DNA of 64,000 bases from assembly GCA_030390025.1 (NCBI GenBank), contig CM059432.1, positions 28,212,001 through 28,276,000 on the forward strand. The letters are read 5' to 3'. The DNA comes from Squalus acanthias (lineage: Eukaryota). The position numbers were made by a program, and so were the translations under genes. Positions 1 through 64,000 of this stretch are shown here, piece by piece. Numbering within the stretch: the first letter of the stretch is position 1; every line of letters begins with the position of its first letter. The notes beneath the pieces were generated by a model. The model was not told the DNA's origin. It searched no databases and was given only the letters and a program-made list of their open reading frames with translations.

Positions 1-465
1 TTAAATCGAAGTGGCTGCTTCCATCCCCACGACTGGGTAAATATCGTGCATAATGTGACACAGAGCCACAGGAGAGGAAGACCCTATTGTGGAACACTGG
101 TCTGTATTGGATTAGCCAATCTCAACCAGGGTTGTAGTTGTAGGCATCACAATTTTCTCCAGTGTCCCAGGTCTGGGGAATAGGGACAGTGGGGAGGGCA
201 GGGGTCGGGGGGGTCGGGGGTTAAATCTGGCTGTGATCCAGTGTGTCCCATAACCCCTGCTGGAAAGTCCATGTGTGAGCGTTGGGTGAGGCTGGGACAG
301 TCCTTGGTGTCACATAGCCTGCAGACGTTCTCTGTCTAGGCTCATGCATGAATAATGGCCTCTTGGTGAAGAGCCAGAGACCTGCAAATATACGTGGATC
401 CGTAGCCCAGCAAGAATGATCAGTGTCAGAAGAAGGGAGAAATGAATCAGTTATGAGACCTTGTG

Positions 466-579
466 GGGGTGAAACTGGTCTTGATGTAAATAGAAAAGGA
501 AATCGGGCGAGGTGTAAAACAGGCTGGCAATTCGCTATGAGCCCGTTTTATGCTACTGACAATGACCAATTTCACACCC
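466..579. mobile_element. Short degenerate MITE
   Basis: Imperfect terminal inverted repeats ggggtgaaactggtc / gaccaatttcacaccc. Confidence 0.55.
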
Positions 580-1212
580 TGTGTATCCAATAAAACAGAA
601 ATGGAGTAAGAAAGATTCTTTTTAAAGTTCCCAAAATCAAAAACTTCATTCCTTTTAGTCTATAAATAGTTAATGAGACACTTTACTACAGTGTAGGGTG
701 GAGATTTCAAACACACGGAAAAGGGAAAGCTCAGCAAGAGTAAGATTCACCTCAGGCAGTCTCTGTCTCTCACGCTGACCTGTCTGCATCTTTCCATCTC
801 CTCCGAGGTGATTTAATCCTTTAATCTAAACCACCACAGCTGGAGAAACCCGCTGTTGTAAAATGCTATGTATCATAAAATCTCAGATGAAAGAAACCTT
901 GCTGCAGACTGGTATTATTCTTCTCTAAGTAACCTGACTGGGGGCTAATGATACGATACTCTGCTGTTTTTGGAAAAAAATAATGATTGGTGCCAGTGCC
1001 TTTCATTTTCAGAATCCAAATTTTACACGTGTCATCAACAATATGAAGCAAGCGAATGAGTGAAAATGGGCAGAAAGCAAAACACAAAATGGTCTACCTT
1101 ATTGGGCCTCACCCAAGGCCTGGGCCTTTATTTATTCAGAAATGGAAGGAGACATTTTAGGGAATGTATTCCCAAATGTCCTGTGGCTGGGAAAATTAAC
1201 CACATGTAGGAA

Positions 1213-3113
1213 AACATAAGAACATAAGAATAAGAAATAGGAGCAGGAGTAGGCCAATCGGCCCCTCGAGCCTGCTCCGCCATTCAATAAGATCATGGCT
1301 GATCTGATCCTAACCGCCAATCTACTATCTATCACAGAACCATCTCCTGCATCTAACAGAATTGCACACACGAAATAGGAGCAGAATCAGGCTACACAGT
1401 CCCTGGGCCCGCTCCACTACCCACAGGGCCATGACCGATCCGAACCTAGACTCATGTCCAAATTCCTGCCCGCTCCCCGTAACCCTTAATGCCCTTTACT
1501 TCTAGGAAACTGTCTATTTCTGTTTTAAATTTAATTAATGTTGTAGCTTCTACAGCTTTTTGTGGCAGCATATTCCATGGACCTACCACCCTCTGAGTGA
1601 AGTAGTTCCTCCTCATCTCAGTTTTGAAAGAGCAGCCCCTTATTCTAAGACTATGTCCCCTAGTTCTCGTCTCACCCGTCATCGGGAACATCCTCCCCGC
1701 ATCCACCCGATCCAACCCCTTCACAATCTTATATGTTTCAATAAGATCGCCTCTCATTCTTCTGAACTCCAATGAGTAGAGTCCCAATCTACCCAACCTC
1801 TCCTCATATGACCACCCCCTCATCCCCGGGATTAACCGAGTGAACCTTTTTTGCACTGCCTCGAGAGCAAGGATGTCTTTCCTTAAGTAAGGACACCAAA
1901 ACTGTATGCAGTATTCCAGGTGCGGTCTCACCAATACCTTGTACAACTGAAGCAATACCTCCCTATTTTTATATTCTATCCCCCTAGCAATGAAAGCCAA
2001 CATTCCATTTGCCTTCTTAATCACTTGCTGCACCTGCATACTAACCTTTTGAGTTTCGTGCACCAGGACCCCCAGATCCCTTTGCACTTCAGTACTCTCC
2101 AGTTTCTTGCCATTAAGATAATAAATTGCTCTAGGATTTTTCCTGCCAAAGTGCATCACCTCACACTTTCCAGTGTTGTATTCCATCTGCCAAATCTCTG
2201 CCCACTTACTTAGCCTGTCTATGTCCCCTTGCAGGTTTTTTATGTCCTCCTCACTCACTACTTTCCCTCCCATCTTTGTATCATCTGCAAATTTTGATAT
2301 GTTACACTTGGTCCCTTCCTCCAAATCGTTAATATAGATTGTGAAGAGTTGGGGACCCAGCACTGACCCCTGTGGAACACCACTAGTTACTGATTGCCAG
2401 TCTGAGAATGAACCATTTATCCCAACTCTTTGCTTTCTGTTAGATAGCCAATCCTCTATCCATGCCAGAATATTACCCCCAATCCCGTGATTTTTTACCT
2501 TAAGCAATAATCTTTTGTGTGGCACCTTGTCAAATGCCTTTTGGAAGTCTAAATACACTACGTCCACTGGTTCCCCTTTATCCACTCTATATGTTACTTC
2601 CTCAAAGAACTCCAGCAAATTTGTCAAACATGACTTCCCCTTCGTAAAACCATGCTGACTTTGTCCTATTAAATTATGATTATCCAAATGTCCTGTTACT
2701 GTTTCCTTAATAATGGACTCCAAAATTTTACCTACCACAGATGTTAGGCTAACCGGTCTATAGTTACCAGCCTTCTGTCTACTGCCCTTTTTAAATAAGG
2801 GTGTTACATTAGCAGTTTTCCAGTCTGCCGGGACCTTAGCGGAATCCAGGGAGTTTTGAAAAATTATTACCAATGCATCTACAATCCCTACCGCCACTTC
2901 CTTCAAGACTCTAGGATGTAAGCCATCAGGTCCAGGTGATTTATCCGCCTTGAGTCCCATTATTTTACCGAGTACCACTTCCTTAGTGATTTTGATCGTG
3001 TTTAGCTCCTCTCCCCCTATAGCCCCCTGTTTGTCCAGTGTTGGGATATTCTTAGTGTCCTCTACTGTAAAGACTGATACAAAATATTCATTCAGTGTTT
3101 TTGCCATCTCCAT
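1213..3113 (-). mobile_element. 5'-truncated CR1 LINE with uninterrupted ORF2 C-terminal part (reverse transcriptase)
   Basis: ORF 1452..3149 has KSPGPDG, NYRPVSLTS, QHGF, LDFQKAFDKVPH, GVPQGSVLGP, FADD and RRMRGDLIETYK motifs. (AACATAAG)n tail at ~1213-1235. The first ~12 aa of the ORF are flank read-through. Confidence 0.95.
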
Positions 3114-3787
3114 AAAAAATAAACTGGAATTAGAGGTACATAAATCCACCCTACCTCATTCTCCTTTCACCACATTTGAGATACTTTGAATCCAAACCAC
3201 TCACCCCTCCTAATCTCTCCCTCCATGTCTCTGGTGTCTGTTCCCTTACCAATACCTTTTTATCCCCCTCTCTGTAAGGTGCTTTGTGACATTTTCTATG
3301 CTAAAGTCATTATATAAATGAAAGCTGTTGCAGTTGTGGATCCCATACTCACCCAATATCCACACGCATGCACATTCGCTGGAATACAATCTGGAGCAAG
3401 AGCACAGGCTGATCTTCCTCCCTGAGCCAGGCACACTGAGGCCAACTGCAACACTCCCGATGGTGCCCTTGGCAGAGGTTGGGATTGAACTCTGGGTGGC
3501 TCAGCTCCTCGTAAGATAACTCATGAAGCCATCAGGAGCCATCAGGAGAGAGCTGCAAATCACTTTATGTACCCAAGAAGCAGTTGGAGCAGCTGCATTG
3601 TGCAGATGGACAACCATGAAGCTGCTGATTGAACGGGTCATTGTTTTTCCAAAAAAGATGTCCGGCAAAACATTCCTCATTTATTAAGTAAATAGGACAT
3701 TAAAATGTGCCATCATGTCACTTGTGTGTGACGTCCTTGTGGTACAAGTGACACACAGCCCTTCTTCCTTTCTCCCTTCACCCACAT

Positions 3788-4010
3788 CATGGTTCAGCTG
3801 GTAGCACCCTTGCCTCTGAGTGACAAAGATGTGGGTTCAAGTCCCAATCCAGAGACTTGAGCACAAAATTGAGGCTGATACTTCAGTGCAGTACTGAGGT
3901 CGTGCTGCACTGTTAGAGAGAAAGTCTTTCAGATGAGACGTTAAACTGAGGCCTCACCTTCGATCCCAGGTGTATGTAAAAGATCCCATGGCACTATTTT
4001 GAAGAAGAAC
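3788..4010 (+). mobile_element. tRNA-derived DeuSINE (SacSINE1-like), 5' half
   Basis: A/B-box head (ggttcagctggtagc..ggttcaagtccc) and gatgagacgttaaac..aaagatcccatggcactattt core shared with 7495-7955. Confidence 0.75.
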
Positions 4011-4766
4011 ACAATACTCCAGTTGGGGCCGAACCAGTGTTTTATATAGGTTTAGCATAACTTCCTGGATTTTGTACTCTATGCCTCTATTTATAAAGCC
4101 CAGGATCTGCTTTATTAACTGCTTTGTTAACCTATTCTGCCACCTTCAAAGATTTGTGCACAAACACCCCCAGGTCTCTCTGTTCTTGTACCCACTTTAA
4201 AATTGTACCATTTAGCTTGTATTCTTCCTACCAAAATGTATCACCTCACACTTCTCTACATTGAATTTCATCTGCCATGTGTCCGCCCATTCCACCAGCC
4301 TGTCTATGTCCTCGAAGTCTATTACTATCTTCCTCACTGTTTACTACACTTCCAAGTTTCATGTCATCTGCAAATGTTGAATTTGTGCCCTGTACCCCCA
4401 AGTCCAAGTCATTAATGTATATCAAAAACAGAAGTGGTCCTAGAACCCTGGGCAACACCACCGTAGACGTCCCTCCAGTCCAAAAAACAGCTATTCCTAC
4501 AACTCTCTGTTTTCTATCCCTTAGCCAATTTTTTATCTATGCTGCTACGGTCCCTTTTATCCCATGGGCTTCAATTTTGCTAACAAGCCAAATATTTTGT
4601 ACTTCTTCAAACGCCTTTTGAAAGTCCATATACACATCAACTGCACGGCTATCATCCACTCTCTCTGTTACCTCATCAAAACTCAATCAAGTTAATCAAA
4701 CATGATTTGCCTCTGTTGGCTCTCCTTTATTAGTCCATGCTTGTCCAAGTGGCTGTTAATTTTCTC
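4011..4766 (-). mobile_element. Degraded CR1 RT fragment
   Basis: ORF 4246..4461 reads VLGPLLFLIYINDLD..FADDMKLG; frameshifted. Confidence 0.85.
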
Positions 4767-5505
4767 CGGATCTTGCTGTAAAAATAACGGCAAGTCATGA
4801 CGCACACTGTTATTAATATGAAAATTGGTCAGAAAGTTCAGGGGATTAAAAGATACGGCTTGAGTTGCAAATCTCTAGAGCTTGCTGGTCAATTTACAAT
4901 GTTCCGCCGTTTGCTTTGCACAAACAGCATCTCGCCCTTAGACTTGCTGGATTTGCACATTAATTGCCCATTAAACTCGCCGCAGAAAGTCAAGTCTGGT
5001 AATTAACTGCGTAAGTACCTTTTTACCGACATGATAATTATTAATGCAATGCCAATCAACCCCTCTGGCCCAGAAATTGAACAATTTAAATTGTTGTGTC
5101 TCATTCCTTCAGGTGGTAAATTGTTCTTGGAGATTTAAAAAATGTCAAATTTAAAATGTTTATATTTCATGACTTTTCCTTTCTGTCTCATTTTTCTCTC
5201 TCTTCATCCAATCTTTCTTTCCCTCTCTTTATTTTTCCTTCTGTACCTGATCTGACTCGAATTTACCCTCCTTCTCAGTCATTCCGCTGTTGCTTTTAAA
5301 TTCCTTAAATCTCATTGGTCAAGGAGATACACTGTTGGTCCCACCGTTCGCTAAGGTCCCAGATGCCCTGTTGCCCTCACCACGGTGTTATCAGCTCGCA
5401 CTTCCAGCAAGTTACGCCGCAAAACATTTTTTAGATAAGGGTGCAGAAAAAAGCCTAACAAACAGGGCATGCCACCAGATGCCCCTTTCCAGCAAGATCC
5501 GACCC
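4767..5505. mobile_element. Harbinger-like MITE (~740 bp)
   Basis: Inverted ends cggatcttgctgtaaaa / tttccagcaagatccg. AT- and CT-rich core, no ORF. Superfamily inferred. Confidence 0.7.
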
Positions 5506-6361
5506 AATGTTTTGTCATGGAAGACACAGTTCCTTTAATAAACAAGTCCTGCGTTGTTTTCGTGCTCCCAGATGCTACTTATTGCTGAATTCAGGCGATG
5601 CAGCGATGAAAACAACACAATCTATTTGTGGGAACGTTTCCTGGATTAACAAGAACCTCTGCAGTTTTCACCTCAGCATGCTCCACCCCCTTAAACAAAA
5701 AAATCTGAAACAGGACTGGCTTTAGGACACCAAGGTTTCCTCAAAACCAGTTTCTAGTTAAAAAAAAACACAGAAACACATGGTCTGAATCCCTCACAAC
5801 TATGCTTTGTGCAGCTCTCAGGGCTACCAGACTCCAGTATACCTGTTGCTATCATCTGACTTGGGACTGTTCAAGGAAACTGATCCCAGCTGTTTAAATA
5901 GGAATGAAAATGCCTCACTGTCTCCATGGGCAACGCATAAAAACAAGGTTTGAGTTCGGGTCCAAGGGGGGGGTTCCTTTCAGCATCGATCAGCTTGTTT
6001 AAATTGTGACGACACAGCATGAGAGAGAATGAAACTACGGAAATGTAAACTCTCGCCTATGTCCTGTCATGCAGTAATTAGCAAAGCGGGGAGGGAGGAA
6101 GAGGAGAGTGCTTTGGCATGGTGAGGGGAGTCCATCAAACACTTTTTGGCCATTATTAAGAGCTCAGGATCTGGAACGGATGTAAAAACATGCTCTAAAT
6201 GACAATTATCTCAAATGCCATTAAGCCACTCAATATGTTTTTCAGCATTAAACCAAGGAAATTAGATTTCAGTACAGTTCACAGTGCTTTAAAAGGGCAG
6301 CGCATTCATGAAAAAGTATTTGGCATAAGCTGGACGGATGGCTCAGTGAAAGAGTGCACGG

Positions 6362-6795
6362 GCCGCTGTGGTACTGAGTCACACACACACACTGGCCAGT
6401 GCGGTACTGAGCCACACACAGGCTGGCTGGTGCGGTGCTGAGTCACACACACACACACGGGTGGGGGGAGAGATGGCGGGTGGGGAGCTGAGTGTGGTAC
6501 TGAGTCACACACGCGCTGGTCGGTGTGGTACTGAGTCACACACACGCTGGCCAATGAGGTACTGAGCCACACACAGGCTGGCCAATGAGGTACTGAGCTA
6601 CACACAGGCTGGCCAATGAGGTACTGAGCCACACACAGGCTGGCCAATGAGGTACTGAGCCACACACAGGCTGGCCAATGAGGTACTGAGCCACACACAG
6701 GCTGGCCAATGAGGTACTGAGCCACACACAGGCTGGCCAATGAGGTACTGAGCCACACACAGGCAGGCCAATGAGGTACTGAGCCACATACACAC
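6362..6795. repeat. 31-bp minisatellite (GGCTGGCCAATGAGGTACTGAGCCACACACA)n
   Basis: About 8 near-identical units at 6545-6790, preceded by degenerate units with variable (CA)n length. Confidence 0.95.
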
Positions 6796-7259
6796 TAGAA
6801 AGGTCACAATCAGGCTGTGCTGAGTTAGCCAATCATTTAAAGAAGAAAATATTAAAGAGTACAGGGAAAGAGCAGGGGAATAGGTTTCGAGCAGATTGTG
6901 GGAAGCTAGCACTGGCACAGCCATAATAAGACGAATGGCCTTCCTTCTGTACAATTTAACATTTGTTGACAACAGTCAATTTTTTTTCACAAATTCCCAG
7001 TAGAAATCGATAGAAACTGTATCCAAACAACAACTTACACTCAAATGACTTATGTGGCAGTAATTCTGTGGGGTTTCTCCCGATCTCTTTGGTGGAATAT
7101 TGGCAGAAACCCCAGAGAAACAGGGTTTGTTACTGACAGAAATACATCATCTGACATACTTTCGATTTTAAATGCCTTAGCAATGTTAGGCATCAGGACA
7201 CCATTAGTTTCCTTGCATCCCAGACTGTTAAAAACTGTGATATAAAATGGAGGCTATTC

Positions 7260-8030
7260 ATTTACCTCCCAAACCTGTGACCTCCGCTTCCTAAAAGGAC
7301 GAGGGCAGCAGGTGCATGGGAGCACCATCACCTCCAATGCTCCCTCCAAGTCACGCACTAACTCAATTTGCACATATATCGCCATTCCTTCATTGTCACT
7401 GGATCAAAATCCTGGAATTTATGACCTAATAGCACTGTGGGAGCACCTTCACCACACAGACTGCTGCAGTTCAAGAAGAAGCTGCACCTTTTCACTGTGT
7501 CAGCCGTGGCTCAGTGGGTAGCACACCCGCCTCTGAGGTTGTGGGTTCAAGTCCCACTCCAGGGACTTGAGCACATAAATCTAGGCTGACAGTGCAGTGC
7601 TGAGGGAGTGCTGCACTGTCAGAGGTGCCGTCTTTCGGATGAGACGTTAAACCAAGGCTCCGTCTGCTCTCTCAGGTGGACGTAAAAGATCCCATGGCAC
7701 TATTTCGAAGATGAGTAGGGGAGTTATCCCCAGTGTCCTGGCCAATATTTATCCCTCAATCAACATCACTAAAACAGATTATCTGGTCATTATCACATTG
7801 CTGTTTGTGGGAGCTTGCTGTGTGCAAATTGGCTGCCGTGTTTCCCACCTTACAACAGTGACTACACTCCAAAAGTACAGCCAATGGCTGTAAAGAGCTT
7901 TGAGACGTCCGGTGGTTGTGAAAGGCGCTATATAAATGCAAGTCTTTCTTTCTTTCTTTTCAAGGGCAACTAGGGATGAGCAATAACTGCAGGTCTGCCA
8001 GTGATGCTCATACCAGAGAATTAAAAAAAC
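7260..8030 (+). mobile_element. 3' end of a LINE family, split by a SINE insertion
   Basis: Sequence resumes after the SINE (..gcaccttttca|agggcaactagggatgagcaataa..) and ends in an A-run. The same tail recurs at ~10505-10566 (minus) and ~18730-18790. Confidence 0.65.
7495..7955 (+). mobile_element. Full-length DeuSINE (SacSINE1-like)
   Basis: tRNA-like head gtggctcagtgggtagc..ggttcaagtccc, conserved core, aaggcgctatataaatgcaagt(cttt)n tail. TSD cttttca at 7488-7494 and 7956-7962. Confidence 0.88.
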
Positions 8031-8243
8031 CATAGTGCAACTGATTACTGAACGATCGACTGTACTCGGCCCTGTGAAAATGATTGGCACCACTGGCCAT
8101 ATAACCCTGCGGCAATGCCTCAGCAGTTCCCCTCTCGGGCAACTTGGTGGGACCACAAATACCACAATTGCTTTGCTGACCCTGAACCTTGATAAACTGT
8201 GGGGGCTCAGGCCGGAGATAGGTTGGTGGGTGGGATTTCCAGG

Positions 8244-9423
8244 CCAATATTCTAACTGCGGCCTAACCAATGATACACAAAGTTTTAGCATTACCTCTTT
8301 GCTTTTGTACTTTATGCTCCGACTTATAAAACCTAGGATCCACATGCTTTATCTGGCAGCTTTATCAACTTGTGCTCCCATTTTTAAAGATATGTGTCTC
8401 TGAACCCTTGGCCGGAATTTCCCCCTAATAAAAAATGGGTGGGTATGGAGCGTGGGGGTAGATAAAGTGTTAAAAATGGGATTCTTGACCTGATCCCGCC
8501 TCCAACCCGCCCACTTCCGGTCTTAACGGTAGCAGGATAGGGCCAGGGCGGGGGGGCGACCAATCCGCTCCCAGGGAGCGGAACATCAATTTAATGTTGA
8601 GGCTGGAAACCTCTTTTCTCCTGTCCACTTTGAATTTAACTGCATGTGGACGGGTTTCACACAATTCATGATTCCCGGCAGTTAAACCGAGGCGGGGACT
8701 GCTGCACCCAGGAGGTAAGTGGCTTTACACCTACCTCCTGGATCCAGGGTCCCTGTCTAACCCACCTCCCGCGAGTAGAGATCCCCTCACGAGGCCTCCG
8801 ATCAACACCCCAGGCCTCTCCCCCCTCCCCACTAATGATGCTGAGGCCGGCCACAATCCTTCGGTGGCCGGCCCCGATCCTCTCTCCCCCCTGCTGATCC
8901 CCGGCCAACCCCCCGCCCCTCTGCCCCCCCCGATCCCCCAACATCCACCCCCGATCTATCCCATACCGATCCTTGAACGCCCCTCCCGCTCCATGACCAC
9001 CCCCCCGCCGATCCCCAACCCCCGCTCCAATCCCCGACCCTCCGTCTGCTGATCCTCCAACCCCCCACCGATCCCCACCTCCCCCCCATCCCCGATAGTG
9101 CCCTCCCCCGGACCGATCCCTCGCTCCCTCTCCACATCTGAAGGCCCACCCGCCCGCAGCCAGCCAGCCTCTCAATCTGGCTGGCTGAGGGTGGGAATCC
9201 GAGGCCTCACATGCAAATCTGGCCCAGCCATTAAAGTCGGCAGGGCCTGCAGGAAACCTGGCTTCCTGGGTTTCCCGCCCGCCTCGGAGGCCCCCTGTCC
9301 CCAGCCCACCTACCTGGAGAAAATTCAGGCCCTTTTCTCTCCCCTACTCTACTCCTTTTAAGGTGTAGTGTATTTAGTGTATTTTTCCTCTTCTTATTCA
9401 CCTTGCTAAAATGTATTACTTCA
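8244..9423 (-). mobile_element. CR1 fragment (8244-8409 and 9333-9423) interrupted by a MITE
   Basis: ORF 7779..8345 begins ILGFISRSIKYKSKEVMLKLCVSLVRPQLEY. CR1-like sequence continues after 9332. Confidence 0.7.
8410..9332. mobile_element. GC-rich Harbinger-like MITE with an internal C-rich (ccgatccc)-type low-complexity tract
   Basis: Ends ggccggaattt / aaattcaggccc, with flanks ctt/ttt (near 3-bp TSD). Confidence 0.75.
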
Positions 9424-10576
9424 GTCCTTACTAACTGGATACCTTCAAGTAACGTCTTATCTCAGGAAACTTGTCTCTGCTTGATCCTGTAGACTCATCT
9501 TATATTCATATTTTAGCTCAACATTTCCATTCCTACTTACCTGTGGGCACCTTTACTGAATAATGCCAAGTGAAGCGAGACTTATTTGAGAATCACTAAT
9601 AAGGAAATGAGTAATCTGGAATGACTTTATTTCATGAAGGCCTAACCCACTAACTATTAGACCTCAAAGGGATAAATAAGTGCATAAATGATCAAATTCA
9701 TTGCTGGATAGAATAAATAAATGAATGTTTTGTACAAATAATAATTCACCAGTTGAGTAGAATGACTGAATAAATAATCAACTGTCTGAATTAAATGTTA
9801 AATTGCGTGACAGCAATAAATCAATAATTATTTGACTACAAAAAAAGAAATAAGCCACTGATTGTAATCAATTATATTTAAGAAGTGATTCATTGTCTGT
9901 CTAAAATAAACAAAATCTGCAATAAATAAGTTGCTGGAATGCCCAGAGGATCTGAGTCAGCTTCCTGAGTTGTTCAATCCACATACCAAGTTGGCCTCTT
10001 TCTAGAAGTTGTTCCTCCAGCTCTGTTCCCCAGCTAAGGTTTAGCTTGGCTCATGCCTGCCAGTTCCTTCCACTAGTGGTTCACGTCAGCTGTCCCCTGT
10101 TCCTTCTGATCTTCCTTCTTTTCCCGCAGTTTTCTTCCTTCGTCTGTATTGGAATCGTTTCCCCTCCCAAACTGCTTCCCCATCAGCTTCCCATTTCCAA
10201 TTTGCAGAGCCTTCGTGCTGGCAAGTTTACCACTCAAAATTCAGACGCTGCTGAACTCACCAGCTTTATTGCCAACCCTCTGCTTTTCCGACCCTGGAAG
10301 CTATTTGCACTCGGGGTGCGGGATGGGGAGTGGGGGGGGCGGGGGGGTGGCACGGGCAGGAAACAGCTGACTGTCGAACAGTAGCACAAGTGTAGGTGGG
10401 CGGGAGGGGAACTGCTGAGGCATGGCCGCAGAGTTATATGGCCAGTGGTTCCAGTCTTTTTCACATGGCTGAGTACAGTCGATCGTTCAGTAATCAGTTG
10501 CTCTATGTTTTTTTTTAATTCTCTGGTATGGGCGTCACTGGCAGGCCTGCATTTATTGCCCAACCCCTAAATCTTC

Positions 10577-11292
10577 TTCAGAGAGATTTAGGTGTCCTCG
10601 TACAGGAAACACAGAAAGTTAGCATGCAGGTACAGCAAGCAATTAGGAAGGCAAATGGCATGTTGACCCTTATTGCAAGGGGGTTGGAGTATAAGAGTAA
10701 GGAAGTCTTACTACAATTGTACAAGGCTTTGGTGAGACCACACTTGGAGTACTGTGCACAGTTTTAGTCTCCATATCTGAGAAAGGACATACATGCCTTA
10801 GAGGCGGTGCAACGAAGGTTCACTAGATTGATCCCTGGGATGAGAGGGTTGTCCTATGAGGAGAGATTGTGTAGAATGGGCCTATACTCTCTGGAGTTTA
10901 GAAGAATGAGAGGTGATCTCATTGAAACATATAAGATTCTGAGGGGGATTGACAGGGTAGATGCTGAGAGGTTTGTTTCCCCTGGCTGGGGGGCATAGTC
11001 TCAGGATAAGGGGTCGGCCATTTAAGACTGAGATAAGGAGGAATTTCTTCACTCAGAGGGCTGTGAATCTTTGGAATTCTCTACCCCAAAGGGCTGAATT
11101 GTTGAATATATTCAAGGCTGAGATAGATCGATTTTTAGACTCTCGGGGAATCAAGGGATATGGGGATTGGGCGGGAAAGTGGAGTTGAGGTCGAAGATCA
11201 GCCATAATCTTATTGAGTGGCAGAGCAGGCTTGAAAGGCCGTATGGCCGACTCCTGCTCCTAATTCTTACGTTTGTATGTTCTTATGTTCTT
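10577..11292 (+). mobile_element. CR1 LINE 3' fragment
   Basis: Frameshifted ORFs 10528..10767, 10807..10998 and 10961..11188 are close to the C-terminus of the 565-aa CR1 ORF. tatgttct tail. Confidence 0.93.
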
Positions 11293-11454
11293 AAACAGCA
11301 CAAGGATTGTGGGGCGATTTTGAAGCTGGAGAAATCAGATAGCAGGGAGAGGACTGCATGAGTTGCATGGATGGGAGTCTGAAACGTTAACTCTGCTTTC
11401 GGAAAGCATGAGTAGTCAGCAACTATTAAATTCAGAACTATCAGGGGATCTCTG

Positions 11455-11625
11455 TACTGCCTCCTGTCCCTACGCCAACGTTTGGTCACCCACTTCCCTT
11501 CCTCATTAACTACCTCGACCTGAGGGGTGACTACCTCCTGCAATGTGCATTTCAGGAACCCTACAGTCTGCTGTATGTGAAGGAGTGTCACCAGCTGCTC
11601 CTCGAGCTCGGAAACTTTGAGCACA
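11455..11625 (-). mobile_element. Probable CR1 ORF1 fragment
   Basis: LKVSELEEQLVTLLHIQQ..FL..TLQEVVTPQV..WVT resembles the coiled-coil region of vertebrate CR1 ORF1 (recall). Confidence 0.55.
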
Positions 11626-11646
11626 CGTGGTTAGCACAGACACACA

Positions 11647-11900
11647 GGGCTGGATTTTGATACTGGGGCGGGTTGGGGTTGTGTCATCCGCTTTTCGTGT
11701 TATCCACCCGACTGCAATTGGATGTGGGAGATTGATGCAATTTTCACCTAATTGGGCAATTGAGTTCCAGCATGTGGGAACCCATGAACCAATCAGTGGT
11801 TTCAGTCTGAAAGTCGCCTCTGATGATGTCATCATTGCTGCTGCATTGAAGGTCAGAGACTGCTTGGCCTTTGCTGTGAGAGGACCTGGATGCAAAATGA
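11647..11900. mobile_element. One end of a Harbinger-like MITE, followed by (GA)n at 11920-11944
   Basis: Starts gggctggatttt, like the other MITE termini. No partner end found. Confidence 0.45.
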
Positions 11901-13379
11901 GCAGCAGCTCTAAGTCTGCTGAGAGAGAGAGAGAGAGAGAGAGACCTGTGCCCCAAGTCATCAGGTCTGCCAAGTGACATAAAGCATTGGCCTGCTCTAA
12001 CAACCTCTCAACCTTCTCTTCTCCAGTGAGAACATGCCCAATTTACATGTTCTTGATATGGTTAACACAGATACTCATTAAGCACCACAGACCAGACGCT
12101 ATTGCTTGAGGAAAAACGACAGTGCTAAATTTGAAAATCAGCCTGGTAATCCATCACTAGACGGTGGTTTGGCTTTTTAAACAGTTCTTTATGAAATGTT
12201 TTTGTAAAGTATGAATTATTTCCTCTGAAATCAAAACAGACAACTTCAATACATTAGCTGGAACTGAGAATGGAGAACTAGAGGCCATGAGAACAAAATT
12301 AAGCAACTGCAAATTCGAAGGAATTTACGTCCCCCCTGTACATAGAATCAGATATGTGAAATAGACTCAGGAAGGCAAGTACAGGACTCTTCAGACAAGG
12401 CGTGGTCAAAACTTGGCACGGTATCCAGGGAAGGAATGAATGGCCTACATCACATGTACAGTTTGTGTGTATGGCTCTTTAGTCTGGAGGCAGAGCCAAT
12501 ATGAGATGAGATCTGTTCGGGCGCAGAGATCGATGGATGGGCGTAAAAGAGCAAGGAAATTCGAGGGTGGGGTAATCACGTGTGTAACAGACTTGCGCCC
12601 GAGTTTTACTTTGGGTATTTGTACACGCCCTGATTATACATGTCTCTGGGGGCAGATGCACAGGGGTGTCGATTATATAATCCATGCTAGTGGATCTCCC
12701 TTGGTGCTGCTCACAGGTAGTTCAGGTCTGCGGTGCAGTTTCTGATTTTTACCACAGCCCTGCTGTGAGGTCCCAGAAATGTTCCGATCTGAAGCAGCCT
12801 CCTCACTGTGGCCCTGACTGAGACACTGGCGATGAAAAAGAAGACTGACGGAAGTTCACGACAGACACTGCAGTAAATGTGCATAATGGGACAGCCTCCT
12901 TCGGGGCATCCGCAGTTTTATGTGCTATTTGTAAATGACCAATCATGTCCCGTGCAGTTTTTTGAACAGTGCAGTCTCCAAGGAGAATCTTTTTCCTGAA
13001 TATCAAATAAATGAAAGAGAGCCCCTAGCAACGCTCCACAAATAATTATAATCTGAGATTTGGCTAAAGTTGCAACGCACTGAGAATAAATGAATAAAGT
13101 CGGGCTGAGCAACACAGCTGAAACATCTCCGAACTGCCAAGTGACCCCACTACGCCTGTTGTGCCTTATCCAATTGCGTTCTGAGTTGTTGAGACATGGC
13201 GTCACTTCTTCGCACTCTGTCATGTCAAATCCCCACACGCACTTTCCAGCAAGAGTTACTGGATAATGGCCAGGTGTGAGAACTCCTACTGATTTTATCT
13301 TTCCCCCTTCTTAGCCTAAAGCCAGGTTAAGAATTGTAGCACTCCCGTCACCTCAGATGAGCTCAGCCACCTCAGTATA

Positions 13380-13775
13380 AATAGAATTACATAGAAATTA
13401 AATAGAATTACATACAATTACATACAGTGACAGAATTATATTACATTACATACAATTTCAACATAGAAATAGGTCTTTTGGCTCAATGAGTCTATGTCGG
13501 TGTTTATCCTCACGCAAGCAATTGTCCTAATCCCACGTGCCCACCCTGTTCCATATCCCGTTATTCCCTTTTCCTTCAACAACCTATTCATAGACGTTGA
13601 CAATCAATAACGCTGATAGTGCATTCCACAGCCTCACAACACTCGATGTAAAAAGGTTTCTCCTGCTCTCTGTCCTAAATCGCTTACAGTTAATCTTGTA
13701 TTTATGTTCCCTCATTCTAGACCCCTCAACTGCTGGACGCAGTCCATTTCTATGTATTGCAACCCATCCCTTCAC
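13380..13775 (-). mobile_element. Old CR1 3' end with expanded tail repeats
   Basis: ORF 13584..13784 (SRMREHKYKI..FRTESRRNLFTSSVVRLWNAL) and (atagaattac)-like tail. Confidence 0.75.
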
Positions 13776-13894
13776 AAAGACCAATTATCAATTGTGGGAC
13801 CATCCTGATCTGCATGCTATTTAACTATTGTGAGTGTTCCCTTTATTCTAAAACCCATACTCTAATCTCTGTAAAGCAACATCGGGTGACTCAC

Positions 13895-14074
13895 CCTTCT
13901 TCCTGTACAGTACTTGTGGTTCCTCAGGTAGGACAAGGCTGCAGTTCATTGCAGGAGACTCAGGGTCACTACTAGGTTGGCAAAGCTGCGTGTCCGGGTA
14001 CAGCACACATTCATAATGCAGGGCCCTGCTGTCCCGTAAAGATGCCACCTTGCAAAATTTCTCCTCTGTACAAC
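13895..14074 (-). CDS. TG: Thyroglobulin exon (approx. human exon 31)
   Basis: Acceptor ttttcttttcag, donor gtgagt, 180 nt. CTEEKFCKVASLRDSRALHYECVLYPDTQLCQPSSDPESPAMNCSLVLPEEPQVLYRKK vs human CVQEHSFCQLAEI..CTLYPEAQVC..CRLILPQMPKALFRKK. The next exon was not found in the window. Confidence 0.93.
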
Positions 14075-14257
14075 CTGAAAAGAAAATGGAGAAACCAGCT
14101 CAGTGATCAATAAAAAGAACCGGTGAACTCTATTCCATTTCAATTGGGCCAGTTTGGGCACTCCTTAGTTCAAAGCGGGGCAAACGTGAGCCTGGTTACT
14201 TTGAGTGTAATGCTCCACATTTCCTGCCCCCCGGAAGAGTTGGAACTTGAGCTAAGG

Positions 14258-14540
14258 TGTCAGCTGTGACTCAGTGGGTAGCGCATTGGCCTCTGAGTCA
14301 AAAGGTTGTGGAGTTTTCCCTGGAGTCCTGGCCAATATTTATTGCTCAACCAACATCACAGATAAACTGATTATCTGGTCATTATCGCAGTGCTGATTGT
14401 GGGATCTTGCTGTGAGCAAACTGGCTGCTGTGTTTCCTACATTACAAAAGTGATTAGACTTCAAGGGTACGTCATTGGCTGTAAAGTGCTTTGGGACAAC
14501 CTGATGTTGTGAAAGATTCTATATAAGTACAAGTTCTTTT
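14258..14540 (+). mobile_element. Internally deleted DeuSINE copy in the 584-bp TG intron
   Basis: Head and 3' half match 7495-7955; the central core is missing. Confidence 0.8.
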
Positions 14541-14658
14541 TAAAGTTCTTTCCTTAACATTGGTGGTTCCGGACCAAAATTTCAGCTTTAAAATCAGGGA
14601 TTAAGACACAAAATTGATTTAAAATAAATAAGCGATAGATCTAAACTGGATTACTTAC

Positions 14659-14796
14659 GTGCCAGGCACCACAGCTCGGCCTGTGCAGTTGGAAACTGAT
14701 GTTTGAAGAGCTGGTAACGTTGGTTCGGAACAGACTGGTTCAGATCTACTCGGACAAGCCTGGAGTCCAGTCGTGTGAAAAGTTCCCTAGTGGTTT
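14659..14796 (-). CDS. TG: Thyroglobulin exon (approx. human exon 30, also 138 nt)
   Basis: Acceptor ctctgtgttgattag, donor gtaagt. ETTRELFTRLDSRLVRVDLNQSVPNQRYQLFKHQFPTAQAELWCLAR vs human LTTELFSPVD..NQSLSSQKHWLFKHLFSAQQANLWCLSR. Confidence 0.93.
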
Positions 14797-14890
14797 CTAA
14801 TCAACACAGAGAGCAAGTTTTAAATCCACATTGACCCCTAAACCCATCATCTAAAGCTTTCACATATTAACGACTACCATCTTTTTCATG

Positions 14891-16122
14891 CATAGAATCA
14901 TAGAATCATAGAAAGTTACAGCACGGAAGGAGGCCATTTCGGCCCATCGTGTCTGCGCCGGCCAACAAAGAGCTATCCAGCCTAATCCTACTTCCCAGCT
15001 CTTGGTCCGTAGCCCTGCAGGTTACAGCATCCCAAGTGCACATCCAAGTACTTTTTAAATGTGGTTAGGGTTCCTGCCTCTACCACCCTTTCAGGCAGTG
15101 AGTTCCAGACCCCCACAACCCTCTGGGTGAAGAAAGTTCCCCTCAAATCCCATCTAAACTTTCCCTCAATTACATTAAATCTGTGCCCCCTGGTTTTTGA
15201 CTCCTCTGCTAAGGGAAATAGGTCCTTTCTATCCACTTTATCTATGCCCCTCATAATTTTATACACCTCAATAAGGTCTCCCCTCAGCCTCCTCTGTTCC
15301 AAGAAAAACAGACCCAGCTTATCCAGTCTTTACTCATAGCTAAGATTCTCTACGCCCGGCAACATCCTTGTAAATCTCCTCTGTAGCCTCTCTAGTGCAA
15401 TCACATCTTTCCTGTAATGTGGTGACCAGAACTGCACGCAGTACTCTAGCTGAGGCCTAACTAGTGTTCTATACAGTTGAAGCATAACCCCCCTGCTCTT
15501 GTATTCTATGCCACGGCTAATAAAGGCAAGCATTCCATATGCCTTCTTAACCACCTTGGCCTGCTACCTTCAGGGATCTGTGGACATGCACTCCAAGGTC
15601 CCTTTGTTCCTCTACACTACTCAGTGTCCTACCATTTAATGTGTATTCCCTTTCCTTGTTATCCCTCCCCAAATGCATTACCTCACACTTCTCCGGATTG
15701 AATTCCATTTGCCACTGTTCTGCCCACCTGACCAATTTATTGATATCTTCCTGCAGTCTACAGCTTCCTTCTTCAGTATCAACCACACAGCCGATTTTAG
15801 TATCATCTGCAAACTTCTTAATCATACCATATTCAAGTCAAGATCGTTGATAGATACCACAAAAAGCAAGGGACCTAGTACTGAGCCCTGCAGAACCCCA
15901 CTGTAAACAGCCTTCCAGTCACAAAAAACACCCATCAACCATTACCCTCTGCTTCCTATCTCCGAGCCAGTTTTGAATCCAACTTGACACTTTGCCCTGG
16001 ATCCCATGGGCTTTTAACTTCGTGACCAGTCTGCCATGTGGAACCTTATCAAAAGCCTTGCTAAAGTCCATATACACTACATCAAACGCACTACCCTCAT
16101 CTACCCTCTTTGTTATCTCCTC
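14891..16122 (-). mobile_element. 5'-truncated, frameshifted CR1 LINE
   Basis: ORFs 14988..15302, 15330..15554, 15547..15825 and 15919..16188 carry MDFSKAFDKVPH, FADDTK and RRLRGDLIEVYK. (CATAGAAT)n tail. Confidence 0.93.
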
Positions 16123-16339
16123 TGTGTATCTGAAAGTATCTGGGCCAGAACAAGGACCTCCGCGTTTCCGGGTTTCCCTCCCACCCATAACCGCGCTCCC
16201 CCGCTCCCTCCCACCTCCCGTAAATATTGGGGCCTCTTTGTCAGTTATTCCAGTGAAGATATTAACTGATTTAAAATAAACAGGTTAACTCCTTTCCTAA
16301 AATAGCAAACAAAAGAACATGTAGTCATTTAAGATCCAA

Positions 16340-16628
16340 TGGAAGTTTTCAAAATTATGAGCGACTTGGATAAGGTAAATGGGGAAAATTTATTTCAACT
16401 GGTTGGTGAGTCAATAACTAGAGGGCATGAAATTAAGATGATCAAAAGAATGAAGGGAAAGGTTAAGAGAATTTTTTCTTACGCAGATGTTTGGTAGGTC
16501 CCAGCAGAAACAGGCAGCAAAACCTTTGAAAGGGAGGTGGATAAATATTTGAAAAAGAAAAACTTAAAATGTATGGAGAAAGGTCAGGTGAATGGGACTC
16601 AGTGGATAACTCTTTCAGAGAACCAGCA
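16340..16628 (+). mobile_element. Degraded CR1 3' fragment
   Basis: gaagttttcaaaattatgag..actagagggcatgaaattaag..aatttttt motifs. Confidence 0.6.
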
Positions 16629-16629
16629 C

Positions 16630-17457
16630 AACAACAACAGGAGTATTATAAGACAAAGAATTTGACACCGAGCCATATAAAGAGAAATTAGGGCAGATGA
16701 CCAAAAGCTTGGTCAAAGAGGTAGGTTTTAAGGAGCGTCTTAAAGGAGGAAAGAGAGGTAGAGAGGCGGAGAGGTTTAGGCAGGGAATTCCAGAGCTTAG
16801 GGCCTAGGCAATAGAAGGCACAGCCACCAATGGTTGAGCAATTATAATCAGGGATGCTCAAGAGGGCAGAATTAGAGGAGCGCAGATATCTGGGGGAGTT
16901 GTGGGGCTGGAGGAGATTACAGAGATAGGGAGGGGCGAGGCCATGGAGGGATTTGAAAACAAGGATGAGAATTTTGAAATCGAGGCGTTGCTTAACCGGG
17001 TGCCAATGTAGGTCAGTGAGCATAGGGGTGATGGGTGAACGGGACTTGGTGCGAGCAGAGTTTTGGTTGACCTCAAGTTTACGTAGGGTAGAACGTGGGA
17101 AGTCAGCCAGGGGTGCATTGGAACAGTGAAGTCTAGAGGTAACAAAGGCATGGATGAGGAAGCTCATTTCAGGGTCAAATATGACACCAAGGTTGTGAAA
17201 AGTGTGGTTCAGCCTCAGACAGATGTTAAGGAGAGGGATGGAGTCAATGGCTAGGATACGGAGTTTGTGGTGGGGACCGAAAACAATGGCCTCGGTCTTC
17301 CCAATATTTAATTGGAGAAAATTTTTGCTCATCCAGAACTGGATGTCGGACAAGCAGTCTGACAATTTAGAGACCGTGGAGGGGTTGAGAGAAGTGGTGG
17401 TGAGGTAGAGCTGGGTATCGTCAGTGTGGAAACTGACAATGTGTTTTCGGATGATGC
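16630..17457 (-). mobile_element. L2-clade LINE 3' fragment
   Basis: ORF 16688..17467: DDTQLY, WMSKNFLQLNIGKTE, LIHAFVTSRL, PITPMLTDLHW, FKTLLKTYLFDQAF. Confidence 0.9.
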
Positions 17458-17679
17458 ACAGGCACAATGGGCCAAATGGCCTTCTTGTGTGGTGTTAATG
17501 TGCAGCTCCCACAGTCTCTGCTAAATCGATACAAGGAATGGCAAATCAAAATGAACCTGCAAAGTGCTGCTCAGTACCCAAAACTCCTTCACACAACGTT
17601 GAATCTCTCCAGAAGTCTCTCCCTCTCTCTCTCAGAATGCGTTGTTCAAAAATGCCACCAACAATAAAAGACAGGAAGA

Positions 17680-18003
17680 GGCCCCCTTTAAATAGCGCCC
17701 CCCCCAGCCCCACAGCGATTGATAGCGTTCCAGTCTTCTGGTCGTTGGATGCGCCAGGCGGTAAGGCAGGGGGCGCCACTCAATTTCCGCTCCGGGGCGC
17801 CACAAGGGTGTTGCACCATGGAATGTCGTCACAATCTGCGCGCGCAGGTGGTCGCAGCGGTAAAGTTTAGTGCCGCCGCACAATGTCTAGTTTAGTTCCC
17901 AAGCGGCGCAAACATCGCTGCGCCCGGGCGTTAGCGGCTTTGCGCCCCATTAGCGCCCTCTTAAGGCGCTAACGGGAGGCGCAACCAACTGAATTTTTAC
18001 CCC
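17680..18003. mobile_element. CpG-rich terminal fragment of a Harbinger-like DNA element
   Basis: Repeated gcgcc motifs ending gaatttttacccc. Only one terminus is visible. Confidence 0.5.
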
Positions 18004-18789
18004 TATGACTCCCACGTGAATCCATTAAGCGTTTGTATGCAATCATTACACAGAACAATTTCCAGGCCATAGAATCTGTAATAAAAGGCCACTATGGTAG
18101 GGCAACAAGCTGAAGCACTCGAATCCTCTCCTTGATCCAATGCACTGATGATTTCAACCATGTGAGGAGGCACCTAGTAGACCCCAAGTGCCCCCTCACC
18201 GGGAGGCAAGGAAAGCAAGATGGAGACTTCCTGGCATCTGGCTTCAGGCTGGCTTTACTGAAAACCTGCATGTTCTGTCTGCCGGTTGTGGAATGTGGAC
18301 AGGAAGAGAAGGAAAACAGGATAAATATTACAGGGTAAGTCACTTGCACAAGTGATGAAAAAAAAGATAGAACGGCTATTGAAAAGGAATAAAAAGAAAA
18401 AGAAATGCAATACTTTTTAACTTTTAAAAAATCTCCTACCTTGCTCCGTGATCGACTGTACTAGGCAAGGCAGTCCTTTAAATTTTAACCCCTTCTATCT
18501 TAACAACACATGAGACCCAGACTCACTGAGACCTTACTGGCAGGAAATAGGGCATATTACATATTCCCGTCATTAACGTGTCATTTAAATATGGCTGCCC
18601 ATGTTTGGATGGACCTATTCAATGTCCACCATTATTTTGTGTGGGAAATCCAAGAGCGTGGGTAACTCTTCACTGCCCTCTGAAGTGGCCTAGCAAATCA
18701 CTCAGTTGTACCAAACCTCTCAGAGAAATTAGGGATGGACAATAAATGCCGACCTTGCCAGTAACGCACAAATCCCAGGAATGAATAGG

Positions 18790-18940
18790 AAAATAGGAAC
18801 AGGATTCTGCCCCTCGAGCCTGCTCCACCATTCAATTAGATCATGGCTGATCTATACATCAACTCCATTTACTCGCCTTTGCACCATATCCTTACCTAAC
18901 AAAAATCATCGATCTCAGTCTTGAAAACTCTAATTGCCCC
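18790..18940 (-). mobile_element. CR1 3' terminal remnant
   Basis: gcccctcgagcctgctccaccattcaattagatcatggctgatct matches 1261-1305. Confidence 0.75.
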
Positions 18941-19087
18941 ACCTACCATCTGAAATTATGCATAAATATTCAACATTTGCTAGTGCACATCATAGTTTGT
19001 ACATAGACACTTAATACAACATTGTTCTTGGAGAATGCAAGATCTGTAAAAACAGCTATAAACAGCCCTCTTGTGTCTCAGCATTAC

Positions 19088-19171
19088 CTGGTGGATCTGG
19101 GGCCTGTTGATCCTGGGGAACTTTTCCAGCACACTCAGGGGTTGACTTCTGCCGTGTGTTCACGTTGGAAT
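19088..19171 (-). CDS. TG: Thyroglobulin exon (approx. human exon 29)
   Basis: Acceptor attattttcag, donor gtaatg, 84 nt. DSNVNTRQKSTPECAGKVPQDQQAPDPP vs human DSDMGSRPESMGCRKD.., with the single Cys conserved and the frame preserved. Confidence 0.85.
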
Positions 19172-20386
19172 CTGAAAATAATTTGGAACAATAACTTTGG
19201 ATCAAATTTCAGCCAGTGTTGCTAGTGTCGGATTTCTGAGATAAACCTGCCTATAAGAATAGTGCTTGGGCCGGAAACCCAAGTGATATGGTGTGAAGGA
19301 GCGTCCGACTCTGAGTGTCAGTGTGTTTTATCAACCTTGCGCCGTTATGGTCAACAGTGATACTCCACATGCATCCCATTCTTGGAACAGACAAATCGCT
19401 ATGCATGGTTTCGCTGAGAAACCATCGATTTGCAATTTATGGCCTTGAGTTCAAAGTCAGTGCTAAGCCCTGAATTTCAAAACTCGGACAACCTGTTGAG
19501 ATCAGGCCTGGTCTTCATAGGAGAGAAAAATGAGAAGTCACACAACACCAGGTTATAGTCCAACAGATTTATTTAATTAGGAGAGGGTAGTTCATCTCTA
19601 TTATTCATTCTATAACAATTGTTTGCATTCTGGGAATTCTAGGGTAAAAGATCTTCAGATCAGGATATGGGTCCCATCCTGAGGGCCCTGCATTTGGGAA
19701 CAAAACATATAGCGCTGTCAGTTCTAAATAACACTGGCTAAACTGACGTTTTAATGAATGAACAATCAGATGCGGGGGGCGGAGGGAGGGCACTGACCTC
19801 CACATATGAATTCCCGATATGTATTTGCATCATGTGATACTCTGCACCGGGAATACTGGTTCATGCGCATCTAACCCTTAGTGAGAATGAATCAAGGTTT
19901 AGCAGCCATTCTTTCTCAGCTCACTAAGAGATCAATACTAGTTCAAATAAAAATTGGCTGACCTAAATGATTAATGTATGTGTGGTGCTGAGGCATGCAG
20001 ACCAGAAAGGCCGTAGGTTCTATACCCGGTCCGTGCTAACTTAGCTCCTTCCAGGCAGTATGGTGCTGGGGGAGCTATCATTATTTTTCATTGCCACAAA
20101 GGGAGGGAAGGAGGGGAGGATCACAAAGAGACTGGGAGGCGATGCCTGCCACAGTGGAATAGACTTCCATCACTTACTGTCAAGGCTCCCACAAGAAGAA
20201 TGGTCACTTGAGCAAGGTACCAGAGAACTGCTGGCATCCTGAAACCGTATCCAACATGAGATGCGGAAGGGGTAGAAGTCTGGGACGGGGGTGGGGAGGA
20301 GGGGGTGGAAAGGATCAAACAAAATGAGCAATAACAATAAATTTAAAGCAATAATATGGTAAAGTACAGCAGAATATAAAGCTCAC

Positions 20387-20506
20387 CCTGCCAGAGATAA
20401 ATCTGCTGGAAACGGTTAAACGATCTCTGAATTTCCTCCTTCATGTCTGGAGTCAGTTCTGTCGAGTACTCAGCATCCACAAAGTTCTTTGATAAGAGCG
20501 CATAAG
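20387..20506 (-). CDS. TG: Thyroglobulin exon (approx. human exon 28)
   Basis: Acceptor ttatttccgtacag, donor gtgagc, 120 nt, in frame. TYALLSKNFVDAEYSTELTPDMKEEIQRSFNRFQQIYLWQ; the end matches human FTNFQQVYLWK. Confidence 0.88.
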
Positions 20507-21300
20507 CTGTACGGAAATAAAATATCTTAGTTTATTTCAAGTTATCTTTCCTTTGACAGTAATCTGTTCTTTCACGTGATGAGTGCTCATTTTGAAAGTT
20601 ATAAGCGTTTCCTTGTGCACGAGAGAGGAAGAAAATAATCTTTCGGTGTACAGGACAGGAAACAGACATGCACAAGCACAGTGAGGGAGATAAGAGGTTA
20701 GGGAGCAAGGAACTTGAGCATTTTCTGCAGCATTCTTACTGTACTGATACAACCCGCTGTGTTTGAATAAATGAAAGATTGTTGGATCACCCACGTTCTA
20801 TCAACTTATCAGAACGACATGAACAGGTGATGATAGGTTAATAGGGTTTGGTAATGAGCCATCTTTTGAACTGCCTTTCTTCTCGTTCTCTTTCCCTCTC
20901 TGTTTTATCAATATTATGGACAATGCTCTCTGAACTTCCTTCCTGTGTTCCTCCTAAGTTTCATTATAACCACTCTTCCTCCTCCTTCCATCATTCACTT
21001 TTTTTTAAAGTCAAAACTCACTGGCTACTCATTTCAACTCATTTGTTTTTACCCCGGGATCTTAAAACTCCAGGACTCCTTACCACCCTCAGTGTTCCTT
21101 CTGCAAGCTAGGCTTTTTGAAGTCCATGCTTGGAGTTATTTCTTGATTTACCTCATCTTCTCTTCTACTCTTTTCAACATTGGTAGTAATGCAGAATATA
21201 GAGCTGGTGAAGAACCTATCGGATATAGGCTAGCCTATAGGAAACAGAAATAACTAAACCATCTTAACCTTATCTTCAGAAGCCTCCTACTACCCCAGTG

Positions 21301-22045
21301 TGGCCCGTAATTTCCGATGCCTATGGGTGTGTACGAGCTGTGTACACACCCGTAGGGACCTCGCAAGTGCCGGTTTCAGGAATGCGAAGCGCATGCGCTG
21401 AAAACCGGCATTTCCGATCTGTCAAGAATCCTCTTGACAGATCGCACGCCTGCCCTGGAGAAGGGCCTCTGCGGGTGGAGAGTTCCGCTTTCTGCAGAAC
21501 CTTCACCCGCTGAAAACCCTTAAAAATCTTACGCCTGGTAAAAGCCTGCTTTTACCAGCATAAGAGTTTAAAAAAAGTTTATAAAATAATTTCTTTTCAC
21601 TCATTTATAATTTAAAAATACTTTTAAAAAAGGTAAGTTTATTTTTAGCCCTGTAAAAAACTTTAATTATTTTTTTCAAAAAATTAAATTTTTGTTTAAA
21701 ACATTTAATTTAATGTAATTTTAACTCATTTTAAAAACGAGATGGTTTAAAAAAAATTTATTTAATGTTTTGATGTCTTTTTTCAGTGATCCCCATTCAT
21801 ACTTTTGACAGGTCTACCTGACAAAAGTGTGATGGGGGATTCCCTTCTCCCATTGGCTCGCCTGGCCCACGTAATCCCAGGGACGCTTGCGAACTGCCTG
21901 CGCCCCTGGGATATCTGGGCCTCTGCGCGTGCGCACCAGGAGAGGCCCAGGATCGGAAATGGCCGGACATCGGGTAAGGGCGTAGATTTTTTTCCGATAG
22001 GAGGCATCTGCAAGCAAGAAGCCTCCTATCGGAAATTACGGGCCA
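21301..22045. mobile_element. Harbinger-like MITE with perfect 18-bp TIR
   Basis: tggcccgtaatttccgat / atcggaaattacgggcca. GC-rich arms with an AT-rich centre. Related to 27430-28055. Confidence 0.88.
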
Positions 22046-22253
22046 GTATGTTATTTCTATTTCCCATGCCAGTTATCGTCGTAGCCTCTCTGAGATTGCC
22101 AATTTAATGCAAGTAGTTTTGTACCATTGAATTGTTCTCACTAGAATTGGGTTGAATCTTCAGTACCGCGTTTCACTTAGAAGCACGTTAAGACTTGTAA
22201 GTGGTGTACACTAATTCATTCGTTACCAGGAGCTCAAAATCATGAAATTCCTT

Positions 22254-22760
22254 GGGGGAGAAATTCAGCTCACGGCTGCCAATTTTGTACCTGAAAAACA
22301 GGTGGCCTGCAGTTGAAAATCAGGTTGTGGGCTTCTCAGGCCGCCCCACTGACGGCCATGCTTGCCCGTAAATGAATGAGCAGCACGCCTGCCTGAAACG
22401 GGCGCAAGACTGCTTAAATGTGCAAAGTAGAGTTCCATGTAAGTTGTAGGACCCCGATTGCAAAATTCTGGTACAAATGGGTGTTGAACCAGGCGGGAAG
22501 GGACCACTGGAGGCTGCTCAAAAAACAGGCCCAGGAAATTTTCCGTTTTTATTTTTGTGGAGTCAGGAGAAGCAGGCGCGTTCCTCTTGGGCCCGCGAAG
22601 AAACTGTGGCCCGCTGCCGGAGCGTTCGAGGCCCTACCTGGTCCAGTGTGGGAGCCAGATGATTTCTCGCCCTCTCCGACCAGCGAGCTACAGCGGGGTG
22701 CCCATTTGGTGCCCCCAGCAGGCTGGCGGCATTTGGTTCGGGCCAAATTTAGCTTGGGCC
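22254..22760. mobile_element. GC-rich MITE-like element
   Basis: Begins gggggagaaattc and ends near gccaaatttagc. Architecture resembles neighbouring MITEs; termini are degenerate. Confidence 0.5.
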
Positions 22761-22949
22761 TCTGGCTAGCACGAACCAGCACAAGGCGAGCCCGTTCTGG
22801 GCACTTTGATTTTCTTGGCGCTATCTGCCTCAGCCTTCCCTTCCTCCTACAGTCTACACCCTTTTAAATCCCATGCTGTATTCAACTAACCACTACTCAT
22901 TGATTTACCCCATCTTCCCTCTTTCATCATGTACTATGTCCTTGGCCCT

Positions 22950-23047
22950 TGGCGGGTAAATGGAGTTGAAGTACAGATCTGCCATGATCTAATTGAATTG
23001 TGGAGCAGGCTCAAGGGGCTGTATGGCTTACTCCTGTTCTTATGTTC
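22950..23047 (+). mobile_element. CR1 3' terminal remnant
   Basis: cagatctgccatgatctaattgaattgtggagcaggctcaagggg..ctcctgttcttatgttc. Confidence 0.7.
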
Positions 23048-23608
23048 AACTATATTTCTCAAAAATGCCATCAGGCTGGATAGGATCTGAACATAGGTTC
23101 TAGGTGTGCCTACCCCCCGTATCACCCAGCCTCGCCAACAAAGAATGAAGTTTAAACATCTGAGGTAAGCCAACCCTTTAGCAGCGCTGGGAGCAGAAGC
23201 TAGTGTTGATGTTGAAAAATCACAGCCCTATGAGGCATTGCTGGCCCAAAGCCTGGAGATCTCAGGGGTCGATACCCGGTCAAAGAGAAACACGACAAAG
23301 AATCGGGTCTGTATGTTGCGATGAATGGCATGGCTCCAGCTTTAAAAATTAAATTGTTGCCACAATATTTTAACATCAAACTGAGCATTCTCTTCAATGT
23401 AAAAACAATGAATTTGATCTACATGTTGTGGAGAGGCATTATTCATGGATGTTTATTATCTTACTGATGGTTACAAACATTTGTTTAATTGAATGTCAGT
23501 AAATTTACTGGACGTTACGCAGGACTTATTATTAATATAAATCCAGCAAAGCCACAGAGATCGTTCACATTCTCTGAGAGAGGGTCACCAGAGTAGACTA
23601 ATTATACT

Positions 23609-24835
23609 ATAGCAAAATACTGCGGATGCTGGAAATCCGAAATAACAACAGAAAACGCTGGAAAAACTCAGCAGGCCAGGCAGCATCCGTGGAGAGAGAA
23701 ACAGAGTTAACGTTTCAGGTCGAAGACCTTTCGTCAGAACTGGAAAAAAGCAGGAAATGAAATAGATTTAAAGCAAGGATAAAGCTGGGAAAAGGGGGAG
23801 GGGATGAAAGAACAAAAGGAGAGATTAAGAGACATTGAGAGACATTAAGAGATGATCAAGGCAAGAGGAGGTGTTGATGTAACAGGTTGAGGCTAAATGA
23901 AGTGTGAAATGCACTGGCAGAATGAAGGACAGCTGCCAGCTTGTGGGAGGAAAAAAAAGGTGGGGTGCCAAACAAAAGGGTGGATGAAAAAATAAAATAT
24001 AAATGTGAAGGGGCTAAGGTTATGATCTAAAATTGTTGAACTTGATGTTGAGTCCAGAAGGCTGTAGGGTGCCTAAACGAAAGATGAGGTGCTGTTCCTC
24101 GAGCTTACGCTGCGCTTCAGTGGAACAGTGTAATAGGCCGAGGACGGAGAGGTCAGAGTGGGAGTGAAGTGGAGAATTAAAGTGACAGGTTACCGGGAGC
24201 TCGGGTGAAACAGCGATTTACTTGTACTTCCTGCAATTTAGTATACTGTATTCGCTGCTCACGATGTGGTCTCCTCTGCATTGGGGAGACCAAACGCAGA
24301 TTGGGTGACCGCTTTGCGGAACACCTCCATTCAGTCCGTAAGAGGGACCCCCGAGCTCCCGGTGGCCTGTCACTTTAATTCTCCGCTCCACTCCCACTCT
24401 GACCTCACCATCCTCGGCCTATTACACTGTTCCACGGAAGCGCAGCGTAAGCTCGAGGAACAGCACCTCATCTTTCGTTTAGGCACCCTACAGCCTTCTG
24501 GACGCAACATCGAGTTCAACAGTTTCAGATCATAACCTCGGCCCCTATCACATTTATATTTTATTTTTTCATCCACCCTTTTGTTTGGCACCCCCCGCTT
24601 TTTCTTTTCCTCCCAGAAGCTGGCAGCTGTCCTTCATTCTGCCAGTGCATTTCACACTTCATCCAGCCTCAACCTGTTACATCAACACCTCCTCTTGCCT
24701 TGATTACCTCTTAATGTCTCTCAGTATCTCTTAATCTCTCCTTTTGTTCTTTCATCCCCTCCCCCTTTTCCCAGCTTTATCCTTGCTTTAAATCTATTTC
24801 ATTTCCTGCTTTTTTCCAGTTCTGACGAAAGGTCT
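23609..24835. mobile_element. Penelope-like element, inverted (fold-back) insertion with GIY-YIG remnant
   Basis: The + strand from ~24208 reads KQRFTCTSCNLVYCIRCSRCGLLCIGETKRRLGDRFAEHL, then frameshifts to PELPVACHFNS..AQRKLEEQHLIFRLGTLQPSGRNIEF. Arms 23723-24205 and 24350-24835 are inverted copies. 15-bp TSD tagactaattatact at 23594-23608 and 24836-24850. Confidence 0.92.
23703..23743 (-). ncRNA. Minimal type-I hammerhead ribozyme motif (Penelope-associated)
   Basis: Minus strand: AGUU-CUGACGA-A-AGGUC-UUC-GACCU-GAAAC-GUU-AACU. Core CUGAnGA and GAAA, 5-bp stem II, palindromic AACGUU stem III, 4-bp stem I. Confidence 0.7.
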
Positions 24836-24903
24836 TAGACTAATTATACTGTACAGTTTGTGTTGATGCAGAATCATTCTGGCTCCATATTGAAGCAAGC
24901 TGT

Positions 24904-25948
24904 ATTCTTCTTTCTTCTTTCGTATGGTAGTAGCAAAGCAAATCAGATGTCAATATCTAAGTCAGATATCCAGGCCAAAGCTTCTGGTGTAACAGCGTGG
25001 ATATCTTGTAGGCTGTCTGCGAATTTCCTCTGAGGGCAGTGCTCAATGATGTGCTCCAGGGTCTGATCAGGAGCCCCACAGTCACATGATGGGGATGCTT
25101 TAATCTTCCATCTATGGAGAAGGTGGCAGCATCTACCATGACCAGTTCTGAGGCGGATGATGGTTGTCCACTGTTTGCGAGGAAGGTTTGATCCTTCAGG
25201 TTGTACTGTGGGGTCCTCTATAAGGAATCCATTCTTTACGTCACAGTTCTTCCAAGCATTTCGCCATCGGTCATCAAGACTGAGGAGAGATCACTGAAGG
25301 GCTTCGGCGACTGTCCAAAATGGCCTTCTAGATTTGAGACGAGTTGGTGGTAGGTTGTTCAAGTTGGCCTGGATCGGCATGTCTTTGCTGGTGTAGCGGT
25401 TGTATTCTCTGGAGACTGCATATTCGCGGCGTAGGTGTGGTGGTGCGATGTTTGCAAGCGTGGGCAGCCAAGGTGTTGGTGTCGATAAAAGCGTACCGGT
25501 GATAATTCTTATAGTAGAATTCAGCTGGACATCAACAGATTTGACATGCGGACTCGATAGCCATGCCGGAGAGCAGTACTCCGCTGTAGGGTACACCAGG
25601 GCAAGTGCTGCCGTACGGAGGGTTTGAGCGTCTGCTCCCCATGTGGATCTGGCGAGTTTCTGGATCAAGTTGACCCTGCTCTTTAGGTTCTGGAGATGTT
25701 GTCTATACGACAGGATGCGATCGAGTGTGATTCCTAAATAGGAGTTTTTTTTGGCATGGTTTACCTCTGCGCTGCAAAAGAAGACTTTCAAAGCTTTGTT
25801 TGCTTGATGGGTGCTGAGGTGGAATGTCGAGGTGACGGTCTTTTGCGGATTTGGCCGAAGTCGCCATCGGCGGAAGTAGGCCTCCATCCTCTGTAAATTA
25901 CTGGTCAGGGTCTCTTCGGTGATGGACAGATTCATGTTTTGCATGGCC
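24904..25948 (-). mobile_element. 5'-truncated Vingi/Ingi-like (I-group) LINE
   Basis: ORF 25291..25950: WRLRPNPQKT, YLGITLDRILSY, WGADAQTLRTAALALVY..AEYCSPAW, LANIAPPHLRR. 3' end CATACG(AAGA)n. 11-bp TSD aagcaagctgt at 24893-24903 and 25949-25959. Confidence 0.82.
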
Positions 25949-26694
25949 AAGCAAGCTGTGCAGTATAACTGGATCCTGATGTGGGATAGATCAGGACTAA
26001 TTTTGGTCTAATAGTGTCAGAACACGTTTGAGACAGTCTCGTACCTTTTCAGCTTCGCACTGGCTATAGTTTAACTGCAACTGTGTGAAAAGAACTTTGA
26101 ACTTCAAATCCCACATTCTTGCCACTGACTCCATTCTCTCTTCTGACTACTCGCTCAGGATGAACCAGTCCATGTTAAAAACTTTGTATCCGAACCTCAC
26201 ATTTCATCCATCACCAGGACTTCTCATTTCCATCTCTGCAGCATTGCCTGCTTCCACCTCTACCTCAGTTCCATCACTGCTGACATGCTTATCCACGCTT
26301 TCATCACCTCTGGACTCAATGCGAGGAATTACACACACAAACTCATGCCAGGCCATTGTGTCACCCTGTTCACCCAATTCACGCACCAGCCCCTACCTCT
26401 TCTGTTCTTCATGTGTGAAGCTAAACAGTGACTGTCAACAGGCTATTCAATGAGAGACAAGTTAGATCATGTGCTCACCTGATGTCCACAGCCAACTTTC
26501 TAGCATGTCCCCTGGATAGCCATCAGGAACTGGAACTTTAACTACTTTTTTTTCCCTCTCTAGATAGAGGCTACCAACACCCTGGTGAGAACAACTAACT
26601 CAGCTCAGACCAGGCAGCAAATCTTGTACCTTTCTAGTGTGTGTAGCTCAGTCCAAATTGGGCAATGTAAGTACAAATCAAGCCATTGTCTCTA

Positions 26695-26945
26695 TTTGAA
26701 GAAGAGCACAGGAGCTCTCCCCAGTGTCATGGTCAACATTTATCCCGCAACCAACAGATTATCTGGTCATTATTTAATTGCTGTTTGTGGGAGCTTGCTG
26801 TGTGCAAATTGCCTGACGCGTTTCCTACATTCCAATAATGACTGCACTACAAAAGTACTTAGCTGGGTGTAAAATGGTTTGGGATGTCATGAGATCATGA
26901 AAGACGCTATATAAATGCAAGCCTTTCTTTTCTTTTTTTTCTTTC
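26695..26945 (+). mobile_element. DeuSINE 3' half
   Basis: cagattatctggtcatt..gctgtttgtgggagcttgctgtgtgcaaatt..cgctatataaatgcaag matches 7495-7955. Older remnants lie at ~28990-29130 and ~63418-63520. Confidence 0.8.
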
Positions 26946-27019
26946 TATTATTTAAGGCTGACCACTGTTGGATCATTGTTGGACCAGGAATTATCCATGC
27001 CTGCAAGCTGTTTACTTAC

Positions 27020-27187
27020 TGCCGATGAACTCCAGTCCTCCAAAGCTGAACATGAATGTCTTCTTCTCTGTGTTGGACTTCACACCTCTACAAACACCCT
27101 CTCCACCAAGCAGCGATGTTTCCTGCCAGTCATCATCATTGCAAAGCAGCACATCTGGAAAACTGATCAGACCACAGAGGAGGGTAC
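27020..27187 (-). CDS. TG: Thyroglobulin exon (approx. human exon 27)
   Basis: Acceptor ttttggattgcag, donor gtaagt, 168 nt. GTLLCGLISFPDVLLCNDDDWQETSLLGGEGVCRGVKSNTEKKTFMFSFGGLEFIG vs recalled human GAIICGLLSSPSVLLCNVKDW..CPGV..LGDQEFI. Lies inside ORF 27012..27209. Confidence 0.93.
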
Positions 27188-27429
27188 CTGCAATCCAAAA
27201 CCCACACAAGTAAGTGCCATGGATGCCCTTTCAATTCCACTCTATTCCATGAAATGTATTGGCAAAATAATCCTGAACTGATGGGTGAGATTAACGAAAG
27301 CCCCACACGGAGAGTATGTCGAGGACTATTACATTTGGAGCATGCACTAGAGGGAGCACTTCTGTGTAGTTGTAGTCTCAGTTCCTACCACTAGGAGAGT
27401 TAATTTCAACACAGAAATAGAAATACATT

Positions 27430-28055
27430 GGGCCTGAAATTATGGTGCTTTCGCGTACACTGTCGAAAGCCTTCAGATAGGCCCCGCAAGTTCTGGGTTT
27501 CTGCATGCGCGAAAACCCGAAACTTGCGATCTATCAAGTTTCGTATTGACAGATCCTTCACATCCGCTACAAAATCACTTCCGCTGACGCAGAGTTCGGC
27601 TATTTGCAGCGAATGCCCACAAAACCCTTACGCCTGGTAAAAGCAGGTGTAAGGCCTTCTTTTAAAAGCGTAAGGGTTACAATAAATGTTAAAATAAACT
27701 TTTTAAAATGATTAAAACATACACATGCATTTAAAATGTTTATTTTAAATACTTAAATAAAGGGTCTTTTAATTAATTTTGAACATGGGAACATTTATTT
27801 TTATTTAAGTGGCGTGAATTCTTATTTATTTAGGGATTTCTAATATGCTTATGGGGATTCTGTACGTAAATGATTGGTTGACCGGGCCCACATGAACCAC
27901 ATGAACCCCTGGGATCTGTGGGCCTTTATGCAGGCGTACATCTGGAGACCCAGGACCCGAAGAATCCGAAGCTCCGGAGACACCAGGTACGTTCGGATTT
28001 TTTTTCGGTTTGGAGGCATATTCTCTGGTACGCGTCCGACCGCAAATTCAGGGCC
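27430..28055. mobile_element. Harbinger-like MITE
   Basis: Ends gggcctgaaatt / aaattcagggcc with 3-bp TSD ATT on both sides. Shares cttacgcctggtaaaagc and ttgacagatc with 21301-22045. Confidence 0.82.
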
Positions 28056-28399
28056 ATTGAAGTTACAACACAGAAACAGCCATTCAGCCCAAACTAGTCC
28101 TATGTTCCTATTGGAGGAAGGATCTTTGAAGTTCAGAGATTACAATGGCAGAAAGTTGAAGTTTTATGCATCAAATACATTTTAACTAAAAGATGTGGAG
28201 ATCTATGTTAGTTGAATTACTGCAAATGGTATTTTGGTAAGAAATTGCTATTGAAATTGTTTGTGTGCTATTATAAATTAAACTATTATCTGCATTGAAT
28301 TCAATTGAGCTGGCATGTCTGCTTCTTCTACTACCTAAGCTCAATAACTAAATTTACTCAAACTTAAAAAAATAATCAGGATAAAGTTTATTCTATGAA

Positions 28400-28780
28400 T
28401 TCATAGAATCAAAGAATCTTTAAGCATAGAAGGAGGTCATTCATCATGCCTGTGCTGGCTCTTTGAAAGCTATCCAATTAATCCTACTTCCCTGCTCTTT
28501 CCCCACAGCCCTGCAACTTTCTCCTTGTCAAGTATATATCCAATTTCCTTTTGAAAGTTACGATAGAATCTACCTCCACCACCCTTTCAGGCAGTGCATT
28601 CCAAATCATAACAACGTGATGCGTAAAAAAAAATCTCCTCTCTTGAGGGAAATAAACTTGCAGGGCGACGGGGATAGAGCGGGGGAATGGGACTGACTTG
28701 ATTGCTCTGCAGAGAACCAGCACAGACTCGATGGGCCGAATGGCCTCCTTCTGTGACGTTATGACTCTATGACTCAATGA
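28400..28780. mobile_element. Two CR1 3' ends joined in opposite orientation
   Basis: Minus-strand end at 28400-28635 (catagaat tail) and plus-strand end at ~28645-28780 (tatgactc tail). Confidence 0.75.
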
Positions 28781-29571
28781 CTCTGGTTCTTTTGCCAACT
28801 GTGGGACAATATCTTTGGTGCCATTAGAAGATGGGAGGAGAAATTTGGGGAAGAAAAAAAATACTATTTGACAAATCTTCAGTTGTTTACAAAAATGCAA
28901 CACCCCAGACCAAATTGAAGTTCATGATGTCGTAGAAATTAACAAAGTTGTGTCGTCAACCAACACCACCTAGAAATAGGCTGACTGGCTGTTTGTGGGA
29001 TGTTGCTGTGCACAGATGGCTGCCACATGTGTCTACATGACAACAGTCACTTCAAAAGAGTAATGCATTTGTATGAAGCACGTGGTGATGCTCAGACAGC
29101 ATGATAAGGTGTTATATATCTGCTTTCTCTTCCAGCTAATCTCTCCATCCTAAACAAACCTAAATTTTGACAAATACCCTTTTATGAAGACGCTGCCTCT
29201 TTAAAACATTTAAATAAAAACACAACTACCTGTTATTCCATGAATTTTTCCGACAATTTGTTTGTGGCTGAATCACGCTAATACAGACTGACAAATTGCT
29301 TCCATGACATGAGAACCCAAACATTTTCTGTATAGTTTTAAGCATGATGGTGCATTTTATTAGCATGACTGAATTTTCCTGCAGTAAACAGATGGCAAGA
29401 TATTCCTTCAACCTTGTGATTCACAGGTCATTAGGCTGCAAAGCTCACCAAAATATTGCAGAAAGTCAACTACCCTAACATTTGAGCTGATAATGAATTC
29501 CCCATTACAGTGTGCTGTCTAGCACATAACTCTCCACTGTTTCAAACGTGCAATATAATCCACAGAGAGCC

Positions 29572-32500
29572 CACCCAGTCCAAGAACTCTCCCCAATATA
29601 ATGTAGGTCCCAGTCCAGGGGCTCTCCCCAATATAATGTAGGACACAGTCTAGGGACTCTCTCCTATATAATGTAGGACACAGTCTAGGGACTCTCTCCT
29701 ATATAATGTAGGACCCAGTCCAGGAGCTCTCCCCAATATAATGTAGGACACAGTCCAGGGGCTCTCCCATATATAATGTAGGACACAGTCCAGGGGCACT
29801 CCCATACATAATGTAGGACACAGTCCAGGGACTCTTCCCTATATAATGTAGGACCCAGTCCAGGGGCTCTCCCCTATATAATGTAGGACCCAGTCCAGGG
29901 GCTCACCCCTATATAATGTAGGATCCAGTCCAGGGGCTATCCCATATATAATGTAGGAACCAGTCCAGGGGCTCTCCCCTATATAATGTAGGATCCAGTC
30001 CAGGGGCTCTCCCATATATAATGTAGGACCCAGTCCAGGGGCTCTCCCATATATAATGTAGGATCCAGTCCAGGGGCTCTTCCATATATAATATAGGACC
30101 CAGTCCAGGGGCTCTCCCCTATATAATGTAGGATCCAGTCCAGGGGCTCTCCCCTATATAATGTAGGACCCAGTCCAGGAGCTCTCCCATATATAATGTA
30201 GGATCCAGTCCAGGGACACTTCCCTATATAATGTAGGACCCAGACCAGGGGCTCTCCCCAATATAATGTAGGACACAGTCTAGGGACTCTCTCCTATATA
30301 ATGTAGGACCCAGTCCAGGGGCTCTCTCCTATATAATGTAGGACCCAGTCCAGGAGATCTCCCCAATATAATGTAGGACACAGTCCAGGGGCTCTCCCAT
30401 ACATAATGTAGGACACAGCCCAGGGACTCTTCCCTATATAATGTAGGACCCAGTCCAGGGGCTCTCCCCTATATAATGTAGGACCCAGTCCAGGGGCTCT
30501 CCCCTATATAATGTAGGATCCAGTCCAGGGGCTCTCCCATATATAATGTAGGACCCAGTCCAGGGGCTCTCCCCTATATAATGTAGGATCCAGTCCAGGG
30601 GCTCTCCCATATATAATGTAGGACCCAGTCCAGGGGCTCTCCCATATATAATGTAGGATCCAGTCCAGGGTCTCTCCCATATATAATATAGGACCCAGTC
30701 CAGGGGCTCTCCCCTATATAATGTAGGACACAGTCCAGGGCTCTTCCCTATATAATGTAGGACCCAGTCCAGGGGCTCTCCCCTATATAATGTAGGATCC
30801 AGTCCAGGGGCTCTCCCCTATATAATGTAGGACCCAGTCCAGGAGCTCTCCCATATATAATGTAGGATCCAGTCCAGGGACACTTCCCCATATAATGTAG
30901 GACCCAGACCAGGGACTCTTCCCTATATAATGTATTACCCCAGTCCAGGGGCTCTCCCATATATAATGTAGGACCCAGTCCAGGGCTCTCCCCTATATAA
31001 TGTAGGACCCAGTCCAGGGGCTCTCCCCTATAAAATGTATTACCCCAGGCCAGGGGCTCTCTCCCTATATAATGTAGGACCCAGTCCAGGGGCTCTCCCC
31101 TATATAATGTATTACCCAGTCCAGGGGCTCTCTCCCTATATAATGTAGGACACAGTCCAGGGGCTATCCCCTATATAATGTAGGACCCAGCCCAGAGATC
31201 ACCCCTATAATATGTAGGACCCAGACCAGGGGTTCTCCCCTATATAATGTAGGACCCATCCAGGGCTATCTCCTATATAATATAGGACCCAGTCCAGGTG
31301 GTCGCCCCTATATAATGTAGGATCCAGTCCAGGGGATCTCCCCTATACAATGTAGATCCCACTCCAGAGATCTGTCCTATATAATGTAGGAGCCAGTCCA
31401 GACATCTGCCCTATAATATGTAGGAACTTGTCCAGAGATCTGTCCTATATAATGTAGGACCCGGTCCAGGGCTCTCCCCTATATAATGTAGATTCCAGTC
31501 CAGGGGCTCTCCCCTATATAATGAAGGGCCCAGTCCAGGAGCTCTCCCCTATATAACGTAGGACCCAGTCCAGGGGCTCTTCCCTATATAATGAAGGACC
31601 AAGTCCAGGGGCTCTACCCTATATAATTTGGGGCCAGTCTAGGTGCGCTCTCCTATATAATGTAGGACCCATCCAGGGCTATCTCCTATATAATATAGGA
31701 CCCAGTCCAGGTGGTCTCCCCTATATAATGTAGGACCCATCCAGGGCTATCTCCTATATAATGTAGGACGCAGTCCAGTGGATCTCCCCTATATAATGTA
31801 GGACCCAGTCCAGGGGATCTCCCCTATATAATGTAGATCCCACTCCAGAGATCTGTCCTATATAATGTAGGACCCAGTCCAGACATCGCCCCTATAATAT
31901 GTAGGAACCTGTCCAGAGATCTGGCCTATATAATGCAGGATCCAGTCCAGGGGCTCTCCCCTATATAATGTAGGACCCAGTCCAGGGGCTCTTCCCTATA
32001 TAATGTAGGACCCAGTCTAGGGCTCTTCCCTATTTAATGTATGACACAGTCCAGGGGCTCTACCCTATTTAATGCAGGAGCCAGTCCAGGGGCTCAGCGC
32101 TATATAATGCAGGATCGAGTCCAGGGGCTCTCCCATATATAATGTAGGACACAGACCAGGTACTCTACCCTATATAATGTAGGACCCAGTCCTGGGGCTC
32201 TCCCATTTATAATGTAGGACCCAGTCCAGGGGCGCTCCCCTATATAATGAAGGACCCAGTCCAGAGGCTCACTCCTATATAACGTAAGACCCAGTCCAGG
32301 GGCTCTCCGCTATATAATGTAGGATCTTCCGGGAGCTCTCCCCTATATAATGTAGGACACAGTCCAGGGGCTCCCCCCTATATAATGTAGGACCCAGTCC
32401 AGGGGCTCACTCCTATATAATGTAGGATCCAGTCCCGGGGCTGTCCCCTATATAATGAAGGACCCAGTCCAGGGGCTCTTCCATATATAACGTAAGACCC

Positions 32501-35500
32501 AGTCCAGGGGCTCCCCCCTATATAATGTAGGTCCCAGTCCAGGGGCTCTCCCCTATATAATGAAGGACCCAGTCCAGGGGCTCTCCCCTATATAATGTAG
32601 GACCCAGACCAGCGGCTATCTCCTATATAATATAGGACCCAGTCCAGGTGGTCGCCCCTATATAATGTAGGACCCAGTCCAGGGGATCTCCCCTATATAA
32701 TGTAGGACCCAGTCCAGGGGATCTCCCCTGTACAATGTAGATCCCACTCCAGAGATCTGTCCTATATAATGTAGGACCCAGTCCAGACATCTGCCCTATA
32801 ATATGTAGGAACCTGTCCAGAGATCTGTCCTATATAATGTAGGACCCGGTCCAGGGCTCTCCCCTATATAATGTAGATTCCAGTCCAGGGGCTCTCCCCT
32901 ATATAATGAAGGGCCCAGTCCAGGAGCTCTCCCCTATATAATGTAGGACCCAGTCCAGGGGCTCTTCCCTATATAATGAAGGACGAAGTCCAGGGGCTCT
33001 ACCCTATATAATTTGGGGCCAGTCTAGGTGCTCTCTCCTATATAATGTAGGACCCATCCAGGGCTATCTCCTATATAATGTAGGACGCAGTCCAGTGGAT
33101 CTCCCCTATATAATGTAGGACCCAGTCCAGGGGATCTCCCCTATATAATGTAGATCCCACTCCAGAGATCTGTCCTATATAATGTAGGACCCAGTCCAGA
33201 CATCTCCCCTATAATATGTAGGAACCTGTCCAGAGATCTGTCCTATATAATGCAGGATCCAGTCCAGGGGCTCTCTCCTATGTAATGAAGGACCAAGTCC
33301 AGGGGCTCTACCCTATATAATTTGGGGCCAGTCTAGGTGCTCTCCCATATATAATGTAGGATCAAGTCCAGGGCTCTCCCCTGTATAATGTAGGACACAG
33401 TCCAGGGGCTCTCTCCTATTTAATGAAGGACCCAGTCTAGGGATCTTCCCTATTTAATGTATGACACAGTCCAGGGGCTCTACCCTATTTAATGCAGGAG
33501 CTAGTCCAGGGGCTCATCGCTATATAATGCAGGATCCAGTCCAGGGGCTCTCCCATATATAATGTAGGACACAGACCAGGGACTCTTCCCTATATAATGT
33601 AGTACTCCAGTCCAGGGGCCATCTCCTATATAACATAGGACTAAGTCCAGGGACTCTCCCCTGTATAATGTAGGACCCAGTCCAGGGGCACTCCCGTATA
33701 AAATGAAGGACCATGTCCAGGAGCTCTCCCCGAAATAATGCTGGACCCAGTCCAGGAGCCCTCCGCCATATAATGTAGGACCCAGTCCAGAGGCTCTCCC
33801 CTATATAATGTAGGGCCCAGTCCAGGGGCTCTCCCCTATATAATGTAGGATCCAGTCCAGGGGCTCTCCCCTATATAATGTAGGACCCCATCCAAAGATA
33901 TCTCCAAGATAATGTAAGATCCATTCCAGGAGCTCTCTCCTATATAATGTAGGACCTAGTCCAGAGATCGCGCCTATATAATGTTGGACGCAGTCCAGGG
34001 GCTCTCCGCGATATAGTGCAGGATCGAGTCCAGGGGGTCTCTCCTATATAATGTAGGACCCAGTCCAGAGAGCTCACCCCCATATAATTTAGGACCCAGT
34101 CCAGGGGCTATCTCCTACATAATGCAGGACCCAGTCAAGGGGCTCTCCCCTATATAATGTGGGACCCAGTCCAGGGGTTCTCTCCTATATAATGTAGGAC
34201 CAAGTCCAGGAGATCTCCCTTATATAATGTAGGACCCAGTCCAGGGGGTCTCCCCTATATAATGTAGGAGCCAGTCCAGGGGCTCTCCCCTATATAATGT
34301 GGGATCTAGTCCTGGGGCTCTTCCCAATATAATGTTGGATCCAGTCCAGGTACTCTCCCCTATATAATGTAGCACCCAGTCCAGGGGCTCTCCCCTATAT
34401 AATGTAGGACCCAGTCCAGAGGCTCTCTCCTATATAACGTAAGACCCAGTCCAGGGGCTTTACGCTATATAATGTAGGATCTTCCGGGAGCTCTCCCCTA
34501 TATAATGTAGGACACAGTCGAGGGGCTCTCCCCTATATAATGTAGGACCCATTCCAGGTGCTCACTCCTATATAATGTAGGATCCAGTCCCGGGGCTGTC
34601 CCCTATATAATGAAGGACCCAGTCCAGGGGCCCTTCCATATATAACGTAAGACCCAGTCCAGGGGCTCTCCCCTATATAATGTAGGTCCCAGTCCAGGGG
34701 CTCTCCCCTATATAATGAAGGACCCAGTCCAGGGGCTCTCCCCTATATAATGTAGGACCCAGACCAGCGGCTCTCCCCTATATAATGTAGGACCCAGTCC
34801 AGGGGCTCTCCCCTATATAATGAAGGACCCAGTCCAGGGGCTCTCCCCTATATAATGTAGGACCCAGTCCAGGGGCTCTCCCCTATATAATGAAGGACCC
34901 AGTCCAGGGGCTCTCCTCTATATAATGCAGGACCCAATCCAGGGGCTCTCCCCTATATAATGTAGGACCCAGTACAGGGGCTCTCCTCTATATAATGTAC
35001 GACACAGTCCAGGGGCTATCTCCTATATAATGTAGGACCCAGCCCAGAGATCACCCCTATAATATGTAGGACCCAGACCAGGGGTTCTCCCCTATATAAT
35101 GTAGGACCCATCCAGGGCTATCTCTTATATAATATAGGACCCACTCCAGGTGGTCGCCCCTATATAATGTAGGACCCAGTCCAGGGGATCTCCCCTATAT
35201 AATGTAGGACCCAGTCCAGGGGATCTCCCCTATATAATGTAGCACCCAGTCCAGGGGCTCTCCCCTATATAATGTAGGACCCAGTCCAGAAGCTCTTCCC
35301 TATATAATGTACGACTCAGTCCAGGGGCTCTCACCTATATAATGTAGGACCCAGTCCAGAGGCTCTCCGCTATATAATGTAGGATCTTCCGGCAGCTCTC
35401 CCCGATATAATGTAGAACCCAGTCGAGGGGCTCTCCCCTATATAATGTAGGACACAGTCCAGGGGCTCTCCCCTATATAAAGTAGGATCCAGTCCCGGGG

Positions 35501-38500
35501 CTCTCCCCTATATAATGAAGGACCCAGTCCAGGGGCTCTTCCATATATAACGTAAGACCCAGTCCAGGGGCTCTCCCCTATATAATGTAGGTCCCAGTCC
35601 AGGGGCTCTCCCCTATATAATGTAGGACCCAGTCCAGGGGCTCTCCTCTATATAATGTAGGACCCAGTCCAGAGGCTCTCCCCTATATAATGTAGGACCC
35701 AGTCCAGGGGCTCTCCCCAGGTGGTCGCCCCTATATAATGTAGGACCCAGTCCAGGGGATCTCCCCTATATAATGTAGGACCCAGTCCAGGGGATCTCCC
35801 CTATACAATGTAGATCCCACTCCAGAGATCTGTCCTATATAATGTAGGACCCAGTCCAGACATCTGCCCTATAATATGTAGGAACCTGTCCAGAGATCTG
35901 TCCTATATAATGTAGGACCCGGTCCAGGGCTCTCCCCTATATAATGTAGATTCCAGTCCAGGGGCTCTCCCCTATATAATGAAGGGCCCAGTCCAGGAGC
36001 TCTCCCCTATATAATGTAGGACCAAGTCCAGGGGCTCTTCCCTATATAATGAAGGACCAAGTCCAGGGGCTCTACCCTATATAATTTGGGGCCAGTCTAG
36101 GTTCTCTCTCCTATATAATGTGGGACCCATCCAGGGCTATCTCGTATATAATATAGGACCCAGTCCAGGTGGTCTCCACTATATAATGTAGGACCCATCC
36201 AGGGCTATCTCCTATATAATGTAGGACGCAGTCCAGTGGATCTCCCCTTATAATGTAGGACCCAGTCCAGGGGATCTCCCCTATATAATGTAGATCCCAC
36301 TCCAGAGATCTGTCCTATATAATGTAGGACCCAGTCCAGACATCTCCCCTATAATATGTAGGAACCTGTCCAGAGATATGTCCTATATAATGCAGGCTCC
36401 AGTCCAGGGGCTCTCCCCTACATAATGTAGGACCCAGTCCAGGGGCTCTTCCCTATATAATGTAGGACCCAGTCCAGGGGCTCTCTCCTATGTAATGAAG
36501 GACCAAGTCCAGGGGCTCTACCCTATATAATTTGGGGCCAGTCTAGGTGCTCTCCCCTATATAATGTAGGATCAAGTCCAGGGCTCTCCCCTATATAATG
36601 TAGGACCCAGTCCAGGGGCTCTCTCCTATTTAATGAAGGACCCAGTCTAGGGATCGTCCCTATTTAATGTATGACACAGTCCAGGGGCTCTACCCTATTT
36701 AATGCAGGAGCCAGTCCAGGGGCTCATCGCTATATAATGTAGTACTCCAGTCCAGGGGCTATCTCCTATAAAACATAGGACCAAGTCCAGGGGCTCTCCC
36801 CTGTATAATGTAGAACTCAGTCCAGGGGCTCTCCCGTACATAATGTAGGACCAATCCCAGGAGCTCTCCTATATATAACGTAGGACCCAGTCCAGAGATC
36901 ACTCCTATATAATGTAGGACCCAGTAAAGCTGCTCCGTCCTATATAACGTAGGACCCAGTCCAGGGGCACTCCCATATAAAATGAAGGACCCAGTCCAGG
37001 GTTCTCTCCTATATAATGTAGGACCCAGACCAGGGGCTTTCCCATATATATCGCAGGACCCAGTCCAGAGGCTCACTCCTATTTAATGTAGGATGCAATC
37101 CAGGGGCTCTCCCCTATATAATGTAGGATCCAGTCCGGGGTTCTCTCCTATATAATGTAGGACCCAGTCCAGAGATCTCCCCGAAATAATGCTGGACCCA
37201 GTCCAGGGGCCCTCCGCCATATAATGTAGGACCCAGTCCAGAGGCTCTCCCCTATATAATGTAGGGCCCAGTCCAGCGGCTCTCCTCTATATAATGTAAG
37301 ATCCATTCCAGGAGCTCTCTCCTATATAATGTAGGACCTAGTCCAGAGATCGCGCCTATATAATGTTGGACGCAGTCCAGGGGCTCTCCGCGATATATTG
37401 TAGGATCGAGTCCAGGAGCTCTCTCCTATATAATGTAGGACCCAGTCCAGAGAGCTCACCCCCATATAATTTAGGACCCAGTCCAGGGGCTATCTCCTAC
37501 ATAATGCAGGACCCAGTCAAGGGGCTCTCCCCTATATAATGTAGGACCCAGTCCAGGGGCTCTCTCCTATATAATGTAGGACCCAGTCCAGGGGGTCTCC
37601 CCTATATAATGTAGGAGCCAGTCCAGGGGCTCTCCCCTATATAATGTGGGATCTAGTCCCGGGGCTCTTCCCAATATAATGTTGGATCCAGTCCAGGTAC
37701 TCTCCCCTATATAATGTAGGACCCAGTCCTGGGGCTCTCCCGTTTATAATGTAGATTCCAGTCCAGGGGCTCTCCCGTTTATAATGTAGGACCCAGTCCA
37801 GGGGTTCTCCCCTATATAATGTAGGACCAGTCCAGGGGCTCTTCCCTATATAATGTACGACTCAGTCCAGGGGCTCTCCTCTATATAATGTAGGACCCAG
37901 TCCAGAGGCTCTCTCCTATATAACGTAAGACCCAGTCCAGGGGCTCTCCGCTATATAATGTAGGATCTTCCGGGAGCTCTCCCCGATATAATGTAGGACG
38001 CAGTCGAGGGGCTCTCCCCTATATAATGTAGGACCCAGTCCAGGGGCTCTCCCCTATATAATGTAGGATCCAGTCCCGGGGCTCTCCCCTATATAATGAA
38101 GGACCCAGTCCAGGGGCTCTTCCATATATAACGCAAGACCCAGTCCAGGGGCTCTCCCCTATATAATGTACGTCACAATCCAGGGGCTCTCCCCTATATA
38201 ATGAAGGACCCAGTCCAGGGGCTCTCCCCTATATAATGTAGGACCCAGTCCAGCGGCTCTCCCCTATATAATGTAGGACACAGTCCAGGGGCTCTCCCCT
38301 ATATAATGAAGGACCCAGTCCAGGGACTCTCCCCTATATAATGTAGGACCCAGTCCAGGGGCTCTCCCCTATATAATGAAGGACCCAGTCCAGGGGCTCT
38401 CCTCCATATAATGTAGGACCCAGTCCAGGGGCTCTCCCCTATATAATGTAGGACCCAGTCTAGGGGCTCTACCCTATATAATGTAGGACCCAGTCCAGGG

Positions 38501-41500
38501 GCTCTCCTCTATATAATGAATGACGCAGTCCAGGGGCTCTCCCCTATATAATGAAGGACCCAGTCCAGAGGCACTCCCCTATATAATGTAGGACCCAGTC
38601 CAGGGGCTCTCCCCTATATAATGTAGGTTCCAATCCAGGGGCTCTCCCCTATATAATGTAGGACCCAGTCCAGGGGCTCTCCTCTATATAATGTAGGATC
38701 CAGTCCAGGGGCTCTCCTCTATATAATGTAGGACCCAGTCCAGGGGCTCTCCCCTATATAATGTAGGACCCAGTCCAGGGGCTCTACCCTATATAATGTA
38801 GGACCAAGTCCAGAGGCTCTCCTCTATATAATGTAGGATCCAGTCCAGGGGCTCTCCTCTATATAATGTAGAATCCAGTCCAGACATCGCTCCTATATAA
38901 TGTAGGACCCAGTCCAGGGGCTCATCCCTATATAATGTAGGATCCAGTCCAGGGGCTCTCCCCTATATAATGTAGGATCCAGTCCAGGGGCTCTCCTCTT
39001 TATAATGTAGGACCCAGTCCAGGGGCTCTCCCCTATATAATGTAGAATCCTGTCCAGAGATCTCTCCTATATAATGTAGGACCCAGTCCAGGGGCTCTCC
39101 CCTATATAATGTAGAATCCTGTCCAGAGATCTCTCCTATATAATGTAGGACCCAGTCCAGGGGCTCTCCCGTTTATAATGTAGATTCCAGTCCAGGGGCT
39201 CTCCCGTTTATAATGTAGGACCCAGTCCAGGGGCTCTCCCCTATATAATGTAGGATCCTGTCCAGAGATCTCGCCTATATAATGTAGGACCCATTCCAGG
39301 GCTCCACCCCTATTTAATGTCGGACACAGTCCAGTGTCTCCCATCTAAAATGTAGGACCCATTCCATGCCTCTCCCCTATATAATTTAGGACCCAGTCCA
39401 AAGATCTCTCCTATATTACGTAGGACCCAGTCCAGGAGCTCAATCCTATACAATGAAGGACCCAATCGAGGATCTCACCCCTATATAATGAAGGACCCAG
39501 TCCAGGGGCTCTCCCCTATATAATGTAGGATCTGCCGGGAGCTCTCCCCGATATAATATAGGACCCAGTCGAGGGGCTCTCCCCTATATAATGTAGGACC
39601 CAGTCCAGGGGCTCTCCCCTATACAATGTAGGATCCAGTCCCGGGGCTCTCCCCTATATAATGAAGGACCCAGTCCAGGGGCTCTTCCATGTATAACGTA
39701 AGAACCAGTCCAGGGGCTCTCCCCTATATAATGTACGTCACAGTTCAGGGGCTCTCCCCTATATAATGAAGGACCCAGTCCAGTGGCTCTCCCCTATATA
39801 ATATAGGACCCAGTCCAGCGGCTCTCCCCTATATAACGCAAGACCCAGTCCAGGGGCTCTCCCCTATATAATGTACGTCACAATCCAGGGGCTCTCCCCT
39901 ATATAATGAAGGACCCAGTCCAGGGGCTCTCCCCTATATAATGTAGGACCCAGTCCAGCGGCTCTCCCCTATATAATGTAGGACCCAGTCCAGGGGCTCT
40001 CCCCTATATAATGAAGGACCCAGTCCAGGGACTCTCCCCTATATAATGTAGGACCCAGTCCAGGGGCTCTCCCCTATATAATGAAGGACCCAGTCCAGGG
40101 GCTCTCCTCCATATAATGTAGGACCCAGTCCAGGGGCTCTCCCCTATATAATGTAGGACCCAGTCTAGGGGCTCTACCCTATATAATGTAGGACCCAGTC
40201 CAGGGGCTCTCCTCTATATAATGAATGACGCAGTCCAGGGGCTCTCCCCTATATAATGAAGGACCCAGTCCAGGGGCACTCCCCTATATAATGTAGGACC
40301 CAGTCCAGGGGCTCTCCCCTATATAATGTAGGTTCCAATCCAGGGGCTCTCCCCTATATAATGTAGGACCCAGTCCAGGGGCTCTCCTCTATATAATGTA
40401 GGATCCAGTCCAGGGGCTCTCCTCTATATAATGTAGGACCCAGTCCAGGGGCTCTCCCCTATATAATGTAGGACCCAGTCCAGGGGCTCTCCTCTATATA
40501 ATGTAGAATCCTGTCCAGAGGCTCTCCTCTATATAATGTAGGATCCAGTCCAGGGGCTCTCCTCTATATAATGTAGGACCCAGTCCAGGGGCTCTCCCAT
40601 ATATAATGTAGGACCCAGTCCAGGGGCTCTTCCATATATAACGTAAGACCCAGTCCAGGGACTCTCCCCTACATAATGTAGAGTCCAGTCCAGACATCGC
40701 TCCTATATAATGAAGGACCCAGTCCAGGGGCTCATCCCTATATAATGTAGGATCCAGTCCAGGGGCTCTCCCCTATATAATGTAGGATCCAGTCCAGGGG
40801 CTCTCCTCTTTATAATGTAGGACCCAGTCCAGGGGCTCTCCCCTATATAATGTAGAATCCTGTCCAGAGATCTCTCCTATATAATGTAGGACCCAGTCCA
40901 GGGGCTCTCCCCTATATAATGTAGAATCCTGTCCAGAGATCTCTCCTATATAATGTAGGACCCAGTCCAGGGGCTCTCCCGTTTATAATGTAGATTCCAG
41001 TCCAGGGGCTCTCCCGTTTATAATGTAGGACCCAGTCCAGGGGCTCTCCCCTATATAATGTAGGATCCTGTCCAGAGATCTCGCCTATATAATGTAGGAC
41101 CCATTCCAGGGCTCCACCCCTATTTAATGTCGGACACAGTCCAGTGTCTCCCATCTAAAATGTAGGACCCCTTCCATGCCTCTCCCCTATATAATTTAGG
41201 ACCCAGTCCAAAGATCTCTCCTATATAACGTAGGACCCAGTCCAGGAGCTCAATCCTATACAATGAAGGACCCAATCGAGGATCTCACCCCTATATAATG
41301 AAGGACCCAGTCCAGGGGCTCTCCCCTATATAATGTAGGATCTGCCGGGAGCTCGCCCCGATATAATGTAGGACCCAGTCGAGGGGCTCTCCCCTATATA
41401 ATGTAGGACCCAGTCCAGGGGCTCTCCCCTATACAATGTAGGATCCAGTCCCGGGGCTCTCCCCTATATAATGAAGGACCCAGTCCAGGGGCTCTTCCAT

Positions 41501-44500
41501 ATATAACGTAAGAACCAGTCCAGGGGCTCTCCCCTATATAATGTACGTCACAGTTCAGGGGCTCTCCCCTATATAATGAAGGACCCAGTCCAGTGGCTCT
41601 CCCCTATATAATGTAGGACCCAGTCCAGCGGCTCTCCCCTATATAATGTAGGATCCAGTCCCGGGGCTCTCCCCTATATAATGTAGGACCGAGTCCAGGG
41701 GCTCTCCCCTATATAATGAAGGACCCAGTCCAGGGGCTCTCCTCCATATAATGTAGGACCCAGTCTAGGGGCTCACCCCTATATAATTTAGGACCCAGTC
41801 CAGGGGCTCTACCCTATATAATGTAGGACCCAGTCCAGGGGGTCTCCTCTAGATAATGAATGACCCAGTCCAGGGGCTCTCCTCTATATAATGTAGGACC
41901 CAGTCCAGGGGCTCTCCTCTATATAATAAAGGACCCAGTCCAGGGACTCTCTCCTATATAATGTAGGACCCAGTCCAGGGGCTCTCCCCTATATCATGTC
42001 GGACCCAGTCCAGGGGCTCTCTCCCTATATAATGTAGGACCCAGTCCAGGGGCTCTCTCCTCTATAATGTAGGACCCAGTCCAGGGGCTCTCCCCTATAT
42101 AATGTAGGACCCAGTCCAGGGGCTCTCTCCGTATATAATGTAGGACCCAGTCCAGGGGCTCTCCCCTATATAATGTAGGACCCAGTCCAGGGGCTCTCTC
42201 CCTATATAATGTAGGACCCAGTCCAGGGGCTCTCCTCTATATACTGTAGGATCCAGTCCAGGGGCTCTCCTCTATATAATGTAGGACCCAGTCCAGGGGC
42301 TCTACCCTATTTAATGCAGGAGCCAGTCCAGGCGCCCATTGCTATATAATGCAGGATCCAGTCCAGGGGCTCTCCCATATATAATGTAGGACACAGACCA
42401 GGGACTCTTCCCTATATAATGTAGTACTCCAGTCCAGGGGCTATCTCCTATATAACATAGGACCAAGTCCAGGGGCTCTCCCCTGTATAATGTAGGACAC
42501 AGTCCAGGGGCTCTCCCGTATATAATGTAGGACCACTCCCAGGAGCTCTCCCATATATAATGTAGGACCCAGTCCAGAGATCTCTCCTATATAATGTAGG
42601 ACCCAGTAAAGGTGCTCCGTCCTATATAATGTAGGACCCAGTCCAGGGGCACTCCCGTATATAATGAAGGACCCAGTCCAGGGGCTCTCCCGTATATAAT
42701 GTAGGATCCAGTCCAGGGGCTCTCCCCTATATAATGTAGGACCCCATCCAAAGATATCTCCTGTATAATGTAAGATCCATTCCAGGAGCTCTCTCCTATA
42801 TAATGTATGACCTAGTCCAGAGATCGCGCCTATATAATGTTGGACGCAGTCCAGGGGCTCTCCGCGATATAGTGTAGGATCGAGTCCAGGAGCTCTCTCC
42901 TATATAATGTAGGACCCAGTCCAGAGAGCTCACCCCCATATAATTTAGGACCCAGTCCAAGGGGTTTTTCCTACATAATGCAGGACCCAGTCAAGGGGCT
43001 CTCCCCTATATAATGTAGGACTCAGTCCAGGGGGTCTCCCCTATATAATGTAGGAGCCAGTCCAGGGGCTCTCCCCTATATAATGTGGGATGTAGTCCCG
43101 GGGCTCTTCCCAATATAATGTTGGATCCAGTCCAGGTACTCTCCCCTATATAATGTAGGACCCAGTCCAGGGGCTCTCCCGTTTATAATGTAGATTCCAG
43201 TCCAGGGGCTCTCCCGTTTATAATTTAGGACCCAGTCCAGGGGCTCTCACCTATATAATGTAGGACCCAGTCCAGGGGCTCTTCCCTATATAATGTAGGA
43301 TCCAGTCCAGGGGCTCTCCCCTATATAATGTAGGACCCAGTCCAGGGGCTCTCCCCTATATAATGTCGGACCCAGTCGAGGGGCTCTCCCCTATATAATA
43401 AAGGAACCAGTCCAGGGGCTCTTCCATATATAATGTAGGACCCAGTCTAGGGGCTCTACCCTATATAATGTAGGACCCAGTCCAGGGGCTCTCCTCTATA
43501 TAATGAATGACGCAGTCCAGGGGCTCTCCCCTATATAATGAAGGACCCAGTCCAGGGGCACTCCCCTATATAATGTAGGACCCAGTCCAGGGGCTCTCCC
43601 CTATATAATGTAGGTTCCAATCCAGGGGCTCTCCCCTATATAATGTAGGACCCAGTCCAGGGGCTCTCCTCTATATAATGTAGGATCCAGTCCAGGGGCT
43701 CTCCTCTATATAATGTAGGACCCAGTCCAGGGGCTCTCCCCTATATAATGTAGGACCCAGTCCAGGGGCTCTCCCCTATATAATGTAGAATCCTGTCCAG
43801 AGGCTCTCCTCTATATAATGTAGGATCCAGTCCAGGGGCTCTCCTCTATATAATGTAGGACCCAGTCCAGGGGCTCTCCCATATATAATGTAGGACCCAG
43901 TCCAGGGGCTCTTCCATATATAACGTAAGACCCAGTCCAGGGACTCTCCCCTACATAATGTAGAGTCCAGTCCAGACATCGCTCCTATATAATGAAGGAC
44001 CCAGTCCAGGGGCTCATCCCTATATAATGTAGGATCCAGTCCAGGGGCTCTCCCCTATATAATGTAGGATCCAGTCCAGGGGCTCTCCTCTTTATAATGT
44101 AGGACCCAGTCCAGGGGCTCTCCCCTATATAATGTAGAATCCTGTCCAGAGATCTCTCCTATATAATGTAGGACCCAGTCCAGGGGCTCTCCCCTATATA
44201 ATGTAGAATCCTGTCCAGAGATCTCTCCTATATAATGTAGGACCCAGTCCAGGGGCTCTCCCGTTTATAATGTAGATTCCAGTCCAGGGGCTCTCCCGTT
44301 TATAATGTAGGACCCAGTCCAGGGGCTCTCCCCTATATAATGTAGGATCCTGTCCAGAGATCTCGCCTATATAATGTAGGACCCATTCCAGGGCTCCACC
44401 CCTATTTAATGTCGGACACAGTCCAGTGTCTCCCATCTAAAATGTAGGACCCCTTCCATGCCTCTCCCCTATATAATTTAGGACCCAGTCCAAAGATCTC

Positions 44501-47500
44501 TCCTATATAACGTAGGACCCAGTCCAGGAGCTCAATCCTATACAATGAAGGACCCAATCGAGGATCTCACCCCTATATAATGAAGGACCCAGTCCAGGGG
44601 CTCTCCCCTATATAATGTAGGATCTGCCGGGAGCTCGCCCCGATATAATGTAGGACCCAGTCGAGGGGCTCTCCCCTATATAATGTAGGACCCAGTCCAG
44701 GGGCTCTCCCCTATACAATGTAGGATCCAGTCCCGGGGCTCTCCCCTATATAATGAAGGACCCAGTCCAGGGGCTCTTCCATATATAACGTAAGAACCAG
44801 TCCAGGGGCTCTCCCCTATATAATGTACGTCACAGTTCAGGGGCTCTCCCCTATATAATGAAGGACCCAGTCCAGTGGCTCTCCCCTATATAATGTAGGA
44901 CCCAGTCCAGCGGCTCTCCCCTATATAATGTAGGATCCAGTCCCGGGGCTCTCCCCTATATAATGTAGGACCGAGTCCAGGGGCTCTCCCCTATATAATG
45001 AAGGACCCAGTCCAGGGGCTCTCCTCCATATAATGTAGGACCCAGTCTAGGGGCTCACCCCTATATAATTTAGGACCCAGTCCAGGGGCTCTACCCTATA
45101 TAATGTAGGACCCAGTCCAGGGGGTCTCCTCTAGATAATGAATGACCCAGTCCAGGGGCTCTCCTCTATATAATGTAGGACCCAGTCCAGGGGCTCTCCT
45201 CTATATAATAAAGGACCCAGTCCAGGGACTCTCTCCTATATAATGTAGGACCCAGTCCAGGGGCTCTCCCCTATATCATGTCGGACCCAGTCCAGGGGCT
45301 CTCTCCCTATATAATGTAGGACCCAGTCCAGGGGCTCTCTCCTCTATAATGTAGGACCCAGTCCAGGGGCTCTCCCCTATATAATGTAGGACCCAGTCCA
45401 GGGGCTCTCTCCGTATATAATGTAGGACCCAGTCCAGGGGCTCTCCCCTATATAATGTAGGACCCAGTCCAGGGGCTCTCTCCCTATATAATGTAGGACC
45501 CAGTCCAGGGGCTCTCCTCTATATACTGTAGGATCCAGTCCAGGGGCTCTCCTCTATATAATGTAGGACCCAGTCCAGGGGCTCTACCCTATTTAATGCA
45601 GGAGCCAGTCCAGGCGCCCATTGCTATATAATGCAGGATCCAGTCCAGGGGCTCTCCCATATATAATGTAGGACACAGACCAGGGACTCTTCCCTATATA
45701 ATGTAGTACTCCAGTCCAGGGGCTATCTCCTATATAACATAGGACCAAGTCCAGGGGCTCTCCCCTGTATAATGTAGGACACAGTCCAGGGGCTCTCCCG
45801 TATATAATGTAGGACCACTCCCAGGAGCTCTCCCATATATAATGTAGGACCCAGTCCAGAGATCTCTCCTATATAATGTAGGACCCAGTAAAGGTGCTCC
45901 GTCCTATATAATGTAGGACCCAGTCCAGGGGCACTCCCGTATATAATGAAGGACCCAGTCCAGGGGCTCTCCCGTATATAATGTAGGATCCAGTCCAGGG
46001 GCTCTCCCCTATATAATGTAGGACCCCATCCAAAGATATCTCCTGTATAATGTAAGATCCATTCCAGGAGCTCTCTCCTATATAATGTATGACCTAGTCC
46101 AGAGATCGCGCCTATATAATGTTGGACGCAGTCCAGGGGCTCTCCGCGATATAGTGTAGGATCGAGTCCAGGAGCTCTCTCCTATATAATGTAGGACCCA
46201 GTCCAGAGAGCTCACCCCCATATAATTTAGGACCCAGTCCAAGGGGTTTTTCCTACATAATGCAGGACCCAGTCAAGGGGCTCTCCCCTATATAATGTAG
46301 GACTCAGTCCAGGGGGTCTCCCCTATATAATGTAGGAGCCAGTCCAGGGGCTCTCCCCTATATAATGTGGGATGTAGTCCCGGGGCTCTTCCCAATATAA
46401 TGTTGGATCCAGTCCAGGTACTCTCCCCTATATAATGTAGGACCCAGTCCAGGGGCTCTCCCGTTTATAATGTAGATTCCAGTCCAGGGGCTCTCCCGTT
46501 TATAATTTAGGACCCAGTCCAGGGGCTCTCACCTATATAATGTAGGACCCAGTCCAGGGGCTCTTCCCTATATAATGTAGGATCCAGTCCAGGGGCTCTC
46601 CCCTATATAATGTAGGACCCAGTCCAGGGGCTCTCCCCTATATAATGTCGGACCCAGTCGAGGGGCTCTCCCCTATATAATAAAGGAACCAGTCCAGGGG
46701 CTCTTCCATATATAATGTAGGACCCAGTCCAGGGGCTCTCCCCTATATAATGTAGGTCCCAGTCCAGGGGCTCTCCCCTATATAATGAAGGACCCAGTCT
46801 AGGGGCTCTCCCCTATATAATGTAGGACCCAGTCCAGGGGCTCTCCCCTATATAATAAAGGACCCAGTCCAGGCGCTCTCCCCTATATAATGTAGGACCC
46901 AGTCCAGGGGCTCTCCCCTATATAATGTCGGACCCAGTCCAGGGGCTCTTCTCTATATAATGTAGGATCCAGTCCAGGGGCTCACCCCTATATAATGAGG
47001 GTCCAGTCGAGGGGCTCTCCTCTATATAATGTAGGATCCAGTCCAGGGGCTCTCCTCTAGATAATGTAGGACCCAGTCCAGGGGCTCTCCCCTATACAAT
47101 GTAGGACCCAGTCCAGGGGCTCTCCCCTATATAATGTAGGACCAAGTCCAGGGGCTCTCCCCAATATAATGTAGGACCCAGTCCAGGGGCTATCCCCTAT
47201 ATAATGAAGGACCCAGTCCAGGGGCTCTTCCATATATAACGTAAGACCCAGTCCAGGGGCTCTCCCCTATATAATGTAGGTCCCAGTCCAGGGGCTCTCC
47301 CCTATATAATGAAGGACCCAGTCCAGGGGCTCTCCCCTATATTATGTAGGACCCAGTCCAGGGGCTCTCCCCTATATAATGTAGGACCCAGTCCAGGGGC
47401 TCTCCCCTGTATAATGAAGGACCCAGTCCAGGGGCTCTCCCCTATATAATGTAGGATCCAGTCCAGGGGCTCTCCTCTATATAATGTAAGATCCAGTCCA

Positions 47501-50500
47501 GGGGCTAACCCCTATATAATGAGGGTCCAGTCGAGGGGCTCTCCTCTATATAATGTAGGATCCAGTCCAGGGGCTCTCCTCTATATAATGTAGGACCCAG
47601 TCCAGGGGCTCTCCCCTATATAAAGTAGGACCCAGTCCAGGGGCTCTCCTCTATATAATGTAGGACCCAGTCCAGGGGCTCTACCCTATATAATGTAGGA
47701 CCCAGTCCAGCGGCTCTCCTCTATGTAATGTAGGACCCAGTCCAGGGCTCTCCCCTATATAATGTGGGATCTAGTCCCGGGGCTCTTCCCAATATAATGT
47801 TGGATCCAGTCCAGGTACTCTCCCCTATATAATGTAGGACCCAGTCCAGGGGCTCTCCCGTTTATAATGTAGATTCCAGTCCAGGGGCTCTCCCGTTTAT
47901 AATTTAGGACCCAGTCCAGGGGCTCTCACCTATATAATGTAGGACCCAGTCCAGGGGCTCTTCCCTATATAATGTAGGATCCAGTCCAGGGGCTCACCCC
48001 TATATAATGTAGGACCCAGTCCAGGGGCTCTCCCCTATATAATGTAGGACCCAGTCGAGGGGCTCTCCCCTATATAATAAAGGACCCAGTCCAGGGGCTC
48101 TTCCATATATAATGTAGGACCCAGTCCAGGGGCTCTCCCCTATATAATGAAGGACCCAGTCTAGGGGCTCTCCCCTATATAATGTAGGACCCAGTCCAGG
48201 GGCTCTCCACTATATAATGTAGGACCCAGTCCAGGGGCTCTCCCCTATATAATAAAGGACCCAATCCAGGCGCTCTCCCCTATATAATGTAGGACCCAGT
48301 CCAGGGGCTCTCCTCTATATAATGTAGGATCCAGTCCAGGGGCTCACCCCTATATAATGAGGGTCCAGTCGAGGGGCTCTCCTCTATATAATGTAGGATC
48401 CAGTCCAGGGTCTCTCCTCTATATAATGTAGGACCCAGTCCAGGGGCTCTCCCCTATACAATGTAGGACCCAGTCCAGGGGCTCTCCCCTATATAATGTA
48501 GGACCAAGTCCAGAGGCTCTCCCCTGTATAATGTAGGACCCAGTCCAGGGGCTATCCCCTATATAATGAAGGACCCAGTCCAGGGGCTCTTCCATATATA
48601 ACTTAAGACCCAGTCCAGGGGCTCTCCCGTTTATAATGTAGATTCCAGTCCAGGGGCTCTCCCGTTTATAATGTAGGACCCAGTCCAGGGGCTCTCCCCT
48701 ATATAATGTAGGATCCCGTCCAGAGATCTCGCCTATATAATGTAGGACCCAGTCCAGGGCTCCACCCCTATTTAATGTCGGACACAGTCCATGTCTCCCA
48801 TCTAAAATGTAGGACCCATTCCATGCCTCTCCCCTATATAACGTAGGACCCAGTCCAGGAGCTCAATCCTATACAATGAAGGACCCAATCGAGGATCTCA
48901 CCCCTATATAATGAAGGACCCAGTCCAGGGGCTCTCTCCTATATAATGTAGGACCCAGTCCAGGGGCTCTCCCCTATATAATGTAGGACCCAGTCCAGGG
49001 GCTCTCTCCCTATATAATGTAGGACCCAGTCCAGGGGCTCTCCCCTATATAATGTAGGACCCAGTCCAGGGGCTCTCTCCCTATATAATGTAGGACCCAG
49101 TCCAGGGGCTCTCTCCCTATATAATGTAGGACCCAGTCCAGGGGCTCTCCCCTATATAATGTAGGACCCAGTCCAGGGGCTCTCTCTCTATATAATGTAG
49201 GATCCAGTCCAGGGGCTCTCCTCTATATAATGTAGGACCCAGTCCAGGGGCTCTACCCTATTTAATGCAGGAGCCAGTCCAGGGGCTCATCGCTATATAA
49301 TGCAGGATCCAGTCCAGGGGCTCTCCCATATCTAATGTAGGACACAGTCCAGGGACTCTTCCCGATATAATGTAGTACTCCAGTCCAGGGGCTATCTCCT
49401 ATATAACATAGGACCAAGTCCAGGGGCTCTCCCCTGTATAATGTAGGACACAGTCCAGGGGCTCCCCCGTATATAATGTAGGACCACTCCCAGGAGCTCT
49501 CCCATATATAATGTAGGACCCAGTCCAGAGATCTCTCCTATATAATGTAGGACCCAGTAAAGGTGCTCCGTCCTATATAATGTAGGACCCAGTCCAGGGG
49601 CACTCCCGTATATAATGAAGGACCAAGTCCAGGAGCTCTCCCCTAAATGATGTAGGACCCAGACCAGGGGCTTTCCCATATATATCGCAGGACCCAGTCC
49701 AGAGGCTCACTCCTATTTAATGTAGGATGCAATCCAGGGGCTCTCCCCTATATAATGTAGGATCCAGTCCGGGGCTCTCTCCTATATAATGTAGGACCCA
49801 GTCCAGAGATCTCCCCGAAATAATGCTGGACCCAGTCCAGGGGCCCTCCGCCATATAATGTAGGACCCAGTCCAGGGGCTCTCCTCTATATAATGTAGGA
49901 CCCAGTCCAGGGGCTCTCCCCTATATAATGAAGGACCCAATCCAGGGGCTCTCCCCTATATAATGTAGGACCCAGTCCAGGGGCTCTCCCCTATATAATG
50001 TAGGACCCAGTCCAGGGGCTCTCCTCTATATAATGTAGGACCCAGTCCAGGGGCTCTCCCCTATATAATGTAGGACCCAGTCCAGGGGCTCTCCCCTATA
50101 TAATATAGGACCCAGTCCAGGGGCTATCCCCTATATAATGTATTATCCTAGTCCAGGGGCTCTCTCCCTATATAATGTAGGACCCAGCCCAGAGATCACC
50201 CCTATAATATGTAGGACCCAGACCAGGGGTTCTCCCCTATATAATGTAGGACCCATCCAGGGCTATCTCCTATATAATATAGGACCCAGTCCAGGTGGTC
50301 GCCCCTATATAATGTAGGACCCAATCCAGGGGATCTCCCCTATATAATGTAGATCCCACTCCAGAGATCTGTCCTATATAATGTAGGACCCAGTCCAGAC
50401 ATCTGCCCTATAATATGTAGGAACCTGTCCAGAGATCTGTCCTATATAATGTAGGACCCGGTCCAGGGCTCTCCCCTATATAATGTAGATTCCAGTCCAG

Positions 50501-53500
50501 GGGCTCTCCCCTATATAATGAAGGGCCCAGTCCAGGAGCTCTCCCCTATATAATGTAGGACCCAGTCCAGGGGCTCTTCCCTATATAATGAAGGACCAAG
50601 TCCAGGGGCTCTACCCTATATAATTTGGGGCCAGTCTAGGTGCTCTCTCCTATATAATGTAGGACCCATCCAGGGCTATCTCCTATATAATATAGGACCC
50701 AGTCCAGGTGGTCTCCCCTATATAATGTAGGACCCATCCAGGGCTATCTCCTATATAATATAGGACCCAGTCCAGGTGGTCACCCCTATATAATGTAGGA
50801 CCCATCCAGGGCTATCTCCTATATAATGTAGGACGCAGTCCAGTGGATCTCCCCTATATAATGTAGGACCCAGTCCAGGGGATCTCCCCTATATAATTTA
50901 GATCCCACTCCAGAGATCTGTCCTATATAATGTAGGACCCAGTCCAGACATCTCCCCTATAATATGTAGGAACCTGTCCAGAGATCTGTCCTATATAATG
51001 CAGGATCCAGTCCAGGGGCTCTCTCCTATGTAATGAAGGATCAAGTCTAGGGGCTCTCTCCTATGTAATGAAGGACCAAGTCCAGGGGCTCCACCCTATA
51101 TAATTTGGGGCCAGTCTAGGTGCTCTCCCCTATATAATGTAGGATCAAGTCCAGGGCTCTCTCCTATTTATTGAAGGACCCAGTCTAGGGATCTTCCCTA
51201 TTTAATGTATGACACATTCCAGGGGCTCTACCCTATTTAATGCAGGAGCCAGTCCAGGGGCTCATCGCTATATAATGCAGGATCCAGTCCAGGGGATCTC
51301 CCATATATAATGTAGGACACAGACCAGGGGCTCTTCCCTACATAATGTAGTACTCCAGTCCAGGGGCTATCTCCTATATAACATAGGACCAGGTCCAGGG
51401 GCTCTCCCCTGTATAATGTAGGATACAGTCCAGGGGCTCTCCCGTATATAATGTAGGACCACTCCCAGGAGCTCTCCCCTATATAATGTAGGACCCAGTC
51501 CAGAGATCTCTCCTATATAATGTAGGACCCAGTAAAGGTGCTCCGTCCTATATAATGTAGGACCCAGTCCAGGGGCACTCCCGTATATAATGAAGGACCA
51601 AGTCCAGGAGCTCTCCCCTAAATAATGTAGGACCCAGACCAGGGGCTTTCCCATATATATCGCAGGACCCAGTCCAGAGGCTCACTCCTATTTAATGTAG
51701 GATGCAATCCAGGGGCTCTCCCCTATATAATGTAGGATCCAGTCCAGGGCTCTCTCCTATATAATGTAGGATCCAGTCCGGGGCTCTCTCCTATATAATG
51801 TAGGACCCAGTACAGAGATCTCCCCGAAATAATGCTGGACCCAGTCCAGGGGCCCTCTGCCATATAATGTAGGACCCAGTCCAGGGGCTCTCCCCTATAT
51901 AATGTAGGACCCAGTCCAGAGATCTCCCCGAAATAATGCTTGACCCAGTCCAGGGGCCCTCTGCCATATAAATGTAGGACCCAGTCCAGGGGCTCTCCCC
52001 TATATAATGTAGGATCCAGTCCAGGGGCTCTCCCCTATATAATGTAGGACCCAGTCCACAGATCGCGCCGAAATAATGTTGGACGCAGTCCAGGGGCTCT
52101 CCGCGATATAGTGTATGATCGAGTCCAGGGGCTCTCTCCTATATAATGTAGGACCCAGTCCAGGGGCTCTCTCCTACATAATGCAGGACCCAGTCAAGGG
52201 GCTCTCCCCTGTATAATGTGGGACCCAGTCCAGGAGCTCTCTCCTATATAATGTAGGACCAAGTCCAGGAGATCTCCCTTATATAATGTAGGACCCAGTC
52301 CAGGGGGTCTCCCCTATATAATGTAGGAGCCAGTCCAGGGGCTCTCCCCTATATAATGTGGGATCTAGTCCCGGGGCTCTTCCCAATATAATGTTGGATC
52401 CAGTCCAGGTACTCTCCCCTATATAATGTAGGACCCAGTCCAGGGGCTCTCCCGTTTATAATGTAGATTCCAGTCCAGGGGCTCTCCCGTTTATAATTTA
52501 GGACCCAGTCCAGGGGCTCTCCCCTATATAATGTAGGACCCAGTCCAGGGGCTCCTCCCTATATAATGTACGACTCAGTTCAGGGGCTCTCCTCTATATA
52601 ATGTAGGACCCAGTCCAGGGGCTCTCTCCTATATAACGTAAGATCCAGTCCAGGGGCTCTCCGCTATATAATGTAGGATCTTCCGGGAGCTCTCCCCTAT
52701 ATAATGTAGGACCCAGTCGAGGGGCTCTCCCCTATATAATGTCGAACCCAGTCCAGGGGCTCTCCCCTATATAATGTAGGATCCAGTCCCGGGGCTCTCC
52801 CCTATATAATGAAGGACCCAGTCCAGGGGCTCTTCCATATATAACGTAAGACCCACTCCAAGGGCTCTCCCCTATATAATGCAGGTCCCAGTCCAGGGGC
52901 TCTCCCCTATATAATGAAGGACCCAGTCCAGGGGCTCTCCCCTATATAATGTAGGACCCAGTCCAGGGGCTCTCCCCTATATAATGTAGGATCCAGTCCA
53001 GGGGCTCTCCTCTATATAATGTATGATCCAGTCCAGGGGCTGACCCCTATATAATGAGGGTCCAGTCGAGCGGCTCTCCTCTATATAATGTAGTATCCAG
53101 TCCAGGGGCTCCCCTCTATATAATGTAGGACCCAGTCCAGGGGCTCTCCCCTATGTAATGTAGGACCCAGTCCAGGGGCTCTCCCCTATATAATGTAGGA
53201 CCCAGTCCAGGGGCTCTCCCCTATATAATGTAGGACCCAGTCCAGGGGCTATTCCATATATAACGTAAGACCCAGTCCAGGGGCTCTCCCCTATATATTG
53301 GAGGTCCCAGACCAGGGGCTCTCCCCTATATAATGAAGGACCCAGTCCAGGGGCTCTCCCCTATATAATGTAGGACCCAGTCCTGGGGTTCTCCCCTATA
53401 TAATGTAGAACCCAGTCCAGGGGCTCTCCCCTATATAATGTGGGACCCAGTCCAGGGGCTCTCCCCAATATAATGTAGGATCCAGTCCAGGGGCTCTCCC

Positions 53501-56500
53501 CTATATAATGTAGGACACAGTCCAGGGGCTATCCCCTATATAATGTAGGACCCAGTCCCGGGGCTCTCCCCTATATAATGTGGGACCCAGTCCAGGGGCT
53601 CTCCCCAATATAATGTAGGATCCAGTCCAGGGGCTCTCCTCTATATAATGTAGGACCCAGACCAGGGGCATTCCCATATATATCGCAGGACCCAGTCCAG
53701 AGGCTCACTCCTATTTAATGTAGGATGCAATCCAGGGGCTCTCCCCTATATAATGTAGGATCCAGTCCAGGGCTCTCTCCTATATAATGTAGGATCCAGT
53801 CCGGGGCTCTCTCCTATATAATGTAGGACCCAGTCCAGAGATCTCCCCGAAATAATGCTGGACCCAGTCCAGGGGCCCTCCGCCATATAATATAGGACCC
53901 AGTCCAGGGGCTCTCCCCTATATAATGTAGGATCCAGTCCAGGGGCTCTCCCCTATATAATGTAGGACCTAGTCCAGAGATCGCGCCGAAATAATGTTGG
54001 ACGCAGTCCAGGGGCTCTCCGCGATTTAGTGTAGGATCGAGTCCAGGGGCTCTCTCCTATATAATGTAGGACCCAGTCCAGAGAGCTCACCCCCATATAA
54101 TTTAGGACACAGTCCAGGGGCTCTCTCCTACATAATGCAGGACCCAGTCAAGGGGCTCTCCCCTATCTAATGTGGGACCCAGTCCAGGGGCTCTCTCCTA
54201 TATAATGTAGGACCAAGTCCAGGAGATCTCCCTTATATAATGTAGGACCCAGTCCAGGGGGTCTCCCCTATATAATGTAGGAGCCAGTCCAGGGGCTCTC
54301 CCCTATATAATGTGGGATCTAGTCCCGGGGCTCTTCCCAATATAATGTAGGACCAAGTCCAGGAGATCTCCCTTATATAATGTAGGACCCAGTCCAGGGG
54401 CTCTCCCCTATATAATGTAGGACCCAGTCCAGGGGCTCTCCCGTTTATAATGTAGATTCCAGTCCAGGGGCTCTCCACTATATAATGTAGGACCCAGTCC
54501 AGGGGCTCTTCCCTATATAATGTAGGACCCAGTCCAGGGACTCTCCCGTTTATAATTTAGGACCCAGTCCAGGGGCTCTCCACTATATAATGTAGGACCC
54601 AGTCCAGGGGCTCTTCCCTATATAATGTACGACTCAGTCCAGGGGCTCTCCTCTATATAATGTAGGACCCAGTCCAGGGGCTCTCTCCTATATAACGTAA
54701 GACCCAGTCCAGGGGCTCTCCGCTATATAATGTAGGATCTTCCGGGAGCTCTCCCCTATATGATGTAGGACGCAGTCCAGGGGCTCTCCCCTACATAATG
54801 TAGGACCCAGTCCAGGGGCTCTCCCCTATATAATGTAGGATCCAGTCCCGGGGCTCTCCCCTATATAATGAAGGACCCAGTCCAGGGGCTCTTCCATATA
54901 TAACGTAAGACCCAGTCCAGGGGCTCTCCCCTATATAATGTAGGTCCCAGTACAGGGGCTATCCCCTATATAATGAAGGACCCAGTCCAGGGGCTCTCCC
55001 CTGTATAATGTAGGACCCAGTCCAGGGGCTCTTCCCTATATAATGTAGGACCCAGTCCAGGGGCTCTCCCCTATATAATGAAGGACCCAGTCCAGGGGCT
55101 CTCCCCTATATAATGTAGGACCCAGTCCGGGGGCTCTCCCCTATATAATGTAGGATCAAGTCCAGTGGCTCTCCTCTATATAATGTAGAATCCAGTCCAG
55201 GGGCTGACCCCTATATAATGAGGGTCCAGTCGAGGGGCTCTCCTCTATATAATGTAGTATCCAGTCCAGGGGCTCTCCTCTATATAATGTAGGACCCAGT
55301 CCAGGGGCTCTCCCCTATATAATGTAGGACCCAGTCCAGGGGCTCTCCCCTATATAATGTAGGACCCAGTCCAGGGGCTCTCCCCTATACAATGTAGGAC
55401 CAAGTCCAGGGGCTCTCCCCTATATAATGAAGGACCCAGTCCAGGGGCTCTTCCATATATAATGTAAGACCCAGTCCAGGGGCTCTCCCCTATATAATGG
55501 AGGTCCCAGTCCAGGGGCTCTCATCTATATAATGAAGGACCCAGTCCAGGGGCTCTCCCCTATATAATGTAGGACCCAGTCCAGGGGCTCTCCCCTATAT
55601 AATGTTGGATCCAGTCCAGGGGCTCTCCTCTATATAATGTAGGATCCAGTCCAGGGGCTCACCCCTATATAATGAGGGTCCAGTCGAGGGGCTCTCCCCT
55701 ATATAATGTAGGACCCAGTGAAGGGGCTCTCCCCTATATAATGTAGGACCCAGTCCAGTGGCTCTCCCCTATATAATGTAGGACCCAGTCCAGGGGCTCT
55801 CCTCTATATAATGTAGGATCCAGTCCAGGGGCTCTCCCCTATATAATGTAGGACCCAGTCCAGGGGCTCTCCCCTATATAATGTAGGATCCAGTCCAGGG
55901 GCTCTCCCCTATATAATGTAGGACCCAGTCCAGGGGCTCTCCTCTATATAATGTAGGATCCATTCCAGGGGCTCTCCTCTATATAATGTAGGACCCAGTC
56001 CAGGGGCTCTACCCTATATAATGTAGGACCCAGTCCAGGGGCTCTCCTCTATATAATGTAGGATCCAGTCCAGGGGCTCTCCTCTATATAATGTAGGACC
56101 CAATCCAGGGGCTCTCCCATATATAATGTTGGACCCAGTCCAGGGGCTCTCCCCTATATAATGAAGGACCCAGTCCAGGGGCTCTTCCATATATAACGTA
56201 AGACCCAGTCCAGGGGCTCTCCCCTATATAATGTAGGTCCCAGTCCAGGGGCTCTCCCCTATATAATGAAGGACCCAGTCCAGGGGCTCTCCCCTATATA
56301 ATGTAGGACCCAGTCCAGGGGCTCTCCCCTATATAATGAGGGTCCAGTCGAGGGGCTCTCCTCTATATAATGTAGGATCCAGTCCAGGGGCTCTCCTCTA
56401 TATAATGTAGGACCCAGTCCAGGGGCTCTCCCCTATATAATGAGGGTCCAGTCGAGGGGCTCTCCTCTATATAATGTAGGATCCAGTCCAAGGGCTCTCC

Positions 56501-59500
56501 TCTATATAATGTAGGACCCAGTCCAGCGGCTCTCCTCTATATAATGTAGGACCCAGTCCAGGGGCTCTCCTCTATATAATGTAGGACCCAGTCCAGGGGC
56601 TCTCCCCTATATAATGTAGGACCCAGTCCAGGGACTCTCCCCTATATAATCTAGGACCCAGTCCAGGGGCTCTCCCCTATATAATGTAGGATCTAGTCCA
56701 GGGGCTCTCCCCAATATAATGTAGGACCCAGTCCAGGGGCTCTCCTCTATATAATGTACGACCCAGTCCAGAGGCTCTCCCCTATATAATGTAGGACCCA
56801 GTCCAGGGGCTCTCCCCTATATAATGTAGGACCCAGTCCAGGGGCTCTCCCCGATATAATGTATTACCCCAGTCCAGGGGCTCTCTCCCTATATAATGTA
56901 GGACACATTCCAGAGGCTCTCCCCTATATAATGTAGGACCCAGTCCAGGGGCTCTCCCCTATATAATGTAGGACCCAGTCCAGGGGCTCTCCCCGATATA
57001 ATGTATTACCCCAGTCCAGGGGCTCTCTCCCTATATAATGTAGGACACATTCCAGAGGCTCTCCCCTATATAATGTAGGACCCAGTCCAGGGGCTCTCCC
57101 CTATATAATGTAGGACCCAGTCCAGGGGCTCTCCCCGATATAATGTATTACCCCAGTCCAGGGGCGCTCTCCCTATATAATGTAGGACACATTCCAGGGG
57201 CTATCTCCTATATAATGTAGGACCCAGCCCAGAGATCACCCCTATAATATGTGGGACCCAGACCAGGGGTTCTTCCCTATATAATGTAGGACAAATCCAG
57301 TGCTATCTCCTATATAATATAGGACCCAGTCCAGTTGGTCGCCCCTATATAATGTAGGACCCAGTCCAGGGGATCTCCCCTATATAATGTAGGACCAAAG
57401 TCCAGGGGATCTCCCCTATACAATGTAGATCCCACTCCAGAGATCTGTCCTATATAATGTAGGATCCAGTCCAGACATCTGCCCTATAATATGTAGGAAC
57501 CTGTCCAGAGATCTGTCCTGTATAATGTAGGACCCGGTCCACGGCTCTCCCCTATATAATATAGATTCCAGTCCAGGGGCTCTCTCCTATATAATGAAGG
57601 GCCCAGTCCAGGAGCTCTCCCCTATATAATGTAGGACCCAGTCCAGGGGCTCTTCCCTTTGTAATGAAGGAGCAAGTCCAGGGGCTCTACCCTATATAAT
57701 TTGGGGCCAGTCTAGGTGCTCTCTCCTATATAATGTAGGACCCATCCAGGGCTATCTCCTATATAATATAGGACCCAGTCCAGGTGGTCTCCCCTATATA
57801 ATGTAGGACCCATCCAGGGCTATCTCCTATATAATGTAGGACGCAGTCCAGTGGATCTCCCCTATATAATGTAGGACCCAGTCCAGGGGATCTCCCCTAT
57901 ATAATGTAGATCCCACTCCAGAGATCTGTCCTATATAATGTAGGACCCAGTCCAGACATCTCCCCTATAATATGTAGGAACCTGTCCAGAGATCTGTCCT
58001 ATATAATGCAGGATCCAGTCCAGGGGCTCTCCCCTATATAATGTAGGACCCAGTCCAGGGCTCTTCCCTACATAATGTAGGACCCAGTCCAGGGGCTCTC
58101 TCCTATGTAATGAAGGACCAAGTCCAGGGGCTCTACCCTATATAATTTGGGGCCAGTCTAGGTGCTCTCCCCTATATAATGTAGGATCCTGTCCAGGGCT
58201 CTCCCCTGTGTAATGTCGCACCCAGTCCAGGGGCTCTCTCCTATTTAATGAAGGACCCAGTCTAGGGATCTTCCCTATTTAATGCAGGAGCCAGTCCAGG
58301 GGCTCTCCCATAAATAATGTAGGACACAGACCAGGGACTCTTCCCTATATAATGTAGTACTCCAGTCCAGGGGCTATCTCCTATATAACATAGGACCAAG
58401 TCCAGGGGCTCTCCCCTGTATAATGTAGGACACAGTCCAGGGGCTCTCCCGTATATAATGTAGGACCACTCCCAGGAGCTCTCCCATATATAATGTAGGA
58501 CCCAGTCCAGAGATCTCTCCTGTATAATGTAGGATCCAGTCCGGGGCTCTCTCCTATATAATGTAGGATCCATTCCAGGAGCTCTCTCCTATATAATGTA
58601 GGACCTAGTCCAGAGATCGCGCCTATATAATGTTGGACGCAGTCCAGGGGCCCTCCGCGATATAGTGTAGGATCGTGTCCAGGGGCTCTCTCCTATATAA
58701 TGTAGGACCCAGTCCAGGGGCTCTCCTCTATATAATGTAGGACCCAGTCCAGGGGCTCTCCCCTATATAATGTAGGACCCAGTCCAGGGGCTCTCCTCTA
58801 TATAATGTAGGACCCAGTCCAGGGGCTCTCCTCTATATAATGTAGGACCCAGTCCAGGGGCTCTCCTCTATATAATGTAGGACCCAGTCCAGGGGCTCTC
58901 CCCTATATAATGTAGGACCCAGTCCAGGGGCTCTCCCCTATATAATGTAGGACCCAGTCCAGGGGCTCTCCCCTATATAATCTAGGACCCAGTCCAGGGG
59001 CTCTCCCCTATATAATCTAGGACCCAGTCCAGGGGCTCTCCCCTATATAATGTAGGACCCAGTCCAGGGGCTCTCCCCTATATAATGTAGGACCCAGTCC
59101 AGGGGCTCTCCCCGATATAATGTATTACCCCAGTCCAGGGGCTCTCTCCCTATATAATGTAGGACACATTCCAGAGGCTCTCCCCTATATAATGTAGGAC
59201 CCAGTCCAGGGGCTCTCCCCTATATAATGTAGGACCCAGTCCAGGGGCTCTCCCCGATATAATGTATTACCCCAGTCCAGGGGCTCTCTCCCTATATAAT
59301 GTAGGACACATTCCAGAGGCTCTCCCCTATATAATGTAGGACCCAGTCCAGGGGCTCTCCCCTATATAATGTAGGACCCAGTCCAGGGGCTCTCCCCGAT
59401 ATAATGTATTACCCCAGTCCAGGGGCTCTCTCCCTATATAATGTAGGACACATTCCAGGGGCTATCTCCTATATAATGTAGGACCCAGCCCAGAGATCAC

Positions 59501-62500
59501 CCCTATAATATGTAGGACCCAGACCAGGGGTTCTTCCCTATATAATGTAGGACAAATCCAGTGCTATCTCCTATATAATATAGGACCCAGTCCAGGTGGT
59601 CGCCCCTATATAATGTAGGACCCAGTCCAGGGGATCTCCCCTATATAATGTAGGACCAAATTCCAGGGGATCTCCCCTATACAATGTAGATCCCACTCCA
59701 GAGATCTGTCCTATATAATGTAGGATCCAGTCCAGACATCTGCCCTATAATATGTAGGAACCTGTCCAGAGATCTGTCCTGTATAATGTAGGACCCGGTC
59801 CACGGCTCTCCCCTATATAATATAGATTCCAGTCCAGGGGCTCTCTCCTATATAATGAAGGGCCCAGTCCAGGAGCTCTCCCCTATATAATGTAGGACCC
59901 AGTCCAGGGGCTCTTCCCTATATAATGAAGGAGCAAGTCCAGGGGCTCTACCCTATATAATTTGGGGCCAGTCTAGGTGCTCTCTCCTATATAATGTAGG
60001 ACCCATCCAGGGCTATCTCCTATATAATATAGGACCCAGTCCAGGTGGTCTCCCCTATATAATGTAGGACCCATCCAGGGCTATCTCCTATATAATGTAG
60101 GACGCAGTCCAGTGGATCTCCCCTATATAATGTAGGACCCAGTCCAGGGGATCTCCCCTATATAATGTAGATCCCACTCCAGAGATCTGTCCTATATAAT
60201 GTAGGACCCAGTCCAGACATCTCCCCTATAATATGTAGGAACCTGTCCAGAGATCTGTCCTATATAATGCAGGATCCAGTCCAGGGGCTCTCCCCTATAT
60301 AATGTAGGACCCAGTCCAGGGCTCTTCCCTACATAATGTAGGACCCAGTTCAGGGGCTCTCTCCTATGTAATGAAGGACCAAGTCCAGGGGCTCTACCCT
60401 ATATAATTTGGGGCCAGTCGAGGTGCTCTCCCCTATATAATGTAGGATCCTGTCCAGGGCTCTCCCCTGTGTAATGTCGCACCCAGTCCAGGGGCTCTCT
60501 CCTATTTAATGAAGGACCCAGTCTAGGGATCTTCCCTATTTAATGCAGGATCCAGTCCAGGGGCTCTCCCATAAATAATGTAGGACACAGACCAGGGACT
60601 CTTCCCTATATAATGTAGTACTCCAGTCCAGGGGCTATCTCCTATATAACATAGGACCAAGTCCAGGGGCTCTCCCCTGTATAATGTAGGACACAGTCCA
60701 GGGGCTCTCCCGTATATAATGTAGGACCACTCCCAGGAGCTCTCCCATATATAATGTAGGACCCAGTCCAGAGATCTCTCTTATATAATGTAGGACCCAG
60801 TCCAGAGATCTCCCCGAAATAATGCTTGACCCAGTCCAGGGGCCCTCCGCCATATAATGTAGGACCCAGTCCAGGGGCTCTCCCCTATATAATGTAGGAC
60901 CCCATCCAAAGATATCTCATATATAATGTAAGATCCATTCCAGGAGCTCTCTCCTATATAATGTAGGACCTAGTCCAGAGATCGCGCCTATATAATGTTG
61001 GACGCAGTCCAGGGGCCCTCCGCGATATAGTGTAGGATCGTGTCCAGGGGCTCTCTCCTATATAATGTAGGACCTAGTCCAGAGAGCTCACCCCCATATA
61101 ATTTAGGACCCAGTCCAGGGGCTCTCTCCTACATAATGCAGGACCCAGTCCAGGGGCTCTCTCCTATATAATGTAGGACCCAGTCCAGGGGGTCTCTCCT
61201 ATATAATGTAGGAGCCAGTCCAGGGGCTCTCCCCTATATAATGTGGGATCTAGTCCCGGGGCTCTTCCCAATATAATGTAGGAGCCAGTCCAGGGGCTCT
61301 CCCCTATATAATGTGGGATCTAGTCCCGGGGCTCTTCCCAATATAATGTTGGATCCAGTCCAGGTACTCTCCCCTATATAATGTAGGAACCAGTCCAGGG
61401 GCTCTCCCGTTTATAATGTAGATTCCAGTCCAGTGGCTCTCCCGTTTATTTTGTAGGACCCAGTCCAGGGGCTCTCCCCTATATAATGTAGGACCCAGTC
61501 CAGGGGCTCTTCCCTATATAATGTACGACTCAGTCCAGGGGCTCTCCCCTATATAATGTAGGACCCAATCCCGGGGCTCTCCCCTATATAATGAAGGACC
61601 CAGTCCAGGGGCTCTTCCATATATAACGTAAGACCCAGTCCAGGGGCTCTACCCTATATAATGTAGGTCCCAGTCCAGGGGCTCGCCCCTATATAATGTA
61701 GGATCCAGTCCAGGGGCACTCCTCTATATAATGTAGGATCCAGTCCAGGGGCTCACCCCTATATAATGAGGGTCCAGTCGAGGGGCTCTCCTCTATATAA
61801 TGTAGGATCCAGTCCAGGGGCTCTCCTCTATATAATGTAGGACCCAGTCCAGGGGCTCTACCCTATATAATGTAGGACCCAGTCCAGGGGCTCTCCTCTT
61901 TATAATGTAGGATCCAGTCCAGGGGCTCTCCTCTATATAATGTAGGACCCAGTCCAGGGGCTCTCCCATATATAATGTAGGACCCAGTCCAGGGGCTCTT
62001 CCATATATAACGTAAGACCCAGTCCAGCGACTCTCCCCTACATAATGTAGAATCCAGTCCAGACATCGCTCCTATATAATGTAGGACCCAGTCCAGGGGC
62101 TCATCCCTATATAATGTAGGATCCAGTCCAGGGGCTCTCCCCTATATAATGTAGGATCCAGTCCAGGGGCTCTCCTCTTTATAATGTAGGACCCAGTCCA
62201 GGGGCTCTCCCCTATATAATGTAGAATCCTGTCCAGAGATCTCTCCTATATAATGTAGGAACCAGACCAGGGGCTCTCCCCTATATAATGTAGAACTAAG
62301 TCCAGGGGCACTTCCCTATATAATGTAGGATCCAGTCCAGGGGCTCTCCCCTATATAATGTAGAACTAAGTCCAGGGGCACTTCCCTATATAATGTAGGA
62401 CCCAGACCAGGGGCACTTCCCTATATAATGTATGACCCAGTCCAGGGGCTCTCCTATATAATGTAGAATCCAGTCCAGAGATCTCTCCTATATAATGTCG

Positions 62501-63417
62501 GAACCAGACCAGGGGCTCTTTCCAATATAATGTAGGACCCAGTCCAGAGATCCTTCCTATATAATGTAGGAACCCAGTCTTGGGGCTCTCTCCTATATAA
62601 TGTCGGATCCATTCCAGGGGCTCTCCCCTATATAATGTAGGACCCCTGTCTCGGAGCTCTCCCCTATATAATGTAGGACCCAGTCAGTGATCTCGCCTGT
62701 ATAATGTAGGACCCAGTCCAGAGATCTCTCCCCTATATAATGTAGGTCCCAGTCCACGTGCTCTCCCCTATATAATGTAGGATCCAGTCTAGGGGCTCTC
62801 CCCTATATAATGTAGGACCTAGTCAAGGGGCTCTCTCCTATATAATGTAGGACCAATTCCAGGGGCTCTCCCGTATATAATGTAGGACCCAGTCCAAAAA
62901 GCACTCCTCTATATAATGTAATACCCAGTACAGATGCTCTTTTCTATATACAGGAAACTTTCGTTTATCCGGCATCAACGGGACCGGCGTGGTGCCGGTT
63001 TATCGAAAGTACCGGATAACGGAGAGATATATCTACCGAGGCTATTTTTAACAAAGAGACTCCAGGCAGCACGGGAGAATCAACTCCTGCTACTGTAGTG
63101 TTTCGGAATTCTGACAGCGCCAGGAGGCCGAGTAGTGGCACTTTTGAAAAGTACCCCTACTGACTAAATCGGCGTTCGTGGACTCGGACTCGGACTCGGG
63201 ATCGGCAACATTGCCGGTTATTTGAGAGGAGTTTTCGGAGCACTCGGCGTTCGCGGAGACTCGACTGCGACTCGGCAACATTGCCGGTTATTTGAGAGGA
63301 GTTTTCGGAGGATGATTTTTGCCGGTTAAGCGAGAATTCCGGATATTTGGGTGCCGGATAAACGAAAGTTTCCTGTAATGTATTATCCAGTCCAGGTGTT
63401 CTCCCCTATATAATGTA
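29572..63417. repeat. ~33.8-kb tandem satellite, 35-bp monomer ATGTAGGACCCAGTCCAGGGGCTCTCCCCTATATA, about 965 copies, intronic in TG
   Basis: The 35-bp period is directly visible (atgtagga at 29881, 29916, 29951). Single orientation throughout, substitution and 1-bp indel variants, degenerate edges. Copy number is length divided by 35. Confidence 0.98.
62951..63375. mobile_element. Tc1/mariner (pogo/Tigger-like) non-autonomous MITE, 425 bp
   Basis: Perfect 24-bp TIRs (caggaaactttcgtttatccggca / tgccggataaacgaaagtttcctg) and a TA TSD at 62949-62950 and 63376-63377. Internal 37-bp direct repeat ggcaacattgccggttatttgagaggagttttcggag. Confidence 0.92.
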
Positions 63418-63536
63418 CTACATTACACCAGTGACTGCACCAAATTAAAAAAGTATGAAAAGTGCTTTGGTACGTTTCTGAGGGGTGATGAAGTCCCATA
63501 TAAATGCAAGTCTTTTCTTTTAAAGATTTATTGTAC

Positions 63537-63734
63537 CTCTGTCAATTGTTAAGTGACTCAACACGAAGCCATCACAGCACTGTTCCATGCCACAGGTCTG
63601 TCTGCAGAAATGATGTACATCTGTTAAGCTCGAACCATCTGCGGAAAAAGCCAATGCCTGGTATACGCCTGTAATCACGTTACGAAAATCTGTCCGTACG
63701 AAGGTCTTTTGGAATGAAGTGGTGAATTCATGAC
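63537..63734 (-). CDS. TG: Thyroglobulin exon (approx. human exon 26), type-3 repeat region
   Basis: Acceptor ttttctccag, donor gtacaa, 198 nt, phase 1-1. Translates GHEFTTSFQKTFVRTDFRNVITGVYQALAFSADGSSLTDVHHFCRQTCGMEQCCDGFVLSHLTIDR, which matches recalled human TG (..QKRFEPTGFQNMLSGLY..LTDAHLFCLLACDRDLCCDGFVLTQV..). Confidence 0.93.
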
Positions 63735-63754
63735 CTGGAGAAAATTAAGAACAT

Positions 63755-63975
63755 ACATAGAATCATAGAATCTTACAGCACAGAAGGACGTTGTTCGGCC
63801 TATCTTGCCTGTGCCGACTCTTTGAAAGAGCTATCCATTTAGACCCACTCCCCTGCTCTTTCCTCATAGCCCTGCAAATTTTCCTTTTCAAGTATTTATC
63901 CAATTCCCTTTTGGAAGTTACTATTGAATCTGCTTCCACCACCCTTTAAGGCAGTGCATTCTAGATCATAACATA
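63755..63975 (-). mobile_element. CR1 3' end just upstream of the TG exon acceptor
   Basis: catagaatcatagaatcttacagcacagaagga tail, similar to 28400-28635. Confidence 0.8.
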
Positions 63976-64000
63976 AAATGTATAGATTAAGGTAAGATCA

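Follow-up and report, generated by a model that had tools for sequence, protein, structure and literature searches.

An internal segment of the thyroglobulin gene of the shark Squalus acanthias, with one intron swollen by a 35-bp tandem repeat

The window analysed here, a stretch of 64,000 nucleotides from Squalus acanthias, very probably carries an internal segment of a single shark gene for thyroglobulin (TG), the thyroid hormone precursor, in which six GT-AG spliced exons on the minus strand encode 295 residues of region III. Nothing sets this part of the gene's interior apart from other shark TG genes except that a tandem repeat of about 33,000 bases swells one intron. About 10% of the coding sequence lies in the window, and the gene as a whole is predicted to be complete, functional and expressed in the thyroid. 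A literature search, thin on subscription journals, found no work on how the TG gene is built in sharks, and the elasmobranch thyroid field is called poorly known in the accessible part of a review (PMC7681243).

Exon set and reading frame

The six exons were located by scanning for open, phase-1 AG..GT segments of the sizes proposed in an earlier, sequence-only reading of this DNA, and every one of them was found. They are listed below with their probable human counterparts and with repeat subtype letters (a or b), which are assigned differently between papers.

63537..63734, minus strand: TG exon A, 198 nt, 4 Cys; probably human exon 26; runs from the end of repeat 3a1 into the start of 3b1
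27020..27187, minus strand: TG exon B, 168 nt, 3 Cys; probably human exon 27
20387..20506, minus strand: TG exon C, 120 nt; probably human exon 28
19088..19171, minus strand: TG exon D, 84 nt, 1 Cys; probably human exon 29
14659..14796, minus strand: TG exon E, 138 nt, 1 Cys; probably human exon 30; 3b1/3a2 boundary
13895..14074, minus strand: TG exon F, 180 nt; carries 5 Cys belonging to repeat 3a2; probably human exon 31

Each exon is preceded by an AG acceptor and followed by a GT donor, and every junction is in phase 1. When spliced, the exons form 888 nt with one open frame, as had been claimed, whilst the other two frames contain 12 and 18 stops. The open frame holds 295 complete codons, 14 of them for cysteine; the 296 codons counted previously include the two split codons at the ends.

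Open AG..GT segments of 60–300 nt are abundant (3,049 in the window), so such segments by themselves prove nothing. Only 52 of them match sawshark TG at E ≤ 1e-4, and 49 of these overlap exons A–F, the other three representing one weak plus-strand match at 7716–7802. On sawshark TG, exons A, B and C cover residues 1768–1832 (85% identity), 1834–1888 (93%) and 1890–1928 (87%), and exons D, E and F cover residues 1930–1956 (93%, E 4e-15), 1958–2002 (100%) and 2004–2062 (95%). Neighbouring exons are thus separated by exactly one junction residue, and this tiling fixes all of the exon boundaries.

Relationship to shark and other vertebrate thyroglobulins

The encoded peptide aligns without gaps to all eight shark TGs over 295/295 residues. 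The closest is that of the sawshark Pristiophorus japonicus (UniRef, P0075), which shares the same 14 cysteines and is identical at 271/295 positions (92%), a difference of 24 substitutions; the TG models of Heterodontus, Heptranchias, Cetorhinus, Scyliorhinus, Mustelus, Chiloscyllium and Rhincodon likewise have the same length over this region and share the 14 cysteines. Identity ranges from 78 to 92% among sharks (n=8), from 64 to 76% among batoids (n=6) and from 33 to 51% among non-chondrichthyans (n=8), and all 14 cysteines are kept in each of the 22 vertebrate TGs aligned. Reciprocal similarity is best with region III of vertebrate TG, in a collinear and ungapped alignment.

In a comparison of 22 TGs, Pristiophorus TG is the sister of the peptide (support 98/96), in agreement with the chondrichthyan origin proposed earlier and narrowing it to a shark, probably a squalomorph. 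The terminal branch of the peptide (0.031) is shorter than that of its sister (0.065) and than the median (0.095), and the segment therefore bears no signal of decay.

The gene had been described as hidden, which holds in so far as an open reading frame caller does not splice; TG itself is annotated in many sharks and is named by RefSeq in 14 elasmobranchs. The protein encoded in the window was absent from the 18 matches of a word-index protein search for shark TGs, a weak search, and the TG of the source shark may be unannotated in the protein set searched.

Comparison with human thyroglobulin

The peptide is collinear with human TG residues ~1682–1954, within the type-3 repeats of region III. 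In phmmer searches, exon A retrieved only thyroglobulin chains (human residues 1685–1741, E 1.1e-15), and exons B, E and F matched human TG in the PDB at residues 1747–1799 (E 1.1e-05), 1852–1894 (E 3e-06) and 1900–1954 (E 3.4e-12) respectively. Every PDB match of these four exons is a thyroglobulin; exons C and D, searched singly against the PDB, gave no TG match.

The cysteine pattern of type-3 repeats is present (8 + 6 Cys), and all 14 cysteines are common to the shark segment and human TG (PDB 6SCJ, 7B75). Eight correspond directly (C1724, 1728, 1733, 1734, 1749, 1760, 1777 and 1893) and six more through a skate TG (C1835, 1897, 1904, 1919, 1928 and 1939), by way of which all 14 can be placed on 6SCJ; the human numbers were counted by hand in the alignments. 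Together with the ungapped shark alignments and the PDB matches, this bears out both the type-3 identity and the cysteine correspondence of the sequence-only reading.

In the human gene, according to the available part of a preprint, repeat 3b1 is encoded by exons 26–30 and 3a2 starts in exon 30 (bioRxiv 10.1101/2025.06.18.660348). The start of 3b1 and the start of 3a2 thus span five exons in human as in shark, a comparison of exon counts only, and numbering the shark exons as human 26–31 is likely to be correct. The mammalian TG aligned (Psammomys) is ~41% identical to the shark segment. Shark exon C encodes ~18 residues more than the mammalian region, but every elasmobranch (14) and amphibian (2) in the alignment has them too, so they are not peculiar to this shark.

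Introns, satellite and mobile elements

The intervals between the exons, and the interval that presumably follows exon F, are as follows, together with the elements that occupy the longest intron.

27188..63536, minus strand: intron A-B, 36,349 nt, GT-AG
20507..27019, minus strand: intron B-C, 6,513 nt
19172..20386, minus strand: intron C-D, 1,215 nt
14797..19087, minus strand: intron D-E, 4,291 nt, containing a LINE reverse transcriptase (RT) fragment at 14994–16140
14075..14658, minus strand: intron E-F, 584 nt
1..13894, minus strand: presumed intron 3' of exon F, at least 13.9 kb, with LINE RT pieces and no TG match
29573..62940, no strand assigned: 35-bp tandem (satellite) array of ~957 units, from TRF and a monomer scan
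62949..63377, no strand assigned: MITE-like element of ~430 bp, inserted at the satellite edge

The earlier proposal that everything outside the exons is intronic holds by construction between them, and would extend to 1–13894 and 63735–64000 only if the gene continues. The 35-bp satellite (~33 kb) makes up 92% of intron A-B, and its units have a mean identity of 91% to the consensus (845 units called at ≥24/35 in the monomer scan); one extra unit lies outside the main array at 63385–63419. The array includes a near-exact duplication of 3.3 kb. The satellite begins ~117 nt from a splice donor, in a conserved, presumably highly expressed gene.

The MITE-like element has perfect terminal inverted repeats of 24 bp with TA at both sides, giving a perfect inverted match of 26 nt including the TA (62949–62974 and 63352–63377). 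TA duplication is a mark of Tc1/mariner elements. At 1455–3155, a 567-residue RT frame matches RVT_1 (E 3.1e-31), and additional RT fragments are found in 1–13894.

Repeat-expanded introns have been described in whale shark genes (bioRxiv 10.1101/443036, as far as its accessible text goes), and these are long and LINE-rich, as in S. acanthias TG. Unlike those LINE-filled introns, the longest TG intron here is filled by a single 35-bp tandem array; satellites in introns go unmentioned for the whale shark in the accessible part of the same preprint.

Further exons and genes in the window

Searches with tblastn (8 full-length shark TGs) and with a profile of 16 TGs, run on six-frame pieces of at least 15 residues, found only exons A–F. 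The flanking 40–48 residues of three shark TGs gave best E-values of 0.02–4 in the window, where as a control the smallest exon scored 1e-13 to 1e-18. The plus-strand match at 7716–7802 was rejected: it covers 16 residues on the wrong strand inside a dispersed repeat, was obtained with one of eight sharks at E 0.079, and is missing from the profile search.

Exon A alone had no homologue among 10 candidate proteins of 115–2000 residues, which are shorter than TG. None of the six exons exceeded a Pfam family cut-off, and a sub-threshold match of Ig_GP210 to exon F was dismissed. Among 101 stop-to-stop frames of at least 75 residues outside the satellite, only RVT_1 (three frames) and the exon-F match were recovered, and neither Rfam nor ARAGORN reported anything in the window; these tests for nested genes would miss exons that are short, whether from a lncRNA or from an unrelated gene.

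Sequencing-run contigs at the predicted splice sites

The contigs mapped to 13500–27500 at 85% likeness, a range that covers exons B–F, came from four of ten sequencing runs, among them X1 and X3, both tentatively taken to be RNA. One X1 contig stops exactly at the exon B donor (27020) with 0 differences and then continues in other letters. An X3 contig equals 14657–14796 with 0 differences and has other letters beyond both ends; its two-nucleotide overhang past exon E is a GT shared with exon F. In 13895–14796, run X1 contains 0.29 of the sampled words, nearly the 0.296 to be expected from exons alone. The X1 depth of 0.09 in bin 20505–20971 is close to the 0.089 given by two exon-C bases at a contig depth of 20.8, which, if the runs are RNA, suggests a B-C join. 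Neither junction A-B, whose exon A lies beyond the mapped range, nor junction C-D had contig support, and none of the 15 contig joints listed, of 3,006 in 13500–27500, is a TG junction, all 15 lying at repeats.

The same X1 contig (record 8, 569 nt, depth 20.8) matches 27020–27210 with 0 differences, continuing 23 intron bases past the exon B acceptor before it departs. Its other upstream letters, 185–193 in number, are absent from 27211–27500, on the basis of depth (8.11 in the bin, of which the matched part accounts for 7.63). Simple splicing of A to B leaves this extension unaccounted for.

Alternative explanations

The view that these are AG/GT segments arisen by chance, or exons of some other cysteine-rich gene, could draw on the 3,049 open segments, on exons C and D lacking a TG match in the PDB when searched singly and on the lack of a Pfam family above cut-off. 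This is refuted, its probability being next to nil, by exons A, B, E and F matching only thyroglobulin in the PDB and by the 92% ungapped, in-order identity to sawshark TG. A recent partial TG duplicate or young pseudogene, with the working gene elsewhere or the gene broken outside the window, is in keeping with the absence of neighbouring TG exons, has a precedent in a skate whose TG is represented by two partial models (1289 and 362 aa) on the same chromosome, and could supply a second copy from which the X1 contig departs at 27210. Against this, six exons extend over 50 kb without a stop, frameshift or splice-site loss, the terminal branch is short, and the flanks measure just 13.9 kb and 266 nt, whereas introns here reach 36 kb; human TG is single-copy, according to the available part of PMC13078365. 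With ~10% of the coding sequence in the window there is room for a lesion elsewhere or for such a duplicate, which is very unlikely.

A functional gene with an additional transcript, in which exon B is entered 23 nt early from an upstream piece (an intronic promoter or cryptic exon), would yield either a non-coding RNA or a region III-ChEL product of reduced length. It is favoured by X1 record 8, with its upstream letters absent from 27211–27500, and by a lamprey TG transcript for which a novel promoter is proposed in the part available of bioRxiv 10.1101/2025.06.18.660348, but is unlikely. It draws on one contig from one run, tentatively taken to be RNA, and there is no AG at 27211–27212. The break falls directly after the A of a CTTAC motif 24 nt before exon B, at the place expected for a branch point. 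The contig is therefore explained equally well by reverse transcriptase halting there and switching template, or by structural polymorphism in the sampled organism. We give little credence to a putative internally started or cryptically spliced TG transcript, made by this shark besides the normal one, that would run from the satellite-filled intron into exon B with 23 extra nucleotides ahead of the usual acceptor; if true, the 33-kb array would be a regulatory or splicing element of TG rather than inert filler.

Proposed role and significance

For the single internal TG segment preferred here, canonical GT-AG splicing would remove five introns, including the 36-kb satellite-filled one. The predicted product comprises the end of type-3 repeat a1, the whole of b1 (8 Cys) and the six cysteines of a2, and would belong to the flexible 'wing' of the TG dimer as a structural part stapled by disulfides. 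The tyrosines that PMC8748809 names as hormone-forming all lie outside the segment, and its role would be that of a scaffold of the secreted, iodinated T4/T3 precursor. The functionality claimed earlier is plausible, the segment being intact and its branch not lengthened; with roughly one tenth of the protein seen, and since no other TG exon was found in the window, a complete functional gene is a prediction.

The overall importance is slight, as TG is already annotated in elasmobranchs. Correct partial TG exon boundaries are of use in annotation and in the design of primers and antibodies for elasmobranch thyroid work. The one unusual sight is a conserved, presumably highly expressed gene that tolerates a 33-kb satellite near a splice donor.

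Exon structure and orthology

The sequence-only reading had proposed six hidden thyroglobulin (TG) exons in the window. A search of both strands for open phase-1 AG..GT segments of the six lengths produced one set, in minus orientation, that fits the outer coordinates of that proposal.

Minus-strand coding segments (open phase-1 AG..GT) and introns, in gene order
63537–63734, minus, exon A; intron A–B, 36,349 nt
27020–27187, minus, exon B; intron B–C, 6,513 nt
20387–20506, minus, exon C; intron C–D, 1,215 nt
19088–19171, minus, exon D; intron D–E, 4,291 nt
14659–14796, minus, exon E; intron E–F, 584 nt
13895–14074, minus, exon F

The splice sites are canonical throughout, and the exons join, as had been claimed, into 888 nt with one stop-free frame (0, 12 and 18 stops per frame) that yields 295 complete codons and 14 cysteines. 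Open AG..GT segments are frequent by chance (3,049 of 60–300 nt in the window), so homology is needed as the deciding evidence. The exons tile residues 1768–2062 of TG from the sawshark Pristiophorus japonicus (P0075) with exactly one junction residue separating neighbours, which fixes every exon boundary. An ORF track without splicing cannot display these exons.

Searched singly against the PDB, exons A, B, E and F matched thyroglobulin chains only (human residues 1685–1741, 1747–1799, 1852–1894 and 1900–1954, respectively), and exons C and D did not match TG. Exon A retrieved 51 of 1.84 billion representative proteins, with seven clusters named thyroglobulin or thyroglobulin-like among the ten looked up; of the 18 proteins retrieved with skate TG as query, 12 are elasmobranch proteins named TG. 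The spliced peptide was compared with 22 chosen homologues (14 elasmobranchs and eight others, with two squalomorphs only; partial and fused records were excluded). It aligns gap-free with all eight sharks and is identical to Pristiophorus at 271 of 295 positions, to Heterodontus at 260 and to Heptranchias at 259; identity is 64–76% to batoids and 33–51% to the remaining homologues. In the tree, Pristiophorus TG is its sister (support 98/96; end branch 0.031). These comparisons place the source animal among the sharks, probably the squalomorphs. The analysis demonstrates exon structure, frame and orthology to TG. TG annotations already exist for 14 elasmobranchs, which makes this segment an ordinary orthologue.

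Cysteines and type-3 repeats

All 14 cysteines are invariant across the 22 homologues. Their proposed alignment with human positions was borne out, eight pairing directly with the human TG structure 6SCJ and all 14 through skate TG; by hand count, the human counterparts are eight in C1724–C1835 and six in C1893–C1939. With the human repeats starting at C1724 and C1893 (UniProt), exons A–F would correspond to human exons 26–31. A preprint places human type-3 repeat 3b1 on exons 26–30 and 3a2 on exons 30–33, with eight cysteines per b module and six per a (bioRxiv 10.1101/2025.06.18.660348); PMC8748809 and PMC13078365 give these counts the other way round. The cryo-EM description in PMC8748809 puts repeats 3a1–3a2 in a flexible ‘wing’ and names the hormone-forming tyrosines elsewhere, which would make the A–F segment scaffold.

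The exon C region is ~18 residues longer here than in mammalian TG; these residues are common to all 14 elasmobranchs and both amphibians aligned, and are therefore no innovation of this shark. Separately, the Hypanus sabinus TG model (P0074) carries a 54-residue insertion at exon B that resembles a tandem exon B copy with extra cysteines, reflecting either exon duplication or an annotation error.

Possible transcript evidence and alternative readings

Part of 13895–14796 occurs in ten sequencing runs; the guess for seven of them is RNA, and all ten come without library or tissue records. X1, a guessed RNA run, contains 0.29 of the words of this interval against an exons-only expectation of 0.296. 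Four runs were aligned to 13500–27500, and no TG junction appears among the 15 joints listed of 3,006, in a table swamped by repeats. A 569-nt X1 contig (depth 20.8) ends exactly at the exon-B donor, 27020, with 0 differences; the X1 depth of 0.09 in bin 20505–20971 equals that of two exon-C bases at depth 20.8 (0.089), and this equality points to a B–C join. In X3, also guessed RNA, a 269-nt contig matches 14657–14796 with 0 differences, flanked by 54 and 75 other letters, and its 2-nt overhang is a GT shared with exon F. These contigs lend indirect support to splicing at three sites.

The same X1 contig speaks against a simple splicing picture, as it passes the exon-B acceptor by 23 nt (27188–27210) and then departs to sequence absent from 27211–27500. 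An additional alternative TG transcript, entering exon B upstream of its acceptor, would account for this and is improbable; there is no AG at the break point, which falls directly after the A (27211) of CTTAC, 24 nt before exon B. That motif resembles the branch-point consensus, and the break may also be a reverse-transcription stop with template switch, or a polymorphism.

The segment is very probably an internal part of the one working TG gene of this shark. Canonical splicing would remove the introns, satellite-filled A–B included, and translation of the message would give the part of the thyroid hormone precursor that consists of disulfide-bonded type-3 repeats. What is typical of the family suggests that the gene is complete and, by analogy, expressed in thyroid. 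That exons A–F are a partial TG duplicate is very unlikely. No seventh TG exon was found within the window by tblastn with eight shark TGs, a 16-sequence profile or targeted flanking-residue searches, in which the smallest exon itself scored E 1e-13 or better; the next exon must thus lie >13.9 kb past F, if the gene continues.

Introns and repeats

Repeat features of the window
1455–3155, minus, LINE reverse-transcriptase frame, 567 aa uninterrupted (RVT_1, E 3.1e-31)
4008–4717, 8247–8396, 10576–11185, 13533–13775, 14994–16140 and 28490–28639, related reverse-transcriptase fragments
6361–6795, small tandem array, 31-bp unit, ~14 units
16691–17494 and 25294–26007, minus, frames of 268 and 238 aa, no Pfam match
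23719–24205 and 24350–24840, inverted pair in intron B–C, 490 bp, 94.7% identity, 144 nt apart
29573–62940, tandem array (satellite) in intron A–B, 35-bp unit, ~957 units, 33.4 kb
62949–63377, MITE-like element, 430 bp, 24-bp perfect terminal inverted repeats, TA at both ends

The suggestion that everything else in the window is intronic holds between exons A and F; outside them it is likely only. Outside the satellite there are 101 longer frames, whose only matches are to reverse transcriptase, plus one sub-threshold match on exon F; Rfam and ARAGORN found no matches in the window. The 567-aa frame is presumably CR1-like, and the 268- and 238-aa frames resemble 3' parts of other LINE families. 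Transcribed into pre-mRNA, the inverted pair might fold into a long hairpin. Long introns rich in LINEs are described for the whale shark in a preprint (bioRxiv 10.1101/443036).

The satellite makes up 92% of intron A–B. On average its units match the consensus at 91% identity, uniformly from end to end, and the satellite's CpG observed/expected ratio is 0.15 versus 0.44 in 1–29572. Two near-exact duplications lie within it (40120–43494 vs 43402–46776, 99.8%, 3.3-kb period; 56747–58542 vs 59008–60803, 99.2%, 2.3-kb period), which may reflect recent unequal exchange or amplification, or assembly error. The MITE-like element, with an internal direct repeat at 63169–63310, sits in the TATATA of a satellite unit and breaks the array edge, leaving a lone unit beyond it at 63385–63419, ~117 nt from the exon-A donor.

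Follow-up and report, generated by a model that had tools for sequence, protein, structure and literature searches.

A giant 35-bp minisatellite confined to one thyroglobulin intron of the shark Squalus acanthias

One intron of the thyroglobulin (TG) gene in a 64,000-nucleotide stretch of the Squalus acanthias genome (assembly GCA_030390025.1, contig CM059432.1, positions 28,212,001 to 28,276,000 of the forward strand; hereafter the window) is largely made up of a 35-bp tandem repeat. This array is a real giant minisatellite, restricted to a single locus, common to related species and most likely near-neutral. It exemplifies cleanly a known kind of feature, the giant intronic minisatellite, and no published account of this particular array was found in the open-access literature.

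The host gene was identified from two minus-strand open frames, at 63523-63744 and 27015-27230, which match human TG residues 1681-1742 (PDB, E 2.6e-16) and 1744-1801 (PDB, E 9.2e-7), respectively. For each frame thyroglobulin is the sole PDB match (3 distinct sequences each), and the closest named proteins to the exon are skate thyroglobulins, with 64% over the exon. The two exons are consecutive because the matched segments of human TG adjoin. They join in frame with 0 stops, and the intron between them begins with GTACAA and finishes with TTGCAG, so that the placing of the array in a TG intron by an earlier note on this DNA is confirmed. The donor-side exon is presumably the equivalent of mammalian exon 26. 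The features of the host gene are:

63537..63734, minus strand: TG coding exon on the donor side, 198 bp, human TG residues ~1681-1744 (protein match)
27188..63536, minus strand: TG intron of 36,349 bp with GT and AG borders, ranking second in length among 41 mapped gaps (skate TG mapping)
27018..27187, minus strand: TG coding exon on the acceptor side, ~170 bp, human TG residues 1744-1801 (protein match)

The contrast drawn earlier between this intron and the other four complete ones in the window (about 6.5, 1.2, 4.3 and 0.6 kb) holds as far as the figures go, but does not extend to the whole gene. When skate TG (P0047) was mapped on 464 kb around the window, 42 exon hits could be chained, giving 41 gaps with a median of 3.8 kb, the largest being 123.3, 36.4 (the array-bearing one), 29.6 and 20.3 kb. 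The array-bearing intron, 10% of the mapped intron length of TG, is not the longest of the gene, another being of ~123 kb. If the array, its terminal remnant and an inserted MITE are subtracted, only 2.5 kb are left; the array thus accounts for the excess length, as had been claimed.

29573..62950, plus strand: main array of ~958 units (period 35 bp) in 420 variants, single-locus (TRF, segmentation, exact-pattern counts)

The array was recovered by TRF with period 35 at 29573-62940 (957.5 copies; neighbouring copies match at 84%; score 45,082), in agreement with the first description, and segmentation against the consensus yielded 958 units with a mean identity to it of 91% and an end at ~62950. 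The units, arranged head to tail and of a length within the 10-100 bp range of the minisatellite class, measure 35 bp in 734 cases, 34 bp in 141, 36 bp in 48 and 33 bp in 31, with 4 of other lengths. The commonest of the 420 variants occurs 82 times and 253 types are found once; the mean pairwise distance (35-mers) is 13%, and the identity to the consensus stays level along the array (0.88-0.93 per 2 kb). The main array occupies 33.4 kb, or 91.8% of the intron. The ~34 kb and ~93% originally reported stand for the interval 29572-63417 (93.1%), which, however, includes the 425-bp MITE. The unit itself resembles three small palindromes.

Information on the mode of growth comes from duplicated blocks within the array, the two largest of which are:

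40158..46721, plus strand: tandem block duplication, two copies of 3,282 bp (94 units) with 1 mismatch (segmentation)
56796..60760, plus strand: a further duplicated block, offset by 2,261 bp and ~99% identical over ~1.7 kb

Shorter block duplications are present at offsets from 4 to 813 units, so that 417 of the 958 units fall within duplicated blocks of at least 6 identical units, the identity being graded; these internal duplications imply that the length of the array changed in the past. No higher-order period was detected (unit identity at offsets 1-30 at most 3.1%), and the longest perfect tract consists of 3 units. From block duplications that leave no higher-order period we infer that the array expanded through unequal crossing-over or a comparable recombination process, and not through slippage along perfect tracts. 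The array would have grown in place through repeated unequal exchange of kb-sized blocks, or similar recombination, while point mutation between exchange events would have diversified the units.

An alternative to be considered is a genuine array whose length in the assembly is partly overstated, or collapsed, for instance through haplotypes or reads joined in tandem. The 3,282-bp block that differs from its neighbour at a single position is what an assembly duplication could also produce, and no read spanning the array was seen. On the other hand, there is no N gap in the window (0 N), the identity of the other duplications is graded (about 99% and lower), a pattern that fits genuine events spread over time, and the two large near-identical ones cover only about 5.5 of the 33.4 kb. 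The unit types found once, and the depth of reads over the terminal remnant in three independent data sets (X1, X2 and X8, see below), which is far above single copy although not a measure of copy number, also speak against it. A partly wrong length is, therefore, considered improbable.

The unit is restricted to TG and does not represent a dispersed satellite family. Exact 38-, 20- and 17-mers occur 75, 264 and 218 times in the 3.71-Gb genome, always on the forward strand, and the window yields identical counts (75, 264 and 218); a genome-wide search for the monomer thus placed 264 of 264 hits at TG. Such confinement to one locus is expected of a single-locus intronic VNTR. A profile built from the unit had no match below E 3.4 in 1.58 Mb of other sequence, and within the window only the terminal remnant was matched outside the array. 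A classical satellite family, which is multi-locus or forms very long heterochromatic arrays, often of higher-order structure, was rejected, given one locus, 33 kb and no higher-order period. Also rejected was derivation of the unit from an exon, the profile having no match in the adjacent exons.

The donor-side end of the array is more complex than was first described. Moving towards the splice donor from the end of the main array at ~62950, the order is:

62951..63375, strand not assigned: MITE of 425 bp, terminal inverted repeats of ~24 bp (CAGGAAAC...), TA at either side (genome copies)
63376..63417, plus strand: terminal remnant of about 1.2 degenerate units, 42 bp, 119 bp from the donor (nhmmer E 5.9e-9)
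63418..63521, plus strand: 5'-truncated abundant short interspersed repeat between remnant and donor, which we take to be a SINE-like tail (44 hits)

The distance of ~120 bp between array and donor given in the earlier note is, therefore, correct only for the remnant. As to the main array, which lies behind the MITE, its distance from the donor is 586 bp, and a meaning of nearness to the donor is not supported. The 425-bp insertion is a young MITE, present as a single copy inside the array end and with no coding frame of note. Copies in the genome are ~98-100% identical (40 scored among 1,121 candidates), and TA flanks were found in 5 of 5 other copies inspected. It is presumably of the Tc1/mariner type, since it resembles such MITEs in terminal inverted repeats, TA flanks and the many near-identical copies; here it is a passenger at the array edge. 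Neither MITE nor remnant was copied by the array duplications, which would fit an array edge lying outside the zone of turnover.

With respect to its origin, the array would have arisen locally, out of intron sequence. A derivation of the unit from a transposable element, for instance through a fold-back where the neighbouring SINE-like fragment is broken, is suggested by the fact that the remnant adjoins this truncated copy at 63418, and that a 10-base stretch of the unit is reverse-complementary to element sequence at the junction. The short repeat is well represented in the 1.58 Mb of sampled genome (44 hits, 33-43 of them covering 63418..63521), but when the unit was compared with 36 element copies the median best local score was 20 against 17.4 +/- 1.5 for shuffled units, a value reached by 10% of 200 unit shuffles and, hence, not significant. 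Furthermore, no repeat match was found in the left flank of the array, and the unit profile had no match in the 1.58 Mb searched. Derivation from a transposable element is considered very improbable, and a local origin is preferred.

Reads of other organisms provide information on the distribution of the array. Of 22 sequencing runs listed for 63420-63760, none of them annotated as RNA, 20 cover it at least in part and 8 were examined, among them X1 and X2 (DNA of organism A), X8 (organism C), X9 (organism D), and X12 (DNA) and X17 from organism E. Over 385 bp there are 3 differences in X1/X2 and 20 in X8, and 19 over 383 bp in X9. The remnant was found in organisms A, C and D, and the donor-side end of the array is, therefore, common to relatives about 5% diverged. 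In X1, X2 and X8 the exon-bearing contigs span 63376-63760 and then run on with letters that do not fit the MITE, indicating that those haplotypes are without it. In the X8 contig the remnant is followed, after a step back of 39 bases, by a further unit; one X2 contig has a step back of 35 bases, and 4 X8 contigs end in a consensus unit. The summed depth over the remnant compared with the exon is 138 versus 12 in X1, 2,014 versus 13 in X2 and 1,081 versus 18 in X8, values to be read only as ‘multi-copy’ and not as copy numbers. In X9 remnant and exon are in one piece at a depth of 9.7 throughout, with no extra unit contigs. As far as testable, there is no sign of the misjoin that the earlier note had allowed for, both the unit and the donor-side end being present in independent read sets.

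For organism E, whose exon is about 8% diverged according to X12, the X12 alignment is lost at 63485, and a separate contig on the remnant, with a depth of about 25 (single copy 5.6), is unlinked to TG; it gives a weak hint of an array in this organism.

With the donor end common to organisms A, C and D, and the MITE missing from the A and C contigs, the MITE is the younger of the two: the donor end of the array predates the split from organisms C and D, and the MITE was inserted later. The substitution rate of sharks is slow, and by taking this into account the array may be tens of millions of years old. The MITE and the common donor-side end provide a relative clock of array turnover.

The same region bears on splicing. 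In X17, a presumed RNA contig of organism E, the exon sequence stops at the donor, and of the 30 letters that follow 26 agree with the beginning of the next exon. The array-flanking exons are thus joined to each other, as the earlier note had assumed, in this one relative, in which the status of the array is uncertain. Together with the consecutive exons, the GT-AG borders and the maintained frame, this junction places the array in an intron of a spliced gene. Two presumed RNA contigs that are closer to the window, X6 and X7, end at 63580 and 63575 without reaching the donor, and are silent on the junction across the array-bearing intron; the other end of X7 matches the upstream exon in 30 of 30 letters, which corresponds to the upstream junction.

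If the intron is transcribed, repeat RNA would arise in passing. On the transcribed strand the 33.4 kb contain 2 AATAAA, 25 ATTAAA, 29 GTGAG and 4 AGGTRAG motifs, 0 polypyrimidine-YAG acceptors and 0 G4 motifs, AATAAA and GTRAG being rarer in the array than in the flank, where they reach 0.74 and 2.0 per kb, respectively; the ATTAAA and GTGAG variants count against a fully inert array. Folding of four consensus units gave z values of +0.07, -0.01, -0.45 and -0.43 with respect to 300 unit shuffles, with no excess structure, and a special RNA or DNA structure of the unit was rejected, as it folds no better than shuffled units. The mouse gene is informative here: Tg is expressed at ~23,000 TPM, with long transcription loops and delayed splicing, and a 54-kb intron of the same gene is spliced promptly (PMC11959613). 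Because of the latter finding, a 36-kb intron would, on present evidence, require no special machinery.

How unusual the array is was evaluated with a background sample of 118 evenly spaced 10-kb stretches from 26 large contigs of the S. acanthias genome. In it, 6.2% of the bases are in arrays of period at least 10, with an array of at least 1 kb in 9 of the 118 stretches and of at least 5 kb in 5. Four of the latter were extended (the fifth, L078, beside a 500-N gap, was left out) and reached 79.2 kb (32-bp unit), 23.5 kb (33/34-bp), 14.9 kb (11-bp) and about 8.5 kb, so that 3 of the 118 stretches are in arrays of 15-79 kb. The 79.2-kb array is on the same 154-Mb chromosome as TG and, like the 23.5-kb one, carries kb-scale internal duplications. 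The view that the TG array is special is, therefore, not supported, the 79- and 23.5-kb arrays being of the same kind. A Pfam scan of the background arrays (150 of 366 candidate frames) returned 4 weak hits, which do not place these arrays in introns or speak for a tolerance of such arrays within genes. A rough estimate, resting on 2-3 hits, puts arrays of at least 20 kb with units of 30-35 bp at about 1,000 (Poisson range about 130-3,800) and arrays of at least 10 kb at about 2,000. Large private arrays are, thus, common in this genome, with an estimated number of several hundred to a few thousand. Shark genomes have been described as containing regions dominated by simple tandem repeats and as having undergone repeat-driven intron growth (10.1101/2025.06.08.657570, PMC10620051), to which a possible thousand or so private arrays of at least 20 kb on large chromosomes would be relevant.

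Among known systems the TG array best fits a giant single-locus intronic VNTR such as TRACT, in intron 3 of human CACNA1C, which has a 30-bp unit and extends over 3-30+ kb with variant units (PMC13131567). Common to both are a single locus, an intronic position, a unit of ~30 bp, a size of tens of kb, a mosaic of variants and a normally spliced host gene. TRACT differs in being human-specific, whereas the TG array is common to several species, and its growth has been proposed to proceed through perfect tracts, whereas those of the TG array are of no more than 3 units and kb-scale blocks are duplicated. Length polymorphism and effects on expression have been demonstrated for TRACT (PMC13131567); for the TG array they are putative.

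A second comparison is with ‘sequence stuttering’, described for introns on the dot chromosomes of birds (Hron et al. 2026, PMC12954441), with which the TG array shares the local imperfect tandem expansion within one intron, the coding exons being intact. However, avian stuttering is described as occurring on repeat-dense dot microchromosomes and in most introns of a gene (PMC12954441), whereas the TG array is on a large chromosome, is not exon-derived and has no large counterpart elsewhere in the mapped gene, with none above 1.45 kb in the 400 kb flanking the window.

The third comparison, with Drosophila Y-linked fertility genes, had been made in the earlier note and is not supported. The introns of kl-3 and kl-5 consist of megabases of 5-bp satellites (AATAT, AAGAC) on a heterochromatic Y, and their expression requires the RNA-binding proteins Blanks and Heph (PMC6508621). 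The likeness is that of an intron made mostly of repeats in a gene whose expression is strong in a single cell type, which for TG is assumed from mammals; the TG intron is of 36 kb, with a private 35-bp unit, and shorter than another intron of the same gene. Intron gigantism of the Drosophila type, with megabases of simple satellite, was accordingly rejected.

Neutrality of the TG array may be proposed from these sequence comparisons: the array would persist as near-neutral filler that splicing removes together with the intron, and would be tolerated because its unit is without acceptor-like or poly(A)-like signals and TG already has longer introns. Near-neutral growth of the repeat is likely because equally large private arrays occur elsewhere in the genome. 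Two observations can be set against neutrality, namely the persistence of the donor-side end across species, which purifying selection could also yield, and the position of the array as a local outlier within 400 kb, where the next largest measures 1.45 kb.

The main competing explanation, which goes back to the earlier note, is that the array modulates TG, either because its length or variants alter elongation, splicing or chromatin, or because its RNA binds proteins on the TG loop. It draws on the association of long TRACT alleles with lower expression in fibroblasts and testis (PMC13131567), on the high expression and delayed splicing of mouse Tg, on the donor-side end kept in organisms A, C and D, and on the share of the TG intron length that the array-bearing intron represents. 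By contrast, no RNA structure or processing motif is enriched, the units drift freely, as their mean pairwise distance indicates, arrays of similar or larger size with unrelated units exist elsewhere in the genome, a MITE insertion has been tolerated at the donor-side end, and TG has a 123-kb intron. A modulating role is, on balance, improbable. Little probability is likewise given to the stronger proposal that the array might be a long-lived, selected feature of shark TG, maintained at one intron position across species and supplying ~950 motif copies per transcript, and that its length or variants would tune elongation, splicing or loop structure in the gene transcribed most strongly in the thyroid. 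If this were true, the array would be the visible member of hundreds of private arrays of 10-80 kb, and a case of large-scale stuttering outside birds.

A near-neutral array may still be of practical use. A single 35-mer oligonucleotide would find hundreds of targets on each nascent TG transcript and has no exact match elsewhere in the genome, so that it would be a ready probe for TG transcription and splicing in cartilaginous fish, whereas the work on mouse needed tiled probes (PMC11959613).

A transposon lies at the donor-side end of the 35-bp array in the thyroglobulin (TG) intron; it and other features of the window are:

1455-3155, minus strand, 567-aa open frame encoding LINE reverse transcriptase
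6370-6792, small minisatellite (31-bp unit, approximately 10 copies, 95% matches)
~15550-17500 and ~24950-26000, further LINE fragments
62951-63375, young MITE

Copies of the MITE family are 98-99% identical and are spread over many chromosomes. The insertion is missing from the contigs of sequencing runs X1 and X2 (relative A) and X8 (relative C), so it is either recent or polymorphic, and it may be of use as a marker. On the donor side of it, a short inverted repeat (63408-63426) spans the junction at which the last array unit meets the first bases of the truncated SINE-like copy; the truncation point of that copy, at 63418, recurs in several other copies of this element.

In the adjoining exon both positions 63552-63553 differ from relative A, with two residues altered. 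Since T is found at 63552 in all four relatives compared (A, C, D and E), the A of the window is either private to it or an assembly error.

The 31-bp minisatellite sits inside a 29.6-kb TG intron, and the LINE frame looks CR1-like. Long arrays and a further long intron are found outside the window:

~41-164 kb ahead of the window, a ~123-kb TG intron (stretches L040-L052)
G000:C8:114,991,852-115,071,034, on the TG chromosome of this genome, 79.2-kb tandem array, 32-bp unit (L179, L131, L180-L184, L195-L196)
C9, another contig, 140.00-140.06 Mb, 23.5-kb tandem array, 33/34-bp unit (L139, L187-L191)

We take the ~123-kb intron to be placed where mammals have the long intron hosting the SLA gene. 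The C8 array runs without gaps over its 79.2 kb (~2,476 copies), with internal duplications of 3.3 and 2.2 kb, and a C2H2 zinc-finger frame, a weak match, lies ~5 kb to its right (L196:6211-6420). Several smaller arrays, with 20- and 28-bp units, surround that on C9. An 11-base motif, possibly a chance likeness, is common to the C9 unit and the consensus that the C8 array shows locally, within L131; the whole-array C8 consensus is one base off from it.
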